Virus record (IMG/VR): IMGVR_UViG_3300036979_001044 | Coordinates: 32,811-96,810 of that record | DNA: 64,000 nucleotides | Strand: one strand, 5' to 3' | Origin: a virus | Part shown: positions 1-64,000 of the stretch, piece by piece | How the letters are laid out: every line of letters starts with the position of its first letter | How positions within the stretch are numbered: the stretch's first letter is position 1 | Notes under the pieces: generated by a model | What the model saw: the letters and a program-made list of their open reading frames with translations, nothing else | Told to the model about the DNA's origin: nothing | Databases searched by the model: none | Position numbers and translations under genes: made by a program

Positions 1-1194
1 GAAGTCCCAGTTGGCCGGAACCAACACGTCGGTGCTGTCTCCCTCGCCCAGTCGAAGGGTTTGGTTGAAGGTGGCCCGCACCCTATCTTTGGCCGTGGCT
101 ACGCAGGCGGTGAGTTGTGCTCGATCCAACTCCTGGGTGATGGAGTTGGTCTGCACCGCAACTGAATAGGTATGGTATGTGTCGTAGGAAAATATCGAAT
201 AGTAGTACAGCTCGGCTGGATCGAGATCGCTATCGAGGAATCCTTCATCCGTTCCCTGATACGCCAGATCACCTGATCCTGGAGAACCCGGGTAACCAAT
301 TTTGGAACGACGAACGATGACACTCACGAATTCTGGATTGACCGGATTGTCCCAGGAAAGAGTGATCTGCTTCTGGGCTGGCCCGGGAATCGCCACGAAA
401 TTGGTCACCGGCTCAAAGGTAGCGCTTAGCTCCATCTGCGCTAGGTTCTGGAAATCTTCTAACGCGCTCGCGCCGGTAAGCACAAGCGACTCCGCAAGTA
501 CCTCTTCGTACCGTAACGGATAACCGGTGTGGTAGAGATCGAGAACTTCAGCTGGCGTCCAGGCACGAGCGGAAATAGCGACCTCGTCCTGCCGACCATT
601 CAACTGATCTGCTCTACCAGTCCAAGGTGTAGCCCCGTCCGCCCTTGCTCCGATCACGCAAGGATAGGCCTTTGAGTGAATTGCCCCAGCACCGGCCACT
701 ACCTTGTTCAAGTACCCATTGAGGTAGATCCTCGCGTCGATGCCATCGTAGACGCACGCGACATGGTACCAAGTAGAAACAGCTAGCACTGAAGCCGAGA
801 GCAAAGTGACGCCAGTGCTGTCTGACAGTCCAACCTCAAACCGGATCTTCCGTGCGCTATCTATCGCCGCTGCCCACTGTAGATCTGCCCAGGTTGAGAA
901 CGCTGTTTGTTTGGTAATGATCGAGTACAGTCCAGAAGGGGTGCCTGCCAGGTACACCCAAGTCGAGATAGAAAGTACCGTTGGGTTGAAAAGCGCATCG
1001 GTTCCCAGGTTGATATACTGGGAAGACCCGTTGGTCTGAACTCCCTGTCTCAGTAGCGCCGTGGGCCAGGTGGGTGTTCCAATAGCGGTACCATGTAAAA
1101 GATTGGTGTGCGCGTCGTTGGCGTTGCCGTCCAACTTGTAATAAGCAATCAATCCATCGAGCAAGGTCAGATGTGTTTTGATCGAATTGCCCAT
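1..1194 (-). CDS. LamG/concanavalin A-like plus FN3-like domain virion protein (3' truncated by window edge)
   Basis: Missing from the ORF track because there is no stop in the window. My translation from ATG at 1194 gives MGNSIKTHLTLLDGLIAYYKLDGNANDAHTN...WYHVACVYDG...YLNG...QITLSWDNP...YYYSIFSYD, open to base 1. Paralog of 1196..2182. Confidence 0.8.
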   Translation of the reverse strand, partial: MGNSIKTHLTLLDGLIAYYKLDGNANDAHTNLLHGTAIGTPTWPTALLRQGVQTNGSSQYINLGTDALFNPTVLSISTWVYLAGTPSGLYSIITKQTAFSTWADLQWAAAIDSARKIRFEVGLSDSTGVTLLSASVLAVSTWYHVACVYDGIDARIYLNGYLNKVVAGAGAIHSKAYPCVIGARADGATPWTGRADQLNGRQDEVAISARAWTPAEVLDLYHTGYPLRYEEVLAESLVLTGASALEDFQNLAQMELSATFEPVTNFVAIPGPAQKQITLSWDNPVNPEFVSVIVRRSKIGYPGSPGSGDLAYQGTDEGFLDSDLDPAELYYYSIFSYDTYHTYSVAVQTNSITQELDRAQLTACVATAKDRVRATFNQTLRLGEGDSTDVLVPANWDF

Positions 1195-2176
1195 ATCAAC
1201 CTCTCTTGCCCTTACGATGGAATCCACTACCGACCCCTGCTTCGCGGGGCCAGATAGGGTGTGGTTGATGGGTCAGTTCATTAACATCGGGGTTGGTCCT
1301 AAGCAACGACGGGAACGCCAGCACTCCAGCAGTATCATCGAGCGTTCTTGCGAGGGCAAAGGACCAACTTGTTTTGTCAATTGCATATTGACTTGGATGC
1401 GGATTGCGGATCAACGCCCGCACCTCTGAACTTGCTCCTTGAACGGGTTGAGGTAGGTTGATGATCGATGCGCCTTGCAGGGAGTCTACATATTGCTCCT
1501 CATAGCGGAGCGGATATCCGGTGTGGAACAGGTCGATCACTTCGGCCACTGTCCAAGCACGACCTGCAATGGCAACCTCGTCCATCCTCCCATTCAGATA
1601 GCTTGCCCTGCCAGTCCAAGGGGTAGATCCATTTGCTCGCGCACCGATAACGCAGGGATAGGTCTTCGAGTGAATGGTGCCAGCACCGGTCGCAGTGTTA
1701 TTCAAATAGCCGTTTAGATATACTCTCGCATCCGTGCCGTCGTAGACACACGCGACATGATACCAGGTAGAAAGAGTCAGCGCCGAAGCAGAAAGAACCG
1801 TTACACCCGTGCTGTCTGATAGCCCCACCTCGAACCGGATCTTCCGTGCGCTATCCACCTCAGCCGTCCACTGAAGGTCTGCCCAAGTGGAGAATGCCGT
1901 GCGCTTGGTCACAAGCGAAAAGACGCCACTAGGTGTTGCCGCCAGATATACCCAAGCCGAGATAGAAATCGCCGTTGGGCTGAAGAGAGCATCAGTTCCC
2001 AGATCGATGTACTGGGAAGATCCGTTGGCCTGAAATCCCGTCTTGAGCATGGCCGTGGGCCAGGTCGGAGTGCCTATCGCTGTTCCATTGAGGACGTTGG
2101 TGTGCGAATCGTTCGCGTTCCCATCCAGCTTGTAGTAGGCCAGCAAACCACTCAGCAAGGTCGGGTGCGTTTTGAT
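503..2176. repeat. Diverged tandem duplication of a ~0.68 kb LamG-coding unit (~503-1178 and ~1496-2176)
   Basis: Shared DNA blocks such as cgtagac.cacgcgacatg.tacca.gtagaaa, aaccggatcttccgtgcgctat and gccgtgggccaggt. Boundaries are approximate. Confidence 0.8.
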
Positions 2177-2182
2177 GTCCAT
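1196..2182 (-). CDS. LamG/concanavalin A-like domain virion protein
   Basis: LamG motifs LLAYYKLDG, ISAWV, WYHVACVYDG, VYLNG, GRMDEVAI. Confidence 0.85.
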   Translation of the reverse strand: MDIKTHPTLLSGLLAYYKLDGNANDSHTNVLNGTAIGTPTWPTAMLKTGFQANGSSQYIDLGTDALFSPTAISISAWVYLAATPSGVFSLVTKRTAFSTWADLQWTAEVDSARKIRFEVGLSDSTGVTVLSASALTLSTWYHVACVYDGTDARVYLNGYLNNTATGAGTIHSKTYPCVIGARANGSTPWTGRASYLNGRMDEVAIAGRAWTVAEVIDLFHTGYPLRYEEQYVDSLQGASIINLPQPVQGASSEVRALIRNPHPSQYAIDKTSWSFALARTLDDTAGVLAFPSLLRTNPDVNELTHQPHPIWPREAGVGSGFHRKGKRG

Positions 2183-2214
2183 TGTTTCAGCGCCTTTCTA
2201 GCAACCATCCAACG

Positions 2215-4098
2215 TCAATCGGTCTCAGGCCCCATCGCCACCCATTGTCCGCTGTCGGTGCAGTAGAACAGGCGGAAGGTTTGGTAGACTCCTTGAAAGC
2301 GGACCTTGATGGTATCCTCGTTGACTGCGTTCCAGACGTTGGAAACTGAGCGGACGTGCGGGATGTAGCCAGGTCGCTTTTGATGGTCCTGCCCCATGCC
2401 TCTGTAGTCTGAGTCGCTATAGGTCTTCATGCGCCATGGAACAAGGAACAGTGCGCCCGTGGCTGCTTCTGGATGCAGGTCAACGCAGTTGAGGAAGTCA
2501 GTTTGTTTGTCGGAGACAACCCACTGGGCGTATTGAAAGTCGGCTTGCCATGGTTTGACGGACCCAAGTGGCTGGAAGCTGCTTACACCTGCGGAGCAGC
2601 GCCACTTGATGCGGTGGACCGGCATGAAGGGGGAGATGAAGACTCTGTCGTTGCGGGCTGAGTGCCACACGGTGGCGTTTCCGTACCCTACGCCCCCAAA
2701 TTGAACCGACTCCTCTCCACCAGAGGCGCCCTGTTGCGGTCCGACGTGGCATCGGATGGCCTCTCCGATTAAGGCGCCGGCCATGTAAGAGTAAGCTGTG
2801 CCGAAGTGAAGAGTCAGGACGTTGGTGACTTCGTTGACGTCTGTCACTAGCACGGGCTCGAAGATCGCCTCATCTGCGTCCAGTTGAGGCCAGGAGTTGG
2901 ACCCCCCTCCACCCGGGGCGCCCTGGTAGGTGTTGCTGACTTGGTTGCGGTTATTGTGCCAATCGGTACCCGGGTTGCAGGAGAGCAGCATGTACCGCCC
3001 ACCCTTGGTGAACAGGTTGGCGTCTGCTACTTTGATCTGTGTGGCTCCAGCGGCTATGTTGCCGTCTCCCGTTGAGGTGGCGGTAGTCATGTCTGTGCTG
3101 CCGAAGGGGGTGTAAAGGCCGACGTAGTTGACTAGGTAGTTGTTGTTGCCCATCATGCAGATGATGGCTACACCGTCTTTGGAGCCATAGAACCAGCAGT
3201 CTCTTGGCGAGGAGATCAGGTTGTAGCGCAGGCCTGGACATCTGCGGTTGGATACCCCGGCAAGGGTCTGGTGTCTGCTGGCCTGCGGGTGCATGGCGGG
3301 GGAGAGGATTTGGATGTGCTGCGCTCCAGGTGAGGTGAAGAAGGGTGTGTAGGAGGTAAGGCGTAGTTTGCCGGTTGTCTCGACTGTTTGCCCGGTAATC
3401 CAGCGCATCTTGCCGTCTGCTGTCTTCAGCAGGGAGCAGTAGTTGAGTTTGTTGTCGTCGTAGGTGGTGTTGAGGTCGCTGGAGTCCATCACGATGTCGT
3501 CGGTGCAGGCTGTGTCTCCAAGGGACCAGAGTACGGTGCCCGTGCTTGACATGAGCGGGTTGACCAGCTCTCTCAGGCCTGAGATGGTCGTTGTGGGGTA
3601 GCTGTTGGTGATGCGGACAGCTACGTCCTTTACGTCGTGTACGGCGGCGGTGGTGCCGTACATGCCTCTAACGCATGAGGTGAGCGTTGTGCCTATGACC
3701 CCTACCTGGATCAGCTCGTCGCCTATTTGGATGATTTCTCCGTTGGCCAGGTTGGGGATGGCGGCTTTGAGCGTGATTGAGGTGTCGGTTGCCAGGATGC
3801 CGGCGGCCAGGTAGGCAAGGTCTGGGCACCACCCTTGTGGTGACTGGATGCTCATGGTGCCAAGGTGGAGGGGGATGTTCTGGTTGCCGTCCTCCCCGTT
3901 GGACTTCAGGAACCAGCCCAGTATGTGGGCGTGTTTGTCGTCTTGGGCGATTCTGAGGGAGTCATCCCCACCGGGACCGTCGCGTGTCGGACTTGCTGGA
4001 TCGTGAATCCAGCCGCAGTCGGTGACGAGAAAATCTTTCAGCTTCTTTGCGAAATCAGCTGTCGAGTTGCACAGGACATGCTTGCCCTTGAAGGCCAT
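2215..4098 (-). CDS. Putative tail fibre / receptor-binding virion protein
   Basis: 627 aa downstream of the baseplate genes. Contains the beta-rich unit TSITL...GEIIQIGDELI...CVRGMYGTTAAVH common in virion appendage proteins. Confidence 0.55.
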   Translation of the reverse strand: MAFKGKHVLCNSTADFAKKLKDFLVTDCGWIHDPASPTRDGPGGDDSLRIAQDDKHAHILGWFLKSNGEDGNQNIPLHLGTMSIQSPQGWCPDLAYLAAGILATDTSITLKAAIPNLANGEIIQIGDELIQVGVIGTTLTSCVRGMYGTTAAVHDVKDVAVRITNSYPTTTISGLRELVNPLMSSTGTVLWSLGDTACTDDIVMDSSDLNTTYDDNKLNYCSLLKTADGKMRWITGQTVETTGKLRLTSYTPFFTSPGAQHIQILSPAMHPQASRHQTLAGVSNRRCPGLRYNLISSPRDCWFYGSKDGVAIICMMGNNNYLVNYVGLYTPFGSTDMTTATSTGDGNIAAGATQIKVADANLFTKGGRYMLLSCNPGTDWHNNRNQVSNTYQGAPGGGGSNSWPQLDADEAIFEPVLVTDVNEVTNVLTLHFGTAYSYMAGALIGEAIRCHVGPQQGASGGEESVQFGGVGYGNATVWHSARNDRVFISPFMPVHRIKWRCSAGVSSFQPLGSVKPWQADFQYAQWVVSDKQTDFLNCVDLHPEAATGALFLVPWRMKTYSDSDYRGMGQDHQKRPGYIPHVRSVSNVWNAVNEDTIKVRFQGVYQTFRLFYCTDSGQWVAMGPETD

Positions 4099-4101
4099 GG
4101 C

Positions 4102-4338
4102 TCACTCCTCCACGGATGCAATATGGTCGTTGATTTGGGTAATGATGTCGAAGAGAAGTTCTCCATCGACGTTCTCGACTTGAAGTGGCTTGGCCAGCAT
4201 CTCCGCCGTGAGCGGAATCGAAAAAACGGTAGTTCCCTTGGAAGTCTCCAAGCTCGCATTGACGTGCGAAAGTCGCTCGGGAGGCGCAGTCGTAATTCTG
4301 GGAAGATTGAGAGTGATGGAGTGAATTTGGATTGGCAT
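4102..4338 (-). CDS. Hypothetical protein
   Basis: 78 aa ORF tightly packed in the minus-strand operon. Confidence 0.55.
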   Translation of the reverse strand: MPIQIHSITLNLPRITTAPPERLSHVNASLETSKGTTVFSIPLTAEMLAKPLQVENVDGELLFDIITQINDHIASVEE

Positions 4339-4401
4339 GCCCTGGTCCTTTCAAAAAATTTACTTTACCCAATTCAATATGGCCGACACGAATTCCCTTT
4401 C

Positions 4402-4821
4402 TCAACCAACAGATTTTTCTAGATCAACATCTCGGGCTCCGGTCAGATAATGCAACGGCAAAACTTTGCGCATCAAATAGGTCGCATCGGCGTACAGTCG
4501 TGGCCAGACATTAATCGACTCCATTAGCAGTTCCTGCTCCAGCGTCTCCAGATCGCTCACCACCAAAGAATAGGGAGTCCCAGAACCAGCCGAAGGGCGC
4601 AGATAAGGTGAATATGCTCGAATGATGCCCGCAGTAAAAGGGTAAAGGATATTTGTGCTACCCGGAATCCCGCTGTAGAGGGCTGGATCAAATGGCATCA
4701 TAGTATTCCCGATCCGAGCCCGGTAGCGGTGGTTGATCACAAACGTGCCGTAGACCTCCACCAGCACCCCTCCAGCTCCGGATAGGTTTGGATGAGAGAA
4801 TCCAGTCAACGTAAGTGCCAT
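4402..4821 (-). CDS. Baseplate-associated hypothetical protein (Ig/IPT-like)
   Basis: 139 aa directly after baseplate J, with a GGAG RBS. N-terminus LTGFSHP...GGVLVEVYGTF resembles an IPT/TIG strand. Confidence 0.6.
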   Translation of the reverse strand: MALTLTGFSHPNLSGAGGVLVEVYGTFVINHRYRARIGNTMMPFDPALYSGIPGSTNILYPFTAGIIRAYSPYLRPSAGSGTPYSLVVSDLETLEQELLMESINVWPRLYADATYLMRKVLPLHYLTGARDVDLEKSVG

Positions 4822-4830
4822 ATCCGTCTC

Positions 4831-6243
4831 CTAGCTAATCACGATGTTTTCATCCGTAGTCCGTGCGATCTGATCGTCAAGCAGGATGATGTCAGTGCTG
4901 GGTGTTACCAGGTTCACGTTGTAGACCCCAGCAACGCTCATCACCTTCTTGATCAACATCGCCCGCAGCACGTCCCCGGAAATGCCCAGTGTATTGATGT
5001 AGTCGCGGATAGCGGTCTTGATTGTCGCACGTACCTCCGCATTATCGTAACCGTCAAGCACGGTAATGATTGCGTTTACCGTCTGGATAAGGACCTGGGG
5101 AGTTGTCACAATCACTAGCACTCCAGCTGCCCGGTACCCTGGATAATTCACGCGATCCGCGGCAACCCCGTCAATGATCTTCTGGGCCAACGCAATCAAC
5201 CCAGTGTACCGGGTATAATTCGCCGTGATGATCTCGCCAGTGACCAATGCTGGGTAAAAGACGATCTGACCCGAAGCAGGATTCAGCCAGAAATCTACCC
5301 CTCGATCCAGCATCCCACGATTGTTGCTCTCCAAAGTGAAAGTCACCGTCCCTTTGATTGCTATGTAGTTCAGGTTCAGCCGTGTTTCACCCCCAACCGC
5401 TGATCCGGCTGGAGGGCCAGAGAGCCCCTCGGTCACAATCTCGTCGACCACTTCCGCGGTAGACTCCGCCGCCCCAGTACCGTCGTCGATATAGACGGTA
5501 ACGAGCCCCGGATTCACGATGTCCTCTACCGCCTTTATGAACATGATGGTTGCGCCGGTATCCAGATCGACTGCCCCGCGCACCGCCTCTTCAATGGCTT
5601 CGATGGTCGAACGCCCCAGCGAAGAAACAAATCGCTTGATCCGATTTCGGAAACTGTCGTCGGTTTCCTTATCCGATCCCCAGGAGAAGGAGCTTGGGTT
5701 GGTGACACTGTCGACTCCCGCCGGGCGGGACACAAAGCGGATGATGGTCGAAGCTACCACGTTTCCAGAAATTCCAGGAAGCACCGCCTGGGTGGCGATC
5801 TGCCCGCTATCCTTCCCGACCCCATGCCCGCTGATCTGTTCTGGACTGGTGGGGGTGATGGTTCCAGAAACTGTGGTGATGAACTCAGTTCCTACCGATG
5901 TGCGAACCTTGGTCCCAAGCGGGATGGTCACCGTTCCGACCGTCGTATTTCTGGAAAATACCAAGAGCCCAGTCGACTTTGCCGCCGCATTTCTGGAAAT
6001 GAGTCCGGGTTGGATCTCTCGCGACCGCTCGTCCAGGTCCTCCCCAGTCGCGGTGTCGATGGAGAACACCTGGCGCAGCAGGTACATCTGGTAGGAGATC
6101 TCATCGAGCTGGCGCGCAGTAGCGGCAATGATGTGCTTGACGACCGAGGTGTCGGAGATATCCGAGAGTTTGGTGCGGGTGACTATCTTTGCAATCATCT
6201 GAGCCAGAAACTGCTCATAGCGCTTGGTGGTGAAAACCGGCAT
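4831..6243 (-). CDS. Baseplate J-like wedge protein
   Basis: IDTATGEDLD, TIPLGTKV, GISGNV, GSDKETDDSFRNRI and YRAAGV are typical baseplate J motifs. Confidence 0.92.
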   Translation of the reverse strand: MPVFTTKRYEQFLAQMIAKIVTRTKLSDISDTSVVKHIIAATARQLDEISYQMYLLRQVFSIDTATGEDLDERSREIQPGLISRNAAAKSTGLLVFSRNTTVGTVTIPLGTKVRTSVGTEFITTVSGTITPTSPEQISGHGVGKDSGQIATQAVLPGISGNVVASTIIRFVSRPAGVDSVTNPSSFSWGSDKETDDSFRNRIKRFVSSLGRSTIEAIEEAVRGAVDLDTGATIMFIKAVEDIVNPGLVTVYIDDGTGAAESTAEVVDEIVTEGLSGPPAGSAVGGETRLNLNYIAIKGTVTFTLESNNRGMLDRGVDFWLNPASGQIVFYPALVTGEIITANYTRYTGLIALAQKIIDGVAADRVNYPGYRAAGVLVIVTTPQVLIQTVNAIITVLDGYDNAEVRATIKTAIRDYINTLGISGDVLRAMLIKKVMSVAGVYNVNLVTPSTDIILLDDQIARTTDENIVIS

Positions 6244-6254
6244 CGCTCTCTCCT

Positions 6255-8243
6255 TTAGACCGCAGCCTTCAGCATGAATATATCCGCAGATCCACGTACC
6301 GCCACCGTAAGGTCGGCGGACAAGGTATCGTCGGTTTGATCGAACGTTACATCCTCTATGGAACTGATCCGTGGATCAGCCCGTATCGCTTCGACGATCC
6401 GAAATCGAGCCAACTCGATATCGACTTCCGTGAATCCGAGTCCGACCACTCTCTGGAGTCCGACGTTCTTGTACAACGTATCAGTGCCTTTGTCGGTTAC
6501 CAAGCGTTGGAGTACAGCCTGCGTGATGTTGGCCTTGCCCTCAACGATCTTGGCGTCAACCGAACCCATCTCGGTGTTTACGGGGATATCGTAGCGCGCT
6601 CCATGTTCCCCGGTATAGCCTACCGCTACCTCCAGAGCCAGGTCTACCCCCAGGAGTTGATTCTCAGCTGGTTCGTCGAGTTGTACCCCAGCGACTGGAA
6701 GAATCGGAAGATCCAGGGTGGAGACCTGATTCGAGGGAATGAGAATCTTGGACCCGATCCCGAGCGCCTGGGGAAAGGGGCTGCTGTCCGCGCCACTAGC
6801 TGTTCCAGAAATACGGCTTCCCACCAGCGGGGCCGATGCCTGATCGTTGATGAAGGGCGGTTGCAGCCCATTCATCGTGGCAATGTGCTGCCAGAGCCGT
6901 GCATCCCCCAGGTGCTGGGCAGACAGCGACATGAGCGTGTCCCCCTGCCCGATGATCACCTGTTTGGCCGAGCGAAATTTGAATACCTGGCCGCCATTGA
7001 CAATCTCGCCGTCGATGGCGATTTCCTCCCCGGGAGTGAGCTTGCTGCCCCAGTTGCGCAGATCGGAGAAAGTCGAAGGCGCCGTCGACTGCCGCGCCTC
7101 CTCCCGGCGGTCCGCACTCACCCGACGGCGCATCTCCTGATAGCTGCGGATATCGTCCATGACCTTGTCGTGGCCGCGCTCCCACTTCGCGGGCGCAGTG
7201 CCCAGCCGCTCCAACCCATCTTGCACCTGGCGGAGCTTCTGCCGAGGGATCTCGGGAAAATCGAGAGTCGCATTGGTAGCATCCCGAAGATCTTTCGCGG
7301 AGCTTTCGATGGCCAGCGCGTTCTCCAGCATCTCGATAGTGGTTTCCAGAAAAGCGTAAGGGGCCTGGATGAGCGCGGTAGCTCCGTCCAGAAAATCCTT
7401 GGTCGCCTCCATGATGGTGTTGACGTTGTCCAGAATGGTGTTGATGTTGGCGATGAACAGCCGCACCTCATTGATCATCGAGGTCAGATCGTTTATCGCC
7501 CCCTGCACCCAGCTCACCGCTGATTGAATCCAAGCCATGATGTCCTTGAGCTTGTCGTAGAGGCTCTGGTCTTCGGAGAAGTCCGCCTTGGCGTCGGTGG
7601 CCGGGCCTACAGCGAGCAGCTCGATGTCGTAGCGGTAGAGCAGCGGCTGGCCGGAATCGCGGGTGAGCGTGAATCTCTGGGGCACTACTTCCCAATCCTC
7701 TTGGTCCCGCGGGTTGTGGAAAAAAAGTTTGGTGTCGGCGGAGGTCTCCGGGTTCTTCTTCAAATCTGCGTAGGTCCGGAAGACCGAATCCTGGAGGTAC
7801 TGGAAGTGGCGCTGTCCAGAAAGAGCGCCTATCCAGGTTTTTTGAAGCTCGCGAGAGTAGCTCCGGTCGGGAAGTTTCATCGAAGGGACCACGGTCTTCT
7901 TCAGCGGTAGGGTCCTCGGCCTCCAGCCGGTGTGCCCGGAGATCCGGATGGTGCGCTGGACGATGCCGTTCTCTTCGACATAAAGCCCGCCCCCTTGAGT
8001 CGGGGTCACCTCGACGGTAAAGGGTTCCTCCATGCTGTAGCTCTGCGGGGGCAGAACCAGGGGAAAAATGAAAACGGTATCCCCGGCGTTCATGGCCGTA
8101 GCGACCTTCGCAGGGATTCGAAGTTCGAAGTAGTAGAGGAGTTTCTTGATGAAGAAGTCGTCTTTGTTCTGGATCTGCCGGGTCATCTCCTTGAAGACCG
8201 CGATCGCTCCCCCCGCAGCCGCAGGAATATTAGGCAGTGCCAT
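6255..8243 (-). CDS. Fused baseplate protein: tube-initiator-like, LysM and gp25-like domains
   Basis: N-terminal PQSYSMEEP...TPTQGG...ISGHTG; central LysM GQGDTLMSLSAQHLGDARLWQHIATMNGL; C-terminal NITQAV..RL.T.KG...DPRISSI (gp25-like). Confidence 0.75.
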   Translation of the reverse strand: MALPNIPAAAGGAIAVFKEMTRQIQNKDDFFIKKLLYYFELRIPAKVATAMNAGDTVFIFPLVLPPQSYSMEEPFTVEVTPTQGGGLYVEENGIVQRTIRISGHTGWRPRTLPLKKTVVPSMKLPDRSYSRELQKTWIGALSGQRHFQYLQDSVFRTYADLKKNPETSADTKLFFHNPRDQEDWEVVPQRFTLTRDSGQPLLYRYDIELLAVGPATDAKADFSEDQSLYDKLKDIMAWIQSAVSWVQGAINDLTSMINEVRLFIANINTILDNVNTIMEATKDFLDGATALIQAPYAFLETTIEMLENALAIESSAKDLRDATNATLDFPEIPRQKLRQVQDGLERLGTAPAKWERGHDKVMDDIRSYQEMRRRVSADRREEARQSTAPSTFSDLRNWGSKLTPGEEIAIDGEIVNGGQVFKFRSAKQVIIGQGDTLMSLSAQHLGDARLWQHIATMNGLQPPFINDQASAPLVGSRISGTASGADSSPFPQALGIGSKILIPSNQVSTLDLPILPVAGVQLDEPAENQLLGVDLALEVAVGYTGEHGARYDIPVNTEMGSVDAKIVEGKANITQAVLQRLVTDKGTDTLYKNVGLQRVVGLGFTEVDIELARFRIVEAIRADPRISSIEDVTFDQTDDTLSADLTVAVRGSADIFMLKAAV

Positions 8244-8269
8244 GGCGCCTCCTCATGATGCCCGTCGAC

Positions 8270-8303
8270 CCCCTGGTGCTGCCGTGGACAACAGCACCAG
8301 GGG
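8270..8303. other. Perfect 12-bp inverted repeat (hairpin) in the 5' leader of 6255..8243
   Basis: CCCCTGGTGCTG-N10-CAGCACCAGGGG, with no U tract. Confidence 0.7.
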
Positions 8304-8364
8304 ATCGAACACTCAAAATCGCGGGAGACTCGGCTGGCAATAGCCGATGACCAAAGGCCACTCC

Positions 8365-8392
8365 AGTATACCGCCCGCAATGAAGGTGTAAA
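8365..8392 (-). promoter_or_regulatory. Putative sigma70-like promoter
   Basis: Minus strand TTTACA-N16-TATACT in the intergenic gap 8244-8412. Confidence 0.55.
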
Positions 8393-8412
8393 GATCCCAT
8401 CCGCGCACTCTC

Positions 8413-9465
8413 CTAACCATCTGGAAAGAGTAACTTACTGGACTCGATGCCGCTATCCCAGGCCGGGGCACCCACTGGAACCGACGGCGGAGCAGTCGGC
8501 CCGCTGTGGGTGTGCAAGTCGGCCGCATCCAGTTTTGTTTTCAATGAGTTATAGAGGGTCTTGAGGTGCCCAGCGATGGCCGCCTTCACCGCTCCGTTGC
8601 CCAGGGTGAGCTTCGCCGTGGCAGCTTTTCCCTCTACCAGCAGCTCGGTCTCTTCCGCCAGGGTCACCTTGAATCCCGTTTTCTGGAACGATAACCTAGC
8701 GATTTCCGTAGGGGTATCCGGAGCCGCCATGTCGTAGATGACCACCTGGAGCTTGGCCTCCTTGGGTAGGTTCAGGGTCTGGTTCCCCTTGGCCGCATCC
8801 GTCGGGTAGAGCTTCTCCTGGCCGGTGCTCTCCAGCTTTCCATCGTTCCCCCGGCGGGTATCGATCAGGAAGTTCCCCAGCCCGTCCACTCCCCAGTGCA
8901 CCCCGTTGTGCCGGCGGAGGTCGGGGTTCCCGTCGGCGACCTTCAGCCCCATCCGCACCCCGAGGTCCCCTTGCGCTCGGCCCAAATCCAGAACTGGGTG
9001 GGGCAGAGAACCCAGAATGATGGGCATCTCCGGGGAATCATTCATGAATCCTATGAGTACATGGTCTCCATCGACGTAGGCAGGATCGGACTTCGAGGAC
9101 AGCTCTTGGTTGATGTCCATGGTCGTGGCCCGTGGAATCCAGATCCTTCCCGCATGAATCCCAGTCCCCCCTTCCTGGAGAACCATCACGTTCTTGAGCC
9201 CATGCCAGCGTTCTCCAGGGATCGAAGGGTAGACCAGCACGTCGCAGTAGACCCCCACCGGAGTGGCAGCCTTGGTACCGCTCTGTAGGGCCCCTTCTGG
9301 GCCATAGGGATGCTGGGGGGCATCCTGGGTATAGCTCGCGACCACCACGCCCCGCAGGAGCAGCCCGTTTGCTCGGAGCGAGGGTCCAGCGCTCTTGGGC
9401 GTAGCCGACTGGAGGAGGGTGCCCGCGCGGGTGCGATGGGGCCGGAAGTTTTCGTCTACGCTCAT
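8413..9465 (-). CDS. Baseplate spike protein (gpV/gp5-like)
   Basis: OB-fold-like GDHVLIGFMNDSPEMPIILGSL and a C-terminal HTH(SG) metal-binding tip motif. Located after the hub gene. Confidence 0.75.
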   Translation of the reverse strand: MSVDENFRPHRTRAGTLLQSATPKSAGPSLRANGLLLRGVVVASYTQDAPQHPYGPEGALQSGTKAATPVGVYCDVLVYPSIPGERWHGLKNVMVLQEGGTGIHAGRIWIPRATTMDINQELSSKSDPAYVDGDHVLIGFMNDSPEMPIILGSLPHPVLDLGRAQGDLGVRMGLKVADGNPDLRRHNGVHWGVDGLGNFLIDTRRGNDGKLESTGQEKLYPTDAAKGNQTLNLPKEAKLQVVIYDMAAPDTPTEIARLSFQKTGFKVTLAEETELLVEGKAATAKLTLGNGAVKAAIAGHLKTLYNSLKTKLDAADLHTHSGPTAPPSVPVGAPAWDSGIESSKLLFPDG

Positions 9466-9476
9466 CGGTCCCTCAC

Positions 9477-10970
9477 CTACGCCCAGTCATATTGTGGCAT
9501 TTCCGGCTCTTTGAACCGGCTAGAGATTTTCTGGAGGGCCTCCAGCATCGACCAGTCTGAGCCAATCCAGCCCCGGGTGATCCCGAGGTTGGTGCGTGTG
9601 CCCTGGCCGAAGCTCCAGCTGTGCCCGACCGACTCCAGGTAATAGGTCTCCTGGTCCTCCTCGCCGCGAGATCCAGGGATACGAACCTTGCATCCAATCT
9701 TGAGGTCCGGGCGGCCCACCCCGAGCCCCAGCGTTCCAGAAAGGAAGTAGGGATTGAGGGCGTGCCAGTCCTTGGCGATGAGCCTCTGCTGGTAGCAGAG
9801 CTTCGAGAAATCGAGATTGGATTCGTCGGGGGCGATTGAACTCTGAATATCGAATCGACGCAACCCATGCTGGTGGATCGACTCAGCGTCAATAAGGGGA
9901 ACGATGATGTTGAGCGAGTTTCCGCCAAACGCCTCCTGGTGCAGCATGCTCGCGGTGTAGAAGGCGTTGAAGCGCTCCAGTCCTGAGCGGCCCACGTTGG
10001 CCGTGATGATCTGCTGGCGGGGCACGATGAACATGGGCAAGTTATCCCAGTCCTGGTTATAGGCGTCGATGTTCTTGTCCACGATCGGGAAGGGCCTATC
10101 GCGGATAACCACAGTCATCTGGGTGTCCTTGGGCTCCAGAGCTGAACCAGCTTCCAACTTGGGACTGAATGGGTCGCCGTCGGGGAACAGATCGGTGTAC
10201 AGCTCCACAAACGCCGGATCGGAATGCTGTTGCGCCGTGGCCCAAAGCGTTCCGTTCATCTCCATGTAGTTGGCGTTGAAGCATTTACGTTTGGGCACGT
10301 TCTGGAAATGGTCCTCGCTATATTTCACCCAGCCGAGGAAATTCCCGCCCCCATTGGGCATTGATAGAGGCATGCTCCAATCTATCCCCGCATGGGTGGT
10401 GATGGCGTTCATGAAGCTCCACAGGTAAGCCTTCACCGCGACGTTGGGCGCCCCTTGGATTTTTGGCAGAGCGTTGAATACTGCCGAAGCCGTAGCATCC
10501 GAGATGAGGTCGTTGGTCATGTACGGCGAAAACCAGATCGGGGTGATTTCCCAGATCTTGCCGAAATCCTTACCCACGATGGTATAGGATTCGACCGTTG
10601 CTCCGGTACCGCCCACCGCCTGATTTCTGCGGATCTCGTCAACCAACCCGCGCATCACATGCCAAGGCTGATCCTTGCGGTAGAAGGTGATGTCGATCCA
10701 GTCATCATCGCAGACATGCTTGAACAACTCGAAGGCCGACCGCGACGGTTTGAGATCGATCTGGAAGGAACCACTCGCCGCCCCGAGCAGCTTTTGGGTG
10801 GACACCGCTACCAACGAAGGGCTCTTTGCATCGGCGCGTTTTCCAGAAAATGGGTAGGCGCTGGCATTCCCTGGGGTCATGATGATCGGATCATCTCCGC
10901 GCGAGTAAAGAGTCACCGCAACCCAACTGGTCTCGCTACCCTGAAAACCTGGTTTGTACCCAGTGTCCAT
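9477..10970 (-). CDS. Baseplate hub protein (gp27/gp44-like)
   Basis: GSFQIDL, MRGLVDEI, GKDFGK, HGLRRF, GRPDLKIG, YYLESVGHSW. The start MDTGYK overlaps the tape measure stop (TAATG). Confidence 0.75.
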   Translation of the reverse strand: MDTGYKPGFQGSETSWVAVTLYSRGDDPIIMTPGNASAYPFSGKRADAKSPSLVAVSTQKLLGAASGSFQIDLKPSRSAFELFKHVCDDDWIDITFYRKDQPWHVMRGLVDEIRRNQAVGGTGATVESYTIVGKDFGKIWEITPIWFSPYMTNDLISDATASAVFNALPKIQGAPNVAVKAYLWSFMNAITTHAGIDWSMPLSMPNGGGNFLGWVKYSEDHFQNVPKRKCFNANYMEMNGTLWATAQQHSDPAFVELYTDLFPDGDPFSPKLEAGSALEPKDTQMTVVIRDRPFPIVDKNIDAYNQDWDNLPMFIVPRQQIITANVGRSGLERFNAFYTASMLHQEAFGGNSLNIIVPLIDAESIHQHGLRRFDIQSSIAPDESNLDFSKLCYQQRLIAKDWHALNPYFLSGTLGLGVGRPDLKIGCKVRIPGSRGEEDQETYYLESVGHSWSFGQGTRTNLGITRGWIGSDWSMLEALQKISSRFKEPEMPQYDWA

Positions 10971-13348
10971 TAACCACCCAATCCAGTCTGTACTTTTATC
11001 AGACCCCAAAGATCTTTAAGAGACGCTCCCTCTTTCCCGCTCAGTACTTCGATAGCGCCAGCCAGCTCCTTAAATTTATTAGTCAGACTCACCACTGCGC
11101 CGGCGTCGCCGGTCAAGTTGGCGAAGGACTTGACCAGTGTAGCCGCGGCCATGTCCATGGTGTTGACCACCCCGATCATCTTCTCCCCGGCGGCAATCTG
11201 CTTGTTCTGGATGGCGGCTTGTGTCTTCAATTCTTCAGGTACCATCCCCTTGGCTTCTCCTATCAATCCCCCTGGAGTGCCAACCTTCCCCGCCTCTATT
11301 GCCCCCGACTTTCGTCGAGCAGCTTCCTGATCCACCATCGTCTGTTCTTCTGGCGTGAGCTTTTCTCCCGAAAGTTGCTTGTCCAGCATCACCATCTCTT
11401 GCTGGCTCATGCTCACGTTCATCTGGTTCTGCATCAAATTTCGCAGCATGAGGCGACCCGCGGCCTTATCTCCGCCAGTCATGCTCATGATGCGTTGCAT
11501 TACCCCACCCATCGGGCCGGACATAGCCCCGCCTACGCCCTGATCTCGCATCTGCTGACCAGCAGCCTCCATCTTGATGAGTGTCTGCTCGTACTCTGCG
11601 GCTCCTCCCTTGCCGGTGAAGCCAAAGGCCTGGAGGGTCATATAGTCCATCCCCGTCGCGGGCCCTCCTTTCGCGCCCATGCCTTGCACGTACTGCCCAA
11701 CCCCCTTAGCCATTTGCACCGCGCGGGTTCCAGCGATACCTGCTTTCGAGAAGCTCTCAGCCATGCCCTTGATCGCGTCGGGCGCGATCGGAATTCCAGT
11801 CGTCTCCCACTGCTTGATCCCTTCAGCCATCGACTGCATGTAATCGACTAGCTCGCTCCCTTCCAACCCCAGCTTGAGCCCATCGCCTATCGCCCGAGTC
11901 ATCATGGTATCGGCTTTTCCAGGGCCCCCGACTATCCCGCCCCGCCGGCCGGCTTGCAGGAAGGCACCCGAAGTTTCAGGACCAACACCGTAGAGCGTCT
12001 TGGCTGCAAAACCAGTTCCCAGCATTCCCTGCTTCATCATTTCTCGCGCGCCACCCCCGCCCGCCTGGATAATTCCGGTCATGGCCTGGAGCGCTTGGTC
12101 CTTGGCCATGCCGTACTGAACGCCCTCGCGGGTGGCTGCGTAAACCGGTTCGTTCATTTTTCTACGAGCAGCAGCAACGGCACGTTGCCGGGATTCTTTT
12201 GCTTGCTGTTCCGATGCGCGATTGTCGGCCGCCCCCATCGCCTGCCAGTTGCCTTGTTGCTGGACGGTAAATTGGGTGAATTCTTTCTCGTCGATCATCT
12301 TCCTAGCATTTTGGGCCCATTTATATTTTTCATAGCCGCGGGGGATACGAGTCGCGTAGCCCCCACCCTCGGGGTTAGCGCGGGCCGCGCGTTCAGCGGC
12401 TTCCGGGTTGTTGGCGTTGAAGCGATTGCGCATCCCTGGAATCATTTTCTGGAATTCTGCATCCGAGTAGATTGCTGCATTTTGCTTGCGGGACCGAGAT
12501 ACTTCCGCCTGGTACCGAGTACCTGCGGCGCCTTGCGCCTGCATCATCCCAACCCCACCGCCCAGGAAGGGCAATGCTTCCAGTTGCTGCCGGCGCCACT
12601 CCATCGCCCGGCCGGCGTAGCCGACCGCGGTCCCCATCATCCCGCCGATGATTCCACCCCCGGGAAGCGCGCTGGCCATCTGGGCCAAGCCCTGGGCGCC
12701 CTGGAAAGGTGCTTGCGCCATAGCTCCAGCAACCCGGCCAGCCATGCGGAACGGCGCCGCCGCTGCTCCGCCGATCATCTGGCCGATCATCTGCCGGCGC
12801 ATCCCCGGGCCACGTTCCAGAAATAGCGGGGGCATGCCTGGAACCGCTCCCTGCGCCATGCCCTGGAGGAGCGCGCCCTTGGCTCGTTGCTCGTAATTCT
12901 TCTTCCTGTCTTCTTCCCGCCGGGCAGCATCCTCTGTTGCCTGCTTGCGCTTTTCATCGGTCTTGAGGAGTTGTTCGTTGGCCCGGTTCAGCTCCTGAGC
13001 GGCCTTGGCCTCTGACTGGTAGGCTTTCTCCAGGTTCTTGACCGCCCCCTCCAGCCCGGAGGATTCTTCCTGGGCGAGTTTCAGCGAGACGGCCATTGCC
13101 TTGTAGATGTTGGTGGACTTGTCCTTCATCCCCGACATGACTTCGAACAGCTGGGCCTGGGTCTTGGCGAGCTTGCTGATCTGGTTTTCGAGCCCCTGGA
13201 CCTTGGTCTGCGAGTCCTGATAGCTCTTGGCCTGTTCCTTCATCCCCCGCAGGGAGTTTTCATTGACCTTGAGGATTTTCTGGAGCGCCTCGTCAAAGCC
13301 CTTGGTATCCGCAGTGATGACTACGCCAGTTCGGACTTCGCCTGCCAT
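10970..13348 (-). CDS. Tape measure protein
   Basis: 792 aa, Ala/Gly/Met/Gln-rich helical protein with an N-terminal coiled coil, immediately after the tail chaperones. Confidence 0.85.
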   Translation of the reverse strand: MAGEVRTGVVITADTKGFDEALQKILKVNENSLRGMKEQAKSYQDSQTKVQGLENQISKLAKTQAQLFEVMSGMKDKSTNIYKAMAVSLKLAQEESSGLEGAVKNLEKAYQSEAKAAQELNRANEQLLKTDEKRKQATEDAARREEDRKKNYEQRAKGALLQGMAQGAVPGMPPLFLERGPGMRRQMIGQMIGGAAAAPFRMAGRVAGAMAQAPFQGAQGLAQMASALPGGGIIGGMMGTAVGYAGRAMEWRRQQLEALPFLGGGVGMMQAQGAAGTRYQAEVSRSRKQNAAIYSDAEFQKMIPGMRNRFNANNPEAAERAARANPEGGGYATRIPRGYEKYKWAQNARKMIDEKEFTQFTVQQQGNWQAMGAADNRASEQQAKESRQRAVAAARRKMNEPVYAATREGVQYGMAKDQALQAMTGIIQAGGGGAREMMKQGMLGTGFAAKTLYGVGPETSGAFLQAGRRGGIVGGPGKADTMMTRAIGDGLKLGLEGSELVDYMQSMAEGIKQWETTGIPIAPDAIKGMAESFSKAGIAGTRAVQMAKGVGQYVQGMGAKGGPATGMDYMTLQAFGFTGKGGAAEYEQTLIKMEAAGQQMRDQGVGGAMSGPMGGVMQRIMSMTGGDKAAGRLMLRNLMQNQMNVSMSQQEMVMLDKQLSGEKLTPEEQTMVDQEAARRKSGAIEAGKVGTPGGLIGEAKGMVPEELKTQAAIQNKQIAAGEKMIGVVNTMDMAAATLVKSFANLTGDAGAVVSLTNKFKELAGAIEVLSGKEGASLKDLWGLIKVQTGLGG

Positions 13349-13349
13349 T

Positions 13350-13706
13350 TCAGTCCTCCAGGTTGGGCACCCGCCCCTCCTCCAGGTCCTGCTCCCATTG
13401 ATCGATCAGATCGTCTTCTCTCTCCTGCGGATCTCCGAGCGCCTCGTTGAGCGACTTCAACTGCCGCGCCAGCACCTGCCTCTCCTGCATCCGGGTATCT
13501 TCGCTCTCCAGCTCGGCCACAACTTCCCGCTTCCGGATGAGGAGGTCCTCGATCATCTCCTGATTCAACTCCGCCACGGTCTGTTCCAGAAAAAGCGGGT
13601 GATTCGTCGGCAACTTGTACTTCTGGCTCCACCAACGTCGTAACCCGGTGAGCCCACTTGCGACTTCGCGCTCAGCTCGTCGCCGTACCCTTCCCGTATC
13701 CGAGAA
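13350..13706 (-). CDS. Tail assembly chaperone, C-terminal extension (probably reached by frameshift)
   Basis: Open frame LRRWWSQKYKLPTNHPLF...DLIDQWEQDL overlaps the end of 13672..14184 and has no good start codon. Confidence 0.65.
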   Translation of the reverse strand, partial: FSDTGRVRRRAEREVASGLTGLRRWWSQKYKLPTNHPLFLEQTVAELNQEMIEDLLIRKREVVAELESEDTRMQERQVLARQLKSLNEALGDPQEREDDLIDQWEQDLEEGRVPNLED

Positions 13707-14184
13707 AGGTGCTTTCGTGATTTGCCACCTCCATGTACAGCTCCTGGAGCAAACGCACGTCATCGAGCACCAATAGATCCTCGGCCCACTTCGGCCGCGC
13801 AGCGAGACTGAAAGAGAGATGCGCGATCATCAAGTTGATTTCGCAGGTGTAGGCGTCCAGATTCGACGGCGAGATCCCCGCAGCCAGGTTCGACCGCATG
13901 ATCCCAACCAGCTGCCGATCCCGGATGGAAAGCACCTTGTTGGTGAATTTCCCTTTCCAGATTTTGCCCCGCCCGTCTTTCCAGTTGAAATCGAAGGTGT
14001 ACTCGCGCTGAGATTTCAACGTATCGGATGGAGTTTCTGGAATTTCCTCCGCCACCAGGTCCTCGACCTTTTGGCTGATCGCTTCCTTCAGGCTCTCGAT
14101 TTCCTCGGGCACCAGCTTTCGCAGATGCGCTGGGTTGGTTAATTTTTCATAGGTCCCCGGGGGTATCCCGATTTTTTCGTTCAT
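13672..14184 (-). CDS. Tail assembly chaperone
   Basis: 170 aa between the tube and tape measure genes; GKFT.K.LSIRD...P.W motif pattern. Confidence 0.75.
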   Translation of the reverse strand: MNEKIGIPPGTYEKLTNPAHLRKLVPEEIESLKEAISQKVEDLVAEEIPETPSDTLKSQREYTFDFNWKDGRGKIWKGKFTNKVLSIRDRQLVGIMRSNLAAGISPSNLDAYTCEINLMIAHLSFSLAARPKWAEDLLVLDDVRLLQELYMEVANHESTFLGYGKGTATS

Positions 14185-14331
14185 GGCTCGCTCTCCTATC
14201 TTCTGGTTCTGGAGTCGAGAATACGGGATGGAGGAAGAGGAGGCAATATCTCAAAAAGAAAGGGCCGCCAGATGTGGGGGGGAACACCTGAGACCCTTTG
14301 CTAGCTCAGACTATCATGTCCAAGCATTCTA

Positions 14332-14781
14332 TCAGATCATTTCGCTCTCGTCTTTGACTCGAATGGCGACGAACTCCATCTCCTCGCCAACGATCCCGCG
14401 AGCGTCGATCGTCCAGTTGTGGCTGGCTATCTTGACCTGGTCGAGATAGCAAATCACCTTGTTGGTCTTGGTGTCCTCAACCTGCGCGTACAGAACGCCG
14501 GTGGTGAGGATGTTGCTGAGGTGGTCGTCGGTCGTCTTTCCCGTCGCAGGGAACCAGCCCTTGCTCTTGAGCGTCTCGCCGACGATGCGAAACATCGAAG
14601 CGGTGAACCGCACCCGGTAGGCAACCGGGACGTGCTCCTCCACCTCGATGTTGTCGAGCACCTCGACCGGCTGGTACTCGATCTCCTCGGTGATCGCGAC
14701 GTTCCTGGCGTAACCGACCTTGACGCCCTCGATGGAGAATCGAGCGCGCGCACCCGTCAAAAGGTTTCCTTTGGAAGCCAT
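14332..14781 (-). CDS. Tail tube protein
   Basis: 149 aa right after the sheath; LTGARARF...VGYARNV...PVEVLDNIEVEEHVPV.Y resembles SPO1/K-like tubes. Confidence 0.9.
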   Translation of the reverse strand: MASKGNLLTGARARFSIEGVKVGYARNVAITEEIEYQPVEVLDNIEVEEHVPVAYRVRFTASMFRIVGETLKSKGWFPATGKTTDDHLSNILTTGVLYAQVEDTKTNKVICYLDQVKIASHNWTIDARGIVGEEMEFVAIRVKDESEMI

Positions 14782-14791
14782 GGATCACTCC

Positions 14792-17098
14792 TTATGCCGT
14801 CTGGCGGATCGTCACCAGGTGAACGGTGTTTTTCACGAAGTTGACGGGAATTACCGGGGCCATCTCGACCTCTACGTCGAGCACATCGACCGCCAGCTCT
14901 ACCCCCAAGCTCCTCCAGGCCACCAGCACCAGAGAGTCCACCAGCAATCCAAGGGTGCTCAGCGCGATTCCCCTGGCGGCGTTGATGGTCCCAGCGAATC
15001 CTCGCTTGCCCACCGCAAACTCCATGTTGGTTCGGAAATTGAAGCAACTGAAGTTGACCGCGGCATTCACCGAGCCCTCGGTATAGGCCAGGTTGTTGGA
15101 GGATAGGTGAGTGGTCACGTTGCGGACGAACCGCCGGCCCACGCCCTCGACGTTTTCCAGAAAACAGAGCCCGCCCTGGATCATCTCCTCGGAGTCGTCG
15201 GTGGGGTTCCACGAAACATCCTGGCGAATGGCCAGCACGTTCGCGTACTTGAAGGTCAGCGAGGTACCGACCGGAGCGCCCGCTTGCATGCCCGCAGCGA
15301 TGGCCGCGGCGAAGGGCGGCAGGAACTCTTGGCGCTCGCCGGCAGTGTTGTAGCGCTCAATGGCCTGGGGGAACGCTCGGATGTGGCGGGTGTTCAGGTC
15401 AACCGCCTGCTCCTTGGCCTCGTCCTTGGTGGGGACATCGGTGAGCCCAGCGTTGAGCAACCCGACGAACCCATCGCGCTCCGAACGGCCGATGCCGCAC
15501 ATGTACGCGCAATGGGCGTCCAGCGCAGAGGCTACCGCCGGATCTCCGCTCAGCACCACGATCGAGTTGACCCCGATCTTCTTCAGCAGGTTGAGCGCAT
15601 TCTGCCAGTGGGTGAAGAGGGTTGTCCCCTCGCTCCCGCCGGAAAGGAAGGTCGCGGCCACGGTGTTGACCGGAGCGCCGCCCTTGGCCCCTGAAGCCTT
15701 CGCCGCAGAGATATACTGCGAGCTGGTGTTGATCCACTCGATGCAGGACCAGAGATTGGCGTAGAAGGCCGGATTGGCGGGAGAGAGGCAGTTTTGCACT
15801 CCCTGGGCTCCGGTGGTCACATCCAGATCGGCCGGAGAGAAAGTCGTCTTCCCGGTGACCAGGGTGAAGACGAACCCGGCCGCGGAAGCGTACCGGGCGT
15901 TGAAGTAGTCGGCGCATTTCTGGAGCGTCGACTGCACCGCTACTGTCGTGCGCCCGGCGTTGGCCGAGAAGGTGATGGTCTGGGCCGCTTCCACCTCTCC
16001 GAGCGCGAGGTATTGCAGCTCGGAAAAACTGCCCACGCCGACCGCGGGGGTGGTGCCAGTCAGCGTGATCTTCTCCAGCTGGGTTGCCCCGGCAGGGCTC
16101 AGGCCGATGAGCATCAGCCGCTTGGTACTTGCCCCGCTGGAGACCGAGGTCACTGCCAGGTTGCCCACGTAGCCGCAGGCGAACTTGGCCAGACCCTTGA
16201 CCGGATTCGCTCCAGCCGCCAGAGTGAGTATCGTGGTCCCGCCAGTGTTCTTGGTCACGGTCACCGTTCCGACGATGGTGCCGATGACGCGCGCCCCAAG
16301 AATCTTGGAGAAGGTCAGCACGCCATTGACCAGTGTGGTGCCGGCGAGGGTGATGGTCTCGCTGATAGCCGCCGCGGAGGCATCCAGTCCGTAGACGAGG
16401 AGCAAGAGCCCCGTGTCGGATGCGCTGGAGGATACCGCGTTGACCAGTCCGTCCACGGTGAGCTGGCTGGCGATATCTCCATCCAGGCCCAGATTCGCCC
16501 GGGTGGCCTTGGCCACGATCGCCCCGCTCGACTCGACCTCCGCGGTCATCGTGTCCCAGCCGTTGGTGGGCTTCACGTACTTCAGGTGGAAGAACACGTC
16601 CCCGCCCACGTCATCCCCGGCCTCGACCTGGTCCTCGAAGGCGATGGTGATGAGTTTGCCCTGCACCGTTCCGTCGGCGATTGAGATGTTGATCTGGGAG
16701 GTGAAGGCGCCGTAGTCGATGCTGGAGAGCGAGAGGGAATTGCCGTAGCTGTTGCCCAGCGAGGCGGCGGACTGGGTGGCTGGGTTGATCTTCATCGCCA
16801 CCACTTCCTGCGCCCCAGCTGTGATGTCCGGATCTTTGGAGGGGGCGAACAGCATGTCCGCCACCTCGCGCAGATCGCCGGAGCGGAACAGCTGCTTGCC
16901 TTTCTCGGGCTTGGTCAGCCGCAAGAACTCCTTGGGCTCGGTCATTGCCGATGCCGGTTTCCCGCCAACTGCCGTTCCGAGGACTGCTACGATTCCAGAA
17001 GCCCCTAGCCCTACTTGCTCCAGGCCCGAAGCATCGACCTGCGAGTAGCTTCCCGGCACGCTGATCAGCCGTCCGTTGAAAAAGATGCTGGTTGCCAT
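14792..17098 (-). CDS. Contractile tail sheath protein
   Basis: FNGRLISVPGSYS N-terminus, G.A.GGKP, DYGAFT, LSGGSEG, AHCAYM, and C-terminal PVIPVNFV. Confidence 0.93.
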   Translation of the reverse strand: MATSIFFNGRLISVPGSYSQVDASGLEQVGLGASGIVAVLGTAVGGKPASAMTEPKEFLRLTKPEKGKQLFRSGDLREVADMLFAPSKDPDITAGAQEVVAMKINPATQSAASLGNSYGNSLSLSSIDYGAFTSQINISIADGTVQGKLITIAFEDQVEAGDDVGGDVFFHLKYVKPTNGWDTMTAEVESSGAIVAKATRANLGLDGDIASQLTVDGLVNAVSSSASDTGLLLLVYGLDASAAAISETITLAGTTLVNGVLTFSKILGARVIGTIVGTVTVTKNTGGTTILTLAAGANPVKGLAKFACGYVGNLAVTSVSSGASTKRLMLIGLSPAGATQLEKITLTGTTPAVGVGSFSELQYLALGEVEAAQTITFSANAGRTTVAVQSTLQKCADYFNARYASAAGFVFTLVTGKTTFSPADLDVTTGAQGVQNCLSPANPAFYANLWSCIEWINTSSQYISAAKASGAKGGAPVNTVAATFLSGGSEGTTLFTHWQNALNLLKKIGVNSIVVLSGDPAVASALDAHCAYMCGIGRSERDGFVGLLNAGLTDVPTKDEAKEQAVDLNTRHIRAFPQAIERYNTAGERQEFLPPFAAAIAAGMQAGAPVGTSLTFKYANVLAIRQDVSWNPTDDSEEMIQGGLCFLENVEGVGRRFVRNVTTHLSSNNLAYTEGSVNAAVNFSCFNFRTNMEFAVGKRGFAGTINAARGIALSTLGLLVDSLVLVAWRSLGVELAVDVLDVEVEMAPVIPVNFVKNTVHLVTIRQTA

Positions 17099-17107
17099 GA
17101 TCGCTCC

Positions 17108-17377
17108 TTAGTTGGTGGGGGTCGCCATGAATTTCTGGAACGCCTCGCGCCACCCCAGGACGGTCAGCGGGCCTAGCTTCATGCGCTTGACGTGATTGCG
17201 GAACCCAGCCAATTGGTCGAAGCGCTTTCCTGAGAGCCGAGCCCAGACATCAAAGCTCACCGACACCTTGGGGCCAGGCTTCTCGGCTTCTGGAGCGGGT
17301 TGAGTAGCGGCGGCAGGCTCCTCAACCGGATCGGCGGGAGCATCGGCCTCGAAAATTTCAGGTTTGGTCTCCGGCAT
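17108..17377 (-). CDS. Hypothetical protein
   Basis: Small ORF from MPETKPE between the tail terminator and sheath genes. Confidence 0.55.
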   Translation of the reverse strand: MPETKPEIFEADAPADPVEEPAAATQPAPEAEKPGPKVSVSFDVWARLSGKRFDQLAGFRNHVKRMKLGPLTVLGWREAFQKFMATPTN

Positions 17378-18047
17378 CGGTTTCCTCTCCGTCGTAGTAT
17401 ATGGATACGTTGGTATTGACCTCCCCAACATCACTCGGGCTTCCGCTTTTGTCAACGGCAATGCCCGAAACCCTGAAGGCCTTAGTCAAGCGAGAATCCC
17501 GAGAGATCTGCTGCAACTCGCGCTCGCAGTAGAAGATGATCCGCCGCAAAAAAAGATGCTCGGGCATGTAAGCCGGATCGAGCATCAGCTCCTCTCCAGA
17601 AACCTTGATGCTGGCCAAGCCTTTCTCGGTGAGCTGCTCCAGTCCGGCGAGCAAGATGGCCTTGGCCATCTCGTAGTAGTAGGCGGTGGTGTCGGGATGC
17701 TCGGAGATGACGGTCAGAAAATAGGTGTGCTCCCAGATGGCTGTGTTGATGTCGCAATGATAGTATTTATCGCTCTCGTCCATCACCATGCCGCCGTCAT
17801 CGCCGAGGACGGTCTGGCTTTCGCCCTCACTGCCCAAGGTAACAGCAATGGCCGGGTACCTGTTATCCTGGCGGGAGTAGCCGTTGACCAGAACGATCGG
17901 GTGGGCCGCGAAAAAGATTTTTATCGCTGCGACCTCGGCGTCGGATAAACCGTAGTTTTCCAGAAAAATATCTTCCAGAATGAGCGGGTCAGCGACGATA
18001 GCGTCAAAGCCCTCTTGGAGCAGATCGATTAGGTACCGTTGAATCAT
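17358..18047 (-). CDS. Putative tail terminator / completion protein
   Basis: YPAIAVTLGSEGE motif; located just before the sheath. Confidence 0.6.
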   Translation of the reverse strand: MIQRYLIDLLQEGFDAIVADPLILEDIFLENYGLSDAEVAAIKIFFAAHPIVLVNGYSRQDNRYPAIAVTLGSEGESQTVLGDDGGMVMDESDKYYHCDINTAIWEHTYFLTVISEHPDTTAYYYEMAKAILLAGLEQLTEKGLASIKVSGEELMLDPAYMPEHLFLRRIIFYCERELQQISRDSRLTKAFRVSGIAVDKSGSPSDVGEVNTNVSIYYDGEETDAGDQT

Positions 18048-18862
18048 TTTGAACCCTCAAAATAAGCCGCAAAAGCCTCTGGAGCAATTTTTTGCACGTA
18101 ATCGGCTACCTGCTTCGCCAGGTGCTGGGCGGGGATAGCCTTGCGTATCCAGCCAGTAGTGACCCGGGTCGAGATGGTCCGAAAAGTCATGTAGGAATTC
18201 TGGGTTGCTTTCTCGTAGGTCTTCTCCATCTTCACCATGCCCGAGTAGATATCGGTCTTGTGGTGCGGCTTGAGCAACGGGATACCCATGTCCGCGGTAT
18301 CGAGTCGCGATCCCCAGTTGGTATTTCCGGAGGCCCCGCCGAAAGATCCGGTCAGCTGTTTCGCTGCTCCGTAGACCTCCTTGCCTAGCTTCTTGGCGTT
18401 GGCTACTGCCTGATTCCCGCCATAAGCCGATCCCATTGGTTGCCCGATTTGATTGGTCGAGCCAGGAGTGGTGTGGCGGAAGGGGATAGCCCGATAGTAG
18501 CCAGGCTTGCTCCCGCCCTGTGCCTTGGTCGCGCGCTTTCCCTTCTGCCCGAAGGGAGCAACCGGAACACTCGAACCCAACAGGATCTTGCGCAGATCAA
18601 CTTGTGGAGATCCGTCTTCCAGCATATGGGGGATCTCACCCACCAGCGCGATTACCGCCATTCCGGGCGAAGATTCTATCGGCTGGATGCCTCGGATGTA
18701 GTCATTGCGAAAACTAGATTTGAGCCCAGAAGCGAGTTTGATCCAATGGGCACGGGCAGCCCCGGCAATTCCCCCGATCACGCTATCGACGGCCTCCTTG
18801 GAGAGCCCAGCGGCCAAGTGAGGCGGGATCAATGCCCCCACCATTTCTACTTTGATGCTCAT
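18044..18862 (-). CDS. Putative neck / tail completion protein
   Basis: MLEDG...IPFRH...YMTFRTIS...GW pattern resembles SPO1/K-like neck genes; synteny fits. Confidence 0.6.
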   Translation of the reverse strand: MSIKVEMVGALIPPHLAAGLSKEAVDSVIGGIAGAARAHWIKLASGLKSSFRNDYIRGIQPIESSPGMAVIALVGEIPHMLEDGSPQVDLRKILLGSSVPVAPFGQKGKRATKAQGGSKPGYYRAIPFRHTTPGSTNQIGQPMGSAYGGNQAVANAKKLGKEVYGAAKQLTGSFGGASGNTNWGSRLDTADMGIPLLKPHHKTDIYSGMVKMEKTYEKATQNSYMTFRTISTRVTTGWIRKAIPAQHLAKQVADYVQKIAPEAFAAYFEGSK

Positions 18863-19683
18863 CCGTGCGCCTCCGGGATGAAGTCGTAACGCACCAGGGC
18901 CTGGATGGGCAATCCTTTGGGATCTCCACGCGGTGTTTTGGGATTCGACACTTTGAACTTCTTCGAGGTCTGCCGGATGATGTGCGGGTGCTCCACCACC
19001 AGGACCACGGGGTGGCAGAGGTAGTGGAGAGAAAGTTTGGTGCCGCTTTCTGGAATAGCAGCGGGACGGAACTTCACCTTGCCCAGCTCGATGAAAAAAT
19101 CCTGATCGGGTTTGTAGGTGCGCGAGAACGATCGAAAATAATTCACCCCAGCCACTGGATACCGACCAGTTACCGTGTCGGTACCATCGGAGTTGACCGT
19201 CTCCACGTAGACGACCTCGCTCTCCAGAATGGTCAGCTTGTCGTAGTAGCCTATCTTGTTTTCGTGGCGGGTGGTCAGCATCATCGACCCAGCCATCCAG
19301 TTGCCAATTTTGTCCCAGGGGCTGTACTCGTTCTGGATAGAAGTGATCACCCCGCGGATGGTCATCGCGTTGTTGGTCTCGATGATCTTCTTTTGCACCT
19401 CATCCATGTTGCCAATCTCATCGTAGTTCGGCGGGAGATCTCCCCCGAAGTAGTGCCAGCCCGATCCCTTGCACAGCGGGCAATTCGGGTCGGGTTGCTC
19501 GGTCTGGGTGACCACCGGGCGGCAAGGACAGATAGACGCCCGCTCCCAGGCCAGCAAGTACCCTTTGGTCTCGACCAAGAGGGCGAAGGCGTCGGGCAGG
19601 AAGTCCGCCCGGGACATCGACTCCTTCATCCCCACCGGGGTTCCAGAAACTGGAAAAGTCGGACGGGTCGGGGTGATGGTCAT
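18859..19683 (-). CDS. Head closure / neck protein with Zn-binding motif
   Basis: WERASICPC...PDPNCPLCKGSGW; position between adaptor and tail genes. Confidence 0.65.
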   Translation of the reverse strand: MTITPTRPTFPVSGTPVGMKESMSRADFLPDAFALLVETKGYLLAWERASICPCRPVVTQTEQPDPNCPLCKGSGWHYFGGDLPPNYDEIGNMDEVQKKIIETNNAMTIRGVITSIQNEYSPWDKIGNWMAGSMMLTTRHENKIGYYDKLTILESEVVYVETVNSDGTDTVTGRYPVAGVNYFRSFSRTYKPDQDFFIELGKVKFRPAAIPESGTKLSLHYLCHPVVLVVEHPHIIRQTSKKFKVSNPKTPRGDPKGLPIQALVRYDFIPEAHG

Positions 19684-20708
19684 GCCACCACCATCCGCAA
19701 ACCTTTGTAGTATTTCTCAAGGGTTGGGATTACTTGCTTGATTTCCTTCTCGTATTGGGCGAGCCGGGCGCCATAACCCGCGTACATCGCCGAAGAAGTT
19801 GTGGTATATCCTTGACTTAGCCCGTCGATGCTCAAATTCTGGGACGCAATACCCGCACCCCCTAGTAAATCGCCTAGGGGGTTTAATGGCCCGAAAGACG
19901 CCAGCTTAGCGATGGCGTCGCGCAACACCGGCGGGAGGGTCCCGCTCTCGAACCCGGCGGTGTAGTCGATCTGGAAAACCCCAGGGATGAAGCGCCGGGC
20001 GCCGTAGAGATAAGGCAACCACGGCCCCGTCGTCCCCATCACCACCACACCCGACCCCGCGACGCCCGGCACTACCTGAACGTGACCGGCCTCTCGTTCG
20101 ACCTGGAGGAACTCCCGCCCGAAGGTCTGGACGGTGTTGCCCCCCGCTCCGGGGATGACGATGCGAAGCTCATCCACGTCGATGATCGGATAGTCCTTGG
20201 TCTTGATGAACACGTACTCGCGGAAGTCCTCTGCGTAGTAGTCGTGCAGCTCGGAGGTGATTGGCTTGGGGCGCAGCGAGAGTTGCAGGCGGTGTTCAAA
20301 CCAGGAGACCGCTGACTTGATGAACCACTCGTAGAGCGAGTCGGGCATCGGTTCCCCGGCATCGTTGGTCAGATCGAGCCCAAAGAGGTAGTTATTCTTC
20401 AGTTCGGCCACCGAAACGATGTCGAGAGCGAAGTCCCCTTCACCTTGTTGCGCATCGGAAAGAGAGGATTCCAGGAGAGAGACCGAATGGAAGTAGCTAG
20501 ATTTGTAGTAGTATCCAGCAGCTCCAGCGCTGTCGGTGCATTCGTAGACCATCTTCCCCGATTCCAGCGCGATTCTCGTGCTGGGGTCGGTGACCTCAAC
20601 GTAAACGCCGTCGAGCCCAGTGATGGAGCGGTAGATCTTGATCCGGTTGAAGGTCCGTTGGACTACTTCCAGATTCGCGACCACGACTTTCAGGGTGATG
20701 ACTGCCAT
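19680..20708 (-). CDS. Head-tail adaptor protein
   Basis: YLFGLDL, DYTAGF, GAGIASQNLSIDGLSQ...SAMYAGYGAR. Confidence 0.7.
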   Translation of the reverse strand: MAVITLKVVVANLEVVQRTFNRIKIYRSITGLDGVYVEVTDPSTRIALESGKMVYECTDSAGAAGYYYKSSYFHSVSLLESSLSDAQQGEGDFALDIVSVAELKNNYLFGLDLTNDAGEPMPDSLYEWFIKSAVSWFEHRLQLSLRPKPITSELHDYYAEDFREYVFIKTKDYPIIDVDELRIVIPGAGGNTVQTFGREFLQVEREAGHVQVVPGVAGSGVVVMGTTGPWLPYLYGARRFIPGVFQIDYTAGFESGTLPPVLRDAIAKLASFGPLNPLGDLLGGAGIASQNLSIDGLSQGYTTTSSAMYAGYGARLAQYEKEIKQVIPTLEKYYKGLRMVVA

Positions 20709-21152
20709 CTAGTCCTCCTCGGACATCGAGGTGAAAAGGGTTGGTCGCTCCGACTGCGATACGATCACCGGGGACAGCTCGGCTTGCGCCGACAAGAAGG
20801 ATTCCAATTCCTCGCTGCCCAGCCCCGGGATGTCCTCTCCCGTTAGGGTGTCTGGTTGGATGATACGGGTCTCCGGGGCACTGGGGCAACCCCCATCCGC
20901 GCCGCCTCCAGTATGCACATTGGAGTGATACTCGATTTCCAGAGAATCTCCCGCGAGTGGAACCTCCTTCATCACCACCTTGCGGTTGCCCTGCACAAAA
21001 AATCCGTCATCCCAGGAACGGACCTTCAGCCGCCCATTGACGAACACCTGCACCGTCTCCGGCGTGAAGTCGAAGGAGACGTAGAACTCGGTATTGACCC
21101 CATCGACTGCGCCGATCAGCGTGTCTCCAGCGGTCTCCTTGAGCGTGATCAT
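20709..21152 (-). CDS. Small beta-rich virion protein
   Basis: DGVN..F...VQVFVNG...MKEVPLAGDSLEIEY; same domain as 21149..21391. Confidence 0.6.
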   Translation of the reverse strand: MITLKETAGDTLIGAVDGVNTEFYVSFDFTPETVQVFVNGRLKVRSWDDGFFVQGNRKVVMKEVPLAGDSLEIEYHSNVHTGGGADGGCPSAPETRIIQPDTLTGEDIPGLGSEELESFLSAQAELSPVIVSQSERPTLFTSMSEED

Positions 21153-21391
21153 GGGACCTCGTACTGGACGGATAGGCTATCCCCGGTGAGAGGTGCTTCC
21201 TTCATCTGGATCTGCCGGCTGCCCAGCTCTTCGTACCCGGTGTCCCAGCCAGGTACCAGCCGCACACCATTTTTCCAGACCGACACCGTTCCAGAAAAGT
21301 ATTCGGCACTCGTCCAGAAAATCCGATTCACCCCATCCGGCTCAGGGGTGACCAGTTCGCGCATCAAGTCCCTCGCGATCATAATGGCCAT
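21149..21391 (-). CDS. Small beta-rich virion protein
   Basis: DGVN..F...VSVWKNG...MKEAPLTGDSLSVQY. Confidence 0.6.
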   Translation of the reverse strand: MAIMIARDLMRELVTPEPDGVNRIFWTSAEYFSGTVSVWKNGVRLVPGWDTGYEELGSRQIQMKEAPLTGDSLSVQYEVP

Positions 21392-21609
21392 CGGCTAGCA
21401 TCCACCCTGGTGCTCGCGTACCAGTCCAAATCCAACCCGTCGCAGCTCAAACGAAGTCGCTGGATATCCCCGAGCAGGTCTTCCAGTACTCCGCACAGAT
21501 CATCCATGTGGCGGAAGGTCTCCGCGTGAAAGCGCAATGGACTGTACCGCTTTCCGGTCGTTTCCTCTAAAGAGATCTCGCGGGCGGTGTCATCCAGGTC
21601 GCCGCACAT
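21379..21609 (-). CDS. Hypothetical protein
   Basis: ORF from MCGDLDD fills the gap in the operon; start is uncertain. Confidence 0.4.
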   Translation of the reverse strand: MCGDLDDTAREISLEETTGKRYSPLRFHAETFRHMDDLCGVLEDLLGDIQRLRLSCDGLDLDWYASTRVDASRWPL

Positions 21610-22066
21610 CCCCGGTATTTTCAGACAATTCCCGCACATAATCGCGTAGCTCCTGGTGCAAGTCCGTCTTGCTCCGGTTGTGCAGATCTTCCAGGCGCTG
21701 GAGGAGCGCGGGGCGTAACTGGCGCATTTCGTCGCGGATGTGATCAACTACGTTGAACAACGCATCCACTTTACGTCCGCGCGTAGACTCCATCGCCGTG
21801 TCCTCACGCACAAACTGCTCCCAGCGATCGCGCAACTTCTCCATGGTCTCGTCAAGTCGCATCACCACCCGCAACTCGCGTTCTTCGCATTCCTTCCGCT
21901 GCACGATGAGCCCCGAGATAATATTGGCCAACTCCTGATATTTCTGTTCAGTTTTTTCGCGGTAGGTCTGAAGGAGTGAACGCATCAAGAACCCGACGAT
22001 CGAGAAGATCAATCCCACCGCGCCGCCTACGATCGCCAGGACGGTCTCAATGCTGATCGACGGCAT
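21590..22066 (-). CDS. Membrane-anchored coiled-coil protein (holin-like)
   Basis: One N-terminal TM segment (VLAIVGGAVGLIFSIVGFLM) followed by a charged coiled coil. Confidence 0.55.
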   Translation of the reverse strand: MPSISIETVLAIVGGAVGLIFSIVGFLMRSLLQTYREKTEQKYQELANIISGLIVQRKECEERELRVVMRLDETMEKLRDRWEQFVREDTAMESTRGRKVDALFNVVDHIRDEMRQLRPALLQRLEDLHNRSKTDLHQELRDYVRELSENTGDVRRPG

Positions 22067-22448
22067 CCGCTTGCCCTTTCTCCCCGAGGAGGGTCCAGAT
22101 TCGCGCCAACAATCGAGCCAATGGTTTGACCGGCTTGCCCAGCCAATCGTTGACATCATGGCGCAAATAATCCAACTGTATATCCACTCCTTCTACCGCG
22201 CTCAGCACAATGATGGGGAGATCTAGCGTACTGCGCTTCAACTCTTTTCTGGCGTATTCGATCACTTGCCAATTGCATGCCTTTGCCAGGCCGATGTCAA
22301 TCACCAGAACATCTACCTCGAAGCTCACCAGGTGCTCCAGCGCTCCTTCCACTGTTGCCGCTTCCAGAATCTGGAACCCATAACGACTCAGGTACTCTCG
22401 GTGCACGACCTGGGCTTGTGCATCCTCGTCCACAAGCAACACCCGCAT
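22047..22448 (-). CDS. Single-domain response regulator (receiver domain)
   Basis: MRVLLVDED (acidic pocket), VLVIDIGL (phospho-Asp), PIIVLSA (Ser/Thr), WLGKP (Lys-Pro), LLARI. GGAG RBS upstream. Confidence 0.85.
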   Translation of the reverse strand: MRVLLVDEDAQAQVVHREYLSRYGFQILEAATVEGALEHLVSFEVDVLVIDIGLAKACNWQVIEYARKELKRSTLDLPIIVLSAVEGVDIQLDYLRHDVNDWLGKPVKPLARLLARIWTLLGEKGQADAVDQH

Positions 22449-22461
22449 ATCGGCCTCCTGG

Positions 22462-22965
22462 CTAGACCGGCGCGTCCAACTCTTCGAAGAAGGTTTCCGA
22501 ATTCTTAAGGCAGATAGCCCATATAGCGCGGACATCGACATACTGCGGGTCCTCAAAATATTTTCCGATACCATTGAGCACCATCGCCAGGTACTCCGAG
22601 CAGAAAAGGCCCTTGTAAGTACGCAGCGGGTGGCGGACCTTGAGCTTCAGATAGCGCCAGCAGATCAGCAGCAGCCCGATGACCACCAGGCCCTGGTAGT
22701 CGTACTGCTCGCCAAAATGCGAAGACGTGGCACGCATCGCTTCCCAGATCTTCGGGTGCTCGATCCGGAAGCGCTTCCGCCAGATACGCTTCTTTTGCGG
22801 AATGGCGCGTACCCCTTTGGTCATTGCTTCAGCCACCCACAGCGCATCCCAGTCATTCGATTCGTAGACCAGAACCACATGGTTGAATTCGAATCCACTC
22901 ACCTTGCGCACCAGCCACGCAGGAAAACCTTTATCCCGCTCAAATGCGATCCATACCTTGTTCAC
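22462..22965 (-). CDS. Permuted papain-like NlpC/P60 (YiiX/YebB-like) amidase/peptidase
   Basis: FNHVVLV (His), GEQYDY and LFCSEY (Cys) in permuted order. Confidence 0.75.
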   Translation of the reverse strand: MNKVWIAFERDKGFPAWLVRKVSGFEFNHVVLVYESNDWDALWVAEAMTKGVRAIPQKKRIWRKRFRIEHPKIWEAMRATSSHFGEQYDYQGLVVIGLLLICWRYLKLKVRHPLRTYKGLFCSEYLAMVLNGIGKYFEDPQYVDVRAIWAICLKNSETFFEELDAPV

Positions 22966-23173
22966 GGATCTCCTTTAACGCCCGAACAGCGCTCGCCCCA
23001 CGTTGGTCGGAACAAAATTCCCGTTCTCATCCTTTCCTACCCATTTCAACTTCAGGCACTCCCGCATAGCCTCTTGGCAGATCACCGATTCAGGAGCAAC
23101 GGGCCCCGTGTTGACCACATTCTTCAGCTCCTCCATGACCTTCCGCATCCGTTCTTTTTTCTCTTCGGACATT

Positions 23174-24022
23174 TTACTCCTCGTCTTTCCGGCCAAAGAA
23201 CGAAGCCGCTCCCATCTCGCCCGCAAACGGAATGTCATTTTCCAGCCAGCAGCGAATCTCCATTGAATAGACACCCTGGAGGGCGTTCGCCGCCCGGGCA
23301 GTGTAGTCGTAGTAGAGGAACACCCGGGGCTGAGTTGGCATTCTCCAAGCATCGTAATCCCCGCCCCCACCACTCTCGATGGCATCTTCCCACTCGATAC
23401 GGGAAGCGTCCTTCTTCAGGTCATCAAGCGTCTGGTAAATCTCGGGACTGGATAACGGCATCATCCCGTAGCCAACATCTCCCCAGAGCTGAAAGAACAC
23501 GCTGTCCCGCATTCCGATATTCTTCGAGTACATGACCTTGACCGTGTTGCTGGTCCAGACGTATCCCGTGGGGGCCTGGGCCTTGAACAGGCTGGTCCGG
23601 ACGTAGGAGTAGTCGGCGGTCACCACCTCAGTTCCAGAAAGTGCGCTGTTGAAGGTCACCGCGCCGGTCACGTAGTTGATGGAAAAATCTCCACTGGTCC
23701 TGCCTGCCGGGTTCTCGGTCTTGATAGTGCCGTCTACCTTGACCACCGGGGCGTAGTTTTCCCGCAGTTCACACTCTCGGAAGATTTTCCCGTGCATCAC
23801 GTCAACCCAGTAGCGGGAGGTTGCTGGGGTGTAGATTGTGTGATTTCCAGAATCGGTCAAGGTCTCGCCAGTCACCCGAGCGGAGTCCTGCCACCACGTT
23901 TCTTTTTTACAGAAGTCCGAAGTGTAGCACTCGTGTCTCCGACCCTCCAACGGCATCTGGCGCACGTCGCCGAAAATCGGAATCTCTTCCCCTTCTGCGA
24001 TCCGGATCGGCATGATCGCCAT
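23174..24022 (-). CDS. Virion structural protein
   Basis: DFSINYVTGAVTF...VTADYSY beta unit; lies within the structural operon. Confidence 0.6.
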   Translation of the reverse strand: MAIMPIRIAEGEEIPIFGDVRQMPLEGRRHECYTSDFCKKETWWQDSARVTGETLTDSGNHTIYTPATSRYWVDVMHGKIFRECELRENYAPVVKVDGTIKTENPAGRTSGDFSINYVTGAVTFNSALSGTEVVTADYSYVRTSLFKAQAPTGYVWTSNTVKVMYSKNIGMRDSVFFQLWGDVGYGMMPLSSPEIYQTLDDLKKDASRIEWEDAIESGGGGDYDAWRMPTQPRVFLYYDYTARAANALQGVYSMEIRCWLENDIPFAGEMGAASFFGRKDEE

Positions 24023-24708
24023 TAGATGATCTCCTTGCCGCAGAACACCGCGCTCACATGATCCAGCCCAGAAATATTATCCCACACCGTGATCCGCACA
24101 TAGTCAGGAGTGGCGTAGGTCCCGGCCTTCATAAATTTGATCCCACCCAATCCAATCAACACTTTTGCCAAGTCGGGGGTTGCGCTGTACAACTCAAAAC
24201 CACCAGACGACGTGAACTGAACAACCTCACGGGTGCGCTTGAAATTGGCGATGTTGTATACTCGATCCTGGGCTTTCGCCTCGATCAATAACCCGTTGGT
24301 CAATAGAGTGACTCCAAAAAATGAATCCCCAAACGAGATCGTCGGCTCCTCGATTACCAAGTTCAGGCTGCTACCTTCAACGTCGTAGGACGCACCTGGA
24401 GACCAAGAAAAAACAACCGGAGTGACCGACCCATTGACATTCATGTTTCTGGAAGATCCGTTCAACAAATCAGCATAAAGGACTCCGACCCCGCTTGCGG
24501 AAATGGTCGCTTGCACCGAGAGCTTCCCGTCCGAGAGGATGTCTATCTCGTGACCAGAAGCATCAACAATCCGGACCTTGCCCAGCGTATTGGTGCCAGC
24601 CTCCAGCCGAGATTCGACCCGAAGCCTCCGAACTCCTGAGTCGTCGATAACGCTGATGGGTGTCACCCCATCTGGGCCGTACAAAATTGTTGCCGGAGAC
24701 AAACTCAT
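24022..24708 (-). CDS. Virion structural protein
   Basis: MNVNGSVTPVVF...FFG...LTNGL pattern; translationally coupled to its neighbours. Confidence 0.6.
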   Translation of the reverse strand: MSLSPATILYGPDGVTPISVIDDSGVRRLRVESRLEAGTNTLGKVRIVDASGHEIDILSDGKLSVQATISASGVGVLYADLLNGSSRNMNVNGSVTPVVFSWSPGASYDVEGSSLNLVIEEPTISFGDSFFGVTLLTNGLLIEAKAQDRVYNIANFKRTREVVQFTSSGGFELYSATPDLAKVLIGLGGIKFMKAGTYATPDYVRITVWDNISGLDHVSAVFCGKEII

Positions 24709-25269
24709 TTAACTCACCACAATCGCCCGAGACCGAGAGGTCTCGAAGATGCCCGAGTAGGTGATGGTGTCGGTGACCGTGGCTAGCACCGTCGATCCAT
24801 CAGTGTCATAGATTTTCCAGACAATGGTAGTCGGCGAGATGCCAGTCCAGGTAATCAGCCTCTCAACGATCTTCTTGAGCTTCTCGCTGCTCTCCCACCA
24901 GATGATGGCCGTCGGAAATACCCATGTGCCAGTAACCTCGCGATAGGCTCCGGTCGCAAATCCCTCGGCAGGCCCCTCGTCGATGAAATGGATAAGCTGA
25001 CGAAGCGCTTTATGGGTACTGGTGGTGATTCCCCCACCCAACTCGCTCAACTTCCAGCTCCCCGCGACTGGGTCGGTGAGTACCAGGTTGTCTTCGGCGT
25101 CGCGCTCGGAGGTCACTGCCTCATCATCGGAAGTTGCATTCTGGAAAGTCATTCCCCGAGCGTCAACGTAATCCTCATTCTGATCCATCGCAGTGGGGAA
25201 TTCGTCCGTCTCGACCCCACCACTGGCAGGGTCCTCGAATTTTAGGGGGTGGACGCGATCCTTGACCAT
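24709..25269 (-). CDS. Virion structural protein
   Basis: HKALRQLIHFIDEGP; lies in the structural operon. Confidence 0.55.
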   Translation of the reverse strand: MVKDRVHPLKFEDPASGGVETDEFPTAMDQNEDYVDARGMTFQNATSDDEAVTSERDAEDNLVLTDPVAGSWKLSELGGGITTSTHKALRQLIHFIDEGPAEGFATGAYREVTGTWVFPTAIIWWESSEKLKKIVERLITWTGISPTTIVWKIYDTDGSTVLATVTDTITYSGIFETSRSRAIVVS

Positions 25270-25419
25270 TGCCCCCAACCTAACTCAAATCGGCATTAGG
25301 GACAAGCCGCTGGAGAAGAAAGCAGTGGCCCCAATGCTCAGAAAAATCGGGGGCCACTGCTTCCAGAAAAAGCGGAGTCCCTCCAGAAAGGGGAAATCCA
25401 GAAAAACCCCGCTACTATC

Positions 25420-27024
25420 TTAGGCGGACTTCTTGCCCAGATCCGTGATTTGAACGAACAGATCGCTCGCGCTGGCCGCGTAGCCAATGCGGATGACTCG
25501 CTTCGCTCCCGTGGGAATTGCGGTGACCAGGCCACCGCCGTCTCCCAGGTAGTAGGGGGTGTTGACCAGCGCGGTGGTGAGCACGCCGGAGCACAGCCCG
25601 GAGAAGCACACCGGACCGCTGCCGCTGGGGATAGCGATACGGGCGATACCGACCGTCCGCGCTTCCACATCCACCCCAGCGTCGGCCTTGGAGACCGTGT
25701 CGTTGGCCGAGAAGTAGACCGGATCGCCCTTGGCGATGGCCTCGCCCACGGCGTAGTCTTTCTCCAGTCTCTCGGACTCCGCCACCGCGGCAACCAACTG
25801 GTTGGAGCCGTTGATGGTGATGGTCGACCCATCGACTTTCGCCCCGAGCCCACTGGCGGTCAGCTCCAGTCCTCCGAGCGTGATCAGATTGACCTGGAAC
25901 GCGCCCGACCCGTTGAACGCCAAACCGCCCGTTCCCACGCCCGCCGCGGCGAGCTTGGCCGAGACCACGCCCGCGGCGATTGCGAGACCCTTGTCGGTGT
26001 CGTAGGTAGCCTTGCCCTTGATGGTCCCACCGCCAGAGCCGCCATTCGCATCGGGGATGCTGTTCGGGCCCGTAAAAGCGGTCCAGGCCGAGGTGTCATA
26101 GACGAACCCGTAGTTTTCGTAGATGCCATTTTCACCCGCCACCAGAACAGCGTCTCCGTCGATCGGGGCGACAAACGACCAAGCGTTGGTGGTCGAGTTG
26201 TACGTCCCGAATTTGTTCTCCTGGCTGGCGAACGGGGCAGCCGCTCCGGTCCCGATGACCACCACCCGAGTCCCGTTGGGCGGCTCGGAGCCGGAGTTGG
26301 CGAGAACCACAACCCACGCCGTCCCGCTCCATTCCACGATGTCGCCGTTGGCGTAACCGGTGCCCCAGCCATTCACCAGCCAGGCTTCGCCAGCTGCGCC
26401 GGCGGTGGGCACGTCGTTGGTGCCAGCGTCGGTAGCATCGTCGATACCCAGCTCCAGCCAGTTCGCATGCGCCGACGTGATGGCAACGGTCGAACCCGTT
26501 CCTGTGGTGTTGCTCTGGATGTCGATCTGGTTGGCGGCGCCTTCTACCGCGATGGTTCCGCCGAGACCGCCACCGGTGCCGTACAGCGTGTTGATGGCCG
26601 TGATCGCTGCCGCGCGATCTACCGGGGCCGAAGCCAGGGTGATGACCACCGGGGTCTCGCCGTCGATCGCCACGGTGAAGGAGTTTCCGGTTGTCAAATT
26701 GACGATCCCAGTTCCACCCGACCCCACGACGAGCGCGCCGGTGGGCGTGCGCGCCGTACCGCTCTTCATCTTCAGGACCGAGACCGGGGACTTCCAGCTG
26801 TAGCCAGCGATGGCTGCATCGAGCTGGGCCTTGTTGACGGCGTCGCCAGCGTCGGCGCCATTGGCCAAGCCGATGACCTTGCCGGTCCCGGAAAGCTGGA
26901 TGTTGCCAGCCGACTCTGATCCGGCGCCGATCACCATGGAGGCGACCTTTACTCCATCGCTCGCTCCCTGCTCTTCGTTGTACCCGTCGGTACCGTTCAG
27001 AAATAGAAATTTCTTGATTGCCAT
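25420..27024 (-). CDS. Head fibre / decoration protein with capsid-cement-like C-terminus
   Basis: DAVNKAQLD fibre motif, Gly/Ala/Thr-rich, C-terminal AVGEAIAKGDPVY...KADA...YYL...G. Confidence 0.65.
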   Translation of the reverse strand: MAIKKFLFLNGTDGYNEEQGASDGVKVASMVIGAGSESAGNIQLSGTGKVIGLANGADAGDAVNKAQLDAAIAGYSWKSPVSVLKMKSGTARTPTGALVVGSGGTGIVNLTTGNSFTVAIDGETPVVITLASAPVDRAAAITAINTLYGTGGGLGGTIAVEGAANQIDIQSNTTGTGSTVAITSAHANWLELGIDDATDAGTNDVPTAGAAGEAWLVNGWGTGYANGDIVEWSGTAWVVVLANSGSEPPNGTRVVVIGTGAAAPFASQENKFGTYNSTTNAWSFVAPIDGDAVLVAGENGIYENYGFVYDTSAWTAFTGPNSIPDANGGSGGGTIKGKATYDTDKGLAIAAGVVSAKLAAAGVGTGGLAFNGSGAFQVNLITLGGLELTASGLGAKVDGSTITINGSNQLVAAVAESERLEKDYAVGEAIAKGDPVYFSANDTVSKADAGVDVEARTVGIARIAIPSGSGPVCFSGLCSGVLTTALVNTPYYLGDGGGLVTAIPTGAKRVIRIGYAASASDLFVQITDLGKKSA

Positions 27025-27138
27025 GCGGGTCTCCTTATTTCGGGTTGGATGTGCGGATGCTTAATGCAGTCTCCTGCATGTGAGCTAATGGTGGAACACT
27101 CAGCCGTCGAGACCAAGTGACAGCTAGATTGATGTGCC

Positions 27139-27555
27139 CTAACTGGGCAGCAGGCTCAAGGTCCCGGTGGCTTCATCGTATGAGTACAAGGATAGGTCTA
27201 TCCCGTGTTTCTGCGCCAGAAATTCCTTGACCATTTTTATTTCCGCAATGTTTTCTGATTCTTCCTGGCTCAGACGTTGCATGGCTTTGTTGCGATCAGC
27301 CTGCACTTGCTGGATGGCCTGGGCCACTCGCGCCTCGAACCAAGCTGGGCGGGTTTGCTTCTCGACCAGGATTCGTTTCATCCGTTCTTCCAGAAAAACC
27401 AAGCGCAACACCGTGGCCGGATCGTCGATGCGCGTCTTGGCTTCCACCCGCTTTTCCAGTTCCTCCAGATTTTCTGGAATGGCTTCCTCGTCATTTTCAT
27501 TTTCTGGAACATCCGCTGGGTCTAAACGACGTAGGGGGGTTCGCAGATCGTCCAT
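27139..27555 (-). CDS. Hypothetical coiled-coil protein
   Basis: 138 aa with a GGAG RBS. Confidence 0.6.
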   Translation of the reverse strand: MDDLRTPLRRLDPADVPENENDEEAIPENLEELEKRVEAKTRIDDPATVLRLVFLEERMKRILVEKQTRPAWFEARVAQAIQQVQADRNKAMQRLSQEESENIAEIKMVKEFLAQKHGIDLSLYSYDEATGTLSLLPS

Positions 27556-27583
27556 AGGTCTCCTCCGCGAAAAGGGTTACCAG

Positions 27584-28183
27584 CTAATCGGTACGGACCA
27601 ACTTGGTCAAATGCGGGGAAGGGGTCAGAGCGATAATGCTCTCACCAATGGCCGCGCCCATATGCTGAAGCCAAGCTGGGCGCCCGGTGTCCGCAGTCGG
27701 AACCGCATGAGTGAGGCCTCCGTCTGATCCCAGAAAGACGGGCAAGGGTCGCTCCAGCCCACCGTAAACCCCGCTCAAAACCCCGCCGTATTGCACCACG
27801 CAACTGGTCGCTGAAGCCTTGGATACGATGATCCCGATAGCAGGGAGAGTGGAATAGTCGTAGAGATCGCACTTGGTCACCTGGATGATTCCGCCCACCG
27901 GTGCCTCGCGCGAATAGATGCAGTCCCCTACCCGATCGGTCCCCAGGCATTGGGCCGGGAAGGCGTGCTGGGAAGCGAGTAGCTGCGAAATGCTGATCGG
28001 TACCGGATCGTACCACTTGTTGGTTCCGATGATCTGCCGGATCTGGGAGAGCATGTACTCCAGAAAATCCTGATGGGTCTGGGAGGCGCTCTCGGACAGC
28101 TCTATCTGCTCGGGGGTTTTCTGATCGTCGAAGGATTGCGATTTGCGCGTCTCATAGAGGCGTAGGAGCTGGCGCGGAGCCAA
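27584..28183 (-). CDS. Putative head decoration protein
   Basis: C-terminal VGDCIY...PAIGII...VFLG.DG resembles the C-terminus of 25420..27024. Confidence 0.55.
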   Translation of the reverse strand: MAPRQLLRLYETRKSQSFDDQKTPEQIELSESASQTHQDFLEYMLSQIRQIIGTNKWYDPVPISISQLLASQHAFPAQCLGTDRVGDCIYSREAPVGGIIQVTKCDLYDYSTLPAIGIIVSKASATSCVVQYGGVLSGVYGGLERPLPVFLGSDGGLTHAVPTADTGRPAWLQHMGAAIGESIIALTPSPHLTKLVRTD

Positions 28184-28218
28184 AAGGCACCTCCCGGAGA
28201 ATCGGGTGTAGGCCTAGT

Positions 28219-28530
28219 CTATCCGCGACGCTGAAAAGCTACCAGCTCTATCGCACTGCTGCCGCCACTTCCGCGCAACCAGATTTTGCTCCCTTCCACT
28301 GGCCCGTCCCATTCCCCGTTGGGAGTGGAAGTGCTGGCCACCGGAACAAGCACGTAATTGGCGTCGGCAGTGAAATCCTCGACGGTGAAGTACAGCTTGC
28401 AGGGGTTGCTTGTGGCGCGCACCTTCAGGTACTTCGACACGAACGGAAACTGGTGCACCCGTCCCGCCGAGTTGTCGATGGTATCGCGGAACACATGCGG
28501 TGCCCCGCCTCTGGATTCCATAAGGCTCAT
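28219..28530 (-). CDS. Small virion protein
   Basis: 103 aa, beta-rich, downstream of the capsid gene. Confidence 0.55.
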   Translation of the reverse strand: MSLMESRGGAPHVFRDTIDNSAGRVHQFPFVSKYLKVRATSNPCKLYFTVEDFTADANYVLVPVASTSTPNGEWDGPVEGSKIWLRGSGGSSAIELVAFQRRG

Positions 28531-28552
28531 GCCCCGCTCCTTTCAGGCGCGC

Positions 28553-28894
28553 TTAGGCCGTCTGCCCCTTCAGCTTGCCGAAGAGCACCACGTCCAGCAC
28601 CTCGGACGTGGCCGGACCGACGATGGTGATCTGGGTGGTCTTGCGGTCGGACAGCGCCACCTTGCCCTGCTTCGACTCGGTGGTGTGATTGTGAATCTGC
28701 ACCGCGTAGCTGGTGTCGGCCATGTCGCTCATCCCATGGGTCGCGAACACCACGATGCCGTCGGCGGGCATCTCCACCTGGTGGACCTGGATGGACACTC
28801 CGTTCTTGAAGGAGCCGACCAGGTTGGGAATCCCCTGATCCTTCAGATAGGGGATGTACTCCTGTGCTTTTTTCGGCATGGTACTCGTTGCCAT
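28553..28894 (-). CDS. Small virion protein
   Basis: 113 aa with an AGGAG RBS. Confidence 0.6.
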   Translation of the reverse strand: MATSTMPKKAQEYIPYLKDQGIPNLVGSFKNGVSIQVHQVEMPADGIVVFATHGMSDMADTSYAVQIHNHTTESKQGKVALSDRKTTQITIVGPATSEVLDVVLFGKLKGQTA

Positions 28895-28947
28895 TTCTCT
28901 CTCCTATCAGCCCCGGGGGCCGTCTGGATTTTATGTAGCTCTGGACA

Positions 28948-29283
28948 CTACCGCCGGCGAGGCTTCCCAACAGGCGGCCTGAACTCCGGCACCGGCAACG
29001 GATCAGGCGTGACCACCGGCTCGGGCCGTGGCTTGTCCGGAATCGTGATCGGCCGCTCCACCGGAAGTTCCACTGGTTTCTCCTCGGCTTTCTCGACCGG
29101 TTTTACCTCCGGCACCGCCTGGCGATCGATGTGCACCCTCCAGGCCGCCCGGTTGAGCAACATCTTCTGGGCGTCGGCGTCGGCGACATTTCGGACGATG
29201 CCCTGTGCATCGGTTTTGTACTCATGCCCGTTGACCAGCACCGAAGCGTTGGCCATGTGCGGGAGTACGTTTTGGATGTCCAT
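28948..29283 (-). CDS. Hypothetical protein with Pro/Glu-rich tail
   Basis: 111 aa with an AAGGAG RBS. Confidence 0.6.
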   Translation of the reverse strand: MDIQNVLPHMANASVLVNGHEYKTDAQGIVRNVADADAQKMLLNRAAWRVHIDRQAVPEVKPVEKAEEKPVELPVERPITIPDKPRPEPVVTPDPLPVPEFRPPVGKPRRR

Positions 29284-29303
29284 GCTCGCTCTCCTTCCCC
29301 GGG

Positions 29304-29918
29304 CTAGACCCGCGCCGTGGGCTGGATGATGGCGTGCAGCACCTTGGCCCCGTTGTACGTCCCAGCGCTCGCGTCGATGCCGCTGATGGAGGTACCGATG
29401 GCCACCGTCGGGGTGGCGATGCGCGTGCCTCCCAGATAGACGTGGCGCACAGCGTCCACGTCGGGCACGTCGTAGGGCACGCCGATGACGTTGCCCACGC
29501 CGACCACCAGCATGTCCACGTCGACCTCAGCGCCGCTTGCCCCACTGACCACCACCGAGTCGATCAGGGCGAAGATCTTGGTGCCGGTCAGCGTCTTGCC
29601 CGCGCCCTCGCCGTCGGGGGCCATGGTCTCGACGATCGTCCGGCCCATCATGTCCTTGCCCGTGATGGTCAGCAGACCCACCACGCTATCGTCGGCGTCG
29701 GTCAGGGTGGCGGTGATGTTGCGCGGGCAGTCGGGCTGCGCCGCAATGGTCTTGGTGCCGTTGTTGAACAGGATCGTGGTAACGATCCGATCGGCGTCGG
29801 CAAGGACCGGCTGGCCCATGAACAACGAGACCGAGCCGGCCAGGCTCTTGTGGATGAACTCTTCTTCCTCCTCGGAGGGGATGCGGGCTTTGACCGCATC
29901 GCTGATCGTGTTCTCCAT
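29304..29918 (-). CDS. Putative capsid decoration / minor capsid protein
   Basis: Directly after the capsid gene; start MENTIS. PDCPRNIT...ITGKD..G..I.ET...GTKIF pattern. The acidic leader ends in IHK|SL. Confidence 0.6.
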   Translation of the reverse strand: MENTISDAVKARIPSEEEEEFIHKSLAGSVSLFMGQPVLADADRIVTTILFNNGTKTIAAQPDCPRNITATLTDADDSVVGLLTITGKDMMGRTIVETMAPDGEGAGKTLTGTKIFALIDSVVVSGASGAEVDVDMLVVGVGNVIGVPYDVPDVDAVRHVYLGGTRIATPTVAIGTSISGIDASAGTYNGAKVLHAIIQPTARV

Positions 29919-30028
29919 GGCTTGCTCTCTTTCTGGAATCTGGAAAAGGCGCCGGAGAACGCGGAGGGTAGCCGGCACTACTCCGGCGTCTCTTCCAGAA
30001 ATGCTGTTTGTTCAGTCAACTCAACCGC

Positions 30029-31456
30029 TTAGGCGGCTCCCACGTACCCCGTCGCCCGGCCGATGTTCCTGTAGAGAACATTCTTGCCAGGTGTGTAAAG
30101 TACGGGAGTTCCGTACAGTAGCTGCATCCAGCGGATGCTGGAGTCGACGGTCGCGAGCGGGATCTTGATCATCGGGGCTAACTGCTTGAAACTCATCGAC
30201 TCCAGGTTGAGCTGCCAGAGGAAGGCGCTCGTGCACCCGGGCAGGTTCTCGTTGAAGTCGTTGATGATGGTCTCGCCCGCGCCGGCGGCGTTGGGCACCC
30301 GGAGGATGAGTCGCTCGGTGCCGGCCGCGCCGTTCTTCGCCGTCCGATAGATCTCGTACCACCCGGTCGAAGCCGAGGAAGGGGTCAGACCGAAAGTGAC
30401 CTTGTCACCCGCCTGCACGGTCACCGCGGCGGAGAGGGTCAGCGGAGCCGAGCGGCCGAAGCGATTCACCGCGACGACCTTGTAGCGGTAGTCGCCGGCA
30501 TCGTCGGAGGAGAACTTGCCCAGCGCCTCGGTCGGGGCAGTGGCGCCAATGGTGTTGCTCGGGATGCCCGGGCGCTTGGTCTGGTCGCCCAAGGCTGCGG
30601 CGTTGGGGCCACCACCGTCGGTGATGAACACGTCGGGTTCGAACAGCACATCACCGGCTGGGCTGGTGAAACCCTTGACATCGAGGCCGATGAAGCCGCC
30701 CTGTTTCTGGAAAGTGTCGTGGCGTTCCTTGGGGAAGAACGTCTTGACCAAGTCGGCCTTGGTCTTGGGATTGAGGTAGAGGTGAGTTGGTGTTCCGTAG
30801 TTCGGCGCGTCCTGGACCGTGAGCGCGCCGTCGGTGAGCAGATCCTCGCTCAGCGGCAGACCGCGGAGGTCGATGATGTTGGTCGCCGGGCACAGATCCT
30901 TCATCAGCTTCTCCATGCCGTCGAACTGGAGGGCGGACAGGGAGCTGTCCCCGTAGAACAGCGCCCGCTCCATGATCCGGAGCAGGTGCATGGTGCCGTT
31001 GACCGTTTCCTGGGCCACAACATTCCCATGGGCCGGTTTCACTAAGCTCATGACATGACTGACTTTTCTCGTCGTCCCGAGGTACTTCACGATGTGGTAC
31101 TTCCGGGTGTAGATCGCGTCGTCCTCTTCGGGGAGATCTCCTTCGGAAATGAAGCCAGCGTCGGGGTTCGCCCCGTACTGGCTCATTTCATTGTGTTCTT
31201 CAACCGTGTTGTAGGCCGGGAGCTTGGGAATGGCCTTCCAGAACCGGATGTGTTCCATCCGGTAGGTGGTGTTTTTCAGTGTTCTTTCAAGGCTTTCCAC
31301 GCGGAGCGCAAAGCCGTCTCCGGCCGTTCCGCCCGGGCCCGTGATGGCCTGGCCAGCCACCAGCGCCTTGTTCAGCGCGTCGACATCTTGCTGCGTTGCG
31401 GAACCGAATCCCTCGATGCCCTCGTAGTCTTTCCAGCTCACCATATTGGCTTCCAT
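30029..31456 (-). CDS. Major capsid protein (SPO1/A511/K-like, HK97 fold)
   Basis: LNKAL.AG...ALRVESLE, YNTVEE, KYLGTTRKV, ERALFYGDS, QFDG, IIDLRG, QLAPMIKIPLA, LLYG. Confidence 0.93.
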   Translation of the reverse strand: MEANMVSWKDYEGIEGFGSATQQDVDALNKALVAGQAITGPGGTAGDGFALRVESLERTLKNTTYRMEHIRFWKAIPKLPAYNTVEEHNEMSQYGANPDAGFISEGDLPEEDDAIYTRKYHIVKYLGTTRKVSHVMSLVKPAHGNVVAQETVNGTMHLLRIMERALFYGDSSLSALQFDGMEKLMKDLCPATNIIDLRGLPLSEDLLTDGALTVQDAPNYGTPTHLYLNPKTKADLVKTFFPKERHDTFQKQGGFIGLDVKGFTSPAGDVLFEPDVFITDGGGPNAAALGDQTKRPGIPSNTIGATAPTEALGKFSSDDAGDYRYKVVAVNRFGRSAPLTLSAAVTVQAGDKVTFGLTPSSASTGWYEIYRTAKNGAAGTERLILRVPNAAGAGETIINDFNENLPGCTSAFLWQLNLESMSFKQLAPMIKIPLATVDSSIRWMQLLYGTPVLYTPGKNVLYRNIGRATGYVGAA

Positions 31457-31515
31457 TACCAAATCCTCCTGCCCCCTCGGGGGCCAAAGTGTCTATCGTT
31501 CGCCGGCCCGACTAC

Positions 31516-32361
31516 TCAGCGGGCAGCCAATTTCCGATTCTGGACTCTCTGCTGAACCTGATCGAGCAGTCCCTGACTGATCAGGTTGAACTGCTCGTAC
31601 TTCGACGACGCCGTGACCAGGTCGACTCCATCTTCGGTGGCCCCGTTGAGGGACTTGGCCATGCTCTCCTGGACCATCAGCTCCAGCTCGTCGAGCACCG
31701 CGCTCTTGGAGAGCCCGGTCGAAGGTGTTGCGCCGGAAAAGGACTTCTCCAGCGGCTGAGCCCCGGTGACACCCTTGCTCTTGGGCCCGCGGGCCGGCTG
31801 GGTCTCGATGATCCCCACTCGCTCGCCCAGGCCCTTGGTCAGCTGGCCGATGCCCGAGACCGCCCGGGCCAGCACCAGGTTGAACTCGTGCTGCCGGCCA
31901 TCGGACTTCTCCAGCGCCTCGGCGAGGGTGGTCAGCGATTTGACCAGCTCGTTGTGCTGCTCCTGGAGGAAGTCGGACACGTCGAGAGCCTTCTGGAGGG
32001 TGTCGTTCTCGCGTAGCCCCTTGGTGATCTCGGAGCTGAGCGATGCCTTGGGCGTCTCGCTCTTGCCGAGCAGTTCGAACAGCTCCTCTCGCTCGCTCTT
32101 GCTCAGCTCGGCACTCTGGGCCTGCTCCAGGAGTACTTGCTTTCTGGAAGGGCCGTCGTTCTCGGTCAGCGCCTGGAGCTGCTCGATCGACTTCGCCAGA
32201 TCGTCTTCCGAAAGGTCTTCGGCCTTCTTGGTGCCGCAACCCTTCTTCGCGCCGCCGCACTTGTCCATTTCGGTGTCTCCCGCTCCGTCCTCGCCCGCGC
32301 CATCTTCGCCCGAGCCCGCCTCGTCCTGCCCTTCCTCGTCCAATTTCGTGTTCGTTGCCAT
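31516..32361 (-). CDS. Putative capsid scaffolding protein
   Basis: Acidic coiled-coil protein between protease and capsid; DVSDFL motif; about 10 (L/I/M)xK(S/A/G) sites. Confidence 0.75.
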   Translation of the reverse strand: MATNTKLDEEGQDEAGSGEDGAGEDGAGDTEMDKCGGAKKGCGTKKAEDLSEDDLAKSIEQLQALTENDGPSRKQVLLEQAQSAELSKSEREELFELLGKSETPKASLSSEITKGLRENDTLQKALDVSDFLQEQHNELVKSLTTLAEALEKSDGRQHEFNLVLARAVSGIGQLTKGLGERVGIIETQPARGPKSKGVTGAQPLEKSFSGATPSTGLSKSAVLDELELMVQESMAKSLNGATEDGVDLVTASSKYEQFNLISQGLLDQVQQRVQNRKLAAR

Positions 32362-32372
32362 GCCTCTCTCCT

Positions 32373-33200
32373 TCACTCGACCCGTCCCTTTCCGGTCCGG
32401 GTCAGAGTGATGATGCGCCCGAGTTGTTCCGGGGTGGCGTGCGGCAGCCGGGCGCGCAACCACACAAACGCCTCACCTTCTGTCATGGATTTCTTCATGC
32501 GCTTCTTGCGCTTCTTCTTCTCGTCTTCGTCCTCGATGGTATTGGCCTCATCGTGCTCCAAGCTCTGCGGGGCAATCACCCGGCCGGCGCCCATGCCGCT
32601 CTGCGGTCCGGTGATAGGCGCCCCGGGAGTCGCCGTACCCATGCCCAGCATCTTTTCCAGATCCTCGTCGAGCCCAGCCGCTTGCAGGCTCTTGGCCAGG
32701 ATCTCCATCCGCGCCCCGGAATTGACTGGGCAGTTGGTGATAGCCACGTTGCGGACGAGTGCTCGGGCAATGGTTTTCTGGAGCGGGCCGGTGCGCTTCT
32801 CGATCCGTCCCTCAACCGAGAACCCCAACCGCCGTTTGGTCTGGGCGAGCGCGCGTCCCAACTCCCAGACCTTGTCGGCCCCGGGGGTGTTGAGCAGGTA
32901 TCCCTCCACCCAATGCCCAGCCGCCGTGGATACTTCTCCGTTGGGCAGCTGTTCGTTCTTTCGGAAAAACTTGGCCTTCTCGGGGTAACCGAGAATGTCG
33001 GTGGTGTTCTTGGAATGGTTATCGTTGAACCAACCGTTTTGCACGAAATCCGAGAAATCTACCCCGCGGGCGAGAATGACTTCTCCCTGGCGGTCCTTGG
33101 TCTCCAGGGTCGCGATACCGCCGATGCGCCGCTCCTTGCCGGGCTCCGCGTCGGCTTTTTCAAAAAATGACACCGGGACATCGAAATCGAATGCCTGCAT
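32373..33200 (-). CDS. Prohead maturation protease
   Basis: IGGIAT...DRQGE, FNDNH (His), VEGYL, LGFSVEG (Ser), VAIT.CPVN. GAGG RBS before MQAFDF. Confidence 0.9.
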   Translation of the reverse strand: MQAFDFDVPVSFFEKADAEPGKERRIGGIATLETKDRQGEVILARGVDFSDFVQNGWFNDNHSKNTTDILGYPEKAKFFRKNEQLPNGEVSTAAGHWVEGYLLNTPGADKVWELGRALAQTKRRLGFSVEGRIEKRTGPLQKTIARALVRNVAITNCPVNSGARMEILAKSLQAAGLDEDLEKMLGMGTATPGAPITGPQSGMGAGRVIAPQSLEHDEANTIEDEDEKKKRKKRMKKSMTEGEAFVWLRARLPHATPEQLGRIITLTRTGKGRVE

Positions 33201-33210
33201 GGTTTCCTCA

Positions 33211-33256
33211 ACAAAAAAATAGGGCGGATCGCTTACAGCCAAAGCGTCCGCCCCTA
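33211..33256 (-). terminator. Intrinsic terminator-like hairpin directly upstream of the protease RBS
   Basis: Minus strand GGGCGGACGCTT-loop-AAGCGATCCGCCC followed by TATTTTTTTGTT. Confidence 0.7.
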
Positions 33257-33305
33257 CCGGCAACAACCGTATTGGGCCTATCGCCGCACATCTCCAATTG
33301 ATTTC

Positions 33306-33333
33306 AACGTATCCGATTCCAGAATTCTGTCAA
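33306..33333 (-). promoter_or_regulatory. Putative sigma70-like promoter with TTCTGGAA in the spacer
   Basis: Minus strand TTGACA-N16-TACGTT, spacer GAATTCTGGAATCGGA. Confidence 0.5.
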
Positions 33334-33536
33334 TCTCTTTTCCGGGGAAGGATGAATTGCTCACGGCTGATCGGGGTGCCTTCCAGAATCTGGATGGGCA
33401 ATTCGACGATGGAGGAACACCAGTAGCACTTCGCCCGGCAGCACTCGCCGTCGAAGTCGATCGGGCCCTGGGTGCGCAGCCGCACTCGGCTTCCAGATTT
33501 CTGGAGTAAATGGTTATCGCAATGCGGGCATCTCAT
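33330..33536 (-). CDS. Small zinc-ribbon protein
   Basis: CPHC...CYWC, 68 aa, ATGA-coupled to the upstream gene. Confidence 0.7.
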   Translation of the reverse strand: MRCPHCDNHLLQKSGSRVRLRTQGPIDFDGECCRAKCYWCSSIVELPIQILEGTPISREQFILPRKRD

Positions 33537-33877
33537 ATTGGGCCTAGCGCTTGCTTGTAGTATGCCTGCGCCGCGGCGTCGGTGTCGAATTCTATCGGAG
33601 CCCCTGGGCAGAAAGGAGACAACTCGGCCGCCGCTTCACGATCGAGGCGATTCAGGATAAAGCGACCCTTGGGGGTGTTGATCTCCAGGTGCCCATTCTG
33701 CCAGTCGTCGACAATCTGATCGTCGGGCTCCTCGATGGGCAATGTGAGATCCACCCCGCCGTCGGTCCGGAGTAACAACCCCCCGGGCATTCGTTGAACG
33801 CGGCCGAAACGACCGATGGGAGAATTGTGATCAGATACGCAGTGGGTTTCGTAAACCAGATCGGTGAACATGATCAC
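33533..33877 (-). CDS. Hypothetical protein
   Basis: 114 aa, coupled to the stop of the 2685-aa gene. Confidence 0.6.
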   Translation of the reverse strand: MIMFTDLVYETHCVSDHNSPIGRFGRVQRMPGGLLLRTDGGVDLTLPIEEPDDQIVDDWQNGHLEINTPKGRFILNRLDREAAAELSPFCPGAPIEFDTDAAAQAYYKQALGPI

Positions 33878-36800
33878 TCCACCGGCGCAATTTCCAGCGC
33901 CTTGGCAAAATCAGCCGCTGTACCAAAAGCAGAGACCCCCTTATGGACTTTGCCAACGATGAAATCCTCCAAGGACTTTCCATTGATCTCGGTCTTTCCG
34001 GCCTTCTTCAGAGCGGCAATCATCTGCTTGCGCTCATCGGAATCATCGACCACCACCGCGACAATGTCTTTCAGGCCCACGCCGCCTTCAAATAGGATCT
34101 CGTTGAGACCGTTCAGATCAGTTTCGTATCGCTTCTTTCCGTAGGTCACCGAAGATCCATGCGCCTGATGCGAGTTGGTGTTTCCGTAACCGTCGGCGTT
34201 GTACCGCCACCAGTCGACGCGTTTGAACAACCGCGGGCTAAAGATGATCTGGCAAGCGTAGGACTCGCTCACCACGGAATTTACGCCAGCCACTCGGCAG
34301 AAGACCCCCTTCGACCCGCCGCTCTGTATGTCCGGTCCGGGAGACTGCCCTGAGTGCCAGACTCCGTGCACCAAACAGTTCTTCCGACTCGCCCAACCCG
34401 AGCCTTGGATCAGCTGAAGGAAAGTTCCGCTGAGGCTCGCGCCGACATAGGGGAAAGACCATTTCTGGAACTTTTCGGCGTCGTCGGCAATCACCGAAAT
34501 ATGGTTGTCGAAGGTCTTTACCACCCGCAACCCTTCCACCTTCCCCTTGGCCCCCAGTTTGGATAGTTGCCCATCCAGCCATGCCTCATCGTGCATCGTC
34601 ATCGGAGAAAAACTGTCCTCGTTCCATCCTTTGGCCCCCATCAATCCACGCACCAGCATCGACTTCTTGAAGATGCGATCGCTATCCTCGTTTATCGGGG
34701 CGAGCATCTTGTCTGGGTCCTTGCCCATTTTCTGGAATGCTTCCCGCAACTCGCTCAACGGGTTCTCGGTTGCCGGGATGCGAACCCGGAAGGTGTTCTT
34801 GAAGGTGTCCTGGCTCGAACTGGGCGGAACAACCAGAATGGAGCTACCCGATTCAGTCTTTCCGCAAAATCCTCCAGGCGTCGGCGCACTGGAGATCTTG
34901 GGGGTGTACTCGGTGTGCGTACCGGTCTCCGGATCAAAAGTAGCAACATCCGTGGAACCACCGTCGGGTTCCGTGCCCTTGCTTCCCAAGATCGATCCGA
35001 ATTGCGCCGTGCCGGTGCTCAACTCGGATTTCCCCGAATTGAAGTTCACCAGGTCTCCGGTGAACTCGTAGTAGAGTTTCCCCTGCTTGTCTTTGACTCG
35101 ACGGAAGCGGATGCAGAAGTCGCGCAGTTCCCCGGGAGCACCCACTCGCATGACATGCCCGTAGAGCGAAGGTTTGATGGAAGCCACGTCCGCCAGATCC
35201 GCCGACCCGTCCCCGACTTCGGACCAATACTCCCCGGTATCGACAGAAGGCAGTCCGCTCTGGACGAACTCTTCCGGCTGCTCGGGAACGTCCACCGCGT
35301 AGGTCTCTTCGACGCTGAAGACCTTTTCCAGAGACTTCTTGAAGATCGAATGCACCACCGATCCGCTTCCCAGTTTGGGCTCCGGGTGCGGGCTCTCCAG
35401 ACCGTACTTCGCGATGATCGCTTTCATCTGCGCCATGGATTCTGGACTGGTGCCGACTACCTTGAGGAAAGCGAGATTCACCGGGTCGGTCGCGTGCTCC
35501 TTGATCTTGTAAAACCCTGGTTCAGAAGAAATCAGATCGGAAACCGTGTGCTTGAAGGTCTTTTTCTGGAACGTGGTCCCGTCCGGATACTCCTTCCCGT
35601 CGGGGCCAGTGATCATCTTGCCGATGCCCACTTTGAACTTCTGCTCCAGCGCCTTCTGGAGCCCAGCGACATCGAGTTTGACCGCCTCCCCCCAGGGCGT
35701 CTCAATCGTCTCCATCTGGAAGGGCGTAGCCTCGTGGAGAATCTTCAGATAGTAGGCGAACTGTTTCTGGTGGGTCTTGTGCGAGAGCACCAACTCCTCG
35801 CCCGCGGTCCGGGCGATAACTCCCACCGGGATCTGGTAGCTGGCGAAGTCCTTCTGCAAGTAGGCGAGCGTCTGGAGCTGGCCCTTGTCGACTACTGGCG
35901 GGTGCGTCGTCCCCCAGGCCTTGATCGCCACAGCCTTCTGCTTGGCCGCTTCGAACTTCGCGGCGGCCTCCTTCTCGGCGGCCAATTGAGCCTTGGTCTT
36001 CTTCTTGGGCTTGGCCTTGGCCTCGGGCATGGTCTGCCAGTTGGGATCGCTGGGGGCGTGCTTGACGCTGGAAGCCTCCAGCGCGGTGGTCTCCACCTCG
36101 ACCTGGGTGAACTGAAGCACCTGGCCGTCGATGGCTACGAAAGCGCCCTGGGCGTTGACCTTGGGTATCCCGCCTTTGTTCTTGATGTGATGCTCGACGT
36201 TCAGCTCCTTGAGCGCGTTGTAGAGCTTGGTGCTGGCGCCTTCCACCCCGTCCAGGCACACGTACATGGCCGTGCCCTTGGCCTTCTTGAATTTGAGCGT
36301 GCCCTCCTGGAGTAGCGGATGATTCTTGAGCGCGTCCACGAGATACATGGAGGTCTTGACCTTGGTGACCTTCTCCGCCGGAGTCATCTGGGCGACCGGC
36401 TTACCCGCCAGGGGACTCTGCGTTCCAGAAAGATTGTAGAAGTTCGATCCCACCGGGAAAGAGAGTTTGTTCAGTCCGAGCTGCTCCTTTACCTCCGTAA
36501 CCGATGTGCCGACATCCGTCGCACTCAGAGCGTAGGCCAGTGCATCGTCTGCATTCTCGTCTGATCCCCCTACATGAAAAACGCCGTCTTCCCCTACCAC
36601 AGCGAATTGAATCAGGACGTTTGGGTCATCCGTATTCTTGACGTAACCGTACTGGCCATTGAGCAGATAGAATTTCTTCCCCTGCCATTCTCCGGAGATC
36701 ACCACTCCAGGAGGCGGCACCCAAGCCGGCCACCCAGAAGGCTTCTCGATGGTCGAGTGATTCGCTCCGCCCGTAGGCTTCGATCCGGCAACGACGCCCT

Positions 36801-39800
36801 CTTTGATTTTTTCCAGAGTCTTTTGCACCGCCTCCGGGAACTTGCTGTAGTCGGTGTGCACGTTTTCTGGAAAACCCGGAACCCCTATCGGCTGCTGCCA
36901 GCTCAAGATGGTTTCTATCACGAGGTCGCCGAGCGCGTTTGCATCGGGCAGCTCATATATCTGCCCTCCCCCGCTAACGGCTTTCCAAGCATTTGCCGCA
37001 TGTTTGGTATAGGTATAGGTGTTGTTAGTCTTGGACTTGGTCTCGATTACCGTCCCCACCGGGAGCGCGCTAAATTTAGCATCGTCTTCCAGATATGGGG
37101 TGTAATCAGAAATGGTCACGGTCTGCTTTGCAAGGAAAGCGCCCTCCGCAAGTTTTTCAAACTCCTCCCAAGCAGCTGGGTTTTTTGACGCCGGCGGTGC
37201 CACTTCCAGCACCTTCTCGTAGAACAGCTCAGTCGCAAGTAGACTGGCAGGGTAGGAATTCGTCCCTTGCGATCCTTCTACTAGCCATTCCCCATCGGGC
37301 TTCTTGGTGTACTTGTAGAAACTCGTTCCAGCCTGGGCCTGGATAACCGTACCCACCGGGTAATCGTTCAGCGTGATCGTAGTGATACCCTTTGGGACCT
37401 CCGGTTTTTCTGGAACTTTACCGGAACCTGCTTTCCAGGCATCCAGGGTCTCTTCCTGGATATCCGAAAAAACCTTGCCATTGCTGCCCGAGGATAGGGT
37501 CACCCCGTCCGCTGTCAGCACCCAATTGTCCGATGAATCCTTGAGGTAAGTGTAGAAATGCCCGTACTTTCCCTTGGTCTGGATGAAGGTACCCACCGGC
37601 AACTTCGCAAATTCTTCTTCCGTAGTGGGCAAACCCTTCGGAGATTTTTTTGCAAAAATCGGAGCCCCGCCAGGCTTCGTCCAGCTTATGATGACTTCAT
37701 CTTTCAGCTCGGTTGCTACCACATCGCTAGTGAGTGATCCCACATTGGTGCCGTCTGAATATTTCTTCCAGTAATTGTCACTCTCCTTGACGTATTTATA
37801 CTCGATCGATCCGTTCTTGGACTGAGACTGAATGATCGTGTTCTTCGGTAGAAATGTAAAGTCTCCAGTTTTCTCCAACGCGGCAAGCTCGGCTTGAAAG
37901 TCTCCCGTGACTGGCAGTTCTGTGATCGGTGCCAGATTCAGCTTGCTCGGAGCCTTCAGCATCTTGATTATCGTATCTGGATAGGAGAGTACGGATTGCA
38001 TATAAGCAAGCTCATGCAACTCTTTCTTCTCATCCTCCCAAGTCACGTCCCAATCTCCCTTGGCAGTTTTAACCGCAGTGACTATCGGAGAATCCATCTT
38101 CTTTTCTATAGAATACTGGATCAATGTTCCTGCCGGTAGCTTGCCGAGTGCCTCGGGATCGTTCTTGATCGCCGCCTTTATCTTAGACGCGGCCTCAATC
38201 GGGTGGAACTTGAACCACTCCCAGTTCTCCGCGCTCGGCTCCCCCTCTTTTTCTGGAACTTTATCGACACCTTCTTTCCAAGCAAAACCCGGTAGCGCGT
38301 CGAATATCGACTCTTTTTCTGGAACTTCGATCTTGGTGATCTCATTGAACGGCTGTTTCCAAGAATTGGCTACCGTCAGATCCTTGTAGGTATTTCCCGA
38401 TTCCAAATTGCTCCAACCCGCCTCTGTCTTGACATACACATAAGTAGGATGGGAAGTCACATTCACATGAACCTTGGTGCCAAGCGGGTAAGCCTTTATC
38501 TGCTCCAGACTCGGCGGGGGAATTGGCCCCCCGGAAGTAGTCGCGGGTTTCTTGGGCGCCTGATAGTCGAACACGGGTAGAAGTACCTTGGGTTCCGACC
38601 CTATGATCACATGGTCAAGCAACTCGATTGAAGGGTGCGTACCGTAGGGGCCGGCTTCAGTGTTGGGCGCAACTGTGAAGGTCCACTGCCCGCCCTTGGT
38701 CTTCTCGGCCTGGTGCGATCCTTTCTCCCACGGACTTTTCCAGGAGATCGTCGTTCCTTCCGGAAGAGCATCAATCACAGCACCAGTCACGTCCTTGAGC
38801 GGATGCCAGTCGTACTCGTCCTTGGGCCCCAAAGCCCCGGCTAGTGCATCCACTGCGGAAGTAATCTGCACCATTTCTTCTGGAACCGGCGCGCCCGGTC
38901 CTTCCCACGACTCGATCTTCTCGTCCTGCATCATGTTGTAGGCTTCGGCAGTAGTTATTTCCGCCGTGTCTGCCGATGCGAATTTATTGATCAGCGTCAC
39001 CTTCCATTTGCCCCCAAAGAGCTTCTCGTAGACGGTCTTGTTGTCGTTACCGTCGTCGGTCTGAATCTTGGTTCCGTATGCAGCAGCTTCCAGAAATTCC
39101 AGAGTAGCCCCGCCTATCGTCGGAGCTAGGGATTCAGCTCCAGCGGGAGTAGCGGCTCCTGGTTCAGGAACTGAAGGAACAGGAAGAACAGGAGCAGGAA
39201 CAGCGCCAGCTCCAGTACCCAGTTCAGCTGCTGAAGCCGCCGGAGCTTCTTTTGGGCTGATTCCCCAAAACTTCCATCCACCACCAGAAGGGACTTTGTT
39301 GGTTTTGTTTTTGGCTTTGTAGTCCGCAGCATCGGAATATCCTTTCTGGACAATCCAGACATGATCCGACGCGGCGCTCAGTGTCTGGAAGGTCTGCGCG
39401 GTCTGCCCGGGGATTTCAACCAGCAACTGCCCATTCTGGAGAACGCTGAGAGTGACCTCCTGCTTCTTCTCGTAGCCAGGAACCTTCTTCTTCACCTTGA
39501 TGACCGTGCCCTTGGCGAGCGGGCCCTCGGTGAACTTGGGCGCATTTTCTGGAACCACCGCGGTCGGCGGCAGGATGGCCTCTGGCGGCGGACCTGCCGG
39601 GAACTTGGCCAGCGTCTCCTTGTCCTTCTCGGCGAGGGCCGCAGTAGCTTTGTAGCTACCCAGCTTATCCGCCAGGCTCTCGCCCGCCCATAGCTCGAAC
39701 TTGTGCGCGAGCACGTCGATCTGAAGTTTGCCCAGCACCCCGTTCTTCACCGTCCCGTCGAGCCCTTCCCACCAGCCCCACATTTCTGGTTTTCCCACCT

Positions 39801-41931
39801 TCGATACCCGGGCGGTCAAGATCAACGTGCCTACCTCGCTATCGCTCACCTTCACCGCGACCCCCGGAGGCAGCGGCAAATCCCACGCGGTCGTGTAGTG
39901 CTCCTTGCCGCTATTGGCCACCAGCCACTCCTGAATCTCCAATGGCAAAAACTGACCAGTCACCACCTGGCCGTTGGTCCAATCGTGCAGCAACTGCATT
40001 GCCGCGACTACCGGCTGCTCGGGCGCGACGACCTTCTGCTCCTCCAGCTCGGCGACGGTCTGGGTCACTGGCGCCGGCGGCTCCTCGGCCTTGCCCGCGG
40101 CCTCAGCCAGCTCCTGCTCAAAGAGCTTGAGCTGGAAGACTTTCGAGCCCAGCGAGATGCCCTTGGCCTTCTTCTCGGTCGCCGACAAGGTCAGCGGCAA
40201 ACCCTGGTTGAACAGGTACAAGCTATCGCCGGCCGCGTTGAGCGAGGTAAACCCGACCATCTTTCCGTCCGGGTAAGTCACCACGAACGACGGCTTTTTC
40301 CCTTCCCAGTTCTCGCCGACTTCCAGCCCGTACTGCTTGCCCTTGTACGCAGTGGTCAGCTTCATCCCGGGTGCAGGCACTCCCGACGGCCACCAGCTAG
40401 CCGGAACCACGCCCGGGGTGTGGATAGTCACCTCCACCGACTTGCCGCCCTTCTTCGTGAGCGGCCAGCCGGCCTTGGGCTTCCCGGCAACCACCGGGGC
40501 GACTTCCACCGCCTTGAGCTTCGGGGGCGATCCTGGAACCACCGGGGTCACTGCCGCCACTGCCGTGAGAGGAATCTCCAGCTTGGTCGGGCCGTGCTTG
40601 GGCTTGGCCTTGGGCTTGGCGGCCGGCTCTCCCTCGGGGGGAGTCTCCCAGGCTACCTGGACCGTCTCAGGCTTGGGCAGGACCACCTTCTTCCCCAACT
40701 CCGTACTCAAGAACCCTTCAAAATCTGAACGCAAATTTTGAAGACGGGCGAGCATTTTCTGGAGCTGCGCTTGCGGGTCTGCGTGCGTCCAACCGGAGAC
40801 CGTCGACACGTAGGGAGCGACAATCAATTGAAATTGCTCAGGAGATATCTGGTCCGCACGGTTCACTACATCGGCCACCGCCTCGATGAGCCCAGCCGAA
40901 TCGATCTCCCCCGACTTGATCTTCTCCCAAAATTTGTTGTAAATCGGGTGGCTAGGGTTCGGAGAGTAGTCCGCCTCCAGCTTGTCCTTGCCCAGAAACT
41001 TCCAGCTCTGCCCCTTGTCGATGGCAGCCAACTGCCCGCCTTGACTCAGGAAGTTTCCAGCGTGACTGTCGTGGTTGGAGATGAGCCAATCCACCACCTG
41101 GTGTTTCATGATCAGTGCTTTGTACTTCTTGAGGTTTTCCATCTGAGGGTCGGAGTGCTGGCTCGAACTCTCCTGCCAGGTCTGCCCGTCCAGAATCTGG
41201 ATGAGCGCTCCACCCTTCCCCTGTACTTCCACGTACTTGACCGCAGGGATGAGGTTACCCAGAAGCAGTCTCCCCAGCCGGCAGGCGGCCTCTTCCGCTC
41301 GGGCGATGATCGGGTCAGCGGCCTTGAAGACCCACTTGTGCCCGCCCTTGCTCTCGAAGAGCTTGTTGCCATGCGAGCCAGAGAACTTCCCAGCCGGTAA
41401 CTCCTTCAGCTCCGAGAGTGCCGGGAATGACCCGTCCCCGTACTGCCCGCTGGCCATCTCCGCCGCCCACCCGGTTTCCTGCTCCTCTGAGGGCCGTAGA
41501 GGCTCTCCAAGGTGCGGGAGGAGAGAAGCCTTAGCCACCTTCCACTTCCCCCCGCCGAGAGGCTGGGGGGTCACAGAGAACGCTTCCTGGAGGAGGCTAG
41601 CTCCCTCCTTGCTGAGATGCACCTGCTCTGCGTCTACCGCCCCCTGGAGCCCCAGCTCCATGAGCCACTTGACCAGGGCCACGTCTTGCTGTGCGGGAGT
41701 GTAGGTGTGCTTGGCCTGAAGAATGGCGACCAACTGCTGCGCTGCGGCGCTACCGGCGTAGATCGGCTTGCCGTTTGACTTATACCCGACGATCTTCCCG
41801 TTCCGCGGACCGATGGCTATAATCGACAGTCCCTGCCAACTCCCCAGATTTATCTTTACTTTCGCGGTCTTGACCAGCGCCTTGATCAACGGTCGCGGTT
41901 CCAGAAAATGGAAAGCTGGTAGTGAATTCAT
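33874..41931 (-). CDS. Giant polyvalent protein: HipA/PI3K-like kinase, RAMA-like domains, 8 internal repeats, putative ADP-ribosyltransferase
   Basis: Kinase motifs WVFK...AEEAA...DWLISNHDSHAGN...AIDKG; FTSLNAAG and FQTLSAAS...GGWKFW units; LPxGTxI repeats; C-terminal SPGPD..SGGSKGVFCR...NEILF. Confidence 0.75.
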   Translation of the reverse strand: MNSLPAFHFLEPRPLIKALVKTAKVKINLGSWQGLSIIAIGPRNGKIVGYKSNGKPIYAGSAAAQQLVAILQAKHTYTPAQQDVALVKWLMELGLQGAVDAEQVHLSKEGASLLQEAFSVTPQPLGGGKWKVAKASLLPHLGEPLRPSEEQETGWAAEMASGQYGDGSFPALSELKELPAGKFSGSHGNKLFESKGGHKWVFKAADPIIARAEEAACRLGRLLLGNLIPAVKYVEVQGKGGALIQILDGQTWQESSSQHSDPQMENLKKYKALIMKHQVVDWLISNHDSHAGNFLSQGGQLAAIDKGQSWKFLGKDKLEADYSPNPSHPIYNKFWEKIKSGEIDSAGLIEAVADVVNRADQISPEQFQLIVAPYVSTVSGWTHADPQAQLQKMLARLQNLRSDFEGFLSTELGKKVVLPKPETVQVAWETPPEGEPAAKPKAKPKHGPTKLEIPLTAVAAVTPVVPGSPPKLKAVEVAPVVAGKPKAGWPLTKKGGKSVEVTIHTPGVVPASWWPSGVPAPGMKLTTAYKGKQYGLEVGENWEGKKPSFVVTYPDGKMVGFTSLNAAGDSLYLFNQGLPLTLSATEKKAKGISLGSKVFQLKLFEQELAEAAGKAEEPPAPVTQTVAELEEQKVVAPEQPVVAAMQLLHDWTNGQVVTGQFLPLEIQEWLVANSGKEHYTTAWDLPLPPGVAVKVSDSEVGTLILTARVSKVGKPEMWGWWEGLDGTVKNGVLGKLQIDVLAHKFELWAGESLADKLGSYKATAALAEKDKETLAKFPAGPPPEAILPPTAVVPENAPKFTEGPLAKGTVIKVKKKVPGYEKKQEVTLSVLQNGQLLVEIPGQTAQTFQTLSAASDHVWIVQKGYSDAADYKAKNKTNKVPSGGGWKFWGISPKEAPAASAAELGTGAGAVPAPVLPVPSVPEPGAATPAGAESLAPTIGGATLEFLEAAAYGTKIQTDDGNDNKTVYEKLFGGKWKVTLINKFASADTAEITTAEAYNMMQDEKIESWEGPGAPVPEEMVQITSAVDALAGALGPKDEYDWHPLKDVTGAVIDALPEGTTISWKSPWEKGSHQAEKTKGGQWTFTVAPNTEAGPYGTHPSIELLDHVIIGSEPKVLLPVFDYQAPKKPATTSGGPIPPPSLEQIKAYPLGTKVHVNVTSHPTYVYVKTEAGWSNLESGNTYKDLTVANSWKQPFNEITKIEVPEKESIFDALPGFAWKEGVDKVPEKEGEPSAENWEWFKFHPIEAASKIKAAIKNDPEALGKLPAGTLIQYSIEKKMDSPIVTAVKTAKGDWDVTWEDEKKELHELAYMQSVLSYPDTIIKMLKAPSKLNLAPITELPVTGDFQAELAALEKTGDFTFLPKNTIIQSQSKNGSIEYKYVKESDNYWKKYSDGTNVGSLTSDVVATELKDEVIISWTKPGGAPIFAKKSPKGLPTTEEEFAKLPVGTFIQTKGKYGHFYTYLKDSSDNWVLTADGVTLSSGSNGKVFSDIQEETLDAWKAGSGKVPEKPEVPKGITTITLNDYPVGTVIQAQAGTSFYKYTKKPDGEWLVEGSQGTNSYPASLLATELFYEKVLEVAPPASKNPAAWEEFEKLAEGAFLAKQTVTISDYTPYLEDDAKFSALPVGTVIETKSKTNNTYTYTKHAANAWKAVSGGGQIYELPDANALGDLVIETILSWQQPIGVPGFPENVHTDYSKFPEAVQKTLEKIKEGVVAGSKPTGGANHSTIEKPSGWPAWVPPPGVVISGEWQGKKFYLLNGQYGYVKNTDDPNVLIQFAVVGEDGVFHVGGSDENADDALAYALSATDVGTSVTEVKEQLGLNKLSFPVGSNFYNLSGTQSPLAGKPVAQMTPAEKVTKVKTSMYLVDALKNHPLLQEGTLKFKKAKGTAMYVCLDGVEGASTKLYNALKELNVEHHIKNKGGIPKVNAQGAFVAIDGQVLQFTQVEVETTALEASSVKHAPSDPNWQTMPEAKAKPKKKTKAQLAAEKEAAAKFEAAKQKAVAIKAWGTTHPPVVDKGQLQTLAYLQKDFASYQIPVGVIARTAGEELVLSHKTHQKQFAYYLKILHEATPFQMETIETPWGEAVKLDVAGLQKALEQKFKVGIGKMITGPDGKEYPDGTTFQKKTFKHTVSDLISSEPGFYKIKEHATDPVNLAFLKVVGTSPESMAQMKAIIAKYGLESPHPEPKLGSGSVVHSIFKKSLEKVFSVEETYAVDVPEQPEEFVQSGLPSVDTGEYWSEVGDGSADLADVASIKPSLYGHVMRVGAPGELRDFCIRFRRVKDKQGKLYYEFTGDLVNFNSGKSELSTGTAQFGSILGSKGTEPDGGSTDVATFDPETGTHTEYTPKISSAPTPGGFCGKTESGSSILVVPPSSSQDTFKNTFRVRIPATENPLSELREAFQKMGKDPDKMLAPINEDSDRIFKKSMLVRGLMGAKGWNEDSFSPMTMHDEAWLDGQLSKLGAKGKVEGLRVVKTFDNHISVIADDAEKFQKWSFPYVGASLSGTFLQLIQGSGWASRKNCLVHGVWHSGQSPGPDIQSGGSKGVFCRVAGVNSVVSESYACQIIFSPRLFKRVDWWRYNADGYGNTNSHQAHGSSVTYGKKRYETDLNGLNEILFEGGVGLKDIVAVVVDDSDERKQMIAALKKAGKTEINGKSLEDFIVGKVHKGVSAFGTAADFAKALEIAPVE

Positions 41932-42142
41932 TTACTTAGCTCCCAAGCAGTTTGCCCCGCTGGCTAAAATACCGTTGGCTGCAACCGATCACGTAAGGCG
42001 TTGGACACGCCGTACCTAGAAACTTTACCATCCCGGGAAAAACTCGTTCCAGAACAACATACCGAGCCGTGCACATCGGTTTCTGGAAAACCTTCCGTAC
42101 TTCCACAGCTCGCCGAATCTCACTCGACGGTGTTGTACACGT

Positions 42143-42361
42143 TCAGGCTGCATGCGTCCGAGCCAGTTCCAGGTCCATCCGCACATCCCAGAACAACCCA
42201 GCCAGCTCGGGGTACTGGCGCTCGATGTCGAGATTGCGTTGCCCTTCGACCCAAGCCACGGCGTAGCGGTGCGCGACCTCCAGCCCGAAAGCAGTCAACA
42301 GCCCATCAGAATCCTCGGTGGGTTTACCGAGGGCCTTGCTTAGCGGCATCACGTACTTCAT
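42143..42361 (-). CDS. Hypothetical protein
   Basis: 72 aa, MKYVMPLSKAL, with a GGAGG RBS. Confidence 0.5.
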   Translation of the reverse strand: MKYVMPLSKALGKPTEDSDGLLTAFGLEVAHRYAVAWVEGQRNLDIERQYPELAGLFWDVRMDLELARTHAA

Positions 42362-42617
42362 GGATGAACCTCCAGGCGTCGCTCGCGCGGATGTAGACGA
42401 TCCCGTCCAGCACCTTGCTCTGCTCCAGAATGGCTGGGAGCTTTTTCACTTTCCCCTCCCAGTAGACCGAGACTTCCAGCTCCTTGGGGTTCATGATCTC
42501 CTCGGTCCACATGATGTCGTCCTTGAGCGTCGCTCCAGAAAGACGCGGCTCGTAGGTCCCGTCGGCCCGCTTCAAAAGAAAAAGCACCTGCTCGTTAGTC
42601 TCTGTCAGATTCGCCAT
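42324..42617 (-). CDS. Hypothetical protein
   Basis: ORF from MANLTE, directly after the MuF polyprotein. Confidence 0.55.
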   Translation of the reverse strand: MANLTETNEQVLFLLKRADGTYEPRLSGATLKDDIMWTEEIMNPKELEVSVYWEGKVKKLPAILEQSKVLDGIVYIRASDAWRFIHEVRDAAKQGPR

Positions 42618-42625
42618 GGCTACCC

Positions 42626-45600
42626 TCACTTGTTCTTGTCCGATTTCAGCTTCTCGCTGATCCAGGCAACGATCTTATGCTGATCCACCGCGATGTACTC
42701 ATTGTAGAGGTGCCCGACTCCATCGCTCTCCATGATCTTGCGCAACTTGGCCAAGTTCTCCTCGGGCGTCCCGCCCTTCTTGCACACGGTACGATAGAGG
42801 ATAGCGGCACGATGGGACGTATCGAGCTTTTTGAACGTCGCCTCGAAATGCGCGATGCACTGGTCGTGGGTGTCTTTGTCTGGAATCCAATCACGCATCC
42901 GGAACTTGTAGTAGCGGCAGGAAAGAGAATCGTTTTGCGGCATGTCCTTGATCGGGATGGGCAGCCGCAGCACCTTGGCCTGGGCGTCGGCGATACCGCG
43001 ACCGGTCGGATCGACAATGACCTTGTTCTTCGGGTCGTAGTAGATGCTGTTGCAGGTGAAGTCGCGGCGCTCGAAATCCTTGCGCATCTCGTGGTCCACC
43101 CGAATGTCCGGCCACCACTTGCCGTTGACCGGGTTGGCGCACTGCTCGCCGTCCGCGGTCGTATAGGACACCATGCCTGTCAGGTCAATGCCCGGGCCAC
43201 TCTTGGTGGCACAAACAGTCATCCAGGCCTCGTCTCCAGGGGCCTTGCTAGTGATCCGCCTGTCCCCGGGCAAATCCGCACCAACTTTGTTGAAGCAAGT
43301 TTTCATCACCGTCGCGTCGGCCGTGGTCACCATATCGAAGTCCTTGAGCTTGGAGATCACCTTCTCATCGGTGATCTCACTTCCCTCTTGGACCAGATTG
43401 AGCAGATCGCGCACCGCGCCGCCAACCAGATAGGTCTCGCGGCCTCGTTCCCAGAGCCAATCGACGTACTCGGTTGGGGTGTGCGTACCCACCGCAGCGG
43501 TGGCCATCAACTCGTCCAGAATCTTCTGGTGCCGTTCATTGGGGCGGACGAAAGACTTTTCTGGAAGATCATGCACCGCTGACTTGTAGTGCTCGGGGCC
43601 CGCCTCATTGGACTTGAATCCCTTCCAGTCCTCGAAGTGCAGTTGCGTCGAGTGGTTCTTGTCGTGCGGGCCCTGGTAGTCCGGCCCAAAATCAACGATC
43701 GGATGCCCCGCTTGATCCGTGCCGATATACGTCCCCGGAATCTCCTGGCCCTTTACGATCGCAGTGAGCTTGGCGCCGTTTCTCATGTACCCCTTCAGCA
43801 CCTTCGGAACTTTCAGCTCGCTCTTGGGTACGAGCTGGATCTCGCCCACCCGCTCGACTTTCGATGGAGCAAAAACGGTATCCGCCTTCACCTTCAGCGC
43901 GGGCGCCTGGGCGGGTTTGGGCTTTCCCGGCTTCTCCGCCTTTTCTGGAAAGACCGCCAGCGGATCGGCGTTCTCAATTTTCTGGAATAGATCGCGACTC
44001 ACCGTGATCCGGTTGTAGGTCGGGCCGGGCTCAATGGATGCCTCAATCTGGAAATGCTTCCGCAGCTGCTCGATGACCCCCTTGTGCCCGGGAGCGAACT
44101 TCAGCACCACCAGATCAGGATCGGTGTGGTGCGGGCGCAAATGCCCATCCAGGTACGTCATGAGTCGCGCGGTCCAGCCCGGTTCCTTGGTCTGTCCACC
44201 GTTGCGGAAGTAGATGGGCGTGTTGCCATCCCAGGCGACGATCTTACCTCCGCGGGGCCCAGTCGCGATGATGGCGGCCATCGACTTCTCCAGGTCAGCT
44301 TTGTCCTGGGGGCGGAGCGCTACCTTGGCGGTGTTGCCGATGACGTAGCGCCTACGCTCTTCGGTGCCCTCCCTCGCTGAGTCCTGCCCGGTCACCGCCG
44401 CGTCGGGCAAAACGATCGGGTAGACGTTACGCAGAGGCTCGGTGACCGTGTAGATCTCCTTGTCCCGCTTCAGTCCCTCGGCGACCTCTTCCTCCTCATC
44501 CTTCCAGTCGCGGAGCAAGTCAGCCGGATCGATGTGAGGATTGGGACCTTTTTCTGGAACGCGCCGCTTGGGGGTCTCGACCAGGTAATTGGCCGCGGTG
44601 CCATGGCCGCCCGCGCGATTGCCCGCCTGGCTGGTGGCCGCGCCGATGTCCGCCGATACCTGCCCGCCCTTGCCCAGCCCGGATAGCGGGATGACCAATC
44701 GGAGCTTGGGCGACTCCTCGGCGCTCTGCACCCGGGTGAGCCCCACCCAGCGCTTGAAGGCCTCGATGTCCATGGGGTTGGTCTGGAGGAAGAACTTCTC
44801 CGGCCGGTCGTAGCTCAATCCGTAGGCGCGCTCGGCATCCTCCTGATTGGAGAAGCCCAGCATGCACTTCTGCTCGTCCCAGATGCCGGTCTCGGGATTC
44901 TGCTGCTCGATGACGTAGGCCATCTCGGAGTCGGGGTCAGGGCCGATGAACACGTCGAGAGGATCATCGTCGGCGCCGGTGGTGCCCAAGATCTCCCCGT
45001 AGGCGTGCAGCATCCAAGTCTTGTCGGTGCCCCCGTCCGGGGTGTGAAAGGTCCGCGAGGTGCCCTTTGGGTTCTCGATGTGGATGGGCAATCCCCAGAG
45101 ATGCACCAGCTGCTCGCCACTGGAGAGAGCCTTGCGCAGATCGTCTTCGCGCAGGAGCGCGCGCATGAGCGCCTCCTCGCTCTTGTAGACCTTGCCGCCC
45201 TTGCCCCCGGGCACCAACTCCCCCTCCTTGTTGAAGCCGTAACCGTCTGGAATCCTTAGTAATTGACAAGAACAATGCGGATGGATCGTGCCGATGACCG
45301 CTTGCCACTCGGCGGTCTTCTTGCCCACGTTGGTGCCGTTGGCTACCAGGGTCGAGAGCGGGAAGATGCGCGGGTTGCCGTCCGGGCCGTTGTAGAGCCG
45401 GTCGCAGTGCTTGCAGTTATGCACTGCTAACCCATTGGCAAAATAGCTCTCGTCTTCCTCCACTTCCAGATTGAACACTTCACCTGTGAAAGGAACCACA
45501 GCAATGCTGTTGACTCCTCTGGCATAGAACGATATAGGCTGCGCATGAACCGTAGACGCAATATTCCCAAATCCGAATTGATTCGACTCTGGAAAACCGG

Positions 45601-46954
45601 AAAACATACGATTGGGTCTTTGGGGCGGCACTTTCAAGCCGGCAGTACCACAATCAAACGCCGCTTCCGTGAATGGGATATCCCCATACCCAGCCGAACC
45701 GAAAGCCAGATCGCCAACTTGCGCAGAATGACCCCCGAACAAAGAAAAGCCCTCACCGAGAATGCGCGTAAAGCGCGTAAACTGGCATGCAGCCCAGCTG
45801 CGCAGCATGCCAAAGCTCTGACCAATCAGCGCACCCAGCGCTCGGTTACTCCCACCACCCAAGCCTTGGCCAAAAGACTCGCAGCGTTCCATCCCGTACT
45901 TGAATTCGCTTTCGATAAATTCAACATCGACATTGCTATCCCGCATCTGAAGATAGCGATAGAGGTAGACGGCGGGGGGTGGCATTACACGGGAGCCGTC
46001 CGTAGACGAGATCAAATCAAAGAGCTTCTCCTCTGGGAGCAAGGCTGGATCGTGTTGCGCGTTCCCGACAGTTGCGCAGACCAAGTAATCGCCGCAGTGA
46101 ATCGAATCAGCGCGCCGCCAGTTCATATTAACTAGGAATGGATGATTTTCTGTAGCATAGGGTTTCTGCCCATCAATCCCGATCAGTTTTCCAGAAAAAT
46201 GACGCTGAAAAGCGTGGGTCACCTTCCGCCAGCGCAGCTTATGGGTGAGCACCTCTTCCCCGATACGCACCTGCTCGATGGGAATTTCCCCGCTACGGGT
46301 GTGCACCAACGTGCCCGCGGTAAAACAAGCATCCGGCATTACCCGCTTTGCAACCAGGGCCTCCTCACCGTAGCGCTTGGCGATGTGGTCGGCGAGCCCG
46401 GTCTGCATGGCGGTCTGCTTCTCGGTGACCGCGATGCGATCCCAGTCGCGGGTCCAGTCCTCGCTCGCCCAGCCGAGGTCGCTCTTGAGCTGCTTCGCCG
46501 TCTCGCGCTTGGCGATATTCTGGGCGGTCTTGTCCCGCACAACGCGCTCCAGCTTGGCGCGGAGCTTGGCGTCGGCCTCGATGAGGATGTTGCCGGTCTG
46601 CTGGTTGACCTTGTTGCCCAGGCCCTTCAGGTAGCCAGCGGCGCTGAGCTGGGCGAACTTCACCGCCCGCTGCTCGGGGACCGAGAGCGGGATAGGGTTC
46701 TTGCGAACGTATTTCTGGAAAGCGTCGAAGCTCATGTTGGCCGTGGCCTTGTTCTGGAGAATTCCCAAGAGCTGGCCGTAGAGGTAGGCCTGCTCCACCG
46801 AATTCAAGTGCCCCTCGATGAGCCCAGCCTGCTCCAGCTCCGTCAAAACCCCGGGGTCAACCGCCTCCGGGCCGATGGCCGAGACGATGAAGGCGTTGTG
46901 GTGCTTCTCCACGATCTTCTGGACTTTCTGGAGTTGCTCGGGGGTCAATAGCAT
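42626..46954 (-). CDS. MuF-like head morphogenesis protein with intein, fused to inorganic pyrophosphatase and CCA-adding/poly(A) polymerase-type nucleotidyltransferase domains
   Basis: MuF: RDWDRIAVTE, DAC|..|CKHC, HPHCSC. iPPase: IENPKG.R...YG.I.GT.GADDDPLDVF...DEQK.MLGF. NTase: YLVGGAVRDLL, KDFD, DFERRDFTCN. Confidence 0.85.
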   Translation of the reverse strand: MLLTPEQLQKVQKIVEKHHNAFIVSAIGPEAVDPGVLTELEQAGLIEGHLNSVEQAYLYGQLLGILQNKATANMSFDAFQKYVRKNPIPLSVPEQRAVKFAQLSAAGYLKGLGNKVNQQTGNILIEADAKLRAKLERVVRDKTAQNIAKRETAKQLKSDLGWASEDWTRDWDRIAVTEKQTAMQTGLADHIAKRYGEEALVAKRVMPDACFTAGTLVHTRSGEIPIEQVRIGEEVLTHKLRWRKVTHAFQRHFSGKLIGIDGQKPYATENHPFLVNMNWRRADSIHCGDYLVCATVGNAQHDPALLPEEKLFDLISSTDGSRVMPPPAVYLYRYLQMRDSNVDVEFIESEFKYGMERCESFGQGLGGGSNRALGALIGQSFGMLRSWAACQFTRFTRILGEGFSLFGGHSAQVGDLAFGSAGYGDIPFTEAAFDCGTAGLKVPPQRPNRMFSGFPESNQFGFGNIASTVHAQPISFYARGVNSIAVVPFTGEVFNLEVEEDESYFANGLAVHNCKHCDRLYNGPDGNPRIFPLSTLVANGTNVGKKTAEWQAVIGTIHPHCSCQLLRIPDGYGFNKEGELVPGGKGGKVYKSEEALMRALLREDDLRKALSSGEQLVHLWGLPIHIENPKGTSRTFHTPDGGTDKTWMLHAYGEILGTTGADDDPLDVFIGPDPDSEMAYVIEQQNPETGIWDEQKCMLGFSNQEDAERAYGLSYDRPEKFFLQTNPMDIEAFKRWVGLTRVQSAEESPKLRLVIPLSGLGKGGQVSADIGAATSQAGNRAGGHGTAANYLVETPKRRVPEKGPNPHIDPADLLRDWKDEEEEVAEGLKRDKEIYTVTEPLRNVYPIVLPDAAVTGQDSAREGTEERRRYVIGNTAKVALRPQDKADLEKSMAAIIATGPRGGKIVAWDGNTPIYFRNGGQTKEPGWTARLMTYLDGHLRPHHTDPDLVVLKFAPGHKGVIEQLRKHFQIEASIEPGPTYNRITVSRDLFQKIENADPLAVFPEKAEKPGKPKPAQAPALKVKADTVFAPSKVERVGEIQLVPKSELKVPKVLKGYMRNGAKLTAIVKGQEIPGTYIGTDQAGHPIVDFGPDYQGPHDKNHSTQLHFEDWKGFKSNEAGPEHYKSAVHDLPEKSFVRPNERHQKILDELMATAAVGTHTPTEYVDWLWERGRETYLVGGAVRDLLNLVQEGSEITDEKVISKLKDFDMVTTADATVMKTCFNKVGADLPGDRRITSKAPGDEAWMTVCATKSGPGIDLTGMVSYTTADGEQCANPVNGKWWPDIRVDHEMRKDFERRDFTCNSIYYDPKNKVIVDPTGRGIADAQAKVLRLPIPIKDMPQNDSLSCRYYKFRMRDWIPDKDTHDQCIAHFEATFKKLDTSHRAAILYRTVCKKGGTPEENLAKLRKIMESDGVGHLYNEYIAVDQHKIVAWISEKLKSDKNK
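45416..46327 (-). mobile_element. Intein (class 1) in the MuF domain, 304 aa
   Basis: Block A CFTAGTLV, block B ATENHPF, block F VFNLEVEEDESYFANG, block G VHN followed by Cys+1. Splicing restores PDA-CKHC. Confidence 0.9.
45545..46135 (+). CDS. HTH plus DUF559/Vsr-like PD-(D/E)xK endonuclease, antisense inside the intein
   Basis: IDIAIPHLKIAIEVDGGGWH...RDQIKE..L..QGWIVLRV; N-terminal HTH-like TIGSLGRHFQAGSTTIKRRF. Confidence 0.85.
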   Translation: MNRRRNIPKSELIRLWKTGKHTIGSLGRHFQAGSTTIKRRFREWDIPIPSRTESQIANLRRMTPEQRKALTENARKARKLACSPAAQHAKALTNQRTQRSVTPTTQALAKRLAAFHPVLEFAFDKFNIDIAIPHLKIAIEVDGGGWHYTGAVRRRDQIKELLLWEQGWIVLRVPDSCADQVIAAVNRISAPPVHIN

Positions 46955-46958
46955 CGCC

Positions 46959-47282
46959 TCACCTCTTGTCTCGCGCCTCGTTGGCTAGCTCCAGGAGCTG
47001 ATTGGTCGAGAGCCCTTCCAGTTGTCCGCCTTCCAGAAAATCGCTCTCCTGGTAGCCCCGCCGGCAGAGCATCTTCTTCACCCGCTCGTAGAGCGCCCCA
47101 TCCTGCTCGGCAATGGGCTGGGTATAATCCTCGAATCCCTTGGCGAGCTTGGCTACCGGAAGGAATCCCTCATTGTCCGCCTCAGCCCCGGTCAGGATGG
47201 CTTCGGGGATGCCCCCGGGGTATCGGTCACAGGTGAGCTTCCCTCGGTATCGGGCGCAGTTGCCGCACTGGTTGGTTTGCAT
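46959..47282 (-). CDS. Small Cys-motif protein
   Basis: QCGNC...TCDRYPGGIPEAILTG. Confidence 0.65.
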   Translation of the reverse strand: MQTNQCGNCARYRGKLTCDRYPGGIPEAILTGAEADNEGFLPVAKLAKGFEDYTQPIAEQDGALYERVKKMLCRRGYQESDFLEGGQLEGLSTNQLLELANEARDKR

Positions 47283-47476
47283 GTCTCGCTCTCCTCGATT
47301 TCTGCGCGCAGATAAGTCAACACCGCTACGCCTTTTCCGATTAGCCCTAAAATCTTCTCCGCATCACAAACCGCGGCAGACCGGGATAGCAACGTATTCC
47401 AGAATGAGCACCCCGCCACGTAGCCGCCGGACAAAAACATCGGACAACCGTCGGCGCAGTGCACGGGCTTAGCCAT
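47192..47476 (-). CDS. Small Cys-rich hypothetical protein
   Basis: MAKPVHCADGCP...GC...C. Its start overlaps the upstream stop, but it also overlaps the next gene by about 90 bp. Confidence 0.4.
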   Translation of the reverse strand: MAKPVHCADGCPMFLSGGYVAGCSFWNTLLSRSAAVCDAEKILGLIGKGVAVLTYLRAEIEESETCKPTSAATAPDTEGSSPVTDTPGASPKPS

Positions 47477-48791
47477 GATACTGCTCACCCCACTGTGCGG
47501 TATCGATCTGCATCTCGGCAAGGGCTTTGCGCACCCAGAGGGGCAGCTGCTTCCCCTCTCGGCGCGCGGCCGAGACCTCCGCGTAGCACTCGTGGGGGTT
47601 GGTCGCCGCGTAGTCGGAGATCTGGGACATGATCTCGTTCTTGTGCTGCTTCAGCTGGGGTACGCAGTGCTTCTTCCAGATCTCCCAACAGGAGAGCTTC
47701 GATCCCTTCGCAAACAGGTGCCGGAGCACAAACCCCTCGACGTGCCCGCACTCGTGGCGGATGGTCGAGATAAGCCCATGGCCAGTCGTGAAGTGGCTGT
47801 CCCCTTGAGTCGCCTTGGCGTAGCCCTCGTTGAAGTAGTCCGGGCCGACTACCATCACCGATCGCTGGTAAGGCTTCTGGTCGTAGGGATGCGCGACCGC
47901 AATGGCCGATCCCCCAAGCGGGCACTGCTGGGTGAGATCGATCGGATGCTTTCCAGAAAGTGCGATGTGGTTCTCCTCCGGATGCGCCTTGGCCCACTTC
48001 TTCAGCTGCTCGGGCGTGCCCAAGAAGTGCAGATGAGCAACCACCAACGGATGCTGCTCGCTCAGGGCCTTGTTGGCGGCGTTCGCTGTCGCCAGGTCCG
48101 GATAGCGGACTGCCAGGTGCGGCAGATGCTTCGCAGCCCAGCCGTGAGCTTCTTCCAAAGACTCAGCAGCTCCGGTGAAGTGGTCGACAAGCTGATGCTT
48201 GGGCCTAGCGGTACCGGGGACAGATCCCGATACCGGGTCTGGTTCAGCTGGTGCCGGGGGCGCCACTTTGGGCGATGCCACTTCTGGCGTCTGATTTTTC
48301 GCCGCTGCTTTGAATTCATGTCCCGCTCCTGGAGTGAAACTCTTCGGCAGCATGAGCAACAGGTACTTCCCGCCGGGGATGATCGGCGCCTCGATGTGCT
48401 CGCTCTGCTTGAAGGCGGCGAGTGCCGCGGCCTGGGCGTGAGGGATCTTCACCACCACGAGTCCGGGGTTCGACTTGTGCGGCACCACCTTCCCGCCCAA
48501 CTGCGCCGCCCAGCTGTCGAGCGCCCCGCTCAGCCGCTCAGGGCTCCAGTGCTGGGTGTGCTCGGGGTCCGCCCAGAGCCCGCCCTTGGGGCCAACGAAG
48601 GGACCGGACTTCTCCAGCTTCAGCGACTCGTAGGGCGGGGTTTTGTCTTCACGTAGCCGCTGCTCCTCCCAGTACTTCTCGGGGTTCTTCTGGGACTCGT
48701 CGAACCCCTGCCCGAACAGCTCGCGGATTCGCTTTTCGTCTTTGGGGTCGACCTTCAGATCCACCCCGGTCCTGACCGGCTTCTCGCTCAT
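47469..48791 (-). CDS. Zincin-like metallopeptidase with GPxGG module
   Basis: RHECGH (HExxH) plus ISDYAATNPHECYAE; N-terminal LEK|SGPFVGPKGGLWADPEH. Confidence 0.8.
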   Translation of the reverse strand: MSEKPVRTGVDLKVDPKDEKRIRELFGQGFDESQKNPEKYWEEQRLREDKTPPYESLKLEKSGPFVGPKGGLWADPEHTQHWSPERLSGALDSWAAQLGGKVVPHKSNPGLVVVKIPHAQAAALAAFKQSEHIEAPIIPGGKYLLLMLPKSFTPGAGHEFKAAAKNQTPEVASPKVAPPAPAEPDPVSGSVPGTARPKHQLVDHFTGAAESLEEAHGWAAKHLPHLAVRYPDLATANAANKALSEQHPLVVAHLHFLGTPEQLKKWAKAHPEENHIALSGKHPIDLTQQCPLGGSAIAVAHPYDQKPYQRSVMVVGPDYFNEGYAKATQGDSHFTTGHGLISTIRHECGHVEGFVLRHLFAKGSKLSCWEIWKKHCVPQLKQHKNEIMSQISDYAATNPHECYAEVSAARREGKQLPLWVRKALAEMQIDTAQWGEQYHG

Positions 48792-51700
48792 GCTCCACCC
48801 CAAATTCTGGAACCGGCCGTGGCTCCAGACACGATGTGCGGCGGCAGCTCAGCCGCCTTGCTCTGGATGTACTGCATGGCCTGGCCGTAGAGCGCGTCGG
48901 CGTCTACCGAAAGCGCCTCTGGGGGCATCTGGTCCAGGAATTGCACCGGGTCGCCCTTCTTGGCCTTGGCGAAGACGAACGTCGCCTTGTCCTTGTTCTT
49001 GCTATGAAAAGCGGAGAAGTTCTTGGCCCCGTGGGCGTAGCTGTCGGCGAACAGCCGGGCGTCGACCATGCGCCCGATGCTCTTTGCTCGATCCACCGCC
49101 CCGGGCCAAGTGGTCATCGGATCAGCGGACACAAACAGAAAAACTGGTTTGATTCCGCGCTTCTCGCACTCCTCCATCAACCAAGGATTCTCCGTCCCGT
49201 TTTGCTCGCCGGCCGCATCCCAAGTTGCCGCTACGCTCTGGGCCAGCTCGGGGCGCGCACCCAGCGCCGAGCCCTTCCCCCCAGCCACCCCACCGCTGGT
49301 GACCAGGATCTTCCGCTCGCCCTCGGGCATCTTGGCGATCTCGTCCAGCCGTTTCATGAAGGCGCGCTTGACCACCGCGTTAGCCGTCTGGTGGAGCGCG
49401 GTGTTGTACAACGCCCGGGCCTGGGCGCGATCGGGATGGATGGGCTTGCCCTTCTCGTCCGGGGGCAGATCGGGCCGGGTCCACTCAGGCATCATGCTCT
49501 TGGCCGCGTCGGTCTCGAAAATGAAGTTGTTCTTCTTGACCACGTCGTAAAAGGCGGAGGCCATCCCATCGGAGTCCGCCTCGAAGGCATCGGCGAACTT
49601 GCCCTCCACCGCCCGCTCCTCCGCGGTCAGGTTGGGCAACCGGGGAATGGTGGGCGGCGGAGCGACGGTCTTGCCCGGCAGTCCCACCCTAGCCGCGTCG
49701 GCGACCCCATCCCCATCAGCGTCGACCATGGGATCAACCTGGTAGGCCAGCGGGTCTCCGCCCGCCGGCGGGGTGAGCCCGGCCTGCGGGGCCCGGGGAG
49801 CGCTCTGCATCTGGGGCGCGATCTGCGCCGCCGGAGTCGGGGCGCCCATCTGGGGCGGGGGTTGCGGGGTCTGCGCCTGGGGAGTTGGGGCCGGTTGCGC
49901 GCCAGCTCCGCCCCCAGTCCCTTCCTCGGTCCAAGGAATGGTGTGCTCCGGGTCCGCCCACTTGCCGCCCCGGGGCCCGATAAACATCCCGGCCTTGAAC
50001 AGCGAGAGCTGCGCGCTCTCGGATTCGTCCAGTTCCAGAAAATCGTCCAGAGACTTCTGGAACAGCAGATCCTTCACCTTCTGCTTGTCGACCGCGACCA
50101 GGTGGTATTGCCCACCCTCAAAGGTCGGCTCGGCGATTCCATATTTCTGGAGCTGGGCCAGCGCCTCGGTCGCATGCTTGGGGACCTTGACCATCACCTT
50201 GGTCGGGTCTCCGTAATGCTCCTTGATCTTGATACCATGCTCTTGGATGAATCCAGAAAATGCCTGGGCCGGCACAGACCCCTGCTCAGGCGTTAGCTTT
50301 GGTGCCGGCGCCGGCTCAGGCGTAGCAACCGCAGGTTTAGCCTCCGGGGCCTTCTCGGGCGCAGCTGTTGGCTCAGGAACATACGCAGGAGCCGGCGCGG
50401 GCTTCTTCCCCGCAGATACCGCAGTATCCACAGCTTTGGCCCCCATTTGCACATATGCTTCTTCCGATGCCAGGTAGCCCTTCTTCTTTCCGCCCTTCCC
50501 CTCCCAAGCCCAGAAGACATCGCCACCGATTTCAACTTTGGTGAACGACTGCCCGTACCCCAGATGGATTGTTGTTCCCGCTGCAAGCGAATTCAGCTTT
50601 CCAGAATATTCCGCCGTGATCGTGTCAGTATCTTTCTGCGCTTGCTCCAGCGAAGCTGCAATGCCGGCGGGGTCTACAACATAGGGAGTCGCAGACTCCT
50701 TCTTGACCTCCGCAGCTAGCTTGTCAAACATCTCCACGGTCAGCGGCTTGTCCACCCCGGAACTGGGCGAAGGAACTCCCTGCCAGGGCACCTCGACCAC
50801 CGTCGCCGAACCAGGCAAGATCTCGGTGCCAGCCGTTTGCGGCTCGGGCAGGTTGGGGGCTAGCTCGGGGTGATCCATGTCCGACAAAGCTGGGACCTGC
50901 GAAGTCGCAGCGCTCTCCGCGCCACCGCCCGCCGTGGGCCCGGCGACCTTGCCGTGGATCTGGGTGAGCAGTTCATCCACGGATATCGGCTTGCTCATCC
51001 ATTCCATCTCCGCCGCGGTGAGCTGCTTGCCTTGCGTGAGCTTCTGCCCCAGCTCGTACTTGCGCCGCAAAATGTCGTTCACGTTCTCGTCGAAGAGATT
51101 GCCCTCGGCGGTCATCCAGTAGACGTTGACCGCGTTCTTCTGCCCAATGCGATGGGCGCGATCCTCCGCCTGCCTGACATCGGCCGCCGTCCAGGGCATG
51201 TCATTGAAGACAACCTTATCGGCCGCTGTCAGCGTCGCACCAACGGCCATGGATTGACGGGTTGTCACAAAGACACGCTTCTCACCGATGAAGTTGCCAG
51301 CCTCATCCTTTTTCTGGAACTCCTTCTTGGCCGCTTCACGGGCGTCATCCTGCATCTGCCCGTGATGCAGGATAGCCAGGTCGCCGAACTTCTCGGCGAT
51401 AGCCTTGGCCGCCTCGACCGAATCGCTGAATACGATGACCTTGGAATCGGAGGTATCGAGGATTTCCTGCACCATCGACTCGGTGACCGGAACCTTGCCC
51501 TTGGCAATCTCAGCCTTGAGCTTAGAAAACGCCCCAATCGTATTCTGCTCTCCCATGTCGGGTAGACCAGGGACTGGGTGCTTGACGATCGACGTGGTCT
51601 TTTCTGGAAGGTCTTTGAGCACCGCGGTCTTCTGCCGGGCGATGTAGACCTCGTGCATGTCCATCCAGAGCCCGCCGATGGGTGCGGTCTTGATCGCGTT

Positions 51701-54580
51701 CTTGGTGAACTTCCCTGGCGCCACCATTTCCAGCTGGGTGAATAGCTCCTCCTTCTTGTTCTTCACCGCCGTTCCAGAAAGCAGGATGTGGTGCTTCATC
51801 CCCGCGCCTATTTTCTGAACTGTTTGAGTTTGTTGTGCTTTTTGAGATTTAATTCTGTGGCTCTCGTCGATCACGATGGTGTCGAACCCGGCCGCGGCGA
51901 TAGTCGCCTCGAACTTGGCCAGCGACTCGTAGTTGACCGCCGCGATGTTGATTCCAGAAAGGTCGGGAACCTTGCCCTTCTTTAGATCAGCGGCGACCAG
52001 CTCCACCCCATGAAAGTAGTTGGGAAAGAACTTCTCGGCCTCCTCCAGCCAGTTGCGCCGAACGACCTTAGGACAGACAACGAGCACGCGCTTGTCGTTC
52101 TTCGCCGCCCAGGCAAGGGTCTGAATGGTGTTGTGGGTGACCACATGCCCTTGCACAATGAACGTGCTCTGGAGCGACTCGACCGCGATGCAACGCATCT
52201 CCTCCTCGCGCTCGCTCGGGCAGATATCCACGATGGCCCGGGCCAAGCTCGACGCCTCCCAGTGCTCGGCCTTGCGCTCTAACGAGTAGGGGTTGAACGC
52301 CGCGCGGATGTTAACCCGGTAGCTCGGTAGCCCGATGCGAGTCTCGCCGTTATGCTGATAGCGCGGAGCGCGCTTGATCGAGAGCGAAGCGATCGCCCCC
52401 AGCGATCGGGCAAGAAAGATGACATCGTTTGCCAAACGCCTGGACGAGGTGCTGTAAATGCAGCAAGATCCAATCGGAGTATCCCCATCAGTGTCCATGA
52501 GCCCGGCAAGCAACTGCTCACGTTCCTCAATCGAAGCGTAGAGGTATCTTTCTGGAATGAACTTTTCTGGAGAGAGACAACCTTGCAAGCCCAACTCACG
52601 CAAGCTGTCGAGCACCGGATTCTTTCCGTTGATTCCAGAAATTCCCCACGTCGGACAATCGCCCTCCCCAACCTTGCGGGGAACCACAACGCAACCGGCG
52701 GGCAGTAACGCCGCCACCCGCTCAGTGATCTCCATGTCCGGTTTCGTCCAACTCACCGAAGTACCCCCGATTGCCCCATCACCGATGAGCACACCCAACA
52801 CGTAGGGGTCGATCGGCAACTCGCCGCGATACTCAAACTCCTGGGGCAACGCCACCGGTAGATACCAACGGTATTGGCCCTTGCCGTGCCCAGTACGCAT
52901 CCCTTCTTCCAGAAGCTGGGCGGTGGTGCGGACCTTGCCTTCGTTCTCCCGAAAGCGATCCATCGCAGTGTAGACATGCCAGAGGTGCTCGGCGTCGCAC
53001 TCGACTACTTCCCCGTCGCGGGTCTTGACCGCCCAAACCTTGCGCTGGCCCTGGGGATAGACCCCGGATACCCGCACCGCAGCACCGGTCACCGGATCGA
53101 TGACCTCATCGCCCACCTGCAAGTCCCCGAACCGCCTCCAACCCTTTGGGGTCAACGTAAGTGTTTGATTTACTAGCGCTTTACCAAGACCCATTTCGTC
53201 GCCGATGAGCGCGTTGCCGTTGGCCTTGTCCAGAAAACGCACGCACTCGTTCTGGAAGGACATGAGCTTCAGGTCAGGGCCGAGCTTGGCCTGCACCTCG
53301 GGGATGGGCTTTTGCAATTCAGCGATATCCTGATCGCGCTTGATCCGCGCTTCCTTCACCCCGTGGGTCATGATCTGCCACTTGGGGAAGAGCACGGTGA
53401 GCTTGCCTATCGCCTCCTCGGTCAGCTCCAGATCGAAGGTCTCGCGGGCGTGCGTGACCGGGTTGTACTTGGTGATTCCAGAAATCTGCCCACCCTTGTT
53501 CGTGAAGAGGGTGTTGAAGGCTGGCGCGTAAGGCGCGTAGAACTCGAAGATCCCGTCGGGTCGCTGGCGCACCACGATCACGTCGGTGACCTGGTGAGCG
53601 TTGATGCCCTTGATGTACTCCTCGATCTTGTCCCCGGTGAGTGCCTCGCCCGCAGTGGGCCCAGTGGCCTTTGCCGGGGTGCCGAGGGGTTCCAAAACCT
53701 CGATGCCGAACTTGGCCATGTCCTTCTTGTAGGCGGCGAAGTCGAAGCTGGCCAACTTGAGCTTGCTGATCGCGAAAGCCTTCTTGTTGCCGTCGTAGAT
53801 GCCGCCATACTTTTTCTGGACCTCGCAGTACTCCTTGAAGTCGTTCTTGAGGAAACCGTTGAGCGGCAAGTAGAGCGAGCCGAAGGTGTCGTGGTACTGG
53901 GGCTGGATGCTGAAGCCAGAAGTCTTGGGCTTCTCGACCAGGTGCAGCCCGCACTTGAGGTAAGCCTCTGCCCCGAAGTGGGAAGCGATCTGCCCCTTGT
54001 ACTTCTTCAGCATGTTCTTCATTCCAGAAATGTTGCCGCGCACCGAATGCCAGTAGCCGAAGTCGTAGTGGTTAAAGCCGGTGTCGTCGATGACATTGTG
54101 CATCCCGTGCTGCATAGCGTAGAGCGCGTCGCCGATCTCGATGAGCTTGTCCTTCAGCTCGGCCTCGGGGTAGGGGACGATCTGGGGCGCCTCCGGCTCG
54201 GGTGCCTGGCGACTGACCGGTTGATCTCCAGTCCAGTGGATGGTGTGAGCCGAATCAGCCCACTTGCCCCCGTGCGGCCCGATGAAGAGCGCCTTGCCGA
54301 ACGGTTCCCCCTCCTCCTCCGCTGCTCCGATTCCTCCGATGACCACGTCTGCTATCTCCTGGAGCATGAGGTCCAGTTGGTGGGCGTACAGCTCGCGGGT
54401 TCGCGCGGCCAGCTCCTGGAGCACCGGATACTTCAGCTCCTGCTCCTTCTTGGGCAGAGCCTTCTCCAGCATCTCCGCTATTTCTGGAACTTCGCTGGAC
54501 AGCATCTCGCCCAGCCGTTCCAGGAGCTGCCCCGACTTCTCCCGGATTTCCTCCGGGCTTGCCTGAAGCTCCAACCGCAT
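48788..54580 (-). CDS. Polyvalent protein: intein-containing SNF2-family helicase plus C-terminal zeta-toxin-like P-loop kinase
   Basis: DEMGLGK|intein|TIQ, DESH, LSGT, GATLTAA, QAEDRAHRIGQ. C-terminal SGGVAGGKGS...R...GRMV. Confidence 0.88.
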   Translation of the reverse strand: MRLELQASPEEIREKSGQLLERLGEMLSSEVPEIAEMLEKALPKKEQELKYPVLQELAARTRELYAHQLDLMLQEIADVVIGGIGAAEEEGEPFGKALFIGPHGGKWADSAHTIHWTGDQPVSRQAPEPEAPQIVPYPEAELKDKLIEIGDALYAMQHGMHNVIDDTGFNHYDFGYWHSVRGNISGMKNMLKKYKGQIASHFGAEAYLKCGLHLVEKPKTSGFSIQPQYHDTFGSLYLPLNGFLKNDFKEYCEVQKKYGGIYDGNKKAFAISKLKLASFDFAAYKKDMAKFGIEVLEPLGTPAKATGPTAGEALTGDKIEEYIKGINAHQVTDVIVVRQRPDGIFEFYAPYAPAFNTLFTNKGGQISGITKYNPVTHARETFDLELTEEAIGKLTVLFPKWQIMTHGVKEARIKRDQDIAELQKPIPEVQAKLGPDLKLMSFQNECVRFLDKANGNALIGDEMGLGKALVNQTLTLTPKGWRRFGDLQVGDEVIDPVTGAAVRVSGVYPQGQRKVWAVKTRDGEVVECDAEHLWHVYTAMDRFRENEGKVRTTAQLLEEGMRTGHGKGQYRWYLPVALPQEFEYRGELPIDPYVLGVLIGDGAIGGTSVSWTKPDMEITERVAALLPAGCVVVPRKVGEGDCPTWGISGINGKNPVLDSLRELGLQGCLSPEKFIPERYLYASIEEREQLLAGLMDTDGDTPIGSCCIYSTSSRRLANDVIFLARSLGAIASLSIKRAPRYQHNGETRIGLPSYRVNIRAAFNPYSLERKAEHWEASSLARAIVDICPSEREEEMRCIAVESLQSTFIVQGHVVTHNTIQTLAWAAKNDKRVLVVCPKVVRRNWLEEAEKFFPNYFHGVELVAADLKKGKVPDLSGINIAAVNYESLAKFEATIAAAGFDTIVIDESHRIKSQKAQQTQTVQKIGAGMKHHILLSGTAVKNKKEELFTQLEMVAPGKFTKNAIKTAPIGGLWMDMHEVYIARQKTAVLKDLPEKTTSIVKHPVPGLPDMGEQNTIGAFSKLKAEIAKGKVPVTESMVQEILDTSDSKVIVFSDSVEAAKAIAEKFGDLAILHHGQMQDDAREAAKKEFQKKDEAGNFIGEKRVFVTTRQSMAVGATLTAADKVVFNDMPWTAADVRQAEDRAHRIGQKNAVNVYWMTAEGNLFDENVNDILRRKYELGQKLTQGKQLTAAEMEWMSKPISVDELLTQIHGKVAGPTAGGGAESAATSQVPALSDMDHPELAPNLPEPQTAGTEILPGSATVVEVPWQGVPSPSSGVDKPLTVEMFDKLAAEVKKESATPYVVDPAGIAASLEQAQKDTDTITAEYSGKLNSLAAGTTIHLGYGQSFTKVEIGGDVFWAWEGKGGKKKGYLASEEAYVQMGAKAVDTAVSAGKKPAPAPAYVPEPTAAPEKAPEAKPAVATPEPAPAPKLTPEQGSVPAQAFSGFIQEHGIKIKEHYGDPTKVMVKVPKHATEALAQLQKYGIAEPTFEGGQYHLVAVDKQKVKDLLFQKSLDDFLELDESESAQLSLFKAGMFIGPRGGKWADPEHTIPWTEEGTGGGAGAQPAPTPQAQTPQPPPQMGAPTPAAQIAPQMQSAPRAPQAGLTPPAGGDPLAYQVDPMVDADGDGVADAARVGLPGKTVAPPPTIPRLPNLTAEERAVEGKFADAFEADSDGMASAFYDVVKKNNFIFETDAAKSMMPEWTRPDLPPDEKGKPIHPDRAQARALYNTALHQTANAVVKRAFMKRLDEIAKMPEGERKILVTSGGVAGGKGSALGARPELAQSVAATWDAAGEQNGTENPWLMEECEKRGIKPVFLFVSADPMTTWPGAVDRAKSIGRMVDARLFADSYAHGAKNFSAFHSKNKDKATFVFAKAKKGDPVQFLDQMPPEALSVDADALYGQAMQYIQSKAAELPPHIVSGATAGSRIWGGA
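52130..53179 (-). mobile_element. Class 3 (Ala1, WCT) intein with LAGLIDADG homing endonuclease, 350 aa
   Basis: Starts ALVNQT; EHLW (Trp), MRCIAV (Cys), VTHN (Thr) followed by Thr+1. LAGLIDADG motifs LGVLIGDG and LAGLMDTDG. Inserted in Walker A. Confidence 0.9.
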
Positions 54581-54602
54581 CGCTCGCTCTCCTCTCGATG
54601 AC

Positions 54603-54992
54603 CTATACGTCCACGCCCCAAACGCAGTAGAGCACCTCGGTGTCCTCGGTGGCTGGCGCGGCGACGTTGATCGCTGTGATGTCTGCTTCCAGAAATAGCT
54701 TGGCGAAGCAGCTGGTGAGCGTTCCCGATCTTTTCAGGGTGATGCCCGGAGTAACGGTGTTGAGTTTGACCACGCAGTCCTTGTTGGCCTTGAGGTAGAT
54801 CCCCTTCACCGCCCCGATGTCACCCAGCGAAAGATTCTCGTTGGTGTTCAACGCGACCGTGACCTTTCCAGAAAACACCTTGGTATAGGCGTCGATCACC
54901 ACCTCGGAGAGTTGTTCGTCCAGCGAGAACAACAGATCCTTCATGTCCGCGTCGTCGGCGATTTTCACGATTACCTTGTGCTTGATCCGCAT
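54603..54992 (-). CDS. Small virion-associated protein
   Basis: 129 aa, beta-rich, directly downstream of the portal, with an AAGGAG RBS. Confidence 0.6.
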   Translation of the reverse strand: MRIKHKVIVKIADDADMKDLLFSLDEQLSEVVIDAYTKVFSGKVTVALNTNENLSLGDIGAVKGIYLKANKDCVVKLNTVTPGITLKRSGTLTSCFAKLFLEADITAINVAAPATEDTEVLYCVWGVDV

Positions 54993-55004
54993 AGCTCACT
55001 CTCC

Positions 55005-56669
55005 TTAGAGATTCACGATCCACTTTTTCCGGGCCGACTTGGTCATGCTCGCATTTATATCCCCGCCGGTTTCGTCCTCCCCATCATACTGGCGGAGCAA
55101 GCTCTCAAAGTCGATAGGGTTGCCACCACCCGGCACGGTACCATCGGGCTGAGGCGGGTTGCCCATCTGCGATCCCGCCCCAGGCATCCCGCCCATGGCC
55201 GCGGCTTGCTTCTGCGCGTTGAACTGGAGCCAGGTGGGGTCCAGAATCACCTCGCCCTGTCCGTTAGGCAACGGTGAAAGATCATCCTCCGCGCGCAGCT
55301 CATCGACCGTGCAGAAAGACTTCACCCGCTTCATGTTGAGGTCGGCGATCTCGTCCTTGGTCTTGGCATCCAGCCCAACGAAGTCGAACTCGAATTCCTC
55401 GTTGATCGGCCAGATGATGTACTGGTTGATGGCCTGGGCGATGTGGCGGAGCAGGGGGCGCAGCCCGCGTTCCTTCGACTCGACCACCTTCTCCTTGTTG
55501 CTCGACTCCTGGAGCCCGCCCTTCTGCCCGACGTTGCCATATTTGAAATTGATCTCCGCCGGGTCAATCGTGTACATGGCGCAGGCGATCTTGATCAGGA
55601 AGTCCATGTAGCTGTTGAATTCCATGTCACGGGATGACTGCTGGAGGTTGATGTATTGCAGCTCGTCGGAGTTGGTGATCGGGGTCCGCCAGGCGTTCTC
55701 GACCCCGGAGAGCATCTGGTACCAGTGGCGGCGGAAGGCTTGCAGTTGTTTTTCTGGAACGGTGCCCTTGAAGTTGATGATGCCCTTGGCCGCGCTGCCC
55801 TGCGAGAAGAACTTCTGATTGTACTCCATCGCGTAGAGGATGCTGGTCACCGTGGGAATGAGCATCTCCAGCTCGCTCACCCCGTAGCCGTGCAGCCGGA
55901 TATCGGTCCTGGGGTTCCGGGTCATGAAACACAGCTCATCGCAGGTGTACTCGGCGATGATCATCCCATCATAGATCTGCACGTAGCGGATGGCCGTATC
56001 CAGATCCTCGTTCATGTACGTGCTCGCGCTGTCAGCGAGCCGGATGGTCGCCGCGTCGACCGCGTACCACTCCGCCGGCTGCCCGCGGCGGTTGGGCACC
56101 ACCTCGAAGCACATCTGATCGTAGATCAACGAATCCCAGGCGAGCTTGCGCAAAAACTTCTCGAACGAATCACGCCCACGCGGATTGTCCGTGATGCCCG
56201 TTCGAGTGAGCACGTTCTCCATCTGGGTCATCCATTGCCGCTCAGCCGGACTCGGCTCCTTCTCCTGCTGGCGCAGCTTCAGCCGGTACCCCAGCTGATA
56301 GCGATCGTGCTGCGGACGGCAGAAGGCGGCGATCTGCTGGATGCGAGTCTGGACGATCGCTTGGATGATCGGAACCCGCCAGGTAATCGCCTTCAGCGTT
56401 CCATACGTGACCTGACTGGGCCGATCTTTGAACCCCAACTGCTCGATGATGGAAAACGGATCGAAGAAAAGCGCCTTGGGGTCCTGGTCCGCCTTCTCGG
56501 TTGGGACCGGATTGGAGATCGCCGTATCCGCGTTCAAGTTGCCCGGCATGGTGTCAGCCCCATCGTCGAGCGGAACTGGGGCGAGCACCGTGGCGGCTTT
56601 CTGGAATCCGTCCGCGGCCAGTTGCGCCGCGGTCCAGCCTAGCCTTTGCAGGTTCTCGAAGATGCCCAT
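55005..56669 (-). CDS. Portal protein
   Basis: DSLIYDQ..FE, VDAATIR, YVQI, NPRTD...YGVSELE, FFSQG, DMEF, DPAEINF, KERGLRPLL, TVDELR. Confidence 0.93.
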   Translation of the reverse strand: MGIFENLQRLGWTAAQLAADGFQKAATVLAPVPLDDGADTMPGNLNADTAISNPVPTEKADQDPKALFFDPFSIIEQLGFKDRPSQVTYGTLKAITWRVPIIQAIVQTRIQQIAAFCRPQHDRYQLGYRLKLRQQEKEPSPAERQWMTQMENVLTRTGITDNPRGRDSFEKFLRKLAWDSLIYDQMCFEVVPNRRGQPAEWYAVDAATIRLADSASTYMNEDLDTAIRYVQIYDGMIIAEYTCDELCFMTRNPRTDIRLHGYGVSELEMLIPTVTSILYAMEYNQKFFSQGSAAKGIINFKGTVPEKQLQAFRRHWYQMLSGVENAWRTPITNSDELQYINLQQSSRDMEFNSYMDFLIKIACAMYTIDPAEINFKYGNVGQKGGLQESSNKEKVVESKERGLRPLLRHIAQAINQYIIWPINEEFEFDFVGLDAKTKDEIADLNMKRVKSFCTVDELRAEDDLSPLPNGQGEVILDPTWLQFNAQKQAAAMGGMPGAGSQMGNPPQPDGTVPGGGNPIDFESLLRQYDGEDETGGDINASMTKSARKKWIVNL

Positions 56670-56687
56670 CGGGCCCTCGCTTTCGGG

Positions 56688-59600
56688 TTACTTGTCGCCC
56701 GGGAAGTACACGTCGCCCTGGGTCCGCGCCGGGCGAAGCATCCCCGCCCTGGAACCCTGCACCAGTTGCTCGTGCTCAGAGGTGTTGACCACATCCTGGA
56801 GCGTGCGCTGGGCGCCGTCGCCGCAGCTCGGGCACACCGCCAGGCTCTTGGCCATGAGGTTGTGGCAGGAGGTGCAGCGCACCCGCTGGCTCAGGAACAG
56901 ACTGGTGGGCGCTACCTGCGGGCTCTCCCCGTGGTAGAAGCCCTCCGACTTGGCCAGCTCGCTCGCCGCGAGGTCGGCCTGGTTGCTGTAGCTCACCAAC
57001 GCGTCGGCGCCCTGGTTCCAGATGATCCCCTCGGGGCGCGGAGCGGGCGCACTGCGCTCGGGGGCGACTCCGCGGCCGAACTCCACATCCTGGCTCTTGC
57101 GCAACTCGCTCACCGCCTGGGCAACTTCCTTGCGGACCATGTCTCTTTGATTCTGATGGATGGCCATGGACTTGGCTGTCTCGATCGGCTTCTTGCCCGG
57201 CTTGAGCTGGTCGGACACCTTGTCGTCATCGTCCGAGAGCACGTCCTCGGGCACGCTCGGGGCGCCGGGCTGCTTGCTGTCCGAGTCGTCCTCCCCGCTG
57301 GTCTCCCCCACGCCGTCGACCTTGCCGCCCTGCTCCTCGCCGGTTCCGAGCTTCTCCTTCGGCCCGCCCTCGGGCATGCTCTGCGCCTTGGCCAGGTACT
57401 CGTCCAGTGCATCGATCCGGCTCATGGATTTTTTCCTTTCTTCTGGCTGGTACGGTACGCCCCCGTAAGTCTCACCTTCCTCTGGGGCGAACATATTTCC
57501 CGATGCCGCTGCATGATTTCTGGAAGCGTCATAAGCGGTCTTCGCGTACTCCTCGATCGCCTCCAACTTCTGGCGCAACTTCTCGGGGGCCTCGTCCCGA
57601 TACAAGCCTGTGTAATCGTCTTTGGTGAAAACATTTCCCCCGTACTGTTTAGCGATTTCGTCATGGAGCCGATCACTTAACTCCCTAGCCTGTTCCGCTT
57701 CCTTCTTGTGCGCAGCCGCCGCATCCCGATGATCGTACTTGTGGTAATCCGGACGCTGTTTCCGCATCTCGCCATCCGCCCGCCAACCGACGCTCGCAGC
57801 GGAATAATGCTCCCGGGACATGGCCGAATGGATTGGCTTCCCGTCCTTGGTTTTCCCAATCACCTTATCCTTTTTCAAGAACTCAGCGACCTGCTTTGTC
57901 GCCGGCGAGCCCTTGCCTTTCGCTGCCGCCATGGATGTCTGCTTCTGCATCCCCTGCCAGACCTTCCGATGCTGATCGGAAATTGCCATGTGGGCCCCGC
58001 TCATATCGGGATGATGGCTAAACTGCTCCGCAGCGGCCCAATGGGCCCGTTCCGCCCTTTGGTGCGCCAAGACAGACGCATTCCCAAGCTTAGCCGCCTC
58101 TGCCGCCTGGGAAGTATCGATCGCGCTTCGGTGTGCAACCGCCCACTTGTCCTTGACGCTGTCAGGATATTCATACCGCCATTTCCCGTTGGCGCCTCTC
58201 CATCTCCGAGCATAGTTCCCCCCGTAGACACCACCCGCTTTTTCCAGATACTCGTCCAGCTGCTCGATCGCCTCCATGGATTTCTTCACCTTCTCTTTTT
58301 TCTGGAATGGATTCTCCTTCTTTTCTGGAACCGGCTGGCCCGGCTTCGGGGGGCCGGACGGAGCCTGCCCGCCGCCCGGGTTGGTCGGCACGGTCTTCAT
58401 ACCCGGATCGGGCTGCGGGGCCTGGGGCGCTCCCGCGGCCGGCTGCATCTGGGCCGGGGGCATGCCCGGGGCCGGCTTGGGGGCCGGCGGGGCCATCTGT
58501 CCGGGCTGTGCCCCGAACTGTCCGGGGGGTGGCACCGGGAGTTTGGCTACTGGCGGCTGGCCGGGTTGCTGACCGGGCACCGGGGGCTGACCGGGGGGCA
58601 CCGGGCCCTTGGCCAGCGGGGGCTGGCCCGGCGGCACCGGGGGCTGCCCTGGCGCCGGGGGTTGGCCCGCGACCGGAGGCTGCCCTGGCGGAGGCATGGG
58701 CTGCCCAGGAGCCGGAGGCTGGCCGGGCTGCGCGCCAAAGGCTCCTTGCGCCTTATTGGCCATGTAGCTGGTGGTCACGATGGCCGCCGCCTTGGCATGG
58801 TCTGCCCCGACCTGATAGTGCTCGGCGGAGAGGGTGGGGTCGTCCTTGAGCGACTGGGCCGCCTTCATGTGCGCCTGGGTCGCGTTCTGGTGCGCCCCGA
58901 TGAGGTCGCCGGCCGTGCCCGGGTGGGTCTCGGCGGTGTTGCTCGCGTCGATGGCTTGCTTGTGGTCGGGGTGGTCGCTCTCGTAGAGCCACTTGCCCGC
59001 CGGCCCCTTCCAGCGCCGGGTGTACGCGCCACCGATCCCGCCCGGGGGAACTGGAGCCTGGCCCGGACCGATACCCGGAGTAGCCGGAGCGGCCGGAGGA
59101 GGGAAGGCCTTTTCCAGATAGTCGTCGAGCTGATCGATCGCATCCATGGATTTCTCTCCTTCTGCCTTTGCGGATTGATAACCTGTCGGCATGAGCATTC
59201 CAGAGTTACCCTGCATCCCCAGCGCGGTTTCTACATGATGCAATTGCTTCCGGATGCCCTCAAATTCCGTAGTTTCCTGGGGAGACCAGGGCCGCGCCTT
59301 GCGCTGGTCCATAAACTTCTCCGCCACCACCTTGAGTTGCTGGTGCATGTCGCGCAGCTTCCCCACCGCCGTATCGAAATCGTCGTAGTCCTTCGGGGAC
59401 AGAGCTTCAGGCTTCGCGCTCTGGTACCCCTTGATCTCCTCGATCAGCTTGTCCCCCTGGTCCACCAGCGCGTTCGCGCCCCCCTTTGCGCGCGGTGCCT
59501 CCTGCACCTCTTTGCCGGTCGCCACATCGATCACCCGGCCGGTAGGCACCATGCGAATTTTCCCGGTGGGATTGCCTTGCGCGTCCAGAATCGGGTCATG

Positions 59601-61055
59601 CCCTCGCTCCCCTTCTTTGTAGTAAGCGGGGACCTTCGGTTTTTGGGTGATGTCGATCCCACGCGACTCGTACATCAAGCGCTTCTGCCCCTCTCCTGTG
59701 CTGGTGTCGTAGTCCTTTTGCTCCTTCCAAGGGATCTTGTGCCCAGCATCCGCCCACTTTCCACCTCGGGGTCCGATGAAAGGGCCGCCAGCCTTTTCCA
59801 GATATTCTCCGAGGTCGTCGATTCCAGAAAGTGCTTTTTCCATATCAGTCTCCTCGTTCAGGGATTTTTTGACCTTGGGTTTGCGCCCAGAGACTGCGTA
59901 CAGCTTCTCGATGAACCCAGGACTCGTGGCCATCTTGTTGTGCCAGTCAGCGAGCTGATCATGGAGCAGCATGCGCTCCTTCCGCACGCCCTTGTGCGGT
60001 AGACTGGGGAGCTTGGTACCAGCCATCACCTCCGCGCCATAGTCGGAATGGAACTTCGCGGCCTCCATGTGATCATCGGCGGTCATCCCCTGCTCGTGTT
60101 GCTTGAGCAAGTAGTTGGCCGCCGTTTTCTGGAACGTAGCCGACGCCGGCTCGGGAGTGGTGTAGCCACTCGCCCAGCGCTGGTGCCAGGAGCTGGCCAT
60201 GCCGGTCGGCACCGCGGGGATGTCGACCTTGCCGGCTTTGCCGATGGGCGGGGTCGGAGTGGATTCGACCTTGGGCGCCTTCACGTCCGCCGCGACAACC
60301 TTGTGCCCATCTCCGCCGCCAGAGTAATCCCCGACGATAGGCTTGCCCTTGTCGGTAATCCGCCAGCGCGGCTGGCCGTTCCATACGCTCACCGTGGCCT
60401 CGAAGATCTTGTGCCCCGCGGGTCGCTTGAGCTTGACGTTGAAGTAGGGGATCTTGCTGCCCATCGCCCCGGTCATGTGCTCATCGATCTGCGGAGCGGT
60501 AACAGCCACGAACTTGTGGGTGCCGACGATGAGGTGGTCGCCAGTCTTGATCGGATCTCCGACCCAACCCTTCGGTGCCCCTGGTTGCGCTTCAGCGACC
60601 TGAGCGATTTGAGGTTTAGGCGGTTCAGGGGCCGGCGCACTTTCTGGAATGCTTGCCCCTTGGGCTGCCTCATGAAGTTTCTTGGCCCGCTCGCCAATGT
60701 ACTCCACCGCCTGGTGAGCGCGGTTGGCCATCTCGGGGTTGCCGCTTTCAGAAACTTTCGCAGCGTAGATCGCTGAAGCCCCACCATCCCCGCCGCCCTG
60801 GGCGTAGTGATGCGCTATCGCCGCGAGCCCATTCATGTGGCTGGCCATGTGCCCGGTGTTCTTGTCGGCCAAATTCTGGAAATGCTCCCCAGCCGTTGCC
60901 CACTGGCTGGCCGACAAGCCGTGCATGCCGGCTTTCTCGCCCTCGGGCTTCCAGGGCACCTTGTGCTCGGCGTCGGCCCACTTACCCCCGCGGGGGCCGA
61001 TGAAGGGGCCACCGGATTTCCAGAAATTCTCCCGAAGCAAAAACCGCGCTGGCAT
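56688..61055 (-). CDS. Modular putative internal head polyprotein with repeated linkers, Pro/Gln-rich region and C-terminal zinc ribbon
   Basis: Four K(S/A)(M/L)xxI(D/E)xL(D/G)(E/D)YL(E/A)KA linkers; two GPFIGPRGGKWAD modules; two GG.Y.RRW.G..GKW.YE modules; CTSC...CPSC. Confidence 0.75.
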   Translation of the reverse strand: MPARFLLRENFWKSGGPFIGPRGGKWADAEHKVPWKPEGEKAGMHGLSASQWATAGEHFQNLADKNTGHMASHMNGLAAIAHHYAQGGGDGGASAIYAAKVSESGNPEMANRAHQAVEYIGERAKKLHEAAQGASIPESAPAPEPPKPQIAQVAEAQPGAPKGWVGDPIKTGDHLIVGTHKFVAVTAPQIDEHMTGAMGSKIPYFNVKLKRPAGHKIFEATVSVWNGQPRWRITDKGKPIVGDYSGGGDGHKVVAADVKAPKVESTPTPPIGKAGKVDIPAVPTGMASSWHQRWASGYTTPEPASATFQKTAANYLLKQHEQGMTADDHMEAAKFHSDYGAEVMAGTKLPSLPHKGVRKERMLLHDQLADWHNKMATSPGFIEKLYAVSGRKPKVKKSLNEETDMEKALSGIDDLGEYLEKAGGPFIGPRGGKWADAGHKIPWKEQKDYDTSTGEGQKRLMYESRGIDITQKPKVPAYYKEGERGHDPILDAQGNPTGKIRMVPTGRVIDVATGKEVQEAPRAKGGANALVDQGDKLIEEIKGYQSAKPEALSPKDYDDFDTAVGKLRDMHQQLKVVAEKFMDQRKARPWSPQETTEFEGIRKQLHHVETALGMQGNSGMLMPTGYQSAKAEGEKSMDAIDQLDDYLEKAFPPPAAPATPGIGPGQAPVPPGGIGGAYTRRWKGPAGKWLYESDHPDHKQAIDASNTAETHPGTAGDLIGAHQNATQAHMKAAQSLKDDPTLSAEHYQVGADHAKAAAIVTTSYMANKAQGAFGAQPGQPPAPGQPMPPPGQPPVAGQPPAPGQPPVPPGQPPLAKGPVPPGQPPVPGQQPGQPPVAKLPVPPPGQFGAQPGQMAPPAPKPAPGMPPAQMQPAAGAPQAPQPDPGMKTVPTNPGGGQAPSGPPKPGQPVPEKKENPFQKKEKVKKSMEAIEQLDEYLEKAGGVYGGNYARRWRGANGKWRYEYPDSVKDKWAVAHRSAIDTSQAAEAAKLGNASVLAHQRAERAHWAAAEQFSHHPDMSGAHMAISDQHRKVWQGMQKQTSMAAAKGKGSPATKQVAEFLKKDKVIGKTKDGKPIHSAMSREHYSAASVGWRADGEMRKQRPDYHKYDHRDAAAAHKKEAEQARELSDRLHDEIAKQYGGNVFTKDDYTGLYRDEAPEKLRQKLEAIEEYAKTAYDASRNHAAASGNMFAPEEGETYGGVPYQPEERKKSMSRIDALDEYLAKAQSMPEGGPKEKLGTGEEQGGKVDGVGETSGEDDSDSKQPGAPSVPEDVLSDDDDKVSDQLKPGKKPIETAKSMAIHQNQRDMVRKEVAQAVSELRKSQDVEFGRGVAPERSAPAPRPEGIIWNQGADALVSYSNQADLAASELAKSEGFYHGESPQVAPTSLFLSQRVRCTSCHNLMAKSLAVCPSCGDGAQRTLQDVVNTSEHEQLVQGSRAGMLRPARTQGDVYFPGDK
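58330..58745 (-). repeat. Low-complexity PGQPP peptide repeats
   Basis: About 10 imperfect (P)PGQPP units in the translation; very GC-rich DNA. Confidence 0.75.
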
Positions 61056-61057
61056 CG

Positions 61058-61993
61058 TTATCTCCTCACGATGAACTTCGGTTGAAGGGACTTCTCAGCG
61101 CCTTCCGTGGCACCTGTCCTAAGATAGAACCGACCCTTGCGGAATTCCAGCTTTCCCCCCGCGCATCCCTTCAGCGCCTCCTCAACCTCGTCCGGGTGGA
61201 AGCGCTCAGCCATCTCGTCTCGAAGCTCGCGTAGGTGTGCTCCTTGATCCCCGCGCTCGCCGACCGCCTTGCAGATCTTCCCGTGCAGGTACTGGCGGCG
61301 CGCCTCCCGCCCATCCACATGAGCGTCGGGGCGCGATTGGTACTTCTCGGGATCGTAGATGTAGCGGTAGCCGTCTCCCTGGGGCACCCTTTTATGGTAA
61401 GCACCTCCCCGCGGCTCGGCCTTTTGCAAGTCCGCATTTGCGGAGGGTACGCCCTTTTGCAGCTCGTCGACCGTGACCACCTGGACCATCGACTTGCGCG
61501 CCGTCCTCCAGAAAGAAAGCGCCCGTTCCAGAATCGCCTGGCGCAGCTCGGGCTGGAGTCGGGCTTCCCGGGTCTGGGAGATGACTGCCTGCCGCAGCAC
61601 CAGCTCGTTGGTCGCCGAGGCTACCGCCTTTTCCAGAAAAGTCTCCCAGCTCTGCGAGGCCCTCGCATCGAAGCCCATCCCCCGAACCACGCTCGCCGCA
61701 CTTCCCATGGGGTCGGTGTTCTGGAGGAGTTGGGCAATCTCGGGCTGCCGCGGCATGCGCTCCAGATCACGCTGATCACGCATATCCGCCATTCGCTCCC
61801 GACTGGGGACCTGCCCGGGAATGCGCTGCAAACGGTACTGCACGGGTACCAGGCTTTTCCCAAGCCCGCCCATGCGCTTGAAGATACCCATGACATACCG
61901 CCAATCCTTAGCCCGACCTTGCGCTTCCGCCCTGGCCTTGGCCTTGCTCCAGAGACGTTCCTGCTCAGGGGAATGGACCACGTTCGCCGGCAT
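61058..61993 (-). CDS. Putative internal head protein
   Basis: Start MPANVV with an AGGAG RBS; LGK|SL, LEK|A, LQK|G and LQK|AEPRGGAYHKRVP...YRYIY. Confidence 0.65.
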   Translation of the reverse strand: MPANVVHSPEQERLWSKAKARAEAQGRAKDWRYVMGIFKRMGGLGKSLVPVQYRLQRIPGQVPSRERMADMRDQRDLERMPRQPEIAQLLQNTDPMGSAASVVRGMGFDARASQSWETFLEKAVASATNELVLRQAVISQTREARLQPELRQAILERALSFWRTARKSMVQVVTVDELQKGVPSANADLQKAEPRGGAYHKRVPQGDGYRYIYDPEKYQSRPDAHVDGREARRQYLHGKICKAVGERGDQGAHLRELRDEMAERFHPDEVEEALKGCAGGKLEFRKGRFYLRTGATEGAEKSLQPKFIVRR

Positions 61994-62066
61994 GCTGACT
62001 CTCCTTCCCATGGCTGGTTCTGGGGTCAGTATCAGCGCGGAACGCTGAAAAGACAACCCCCACCAA

Positions 62067-62480
62067 TCACGCGCTTACCCCATGACGCATGATCCCAATT
62101 CGGACCCGATTCTGTTCATGTTCAAAACCACAATTACAAGGTACCCCAAAACAAGGCAATCGGTGTGTAGCGTAGGTCATGAACGATCCGCGCAAATGAC
62201 CTAACTCGTAACGCAGCTTTCCCTCCTCACTCGAAGTTTTCTGGAGTGCCTCGCGTAGCGCCTCCAACTCTCGCTCCGCCATGGCCAACTCAAGTTCCGA
62301 TTCCCTCGCCAGACTATTCCGACCCTGTAGCTGGAAGATCAACTCATGCAACCGCTGCAACTCGTAGGTGAGCAACGCCGCAAGCGTTGCACTCGGATCT
62401 TGCCAAAGCGCCGAGTTGCCGGACTGCTCAACCGCAGCGGCGATAAGATTCTGCACCATGCTGTCAGGGGATGCGGCCAT
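62067..62480 (-). CDS. Hypothetical coiled-coil protein
   Basis: From MAASPDS; heptad region followed by H..PC...C.CG. Confidence 0.5.
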   Translation of the reverse strand: MAASPDSMVQNLIAAAVEQSGNSALWQDPSATLAALLTYELQRLHELIFQLQGRNSLARESELELAMAERELEALREALQKTSSEEGKLRYELGHLRGSFMTYATHRLPCFGVPCNCGFEHEQNRVRIGIMRHGVSA

Positions 62481-62970
62481 GAGGCTCCACCGGATTTTCC
62501 AGATATTGGAGAGCCTCCAGAATTGCCTCCAGCAAGCTCGGCTTGGGCTGGGTGTGGTAGTGCCAACGGCGATGGGGCCAGAGCGTAACGGTAAAAGCCT
62601 CGTAGCTCTTCCGCCGCTCGTCCCAGTTCCAGACTCGATGGATGCCCTGGAAGTCCGCGTGCGCGATGAGAGTGCCCAAGAGCACCGCAACGGTCGGCGG
62701 AGTGGACATCGCCGCATCAATCATGCGCTCGGCGTTGGTCTTCTTCTTGACCCAGCCGCGCCCTTCACAGCGCGGGCAGTCGAGCACCGCCGGAGCATGC
62801 GCTCCACCCCAGCCTCCCGCGCCCTCGCAGTTGGGGCAAAGCACCCGTTCAGTAAAACGCTCAGCCGCCTCGATCAAATTGGCGGGAATGCGATTGCGCT
62901 CCTCGATCTGCTGGTGCGGATATTCCGGAGGCAATGCCGGCGGCCATTCGTCTTCCCAGATCGATGTCAT
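62464..62970 (-). CDS. Protein with DnaJ-like CxxCxGxG zinc finger
   Basis: CPNCEGAG...CPRCEGRG; start MTSIW is ATGA-coupled. Confidence 0.6.
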   Translation of the reverse strand: MTSIWEDEWPPALPPEYPHQQIEERNRIPANLIEAAERFTERVLCPNCEGAGGWGGAHAPAVLDCPRCEGRGWVKKKTNAERMIDAAMSTPPTVAVLLGTLIAHADFQGIHRVWNWDERRKSYEAFTVTLWPHRRWHYHTQPKPSLLEAILEALQYLENPVEPHGRIP

Positions 62971-63071
62971 TTCCCACCTCGCTTCCACCAGTCGACTACC
63001 CACAACAGCGTCCAGACCAACAGCGTGAATGCCGCCACGACTGCCAGAGCTTCCCACAAATTGGATCGCAT
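62967..63071 (-). CDS. Small membrane peptide
   Basis: 34 aa MRSNLWEALAVVAAFTLLVWTLLWVVDWWKRGGK, with a GAGG RBS; its stop overlaps the next start. Confidence 0.45.
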   Translation of the reverse strand: MRSNLWEALAVVAAFTLLVWTLLWVVDWWKRGGK

Positions 63072-63220
63072 TCCGCCCTCAACCAAATAAACCCGATAGA
63101 TATCCATCGTACTGGAAAAACCAACGAGTCGCCGCAAGCGCTGCGCCCAGCAAAATGGCAATGATGGTCCAGAAAATTATGTCGGTATCCAGCACCCGAT
63201 CCAGCACCCGACCTATCCAC

Positions 63221-63430
63221 TCAAATCGCATCGTGCCTGTCCTCCCTCCCGCATACCGGGCACTGCTCCAGGGCGTGCAAATAACGAGTGTGCACCACGC
63301 AGTCGATTCCCTTTACCCGCAGGTAGTCAGCAAGCAAGCGCGCGTTGATCACATCATGAATAGCCAACTCGATCTCCTGGCGGAAACCGTGCTGAAAAAT
63401 CGTAATGTGGACTGTCTGAATATCAGGCAT
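63221..63430 (-). CDS. Hypothetical protein
   Basis: 69 aa with H...CPVCG. Confidence 0.45.
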   Translation of the reverse strand: MPDIQTVHITIFQHGFRQEIELAIHDVINARLLADYLRVKGIDCVVHTRYLHALEQCPVCGREDRHDAI

Positions 63431-63520
63431 CGCGTGCTCTCAATTCAAGGAGTCGGGCAGCTTCCAACGGGGAGAGCGAGCGCCACCGCCTTCCGCCGCC
63501 CGACTCCAACTTATACTACT

Positions 63521-64000
63521 CTACAACCAACCTCGCGGAGCCGGTAGCCAAGAGCTGTCAGACGGTGAATCGTTGCCAACTAGATCGGCCTGCACCTTGA
63601 CCTTGTCCTTTCCATTGCCTCCATCCTTTGCGCCAGTCAGCTCGCGCATCAAGTCGGCGATCTCTTCCCGACTGGGCGACTTGTTATACTCATCGCCAAA
63701 CGTGAATGCGAATCCGCCATGTCTGATAGCCTGATCGCATATCCAACAGCCCATCACCGTATCATCATGCCCACCAACACTTTGTAATTTACCTTCAGCC
63801 CATGTAAAGCTCCGCATCTCGTCAATCCACACCTCGGTCTCTTCAATCGATCGCCTGTCTCCACGCGGGATACGGAATTTCTTGTTCTCCAGAAGCACCC
63901 GCAAACTAGGCACTCCCTTGTCCAAACTGTTTTTCTGGACTCCAGTTGTAAACTCCTTGATCGGCAGATCAGTCAATCGAATCAGCTCATCGCCGAAGAT
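63521..64000 (-). CDS. terL: Terminase large subunit, C-terminal nuclease region (5' truncated)
   Basis: LLENKKFRIP...EMRSF...GGHDDTVM RNase H-like terminase C-terminus. The frame is open to the window edge and lies upstream of the portal. Confidence 0.85.
   Translation of the reverse strand: MFGDELIRLTDLPIKEFTTGVQKNSLDKGVPSLRVLLENKKFRIPRGDRRSIEETEVWIDEMRSFTWAEGKLQSVGGHDDTVMGCWICDQAIRHGGFAFTFGDEYNKSPSREEIADLMRELTGAKDGGNGKDKVKVQADLVGNDSPSDSSWLPAPRGWL

Follow-up and report, generated by a model that had tools for sequence, protein, structure and literature searches.

An asymmetric DNA word painted over the genomes of a lineage of uncultured phages

Chi, DUS/USS, KOPS and HIP1 are the classic recognition words of bacterial chromosomes, and each of them revealed a DNA-handling machine. 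Chi sites, asymmetric and species-specific words of 5 to 8 nt, protect DNA ends. Dispersed words bound by proteins are known from phages as well: stoperators, P1 C1 operators and Cluster O dyads. For known primases three to five bases suffice, as in the sites 5'-(G/T)(G/T)GTC-3' of T7 gp4 and 5'-CTG-3' of E. coli DnaG. To our knowledge no painted primase word has been described, and we know of none with a 50-100 fold enrichment or with conservation at individual sites.

The DNA studied here, called the window, is a stretch of 64,000 nt (positions 32,811-96,810 of the 96,810-bp record IMGVR_UViG_3300036979_001044, labelled G000; other G numbers denote compared genomes). The original prediction put an octamer at roughly 85-90 copies by eye where 1-2 were predicted. 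The window contains 91 exact copies of TTCCAGAA/TTCTGGAA on both strands, against about 2.2 expected, and every position named by eye proved correct; in 100 dinucleotide-preserving shuffles of the window, TTCCAGAA averaged 2.17 copies and never exceeded 6. The whole record holds 141 copies (75 on the plus and 66 on the minus strand), which makes the octamer its most frequent 8-mer.

The informative unit is an asymmetric hexamer, TCCAGA, with preferred flanks, and the octamer is its commonest form. TCCAGA occurs 314 times genome-wide (about 62 under an order-1 model), or once per 308 bp or so with both strands counted, and the 91 octamers belong to these cores. The flanks are graded, with T favoured at position -1 and A at +1 and +2, giving (T)TCCAGA(AA), and the extended form TTCCAGAAA is present in 105 copies. 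The many one-mismatch variants that had been reported are indeed enriched at the flank positions but not in the core, where variants are at background level and not depleted below expectation either. The idea of a quasi-palindrome read by a dimer had to be given up: the motif extends asymmetrically to TTCCAGAAA(A), its 5' side has no matching T-run, and the genome shows no enrichment of the true palindromes TTCCGGAA and TTCTAGAA (TTCCGGAAA, 1 copy; TTCTAGAAA, 0). A literature search found no paper on TTCCAGAA in phages, and a DNA search of a phage collection gave no match.

Coding alone is insufficient to account for the word, as originally supposed. When the 78 called genes were shuffled with amino acids and codon usage preserved, 39.5 +/- 2.9 octamers remained (maximum 46) against 141 observed, so that the enrichment does not vanish under such a shuffle. 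Within CDS lie 123 octamers, distributed over all six frame/orientation classes, and 18 more lie in 8.2 kb of non-coding DNA, which bears out the claim that the octamer occurs in both orientations, in several frames and between genes. Checks of strand bias and spacing gave an equally even picture. Despite the location of 76 of the 78 genes on the minus strand, TCCAGAA is found 106 times on the plus and 101 times on the minus strand, and the corresponding counts in relatives are 98/100, 103/101 and 167/169 (four genomes in all). No polarity switch along the genome was detected in G000, G001, G011, G012 and G020 (range test, p = 0.12-0.94), and the test was borderline in G013 (p = 0.04). The strand balance and the lack of a polarity switch exclude transcription-linked and origin-polar signals. 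Core spacing is Poisson-like (CV 1.05; median gap 213, Poisson expectation 214), which fits additive, dose-type sites, and shows no sign of selection against long gaps between copies. On each strand, hexamers are spaced at 560-687 nt and octamers at 1291-1467 nt.

Single sites are under selection, judging from genome alignments. Between G000 and G001 (about 71% nucleotide identity) 60 of 99 aligned octamers (61%) are kept, against 9.1 expected, and just 9% of all 8-mers survive between the two genomes. The pair G013 and G014 keeps 48 of 100 aligned octamers, against 12.3 expected. Where a site is not conserved, the orthologous sequence usually has 2-6 differences from it.

The phage is uncultured. 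Metagenomes of sediments and lakes, 11 studies in all, contain it as contigs, and none is listed as RNA; more than 440 relatives occur in public viromes. A 6.6-Mb MAG in which a TTCCAGAA-painted relative was binned contains 0.06 copies per kb outside the phage contigs and 1.5 per kb in the phage, and TTCCAGAA is dense on the phage contigs only. In 60 further Gemmatimonadaceae genomes, candidate hosts that may not include the true host, TTCCAGAAA does not exceed 0.02 per kb. The host comparison thus covered MAG bins and one bacterial family, which may not be the phage's own host, and within this range it favours a phage signal over a host signal. Two MAG 'chromosomes' holding relatives contain runs of N; they are therefore concatenated bins and provide no evidence of integration. 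Together, the observations support a selected DNA-level signal, unexplained by protein coding, that is a property of the phage and not of the candidate hosts.

Ten complete or near-complete relatives use dialects of the word: TCCAGAC, GTCCAGAA, TCCGGA(A), TCCAG[A/C]AAT and TTCCGCAA, and more distantly GAGACAA and CTGACAA. The dialect series thus runs through TCCAGA, TCCGGA, TCCAG[A/C], TCCGCA, GAGACAA and CTGACAA; one genome takes A or C at core position 6, and two sister lineages (G010 and G015) have the palindromic core TCCGGA. Core position 4 is a purine in all dialects, i.e., a pyrimidine in the template, and the opposite strand of GAGACAA and CTGACAA has TTGTC, which we take to be a T7-type primase site. 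One core is common to phages of 46-63% GC, and phages of equal GC differ in their cores, which argues for a phage-borne and not a host-borne reader; that related phages have variants of their own suggests that the word is most likely read by a protein, probably one made by the phage. Some relatives have a second painted word that looks like a restriction-modification site (GCTCGAGC in G018 and L085; GCCCAGG in G015). Six family members (G016, G017, G019 and G021-G023) are unpainted, and unpainted lineages that sit nested inside the painted clade have kept all core genes. Exact TCCAGA to TCCGGA replacement at orthologous sites was seen at 4 of 28 aligned G000 sites in G010 and at 3 of 25 between G014 and G015, where a rough calculation gives about 0.6 by chance; the numbers are small, and we do not rely on them as a sign of wholesale retuning. 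A paired 9-mer scan of viral contigs, in which AT-rich chance matches predominate among the matches listed, also returned an unrelated AT-rich contig (L188) with 47 copies of TCCAGA against 13.9 expected.

The word is spread nearly uniformly over genes, and some copies form distinct local arrangements (Table 1). The head-to-head composite TTCCAGAATCTGGAA recurs at window positions 33381-33395 and 41188-41202; three occurrences of this distance and orientation class compare with about 0.5 expected, which is non-significant after multiple testing. G000 and G001 have arrays of two to four direct copies, phased at 11 bp, next to AT-rich stretches of their main non-coding control region, and a control region of G018 has palindromic TGCGGAA(A)TTCCGCA pairs. 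The 75-bp spacer directly upstream of the gene for a DUF2924 protein holds 2+2 inverted copies, which are conserved in G001 and have a 1+1 counterpart in G011. Accessory, recently acquired genes lack the TCCAGA word, and the motif-poor stretch in Table 1, with genes restricted to the closest relatives, fits recently acquired DNA that is still unpainted.

Table 1. Positions of the word, of its local arrangements and of one nuclease-like ORF in the window
Feature	Position	Strand	Context
Dispersed set of 91 exact TTCCAGAA/TTCTGGAA octamers	446..61638	.	Both orientations, nearly uniform over genes
Direct pair TTCCAGAAAAATATCTTCCAGAA, 15 bp apart	17958..17980	+	Inside CDS
Head-to-head composite TTCCAGAATCTGGAA (TCCAGA-A-TCTGGA)	22362..22376	.	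Non-coding DNA
Three direct core copies TTCCAGAAAAA, CTCCAGAAA, ATCCAGAAAAA, 20 and 15 bp apart	25361..25393	+	Intergenic spacer; genome positions 58172, 58192, 58207
Inverted pair GTTCCAGAAC ... GTTTCTGGAAAA, 34 bp apart	42047..42088	.	Intergenic spacer after 2685-aa gene
Motif-poor stretch, 2 cores in 2.9 kb	1196..4098	-	Tail-fibre-like genes, only in closest relatives
Vsr/DUF559-like nuclease ORF	45545..46135	+	Antisense inside intein of MuF-like protein; PF04480, PF18741

Which protein reads the word? By its gene content, the phage is an SPO1-like myovirus that brings its own replisome, including a DnaG-type primase (genome 18436-19455). The unpainted members have the same set of primase, helicase and polymerase as the painted ones, and painting is therefore not obligatory for this replisome. 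Phylogenetic profiling found no G000 gene present in all painted and absent from all unpainted genomes, and no methyltransferase or nuclease tracks painting among the compared genomes. Since no accessory gene does so, a core protein is the simplest reader. A convergence scan for residues common to the two TCCGGA genomes found the primase and the other core proteins at background, with conservative changes only, and the genes exclusive to both genomes encode HNH endonucleases and unknowns, no methyltransferase. Gene content of G018 and G019 was tried as a filter, and the two are too divergent (median identity about 41%) to narrow the candidates. The SNF2 protein was discarded as reader because its helicase core is missing in several painted genomes; seemingly 80% identical SNF2 matches are 20-aa linker modules.

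The conserved 357-aa DUF2924 protein, encoded in the replication module (genome 13181-14254), consists of an N-terminal domain with Cys4 and winged-helix parts, a long basic linker and a DUF2924 C-terminal domain. A sigma-region-4-like ORF directly precedes its gene. In the structural model of the protein, one domain is winged-helix-like, with Z 5-6.5 against ROK, DeoR, Lrp and Z-alpha domains, and the C-terminal domain matches the DNA-binding C-terminal domain of CcrM (Z 5.3); all these values are middling. Autoregulation of the gene was rejected because the upstream motif cluster is found only in G000, G001 and G011, and a search of the literature on DUF2924 found nothing useful.

We tentatively favor the view that the word is a selected, asymmetric signal read by a putative, most probably phage-encoded, sequence-specific DNA-handling protein, and that its likeliest use is in replication or recombination on both strands. 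That the reader is encoded by the phage we infer from the features described above; that it is the primase or another part of the replisome is speculative, and most likely the word does not act in transcription control. The phage lineage itself would maintain the word over the whole chromosome, each copy would bring a small benefit regardless of its orientation relative to genes, and reader and word would drift together, giving rise to the dialects in sister lineages. The word might give the replisome of the phage, made up of DnaG-type primase and DnaB helicase, extended sites at which to start or load. The complementary strand, 5'-TTTCTGGAA-3', would then present a CTG-type trinucleotide with a central pyrimidine, and the primer would have the form pppAGAAA. 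TTTCTGGAA does contain CTG, and the dialects contain CCG, GCG and GTC. At 0.6 kb (hexamer) and 1.3-1.5 kb (octamer), the per-strand spacing is on the scale of Okazaki fragments, which is weak evidence because the densities of DUS and HIP are similar. Effective primase sites have been argued to exceed a trinucleotide in length (PMC8599759). The primase-type position of the pyrimidine, the Okazaki-scale spacing, the lack of a tracking accessory gene and the phased arrays in the control region all support the replication reading; the inverted and head-to-head intergenic arrangements look as much like operators of a double-strand-binding protein as like priming sites of an origin. In its boldest form, which we regard as somewhat unlikely, this proposal is a private DNA addressing code of this family of sediment phages, which are about 100 kb in size: a core replication or recombination enzyme, e.g., the primase, would have acquired an extended specificity of 6-9 bases, the genome would have been rewritten at hundreds of positions, and the two would have drifted together into incompatible dialects. 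With such a code, if true, the phage replisome would work on its own DNA alone, and a barrier between co-infecting relatives could result.

A possible but rather doubtful alternative is a double-strand docking array, in which a phage-encoded DNA-binding protein, sitting as a monomer on the asymmetric site, marks or coats the chromosome. It could be a self-tag against nucleases, an organiser of the nucleoid or of packaging or a ParB/Noc-like loader, and at clustered copies a regulator, and the DUF2924 protein is a candidate for the reader. Such an array would be of a known kind, dispersed phage protein-binding words having been described, and protein-DNA binding energy typically gives rise to a strict core and graded flanks. 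The layout upstream of the DUF2924 gene, the palindromic pairs of G018 and the 11-bp phased copies are operator-like, and the modeled winged-helix-like and CcrM-like domains, at their middling Z values, point in the same direction. However, 300-500 sites per 100 kb are ten times as many as any array described so far contains, painting correlates with no accessory gene, the DUF2924 protein is also found in unpainted members, the cluster upstream of its gene is missing in G010, G013-G015, G018 and G020, and Pfam scans revealed no ParB or HU-type protein. An immunity repressor acting on stoperator-type sites throughout the genome, as the original prediction had considered, is very hard to credit. 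The word is asymmetric, phage-specific, intragenic and variable between lineages like the stoperators of Cluster A mycobacteriophages, but its orientation is independent of transcription (106/101, with nearly all genes on one strand) and its density about tenfold higher; furthermore, Pfam and PHROG scans of about 70 proteins detected no integrase or repressor family in this SPO1-like gene set, in which many small ORFs have no annotation. Loading of internal head proteins, another of the predicted roles, found no support.

It is improbable that the word addresses a host factor, be it a Chi-like signal for the host's RecBCD/AddAB or a decoy or recruitment site, with the dialects reflecting different hosts. 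Chi sites share the asymmetry, length, species specificity and end protection that such a signal would need, breaks may occur anywhere so that both orientations would be required, and nested unpainted lineages that keep all core genes are expected if painting depends on the host; but the candidate host MAG and the 60 genomes of its family lack a Chi-like enrichment, the distribution of cores does not follow GC content, and among the phage's own genes are those for a RecA-like protein, Mre11/Rad50 and RuvC. Still less probable is a HIP1-like molecular drive, by which methyltransferase-linked or other sequence-specific mismatch repair turns near-cognate sequences into the word, with little or no function per copy. 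The specificity is as sharp as an enzyme's, the second words in G018, L085 and G015 resemble restriction-modification sites, spacing is Poisson-like, and the genome has the Vsr-like ORF. Against this, PF00145 and PF01555 are absent from G000, G001, G010, G011, G012, G015 and G020 (no C5 or N4/N6 methyltransferase), and no N6_Mtase or Dam family turned up when proteins were scanned, although an enzyme of the host could take this role. Moreover, one-off variants of the core are not below expectation and non-conserved sites usually differ at several positions. The Vsr-like ORF was rejected as a repair driver: it is absent from G001, which has the same motif, and sporadic elsewhere, and is therefore a homing endonuclease; the intein carrying it is missing in other strains.

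How does the word compare with the known systems? There is a likeness to DUS (Neisseriaceae, ComP) and USS (Pasteurellaceae), which also have about 1 copy per kb in both orientations, within genes in several frames and as inverted intergenic pairs, and which share the sharp core with preferred flanks, the positional conservation and the related dialects in related lineages. However, DUS and USS belong to the chromosomes of competent bacteria and spread via transformation, whereas the TCCAGA word paints a virulent-type phage and not its candidate hosts, and therefore an uptake machinery is neither reader nor drive. The stoperators of Cluster A phages (L5 gp71) are likewise asymmetric, phage-specific and intragenic, with a specificity that co-evolves across related phages, but they measure 13-14 bp, a genome has about 25-35 of them, and their orientation matches that of transcription; the phage word has a core of 6-9 bp and 140-500 strand-balanced copies. 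HIP1 (GCGATCGC, in cyanobacteria) is an octamer found about once per kb through genes, with alternate words in some lineages; it differs in being palindromic and chromosomal and in having cognate methyltransferases, which the phage and most of its relatives lack. Chi for RecBCD/AddAB is similarly asymmetric, 5-8 nt long, species-specific and over-represented, but it is a host word with replichore skew; the phage word has neither skew nor polarity, and the candidate hosts are unenriched. ParB-parS and Noc arrays use a palindromic site of 14-16 bp and a ParB, unlike the asymmetric 6-9 bp word. Primase sites are short, strand-specific words with a central template pyrimidine, needed about every kilobase on both strands; the difference is that reported primase words lack such enrichment and site-by-site conservation, and the link to primase is one that we propose.

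The natural series of dialects and the unpainted relatives make the question of the reader tractable, and the word can serve in practice to mark fragments of these phages when contigs are binned. Should the replisome prove to be the reader, no earlier genome would be known to have been rewritten to suit its primase or loader; should a coat or self-tag protein read the word, it would represent a new way for a virus to distinguish its own DNA from that of the host. The density and sharpness of the word are like those of the bacterial words, but it belongs to a phage lineage and not to the candidate hosts.

The octamer TTCCAGAA ranks first among all 8-mers in the genome of this uncultured myovirus (G000; 96,810 bp, 58.5% GC), where it occurs 141 times, 75 times on the plus strand and 66 times on the minus strand. 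The over-representation claimed in the original prediction is borne out, as the window, which spans bases 32811-96810 of the record, holds 91 copies of the octamer and its complement, compared with 2.17 in dinucleotide-preserving shuffles (maximum, 6). Gene calling by codon-usage score gave 78 genes, 76 of them on the minus strand. When synonymous codons were permuted inside each gene, a null that preserves protein sequence and codon usage, 39.5 ± 2.9 octamers (maximum, 46) were left in the whole record against the 141 observed, a figure that includes 18 noncoding copies untouched by the shuffle; the enrichment thus withstands the amino-acid-preserving test that the prediction had itself proposed. 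The 123 octamers inside genes represent all six combinations of frame and orientation, and the 18 others lie in 8.2 kb of noncoding DNA, where they are denser than in genes.

Alignment of all occurrences revealed an informative unit, hereafter the word, with an invariant core, TCCAGA (314 copies in the whole genome versus approximately 62 expected from an order-1 model). T is favored at position −1 (58%), followed by C, A, and G, and A is found at +1 in 66% and at +2 in 50% of the copies. The alignment gave no mirror-image base preference 5′ of the core; hence, the word is asymmetric and not the quasi-palindrome it had been taken for. Any single change at the six core positions of TTCCAGAAA lowers the number to 0 to 1 copies, with about 1 expected as background (TTCCGGAAA and TTCTAGAAA are among these background-level variants), and flank substitutions remain 6- to 27-fold enriched. 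One-off variants of the hexamer TCCAGA showed neither enrichment nor clear depletion.

The word is almost evenly dense over all gene classes, and the gaps between cores are Poisson-like (coefficient of variation [CV], 1.05; median, 213 versus 214 expected; largest gap, 2.1 kb), with very short distances slightly overrepresented. Stretches poor in the word are accessory genes common to the closest relatives only. TCCAGAA is balanced between orientations in G000 (106/101) and in three relatives (98/100, 103/101, and 167/169), and most genomes examined have no polarity switch of the word along their length. With nearly every gene on the same strand, such a balance excludes any signal linked to transcription; it also rules out a fixed, Chi- or KOPS-like replication polarity.

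Single sites are conserved. Of 99 octamers aligned between G000 and its relative G001 (approximately 71% nucleotide identity), 60 are unchanged versus 9.1 expected, the baseline being 9.2% of all aligned 8-mers; the comparison in the other direction gives 60 of 88. The related pair G013/G014 retains 48 of 100 TCCAGAC sites (12.3 expected), and smaller loci were also compared. Sites turn over too, since those that are not shared mostly differ at several positions.

Capsid proteins related to that of G000 turn up in more than 440 IMG/VR stretches, and 15 complete or nearly complete relatives were retrieved for comparison of the word. Many are painted, that is, enriched genome-wide in the word or in a variant of it, a dialect. 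Strand balance served as the filter, because codon-driven k-mers are strongly one-sided in one-strand genomes and true painting is not.

Dialects of the word in painted phage genomes
Genome	Dialect	Remarks
G000, G001	TTCCAGAAA	
G013, G014	TCCAGAC(G/A)	
G020	GTCCAGAA	514 TCCAGA cores
G010	TCCGGA(AA)	319 copies
G015	(G)TTCCGGAA(G)	364 cores
G015, second word	GCCCAGG(T)	independent, strand-balanced; 268 copies
G011	TCCAG[A/C]AAT	two bases accepted at core position 6
G012	TCCAGCAA	weak painting
G018	TTCCGCAA	383 TCCGCA cores
G018, second word	GCTCGAGC	independent, strand-balanced; 76 copies; also in MAG-binned contig L085
More distant loci	GAGACAA(A) and CTGACAA	

Painting is absent from G016, G017, G019, and G021 to G023. 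Capsid and portal trees group the painted genomes in one clade, inside which the unpainted low-GC pair G016/G017 is nested; painted G018 adjoins unpainted G019. Some orthologous positions carry exact dialect counterparts (4 of 28 and 3 of 25; small numbers). Taken as a whole, our data firmly establish the word as a selected, DNA-level signal of the phage lineage, with enzyme-like sharpness, independence of orientation, additivity, and an evolving specificity.

Two observations concern individual hexamers. TCCGGA is missing from G012 (0 versus 48 expected) and depleted in G013 and G023; this pattern looks like restriction avoidance of exactly the hexamer that paints the sister phages G010 and G015 (319 and 364 copies). 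An unrelated viral contig in IMG/VR (L188; 32% GC, no protein similarity to this phage) has 47 copies of TCCAGA in 12.5 kb versus 13.9 expected.

Does the word belong to the host or to the phage? Five MAGs bin related phage contigs, and the two MAG "chromosomes" contain runs of N and represent concatenated bins. A TTCCAGAA-painted contig is binned in a 6.6-Mb Gemmatimonadaceae MAG, which holds 406 copies (0.06 per kb) versus 182 of the reversed control and whose dense stretches are two phage contigs; GCTCGAGC follows the same pattern. In sixty further genomes of the family, sized 2 to 5.5 Mb, TTCCAGAAA reaches no more than 71 copies (the set includes the unpublished genome G048, on which no claim rests). 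These unpainted genomes agree with the predicted phage rather than host signal, as a partial test, given that the true host may lie elsewhere. Moreover, one core is shared by phages of 46 to 63% GC, and phages of equal GC differ in core. Because candidate hosts are unpainted and the core is independent of phage GC, we favor a reader, the protein supposed to recognize the word, that is carried by the phage, and consider it likely to be phage encoded.

No methyltransferase was found in G000, G001, G010, G011, G012, G015, or G020, Pfam scans included; no gene of G000 is present in all painted and no unpainted genomes, and scanning the core proteins for convergence gave no hit. We rejected a Vsr-like ORF inside an intein, which is a mobile homing endonuclease, and the SNF2 protein, the core not being universal among painted genomes. 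A candidate reader is a 357-amino-acid protein of the replication module, whose real start is at genome position 14254. Its predicted structure (pLDDT of >90 in both domains) combines a Cys4 and winged-helix-like N-domain with a DUF2924 C-domain resembling the DNA-binding C-terminal domain of CcrM, with domain Z scores of only 5 to 6.5. The DUF2924 gene is part of the family's core set, and unpainted members have it too. The 75-bp spacer just upstream of the gene contains 2+2 inverted copies of the word and is kept in G001, with 1+1 copies in G011; six other painted genomes lack it. The ORF preceding the gene may, from its sequence, encode a phage sigma-like factor: its C terminus reads like sigma-factor region 4 or a LuxR-type helix-turn-helix. 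Similar ORFs are found ahead of the DUF2924 gene in G010, G015, G019, and G020.

Features of G000 discussed here (L007 and L008, stretches of this record)
Feature	Position	Strand	Remarks
Word-poor, tail-fiber-like genes	window 1196-4098		
Further word-poor stretches			CobS-like block; orphan ORFs
Main noncoding control region	genome 25380-25790 (L008:9380-9790)		~7 kb before the window
Putative sigma-like ORF	L007:14330-14800	minus	just upstream of DUF2924 gene
Giant protein next to portal gene	window 42626-46954		MuF-like N terminus, intein, inorganic pyrophosphatase, CCA-adding-type nucleotidyltransferase
Second giant protein next to portal gene	window 48788-54580		SNF2 helicase with LAGLIDADG intein

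Besides AT-rich DNA, the control region contains four GCACAG-AAA-CTGTGC palindromes and two short inverted repeats; immediately after these come four direct TCCAGA copies at spacings of 11, 11, and 8 bp. Two copies of the word, 11 bp apart, adjoin AT-rich DNA in the control region of G001, and TGCACAAA-N-TTTGTGCA palindromes occur at the same place. The phased copies fit origin iterons or priming sites, or operators. A second DNA-binding protein, one that acts as a dimer, probably uses the region as an operator or origin.

The phage, found in sediment and lake metagenomes of 11 studies, encodes sheath, baseplate, and portal proteins and a major capsid protein 40% identical to that of SPO1-like Bacillus phages, together with replication and recombination proteins (an intein-bearing PolA, DnaG-type primase, DnaB, SF2 helicase, RecA-like protein, Mre11/Rad50, and RuvC). 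IMG/VR labels the record a provirus, although phage synteny extends to both of its ends. It is approximately 91% complete, and the missing end is known from the complete 109-kb G001 (L095:1-13000), which encodes the large terminase, a PHP-domain protein, a deoxynucleoside kinase, a DnaJ-like protein, and an ADP-ribosylglycohydrolase, possibly a counter-defense enzyme. Linker modules of approximately 20 amino acids recur among several giant proteins and distant relatives (up to 87% identity). Inteins and inserts are polymorphic between strains: contigs from other sediment and lake runs skip 915 to 930 bp at window 45416-46347 (MuF-protein intein) and 1062 bp at 52126-53189 (SNF2 intein), and these contigs bear alternative inserts of approximately 1 kb at 45241/45276 and 51817/51863.

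What does the word do? As a concrete mechanism, we tentatively rank first a putative extended priming or replisome-loading site, because the reader is apparently a core rather than an accessory protein, the word is strand specific yet needed equally on both strands, its per-strand spacing is 0.6 to 1.4 kb, and the template pyrimidine at the putative start is kept in every dialect. Two distant dialects also read TTGTC, a T7-type primase site. A further reason is that effective primase sites have been argued to exceed a trinucleotide (PMC8599759). Double-strand docking or a self-tag array is possible and almost as likely as priming or loading. Recognition by a host factor, with the word acting like Chi or as a decoy, is improbable, and the word has neither the skew nor the host enrichment that defines Chi. 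We give still less weight to a HIP-like repair drive; the palindrome and methyltransferase that define HIP are missing here. Repression of the stoperator type is very improbable, and the word lacks the orientation feature by which stoperators are defined.

The defining features of parS arrays that were tested are likewise absent. Statistically, the word is nearest to DNA uptake sequences and their dialects; unlike these, it is found in a phage and does not paint the candidate hosts. The word belongs to a known kind, the genome-wide recognition word.

Follow-up and report, generated by a model that had tools for sequence, protein, structure and literature searches.

A recurrent peptide following K|small sites probably marks enzymes loaded into the capsid of an uncultured phage with an SPO1-like head

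The window, a stretch of 64,000 nucleotides, carries the packaging and head genes of an uncultured phage on its minus strand, together with several giant genes. The packaging and head genes are listed below.

63521..64000, minus strand: large terminase subunit, C-terminal part, interrupted by the record end
55005..56669, minus strand: portal protein (PF04860), 40-45% identity to SPO1-group portals
32373..33200, minus strand: head maturation protease (phrog_1028, E = 6.6e-35)
31516..32361, minus strand: scaffold-like protein with 11 hydrophobic-x-K-[SGA] sites, against 1.5 expected
30029..31462, minus strand: major capsid protein (phrog_752), 40% identity to the SPO1 capsid protein

The head genes are similar to those of the SPO1/Twort-like myoviruses (Herelleviridae), with homologous capsid (40% identity), portal (40-45%) and protease proteins and a scaffold rich in hydrophobic-x-K|S. 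The protease in this head module has the catalytic His and Ser expected of an HK97/S78-type serine protease (His62 and Ser128, invariant in 13 homologues), and conserved FFEK|A and LAK|S sites flank its catalytic domain (the bar marks the candidate cut). The capsid leader ends in DVDALNK|ALVAG; its DVDALNK|A part is identical to the SPO1 site and can be aligned with EDALK|S from LP-048, an A511-like phage. Cps of Listeria phage A511 was reportedly found by Loessner and Scherer, in 1995, to be cut at Lys|Ser. The portal, protease, scaffold and capsid genes are contiguous in LP-048 and SPO1L1, the two cultured relatives that were compared, whereas here about 27 kb of cargo genes lie around the portal gene, on the same strand and in the same operon as the terminase, portal, protease, scaffold and capsid genes. 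The cargo proteins are as follows.

61058..62056, minus strand: protein H, 332 aa; 6 hydrophobic-x-K-[ASG] sites, against 1.0 expected
56688..61055, minus strand: protein G, 1455 aa; no library domain
48788..54580, minus strand: protein D, 1930 aa; SNF2 helicase and a C-terminal unit
47469..48803, minus strand: protein C, 444 aa; a single module, then a further domain
42626..46954, minus strand: protein B, 1442 aa; intein, InPase (PF18823) and PolyA_pol-type nucleotidyltransferase
33874..41931, minus strand: protein A, 2685 aa; no library domain

An intein that carries a LAGLIDADG homing endonuclease splits the SNF2 helicase of D. The C-terminal part of G, about 250 aa, is conserved immediately upstream of the portal gene in 18 loci. 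The sequence-only reading had taken these products for effector polyproteins, and they are indeed polyvalent-type multi-enzyme proteins embedded in the terminase-portal-protease-scaffold-capsid operon. Its SNF2 and nucleotidyltransferase assignments agree with Pfam, the zeta match at the C-terminus of D is weak (Pfam E = 0.006), and the zincin and HipA-like assignments were not borne out.

A 22-residue peptide recurs before unrelated enzymes around the portal gene. Its main form, the W-type module, has the consensus [FY]-I-G-P-R-G-G-K-W-A-D-x-x-H-T-I-P-W and occurs in five copies across three giant proteins (G, D and C).

60951..61025, minus strand: W-type copy 1, G aa 11-35, N-terminus; F-W-K|S site; 50.4 bits
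59727..59801, minus strand: W-type copy 2, G aa 419-443, internal; L-E-K|A site; 48.7 bits
54233..54301, minus strand: W-type copy 3, D aa 94-116; F-G-K|A site; 48.2 bits
49931..50002, minus strand: W-type copy 4, D aa 1527-1550; L-F-K|A site; 54.4 bits
48546..48617, minus strand: W-type copy 5, C aa 63-86; L-E-K|S site; 50.7 bits

Copy 3 is preceded by a conserved acidic helical leader of 80 aa, and copy 4 sits between the SNF2 helicase and the weakly zeta-like C-terminal part of D. A profile built from the five copies scored each of them at 48-54 bits, while the best non-module score was at most 4.7 bits when all of the 96.8-kb record was translated in six frames. The five copies are thus not due to chance, with the noise below 5 bits. 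Their mean column identity is 70%, conserved nucleotide columns are mostly first and second codon positions, and synonymous sites vary freely among the copies, indicating selection at the level of the peptide rather than the DNA.

When the W-type module was modelled alone by AlphaFold2, the pLDDT was 63 and no secondary structure was predicted, as would be expected of a docking peptide. The mean net charge is about +1.2 for the core and about +0.9 for the next 30 residues. Searches with the module gave no match in Pfam, PHROGs or NCBIfam and no usable match in the ESM Atlas. There was also no match in 50,697 cultured phage genomes (tblastn with the module and protein G), and no match to its motif strings in a search of 8.4 million papers. 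The basic adaptor family PF08789 (PBCV_basic_adap, family cut-off 20.4 bits) was tried as a candidate and rejected, with no match in 125 W-type copies, 19 H-type copies or the six-frame record when matches were sought at E up to 5-10.

In a library of 1.84 billion proteins, the W-type motif was found in 798 protein clusters, with 1-5 copies per protein. The domains behind it include SNF2, TopIB, InPase, zeta, ART, GGDEF, GNAT and other "polyvalent protein" domains. Strong conservation of the peptide contrasts with a shuffled set of enzymes after it. Most copies are internal, and successive copies lie a median of 300 aa apart. The module is in no case C-terminal, since at least 45 aa (median 391 aa) follow the last copy. 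In 28% of the proteins it lies within the first 30 residues, and the short leader still contains the K site. The other 72% start with a segment that has no module, for example an InPase domain, and the module therefore cannot be needed on every unit after cutting. There are also tandem copies with only a linker between them, which we count in favour of an intrinsic function of the module. It had been proposed that the cut units each begin with the module. The absence of C-terminal copies agrees with this proposal, but the first segments, the roughly 1000 residues of G that follow its last copy, and the tandems without cargo do not.

The sequence-only reading had placed a hydrophobic-x-K-(A/S) site before each copy. 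K-[A/G/S] was present 5-8 residues before the module in 218 of 241 unique copies from 120 proteins (90%, against about 11% expected), and in 91% of these P3 is L, F, I, V or M, which confirms the general pattern. In a K-anchored logo of the module-adjacent sites, P3 is Leu in 66%, P1' is A, G or S, and P5 and P4 are acidic. This logo, L-x-K|A/G/S, agrees with the site at which the cognate capsid protein would be matured (ALNK|A), and the P5-P2' preferences match those of the capsid, scaffold and protease sites. The L-x-K|small site thus matches the specificity inferred for this phage's HK97/S78-type head protease. The spacer between the K site and the module core varies in length. Where the module is N-terminal, the leaders before the site are only 3-15 residues long, and K-[ASG] is kept even after a three-residue leader; K-[ASG] could belong to the recognised peptide instead of being a scissile bond. 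Module proteins contain 2106 hydrophobic-x-K-[ASG] sites against 1220 expected, and in A, B and D the overall site density is not above that of shuffled sequence. None of the sites in the capsid leader, the scaffold or the protease itself comes with a W-type module. A predicted complex between the protease catalytic domain (residues 16-170, 13-row alignment) and the module (125-row alignment) scored 0.02, a value that bears on binding in neither direction.

Three further motifs in the window had been listed as variants of the module.

44210..44260, minus strand: I-type motif GPRGGKIV..PIY in B, aa 899-915; L-E-K|S 9 residues upstream
41758..41811, minus strand: I-type motif GPRNGKIVGY..PIY in A, aa 41-58, N-terminus
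about 61355..61429, minus strand: H-type motif L-Q-K|A-E-PRGG-x-Y...Y-R-Y-I-Y in H, aa 210-234

With these, all eight copies and variants listed earlier were located on the minus strand. The I-type motif of B sits between the InPase and the nucleotidyltransferase, and that of A is conserved in A-like proteins from four other contigs. The K|A site of A lies about 24 residues upstream of the motif, so A departs from the claim that each copy stands close behind such a site. A winged-helix domain is predicted just after the H-type motif, and the K and PRGG columns of this motif are invariant across 19 homologues. We rejected a single superfamily of W-, I- and H-type PRGG motifs: when W-type and H-type were compared by hhalign, only six columns (PRGGxW/Y) aligned, with a probability of 9.6% and no similarity beyond the PRGG core. 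Homology of the I- and H-type motifs to the W-type was thus not demonstrable, and judged from their sequences the three "variants" are separately conserved motifs that have only K-A/S and PRGG-aromatic in common with the W-type.

Copies of the module on viral contigs lie beside portal or terminase genes. All 178 module copies on 74 viral contigs are on the portal strand, and on 66 of these contigs a portal homologue lies no more than 10 kb away; in the others, a terminase gene adjoins or the locus is syntenic with the cargo genes of this window. Judged from their genes, the users of the module belong to an uncultured clade of myoviruses of roughly 100 kb that is related in its head genes to the SPO1/Twort-like phages. 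Among 32 long portal-anchored loci, 12 encode large portal-adjacent proteins but no W-type module. No candidate receptor gene (E_129, H, the G C-terminal domain and others) discriminated the 20 loci with the module from these 12. The sole discriminator was the N-terminal leader of D, but this is physically attached to the module.

Known systems of capsid cargo resemble this arrangement in part. In T4, the capsid-targeting sequence on IPI-III and Alt is a short peptide by a prohead-protease site, and the proteins are loaded into the head and injected. The T4 sequence lies N-terminal to the cut (L/I-x-E|), as a leader that the gp21 protease removes. The candidate head-loaded proteins here likewise carry a short peptide adjoining a prohead-protease-type site, but the conserved peptide comes after the cut site (L-x-K|), would be retained and recurs inside the chains, and the protease is of HK97/S78 type. 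A T4-type capsid-targeting sequence was therefore rejected, as the module lies after K|small and only short, unconserved leaders precede the site; so was a single N-terminal sequence per protein, as there are 1-5 copies here and most are internal.

The P1 Dar system shares DarA_C and ddrB-ParB domains with the module-bearing proteins, and we know of no shared peptide tag in it. In P1, anti-defence enzymes (DarA, Hdf, DarB, DdrA/B) are inside the capsid, and DarA-Hdf pairs bind the inner capsid surface and DNA (PMC12810830). By analogy, DarA-Hdf at the inner capsid surface would be a precedent for our proposal, but P1 loads separate proteins via an ordered DarA/Hdf-dependent pathway (PMC12810830). 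In phiKZ-like phages, many head-internal proteins are described as cut by the head protease at a common short motif as the head matures and later ejected, such as SPN3US gp245 (PMC10052503, PMC7411985). The SPN3US cargo cut by its prohead protease might likewise serve as a precedent (PMC10052503), but as far as the available text goes these phages have a different motif and protease lineage and separate proteins, not shuffled enzyme cassettes (PMC10052503, PMC7411985). The abstract on SPN3US makes no mention of a conserved retained tag (PMC10052503).

In the account of Iyer, Burroughs, Anand, de Souza and Aravind (2017; PMC5512222, available text), polyvalent proteins occur in phages and conjugative elements and are presumed to be packaged and to reach the recipient cell together with the DNA. 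B and D each combine at least two unrelated effector or enzyme domains in one polypeptide. B also has a hallmark domain of polyvalent proteins, InPase (E = 1.3e-33), and others are present in module-bearing relatives (ART-PolyVal PF18760, LPD1 PF18796, DarA_C PF18789, ddrB-ParB PF18763), which combine 2-5 Pfam domains each. In all, 214 proteins contain the hallmark domains InPase, ART-PolyVal, LPD1, DarA_C, ddrB-ParB, SNF2, zeta, TopIB, GGDEF or GNAT. The giant multi-enzyme proteins with InPase, ART-PolyVal, LPD1, DarA_C, ddrB-ParB, SNF2 and zeta are thus like those of that paper (PMC5512222), but its available text proposes processing mainly by zincin-like metallopeptidases, whereas the site here is of head-protease type, and it holds no description of a linker, short motif or junction peptide. 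What appears to be new here is a conserved tag following a likely head-protease site, on a variant of protease-processed capsid cargo.

These observations suggest that the peptide probably marks enzymes loaded into the capsid. The module and its upstream L-x-K|A/S/G site form a conserved cassette header. In the reading that we favour, which as a whole we regard as almost evenly balanced and slightly on the doubtful side, it heads a portable cargo cassette. The cassette would read [acidic or beta-strand linker]-L-x-K|(A/G/S)-G(0-3)-P-[FY]-I-G-P-R-G-G-K-W-A-D-P-x-H-T-I-P-W-[flexible linker]-[effector domain(s)]. The giant proteins would co-assemble into the prohead as polyproteins, and the HK97/S78-type serine protease would cut at L-x-K|small, leaving the module at the new N-terminus of the downstream unit. 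The module would act as an unstructured docking peptide, with a conserved site inside the head as its probable partner (the capsid inner face, the scaffold or the portal). Several copies per chain would allow avid loading and may hold the cut units until ejection. Counting against this reading are the many first units and the 12 loci that have no module, the failure to find the module in a cultured relative, the chance-level site density in A, B and D, the persistence of K-[ASG] after a three-residue leader and the lack of a receptor gene that tracks the module. That the module proteins are capsid cargo is likely, and they are probably cut at these sites by the head protease. A role of the module as a head-docking or loading peptide is a tentative suggestion. 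It is rather unlikely that L-x-K|small and GPRGGKWAD..HTIPW are a general, transferable address code for prohead loading via a conserved head-interior pocket and protease release of the unit, with competence for ejection kept.

The module might instead be a protease exosite that recruits or positions the head protease at the adjacent L-x-K|small site and serves no purpose once the cut is made. The tight coupling of K site and module (90%), the single module per junction and the lack of C-terminal copies fit, and the other hydrophobic-x-K-[ASG] strings in A, B and D, at chance density, presumably must stay uncut. However, the module is missing from the capsid leader, from all 11 sites of the scaffold and from those of the protease itself, and thus the protease does not need it. 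The variable spacer is also odd for a positioning element, N-terminal copies would merely remove leaders of 3-15 residues, and tandem copies exist; we consider an exosite improbable. A retained N-terminal module could also bind packaged DNA or the exit channel, so that the enzyme leaves with the genome. For such a DNA-tethering or ejection tag, the module would remain on the downstream unit and is never C-terminal, a winged-helix domain is predicted after the H-type motif, and the PRGG-aromatic core presumably resembles RGG or AT-hook-like nucleic-acid-binding peptides. P1 DarA-Hdf pairs also contact DNA (PMC12810830). However, the net charge of the core and of the 30 residues after it is low, first units without the module would stay behind, the W- and H-types are not demonstrably homologous and PF08789 was not matched. 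The DNA-binding or ejection tag put forward in the sequence-only reading thus found no support, and we think it unlikely.

It is also improbable that K-A-G-G-P...W has no processing or addressing role and is an inter-domain connector or mini-fold, or a motif binding a host factor after injection, on chains that stay uncut. K-[ASG] is kept after very short leaders, where cutting seems pointless, and the available text of Iyer et al. proposed other processing routes by zincin peptidases (PMC5512222). Against this, the P5-P2' preferences of the site are those seen in the capsid, scaffold and protease, such sites are in excess in module proteins, the module is found in head and packaging operons only, and no fold is predicted for it. 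Finally, the conserved stretch might be a DNA-level joint, a homology patch for cassette exchange between phages, and the domains behind it are extensively shuffled. This is highly improbable, since the five copies differ at most synonymous positions and the conservation is in the peptide.

How phages choose capsid-borne proteins is understood in few models (the removed T4 leader, the P1 Dar hierarchy and phiKZ-type propeptides), and a sharply conserved, sequence-defined cassette header is now available in about 800 protein families. If the peptide were an address code, it would account for the free shuffling of anti-defence and host-takeover enzymes in this clade, and would offer a means of filling phage heads with proteins of choice. 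It would amount to natural plug-and-play protein delivery by capsids, with hundreds of uncultured phages swapping anti-defence enzymes. The motif is a simple marker that could be used to predict injected effectors in metagenomic phage genomes. Among GTDB genomes, the module was found on only 3 MAG contigs, from Acidimicrobiia, a proteobacterium and Myxococcales.

The window covers the final 64 kb of an IMG/VR virus record of 96.8 kb. The genes of interest lie on the minus strand of the window, where A, B, C, D, G and H denote large cargo-type proteins encoded around the portal gene. The layout, in reading order, is as follows:

63521-64000, minus strand, large terminase, C-terminal part, truncated by the end of the record
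61058-62056, minus strand, H, 332 aa, after the terminase
After H, minus strand, G, 1455 aa
After G, minus strand, portal (PF04860)
After the portal, minus strand, 129-aa protein
After the 129-aa protein, minus strand, D, 1930 aa
After D, minus strand, C, 444 aa
After C, minus strand, 107-aa protein
After the 107-aa protein, minus strand, B, 1442 aa
After B, minus strand, A, 2685 aa
After A, minus strand, 114-aa protein
After the 114-aa protein, minus strand, head maturation protease (phrog_1028)
After the protease, minus strand, scaffold-like protein
After the scaffold-like protein, minus strand, major capsid protein (phrog_752), followed by tail sheath and baseplate genes

Identity to the counterparts in SPO1-group Herelleviridae is 40% for the capsid protein and 40-45% for the portal. 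In the two cultured relatives examined, the genes for portal, protease, scaffold and capsid form one uninterrupted block, whereas the window has about 27 kb of giant genes around the portal gene, with reading frames that overlap or nearly abut. The remainder of the record codes for DNA polymerase A, a RecA-like protein, SbcCD-like proteins and RuvC, and the record terminates within the terminase gene. It carries a provirus label, yet every gene seen in the parts examined is of phage type (replication, recombination, tail or head), with no host genes or host flank.

The sequence-only reading had listed eight copies of a GPRGG module in these proteins, and all eight were found where it had placed them. 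Five of them, in G, D and C, are W-type copies (a 22-residue peptide built around GPRGGKW) and score 48-54 bits against a profile built from these five; with the same profile, no other match anywhere in the record, translated in all six frames, scored above 4.7 bits. Most synonymous positions vary among the five copies, and therefore selection acts on the peptide and not on the DNA. For the same reason, a DNA-level recombination joint is disfavoured.

With the five-copy alignment as query, a word-indexed search found the module in 214 longer proteins. When 1.84 billion cluster representatives were searched exhaustively with the profile, 798 matched at E ≤ 0.001 (582 at E ≤ 1e-10), many of them in 2-5 stretches. 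The accompanying domains are of the polyvalent-protein type (Iyer et al. 2017, PMC5512222), namely InPase, ART-PolyVal, LPD1, DarA_C, ddrB-ParB, SNF2, zeta toxin, topoisomerase IB, GGDEF, GNAT, SAM lyase, phosphatase and PAPS reductase-like domains. The module itself had no match in the cultured phage genomes searched, in any Pfam, PHROGs or NCBIfam model, or in the literature searched for motif strings. The Pfam model PF08789 matched neither a module copy nor the six-frame translation of the record at E up to 5-10.

The hydrophobic-x-K site that had been proposed upstream of the module was borne out across relatives. K-[A/G/S] was present 5-10 residues upstream of the G-P in 218 of 241 unique copies from 120 proteins, where about 11% would be expected, and P3 was L, F, I, V or M in 91% of the copies having it. 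The spacer between site and module varies in length through inserted Gly or Ala. In a logo of 394 sites anchored on the Lys (P1), P3 is Leu in 66%, P1' is Ala, Gly or Ser in 55, 28 and 15%, P2' is Gly in 67%, and P5 and P4 are acidic. Throughout 220 module proteins we counted 2106 hydrophobic-x-K-[SGA] sites, where shuffled sequences would give 1220; of the 2106, 412 adjoin a module. In the window, sites were enriched in the scaffold (11 vs 1.5 expected), H (6 vs 1.0) and G (13 vs 6.0), but not in A, B or D, each taken whole. The SPO1-like scaffold has a site count similar to the 11 of the window scaffold.

Similar sites occur in the head proteins themselves. The capsid leader of the window phage reads DVDALNK|ALVAG (the bar marks the putative cut), a site that is identical in SPO1-like phages and aligns with EDALK|SFTTG of the A511-like phage LP-048. 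The A511 capsid protein Cps is reportedly cleaved at Lys|Ser. Among the aligned proteases, His62 and Ser128 do not vary, and the catalytic domain is flanked by conserved FFEK|A and LAK|S. The protease tail after LAK|S (32373-32690) resembles the capsid N-arm after its own K|A site (31270-31370), with the common pattern K|[AS]-L-x-A-G...P-G-x-G-F-x-L-R-x-E-S-L-E. In the window and six further loci, the two were compared, and in several loci they are 50-62% identical over 30-45 residues. The protease tail may mimic the capsid N-arm so as to enter proheads.

Among 74 IMG/VR loci collected via the module itself, all 178 module copies were on the strand of the portal homologue. The portal homologue was at most 10 kb away in 66 loci, where the protease, scaffold and capsid genes come after it; the remaining eight had an adjoining terminase, synteny with the cargo genes of the window, or contig ends. 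In a second sample of 80 loci picked by portal alone, irrespective of the module, it was present in 41, and in 20 of the 32 that were at least 15 kb long. The module was present in every sampled locus whose portal exceeded about 52% identity, and more distant clade members may carry large portal-adjacent proteins without it. No gene within ±10 kb distinguished module loci from non-module loci.

No protein carries the module at its C-terminus: the last copy is followed by 45 residues or more (median 391). It lies inside the first 30 residues in 28% of proteins, where the short leader before it still has the K site. Copies in one protein are spaced by a median of 300 residues, and tandem copies with a linker alone between them are rare. 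No structure was predicted for the module and its flanks (AlphaFold2, 125 sequences), and the residues following it are rich in His, Lys, Pro and Glu, with few hydrophobic residues and a mean net charge of +0.9. Thus the module behaves like a short peptide with a flexible linker on either side.

The best reading is that the module is a cassette header. The polyproteins would become part of the prohead, the head protease would cleave at L-x-K|small, and the peptide retained after cutting would dock inside the head, on a component that is conserved. Context and motif identity point to the loading and cutting steps. Docking is suggested by analogy with P1 DarA-Hdf, which sits on the inner capsid surface (PMC12810830), and with the SPN3US ejection proteins, which undergo protease processing (PMC10052503). 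Alternatively, the module may be an exosite for the protease, a DNA or ejection tag as the sequence-only reading had suggested, or an uncut connector or host-binding motif. The earlier idea that each cut unit begins with the module does not always hold: in relatives, an InPase, DUF5661 or LPD1 domain is often found ahead of the first or next copy. In G, about 1000 residues follow the second copy.

The kind of system is already known, namely capsid-borne polyvalent effectors cut by the head protease. A conserved, putatively retained 22-residue header tied to the putative cut site, and its spread over about 800 protein families in an uncultured clade whose heads are SPO1-like, were not found in the libraries or literature searched. 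The module is well defined and directly testable, its function is a proposal, and the phages in which it was found are uncultured.

The I-type copies (in A and B) and the H-type copy had been taken as variants of the W-type. However, a profile-profile comparison of W-type and H-type aligned PRGGxW/Y only, and they are therefore treated as separate motifs with a common theme. The two I-type copies represent a motif that A-like and B-like proteins of other contigs conserve at their N-terminus. The H-type motif is hydrophobic-x-K-A-x-PRGG-x-Y...Y-x-Y-x-Y, with the K and PRGG invariant in 19 H homologues. It was modelled as a β-hairpin followed by a winged-helix-like domain in the C-terminal part of H (AlphaFold2, pLDDT 72), and its best PDB matches were winged-helix domains with weak E-values. 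H may be an internal head protein that is processed and binds DNA. It is also present in clade members without the W-type module.

Other parts of the cargo proteins are conserved as well. The C-terminal ~250 residues of G (aa 1205-1455, 56691-57443), directly upstream of the portal gene, are conserved in 18 loci; the remainder of G is variable. Library searches with this part gave nothing beyond weak zinc-ribbon-like matches (E 0.05-0.17), and it is possibly a head-assembly domain. D begins with a helical, acidic 80-residue leader before its first module (aa 1-80, 54341-54580), conserved in D-like proteins of 18 loci. This leader is restricted to module loci (7 of 20 with the module vs none of 12 without), and its sequence could be that of a scaffold-like propeptide taken off at the PFGK|A site.

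D also contains an intein with a LAGLIDADG homing endonuclease inside its SNF2 domain (aa ~460-820, ~52300-53250), and B contains a Hint/intein-splicing domain (aa 210-513, 45416-46327). In the preceding residues of B (aa 1-209, 46328-46954), a weak match to the Topoisom_I catalytic core (E = 0.007, aa 142-198) lies just ahead of the intein. PF01028 is present in many module-bearing relatives; the intein of B may thus interrupt a topoisomerase IB domain.

Follow-up and report, generated by a model that had tools for sequence, protein, structure and literature searches.

Antisense VSR-like endonucleases within contiguous inteins have been described in the minor capsid proteins of actinophages by Gosselin, Arsenault and Gogarten (bioRxiv 10.1101/2025.01.02.630785), who regard their sample of these non-canonical inteins as too thin to support firm phylogenetic conclusions. 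In the searched text of that preprint, the word 'codon' occurs only inside 'stop codon', and neither a codon register nor the avoidance of TTA, CTA and TCA is mentioned. An endonuclease encoded in another frame or antisense is also encountered in the Ssp DnaX and Chloroflexus SpoVR-like inteins, where it belongs to the LAGLIDADG family (Gorbalenya 1998 and Gogarten 2002, as cited by Gosselin et al.; bioRxiv 10.64898/2026.09.14.751524). Two further systems concern the nuclease itself. In fractured genes, the two halves of a split intein are separated by a free-standing gene for a Vsr-like homing endonuclease (Dassa et al. 2009, PMC2677866), and I-Bth0305I is a homing endonuclease whose structure has been solved (Taylor et al. 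2011, PMC3239194; PDB 3r3p).

The window analysed here is the whole 64,000-nucleotide stretch of an IMG/VR virus record (IMGVR_UViG_3300036979_001044, positions 32,811 to 96,810). A gene for a MuF-like head-morphogenesis protein on its minus strand is interrupted by an intein, and the plus strand of the intein's central part encodes a complete nuclease. This element is probably a mobile class-1 intein seated in the MuF zinc knuckle, with a homing endonuclease that is a separate gene on the opposite strand. Its features are as follows.

42626..46954, minus strand: intein-interrupted gene for a MuF-like head-morphogenesis protein, a single ORF of 1442 aa
45416..46327, minus strand: contiguous class-1 intein of 304 aa (Cys1 ... 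His-Asn, then Cys+1), recognised by Pfam, blocks and fold
46058..46327, minus strand: Hint N-terminal lobe, intein residues 1-90, with blocks A and B (pLDDT 86-98)
46136..46153, minus strand: block B (TENHPF)
45548..46057, minus strand: putative linker read through by the ribosome, intein residues 91-260, corresponding to the nuclease gene translated antisense (pLDDT 39-56)
45416..45547, minus strand: Hint C-terminal lobe, intein residues 261-304, with blocks F and G and the terminal HN (pLDDT 84-98)
45431..45478, minus strand: block F
45416..45430, minus strand: block G
45413..45415, minus strand: +1 Cys of the C-extein (CKHC), predicted nucleophile of the last splicing step
45266..45283, minus strand: site b, HPHCSC, unoccupied here and lying 47 aa downstream of the intein
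45545..46135, plus strand: antisense-nested nuclease gene of 196 aa (ATG to TAG), in codon register with the intein frame
45569..45673, plus strand: N-terminal helix-turn-helix DNA-binding module, nuclease residues 9-43 (three helices in the model)
45851..46114, plus strand: Vsr/DUF559-like nuclease core, nuclease residues 103-190, from alignments and structure matches

The host protein matches the Pfam families InPase, PolyA_pol, Hint_2 and Intein_splicing, and its own domains are an inorganic pyrophosphatase and a nucleotidyltransferase. Phage_Mu_F does not match the window protein; it does match the homologous hosts at two other loci (L014 and L017). A CxxC ... HPxCxC motif and a downstream InPase domain are common to the window host and to the relatives with inteins at site b.

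The original prediction had placed a MuF intein with blocks A, B, F and G on the minus strand, and all four blocks are found there. Hint_2 scores 33.6-35.1 bits on this frame (cut-off 28.4), while Intein_splicing reaches 40.3 when the excised intein is searched; on the full protein it stays slightly below its cut-off of 35.8, at 35.5. The intein starts with CFTAGTLV, preceded by ...VMPDA, and ends with LAVHN, followed by CKHC. The insertion point, termed site a, is MPDA/CKHC (the slash marking the junction), where the intein interrupts the MuF zinc motif at its first Cys knuckle. The class-1 features C1, T59-x-x-H62, block F, LAVHN and Cys+1 are all present. Among the 49 inteins compared, H62 and N304 are invariant, and C1, T59 and H303 occur in at least 90%. 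The window intein is expected to splice, because the host is a conserved head-morphogenesis gene and because the junction restores MPDACKHC, a sequence that is uninterrupted at another locus (L019). A reading of the window as a fractured gene with a split intein was rejected: the host is one continuous ORF, and the intein contains no stop codon.

The predicted fold of the intein separates two confident lobes (pLDDT about 97) from a middle at 39-56. In Foldseek, the model matches the mini-inteins gp41-1, DnaB and DnaX at probability 1.00. In the minus frame, the middle matches no Pfam or PHROGs domain. It was suggested at the outset that this central part is an antisense translation rather than a domain, and both the searches and the low-confidence fold agree with this; the well-folded protein (pLDDT 94) is the one encoded on the plus strand.

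The plus ORF is a real gene for an HTH and Vsr-like nuclease. Pfam recognises MTES_1575 (6e-7) and DUF559 (4e-4), so that profile searches of the two frames find Hint on the minus strand, at the two ends of the intein only, and the nuclease family on the plus strand only. An exhaustive HMMER search yields 985 relatives, of which 60 have E<=1e-10; a word-indexed homolog search with the same ORF gave no match. The nuclease model is confident (pLDDT 94.3, pTM 0.77), and its best Foldseek match is I-Bth0305I (3r3p; probability 1.00, TM 0.59-0.60 on the target), followed by 1cw0, 1vsr and 3hrl. A profile of the nuclease family, compared with PDB sequences, finds the DUF559 protein 3hrl (1.6e-9) and 3r3p (2.5e-8), and matches the HTH structures 2lvs, 1g2h and 7bhy. 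Across 72 aligned nucleases, D129, E140, W146 and H147 never vary, and at least 90% have D142, D156 and K159; the window copy keeps all seven. Profile, Pfam and fold matches thus bear out the complete HTH plus DUF559/Vsr-like nuclease that had been proposed for this strand. Seven further long ORFs on the window's plus strand gave no PHROG match, which is consistent with the further claim that this is its sole convincing plus-strand gene, without proving it.

The two genes are tightly interlocked. The plus ORF starts 19 codons before block F and ends with a stop codon adjoining block B. Both frames share the same triplets (coordinate mod 3 = 2), and the plus ORF contains no TTA, CTA or TCA codon, as had been noted from the start. 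Over the last 25 or so codons of the Hint N-lobe, the other strand carries the 3' end of the nuclease ORF, a case of true double coding. In such an aligned register, an antisense stop would come only from a sense TTA, CTA or TCA, each of which has synonyms; therefore, the nuclease would be free in its amino-acid sequence while the host frame still stayed open.

Taken alone, the window offers an open antisense frame that is within chance. GC-rich DNA commonly leaves aligned antisense frames open, and in the window's other genes 31% of 196-codon stretches have one. Given the phage's synonymous codon usage, a plus ORF without TTA, CTA or TCA has a probability of 0.19; given the base composition of the ORF itself, the probability is 0.003. 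It is at the family level that chance is rejected, by stop avoidance and strand-specific selection. The same layout, with Hint halves flanking an antisense nuclease, recurs in 67 loci comprising 49 unique complete inteins (GC 0.33-0.70), and the codon register is identical in every locus that has it. The embedded nucleases contain no antisense-stop codons against about 227 expected, whereas ten free-standing relatives contain 77 against about 80 expected.

Purifying selection changes strand along the intein. In eight close homolog pairs, the middle of the intein has a plus-frame pN/pS of 0.27, against 0.97 for the minus frame. The reverse holds in the Hint lobes of these pairs, with minus-frame values of 0.28 (N-lobe) and 0.23 (C-lobe), and the flip along the intein is seen in 8/8 pairs. 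The dN/dS comparison by strand that had been advised thus favours a nuclease on the plus strand and an intein on the minus strand. Against its nearest relatives, the window copy scores 456 and 335 in the plus frame, and 278 and 135 in the minus frame. The closest of these relatives is only 52% identical, so selection on the window's own copy is judged from the family. The layout is also present in gene 5 of the cultured Gordonia phage Malisha, whose genome is finished. With 985 homologs, a confident fold, strand-specific selection and 49 independent unique loci besides this finished genome, an open frame arisen by chance or an inversion produced by faulty assembly is extremely improbable, and both readings were refuted on these grounds.

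Signals for expression of the nuclease gene are sparse in the window. A scan for sigma-70-type promoters upstream of the ATG found none, and only a weak Shine-Dalgarno sequence (AGG) precedes it. In 18/49 relatives a TANNNT ends 4-12 nt 5' of the nuclease start, compared with a background of 6%, a figure that is confounded by relatedness and by the coding constraints of the intein; the window has only TATAGG. Separately, about 8/49 loci have an inverted copy of the first codons of the C-extein 5' of the nuclease start, matching at 14-15 of 21 nt and at a consistent position. This match is borderline against the shuffle maximum, and the window has no such copy.

The negative promoter scan fits an alternative with a fixed intein, in which the antisense nuclease of this provirus is an inactive or silent relic, held open since aligned stops in the host frame are lethal and the time for decay has been short. 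It also fits this alternative that the closest relative, at 52% identity, is too distant for selection on this copy to be measured, and that some VSR-like cases look vertically inherited (bioRxiv 10.1101/2025.01.02.630785). However, selection on the host frame purges only plus-strand TTA, CTA and TCA, leaving plus-strand stops, frameshifts and missense changes unprotected. The plus ORF is nevertheless intact, with every invariant residue kept, a pLDDT of 94 and a pN/pS of 0.27 in its relatives. A relic is therefore unlikely.

The distribution of the inteins bears on mobility. Three insertion points are known in the family, and most relatives carry the intein at site b, not at the window's site a. 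Uninterrupted MPDACKHC alleles are found at L019 and other loci, and empty and occupied sites are reciprocal among loci. In one gene (L042), sites a and b are both occupied, giving two such inteins in a single protein. The GC content of the intein is below that of its flanks in 42/45 loci. The nuclease family is additionally found in free-standing, in-frame-intein and split-intein contexts. As a separate observation, the same window holds a canonical bifunctional intein in an SNF2 gene.

DUF559/Vsr-like nucleases have many roles, and the nested gene might be functional without being a homing endonuclease, for example as an HTH regulator or as a nuclease of phage-host or phage-phage conflict sheltering in a dispensable loop. 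The inverted C-extein codons upstream of some relatives' starts hint at a regulatory site, which would suit such a role. On the other hand, the gene fills the endonuclease slot exactly, and its nearest relative of solved structure is an established homing endonuclease. As expected of a homing unit, the element switches sites, has empty and occupied alleles that are reciprocal, and occupies one gene twice; the free-standing, in-frame and split contexts are all those of mobile elements (PMC2677866). We regard a non-homing role as quite unlikely.

The mobile intein with an opposite-strand homing endonuclease remains the preferred reading, and it implies the following cycle. The nuclease gene occupies the slot that normally holds an intein's endonuclease, but in inverted orientation. 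Ribosomes translating the host gene would read the antisense stretch as an unstructured linker of about 170 aa, part of the precursor; the two Hint lobes would fold together, and the linker would be removed with the intein, yielding intact MuF. A separate plus-strand transcript, logically required only if the gene is expressed, would supply the nuclease. The nuclease would then cut intein-less MPDA/CKHC alleles in co-resident phages or prophages, and repair of the cut allele would copy in the nuclease gene together with the intein.

Two loci (L054 and L059) have truly split inteins, in which two host ORFs carry one intein half each and the nuclease gene between them is inverted. We propose, with some hesitation, that the register-locked antisense layout may be the ancestral and maintained design of a large, old intein family that switches between sites of the MuF zinc knuckle, and that failed stop avoidance in AT-rich phages may have given rise to split inteins with an inverted endonuclease gene. 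If true, this would be a so far undescribed route to split inteins and fractured genes, for which these two loci are the candidates. The cases as a whole fit the acquisition of endonucleases by inteins through the capture of free-standing genes.

Here, about 590 bases encode two proteins on opposite strands, of which gene callers give only the longer one. The class is probably undercounted, because the nuclease is without annotation even in the finished Malisha genome. The family provides a clean natural case in which the synonymous codons open to one gene are limited by another gene (0 vs about 227 antisense-stop codons), and shows why an exact antiparallel register survives. Short, well-folding Hint lobes that would tolerate an unstructured insert of this length, together with candidate natural split inteins, may interest protein engineers.

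With regard to known systems, the original prediction was right about the layout and overstated its implied novelty. With the architecture already on record in the 2025 preprint, what the present analysis contributes is breadth, quantification and new variants, and not discovery. New here are the strict codon register, the measured stop avoidance, the three insertion sites, the gene with two inteins and the split-intein variants. Like the inteins of Gosselin et al., the window element is a contiguous intein with an antisense VSR-like ORF in the endonuclease slot and a structureless in-frame middle. The host is probably likewise a minor capsid protein (MuF/SPP1 gp7-like), to judge from its homologs; the window protein has no Phage_Mu_F match of its own. 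Unlike those inteins, it comes from an IMG/VR provirus record and not from a PhagesDB actinophage, and it differs from most relatives in its site, MPDA/CKHC.

The Ssp DnaX and SpoVR-like inteins also have an endonuclease coded apart from the intein frame and a frame-dependent dN/dS; in contrast, theirs is of the LAGLIDADG family, in another host gene (dnaX) and in cellular rather than phage genomes. Fractured genes and I-Bth0305I share with the window the nuclease superfamily, the setting in phage genes and the placing of the endonuclease gene at the endonuclease insertion point of an intein. Unlike in fractured genes, neither the host ORF nor the intein is broken here, and the nuclease gene is inverted. 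Compared with I-Bth0305I, the motif of the window nuclease is E-x-D-G-x-x-W-H, as in DUF559 and Vsr. Finally, canonical bifunctional inteins with an in-frame LAGLIDADG or HNH domain (e.g., PI-SceI) have the same Hint fold, insertion at a conserved motif and presumed homing cycle, whereas the endonuclease here lies outside the intein polypeptide.

The window comes from an IMG/VR provirus record that is 96,810 bases long. A long minus-strand gene in the window carries an intein, and the intein in turn encloses a nuclease gene encoded on the opposite strand. The features concerned are the following.

42626..46954, minus strand: host open reading frame (ORF), MuF-like, 1442 aa, with Pfam matches
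45416..46327, minus strand: intein, 304 aa, residues 210-513 of the host ORF
46136..46153, minus strand: intein splicing block B (TENHPF)
45431..45478, minus strand: intein splicing block F
45416..45430, minus strand: intein splicing block G
45545..46135, plus strand: nuclease ORF, 196 aa, ATG to TAG
45266..45283, minus strand: empty second insertion site (site b, HPHCSC)

The host ORF matches inorganic pyrophosphatase (InPase), the poly(A)-polymerase-type nucleotidyltransferase head domain, Hint_2 and Intein_splicing in Pfam. The intein begins after ...VMPDA with CFTAGTLV and ends with LAVHN before CKHC; its GC content is 0.53, lower than the approximately 0.62 of its flanks in the window. 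The location of blocks B, F and G, together with the Hint_2 and Intein_splicing matches on the minus frame, agrees with the original prediction of an intein with intact splicing blocks in a MuF-like gene. When folded from a 49-sequence alignment, the intein reaches a pLDDT of about 97 at residues 1-90 and 261-304, and these parts resemble mini-inteins such as gp41-1, DnaB and DnaX. Residues 91-260 reach only 39-56 in the same prediction, and the minus-frame middle of the intein has no match in Pfam or PHROG searches, as expected of an antisense translation rather than a domain, which is how this region had first been read.

The plus strand of this region encodes a recognisable protein. The ORF matches MTES_1575 (6e-7) and DUF559 (4e-4) in Pfam, as well as several PHROG nuclease families, so that searches of the two frames place Hint on the minus frame and DUF559 on the plus frame. 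When 1.84 billion representative proteins were searched exhaustively with HMMER, 985 relatives came up at E<=1e-3, mostly 180-320 aa long; 60 of these reach E<=1e-10. In a 72-sequence alignment, D129, E140, W146 and H147 are invariant and D142, G143, G144, D156 and K159 near-invariant; the window copy keeps them all. The profile of this alignment matches the solved DUF559 protein 3hrl (1.6e-9) and 3r3p, the catalytic domain of the homing endonuclease I-Bth0305I (2.5e-8), while its N-terminal portion matches HTH domains. The AlphaFold2 model, built from the same 72 sequences, has a mean pLDDT of 94.3 and a pTM of 0.77, and Foldseek ranks 3r3p first for it, followed by Vsr (1cw0, 1vsr) and 3hrl. 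The ORF is thus a complete HTH plus DUF559/Vsr-like nuclease, as originally proposed.

The two genes are fitted together closely. The nuclease stop codon adjoins block B and the start codon lies 19 codons before block F, in agreement with the limits first drawn for the ORF. Both frames use the same triplets. The only sense codons that give stops on an aligned antisense frame are TTA, CTA and TCA, and the nuclease ORF contains none of them, as had been noticed from the sequence.

Selection follows the coding strand. In eight pairs of close homologs, pN/pS was computed in both frames; the window copy is outside this comparison, its nearest relatives being too distant. In the minus (intein) frame the ratio is 0.28 in the Hint N lobe, 0.97 in the middle and 0.23 in the Hint C lobe, against 1.27, 0.27 and 1.22, respectively, in the plus (nuclease) frame. 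The differences fall mostly at the third codon position of the selected frame. The middle is therefore constrained on the plus strand and the Hint lobes on the minus strand. For the window itself, BLOSUM scores are 456 (plus) and 278 (minus) against the related locus L042, and 335 and 135 against L003; by these sequence scores, conservation in the nearest relatives is plainly higher in the plus frame.

This layout is recurrent. Pattern-based scans with the nuclease alignment collected 27 viral, 12 genome and 80 metagenome loci; both Hint halves flank an opposite-strand nuclease gene in 67 of these, which include 49 unique complete inteins. The register of nuclease and intein is codon-aligned without exception, the antisense frame extends for 400-1500 aa, and the other two antisense frames, where tabulated, are closed in the window and all 27 viral loci. 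Ten host ORFs were checked against Pfam: all have Hint or intein-splicing matches, and several have Phage_Mu_F, InPase or Zeta_toxin domains. The GC content of the nuclease gene spans 0.33 to 0.69. Measured from the C-terminal end of the intein, its start lies at 105-162 nt in 47 of 49 loci; measured from the N-terminal end, its stop lies in most cases at 141-222 nt. The gene thus occupies the usual endonuclease slot. A cultured example is the SEA-PHAGES Gordonia phage Malisha (OP434458.1), where the layout is found in gene 5 (record 3598..5223), located between portal and scaffold and annotated 'hypothetical protein'. The antisense nuclease of Malisha has a duplicated HTH and no annotation. 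This phage offers a tractable experimental system.

Is the open antisense frame itself selected? In the window taken alone it is unremarkable: the aligned antisense frame is open in 31% of 196-codon stretches in the other genes, and, given the synonymous codon usage of the phage itself, the chance of finding no antisense-stop codon is 0.19. The family as a whole gives a decisive answer: not one such codon occurs among the 49 unique embedded nucleases, where 227 are predicted from their own base composition; the model is calibrated, since ten free-standing relatives have 77 against 80 predicted. Because the embedded set was originally found by looking for open frames, Hint halves were also sought in all six frames of every locus, and flanking halves with a closed frame were found only at L054 and L059. 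The embedded nucleases have diverged (22-55% identity to that of the window) within one intein family and slot; the open frame is therefore a product of ongoing purifying selection acting on the host gene, and not of a filter at arrival alone.

The two exceptions, L054 (869..2481) and L059 (1702..2442), have 8 and 12 antisense-stop codons and a GC content of 0.32-0.38. Their arrangement is that of split inteins, not of broken genes. In L054, MuF is in two ORFs, one of N-extein and N-intein and a separate one of a 68-aa C-intein and C-extein with its own ATG, and an intact nuclease gene lies inverted between them. The L059 contig ends within the nuclease gene, and a matching 73-aa C-part ORF is present. 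Both loci are thus candidates for natural split inteins. At least one relative, P0111 (639 aa), seems to carry the nuclease in sense orientation and in frame within an intein: it has an in-frame DUF559 domain inside a C5 DNA methylase, with an Intein_splicing match around it. Another relative, P0091 (808 aa), has an in-frame DUF559 in a C5 cytosine DNA methylase, where no intein match was found. Together, these cases suggest that the nuclease family occurs free-standing, in-frame in an intein, and antisense in both contiguous and split inteins.

Most relatives are inserted at site b, a conserved MuF motif that reads HP(N/H)|C(R)C. The inteins of the window, L003 and L042 are at site a (MPDA|CxxC), the first Cys knuckle, 47 residues upstream; that of L043 is three codons past site a. 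Site a is empty in homologous hosts with a site-b intein, and L019 reads MPDACKHC uninterrupted. In L042 (SDBS01000365.1), the closest relative of the window, both sites are occupied: two inteins lie 47 aa apart in one MuF-InPase gene, at PDA|CQHC (site a) and at HPH|C...|CQCQ (site b). Both enclose an antisense HTH-Vsr nuclease gene of their own (plus strand, 1915-2493 and 3055-3576, inside a minus ORF that covers 1-4086); identity to the nuclease of the window is 52% and 32%. Intein GC is lower than that of the flanks in 42 of 45 loci. The site and GC patterns would fit a homing element that has changed its target several times.

Expression is the weak point of this reading. The nuclease gene requires a plus-strand transcript. 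The genes around it lie on the minus strand, and none of the other plus ORFs tested in the window has any homolog. No sigma-70-type promoter was found for the window nuclease gene, AGG is all that resembles a Shine-Dalgarno before its ATG, and the hexamer upstream of its start is only TATAGG. Among the 49 relatives, a TANNNT hexamer, often TACAAT, ends 4-12 nt 5' of the start in 18 (6% background), with a distance of 6 or 9 nt in 16; a Shine-Dalgarno-like 4-mer is present in only 10. These patterns, confounded by relatedness and intein coding constraints, hint at short-leader or leaderless antisense transcripts.

Some loci (L007, L010, L044, L045, L053, L062, L070 and L094) have, just upstream of the nuclease start, an inverted copy (14-15/21 nt) of their own first C-extein codons, encoding peptides such as CRCQW, CACE and CRCV. 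It lies on the plus strand, 83-108 nt inside the C-terminal end of the intein. The match level borders on the maximum reached by shuffled sequences and the position is consistent among loci; the window has no such copy. The copy could be an operator, half a target site or a relic of gene capture. The autorepression known from I-TevI is a parallel for an operator or half target site.

The window contains a second intein of about 350 aa (52130..53179, minus strand) inside an SNF2 helicase ORF (48788..54580), where it splits motif I (GLGK|TIQTLA). It carries an in-frame LAGLIDADG-type Hom_end domain, runs from ALVNQ... to ...VVTHN|T, and may be a class-2 or class-3 intein, its first residue being Ala rather than Cys or Ser. 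Canonical and antisense-endonuclease inteins are therefore found in one provirus.

The observation and interpretation of the original prediction hold; the architecture is not new. Gosselin, Arsenault and Gogarten (bioRxiv 10.1101/2025.01.02.630785) describe full inteins of actinobacteriophages with antisense LAGLIDADG or VSR-like endonucleases, report that minor capsid protein inteins are exclusively non-canonical and that the in-frame middle has no recognisable structure, and propose that a free-standing endonuclease gene was captured. For the antisense LAGLIDADG genes of the Ssp DnaX and Chloroflexus inteins, they refer to Gorbalenya 1998 and Gogarten 2002. In the dnaX case, dN/dS depends on the frame (2026 preprint, bioRxiv 10.64898/2026.09.14.751524). 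The MuF intein thus belongs to a known, rare kind, for which we infer splicing of the intein, transcription of the nuclease gene and cleavage by its product. Dassa et al. 2009 (PMC2677866) found free-standing Vsr-like endonuclease genes between split-intein halves; Vsr-like and GIY-YIG were the two endonuclease types in their fractured-gene loci, and by their account neither was then known inside inteins. Relative to the available text of the 2025 preprint, the new elements here are the strict codon register with an explanation of why it works, a calibrated measure of stop avoidance, the switch of selection from one strand to the other, spread far outside actinophages, three insertion points and a gene in which two are occupied, and split-intein variants with an inverted endonuclease gene.
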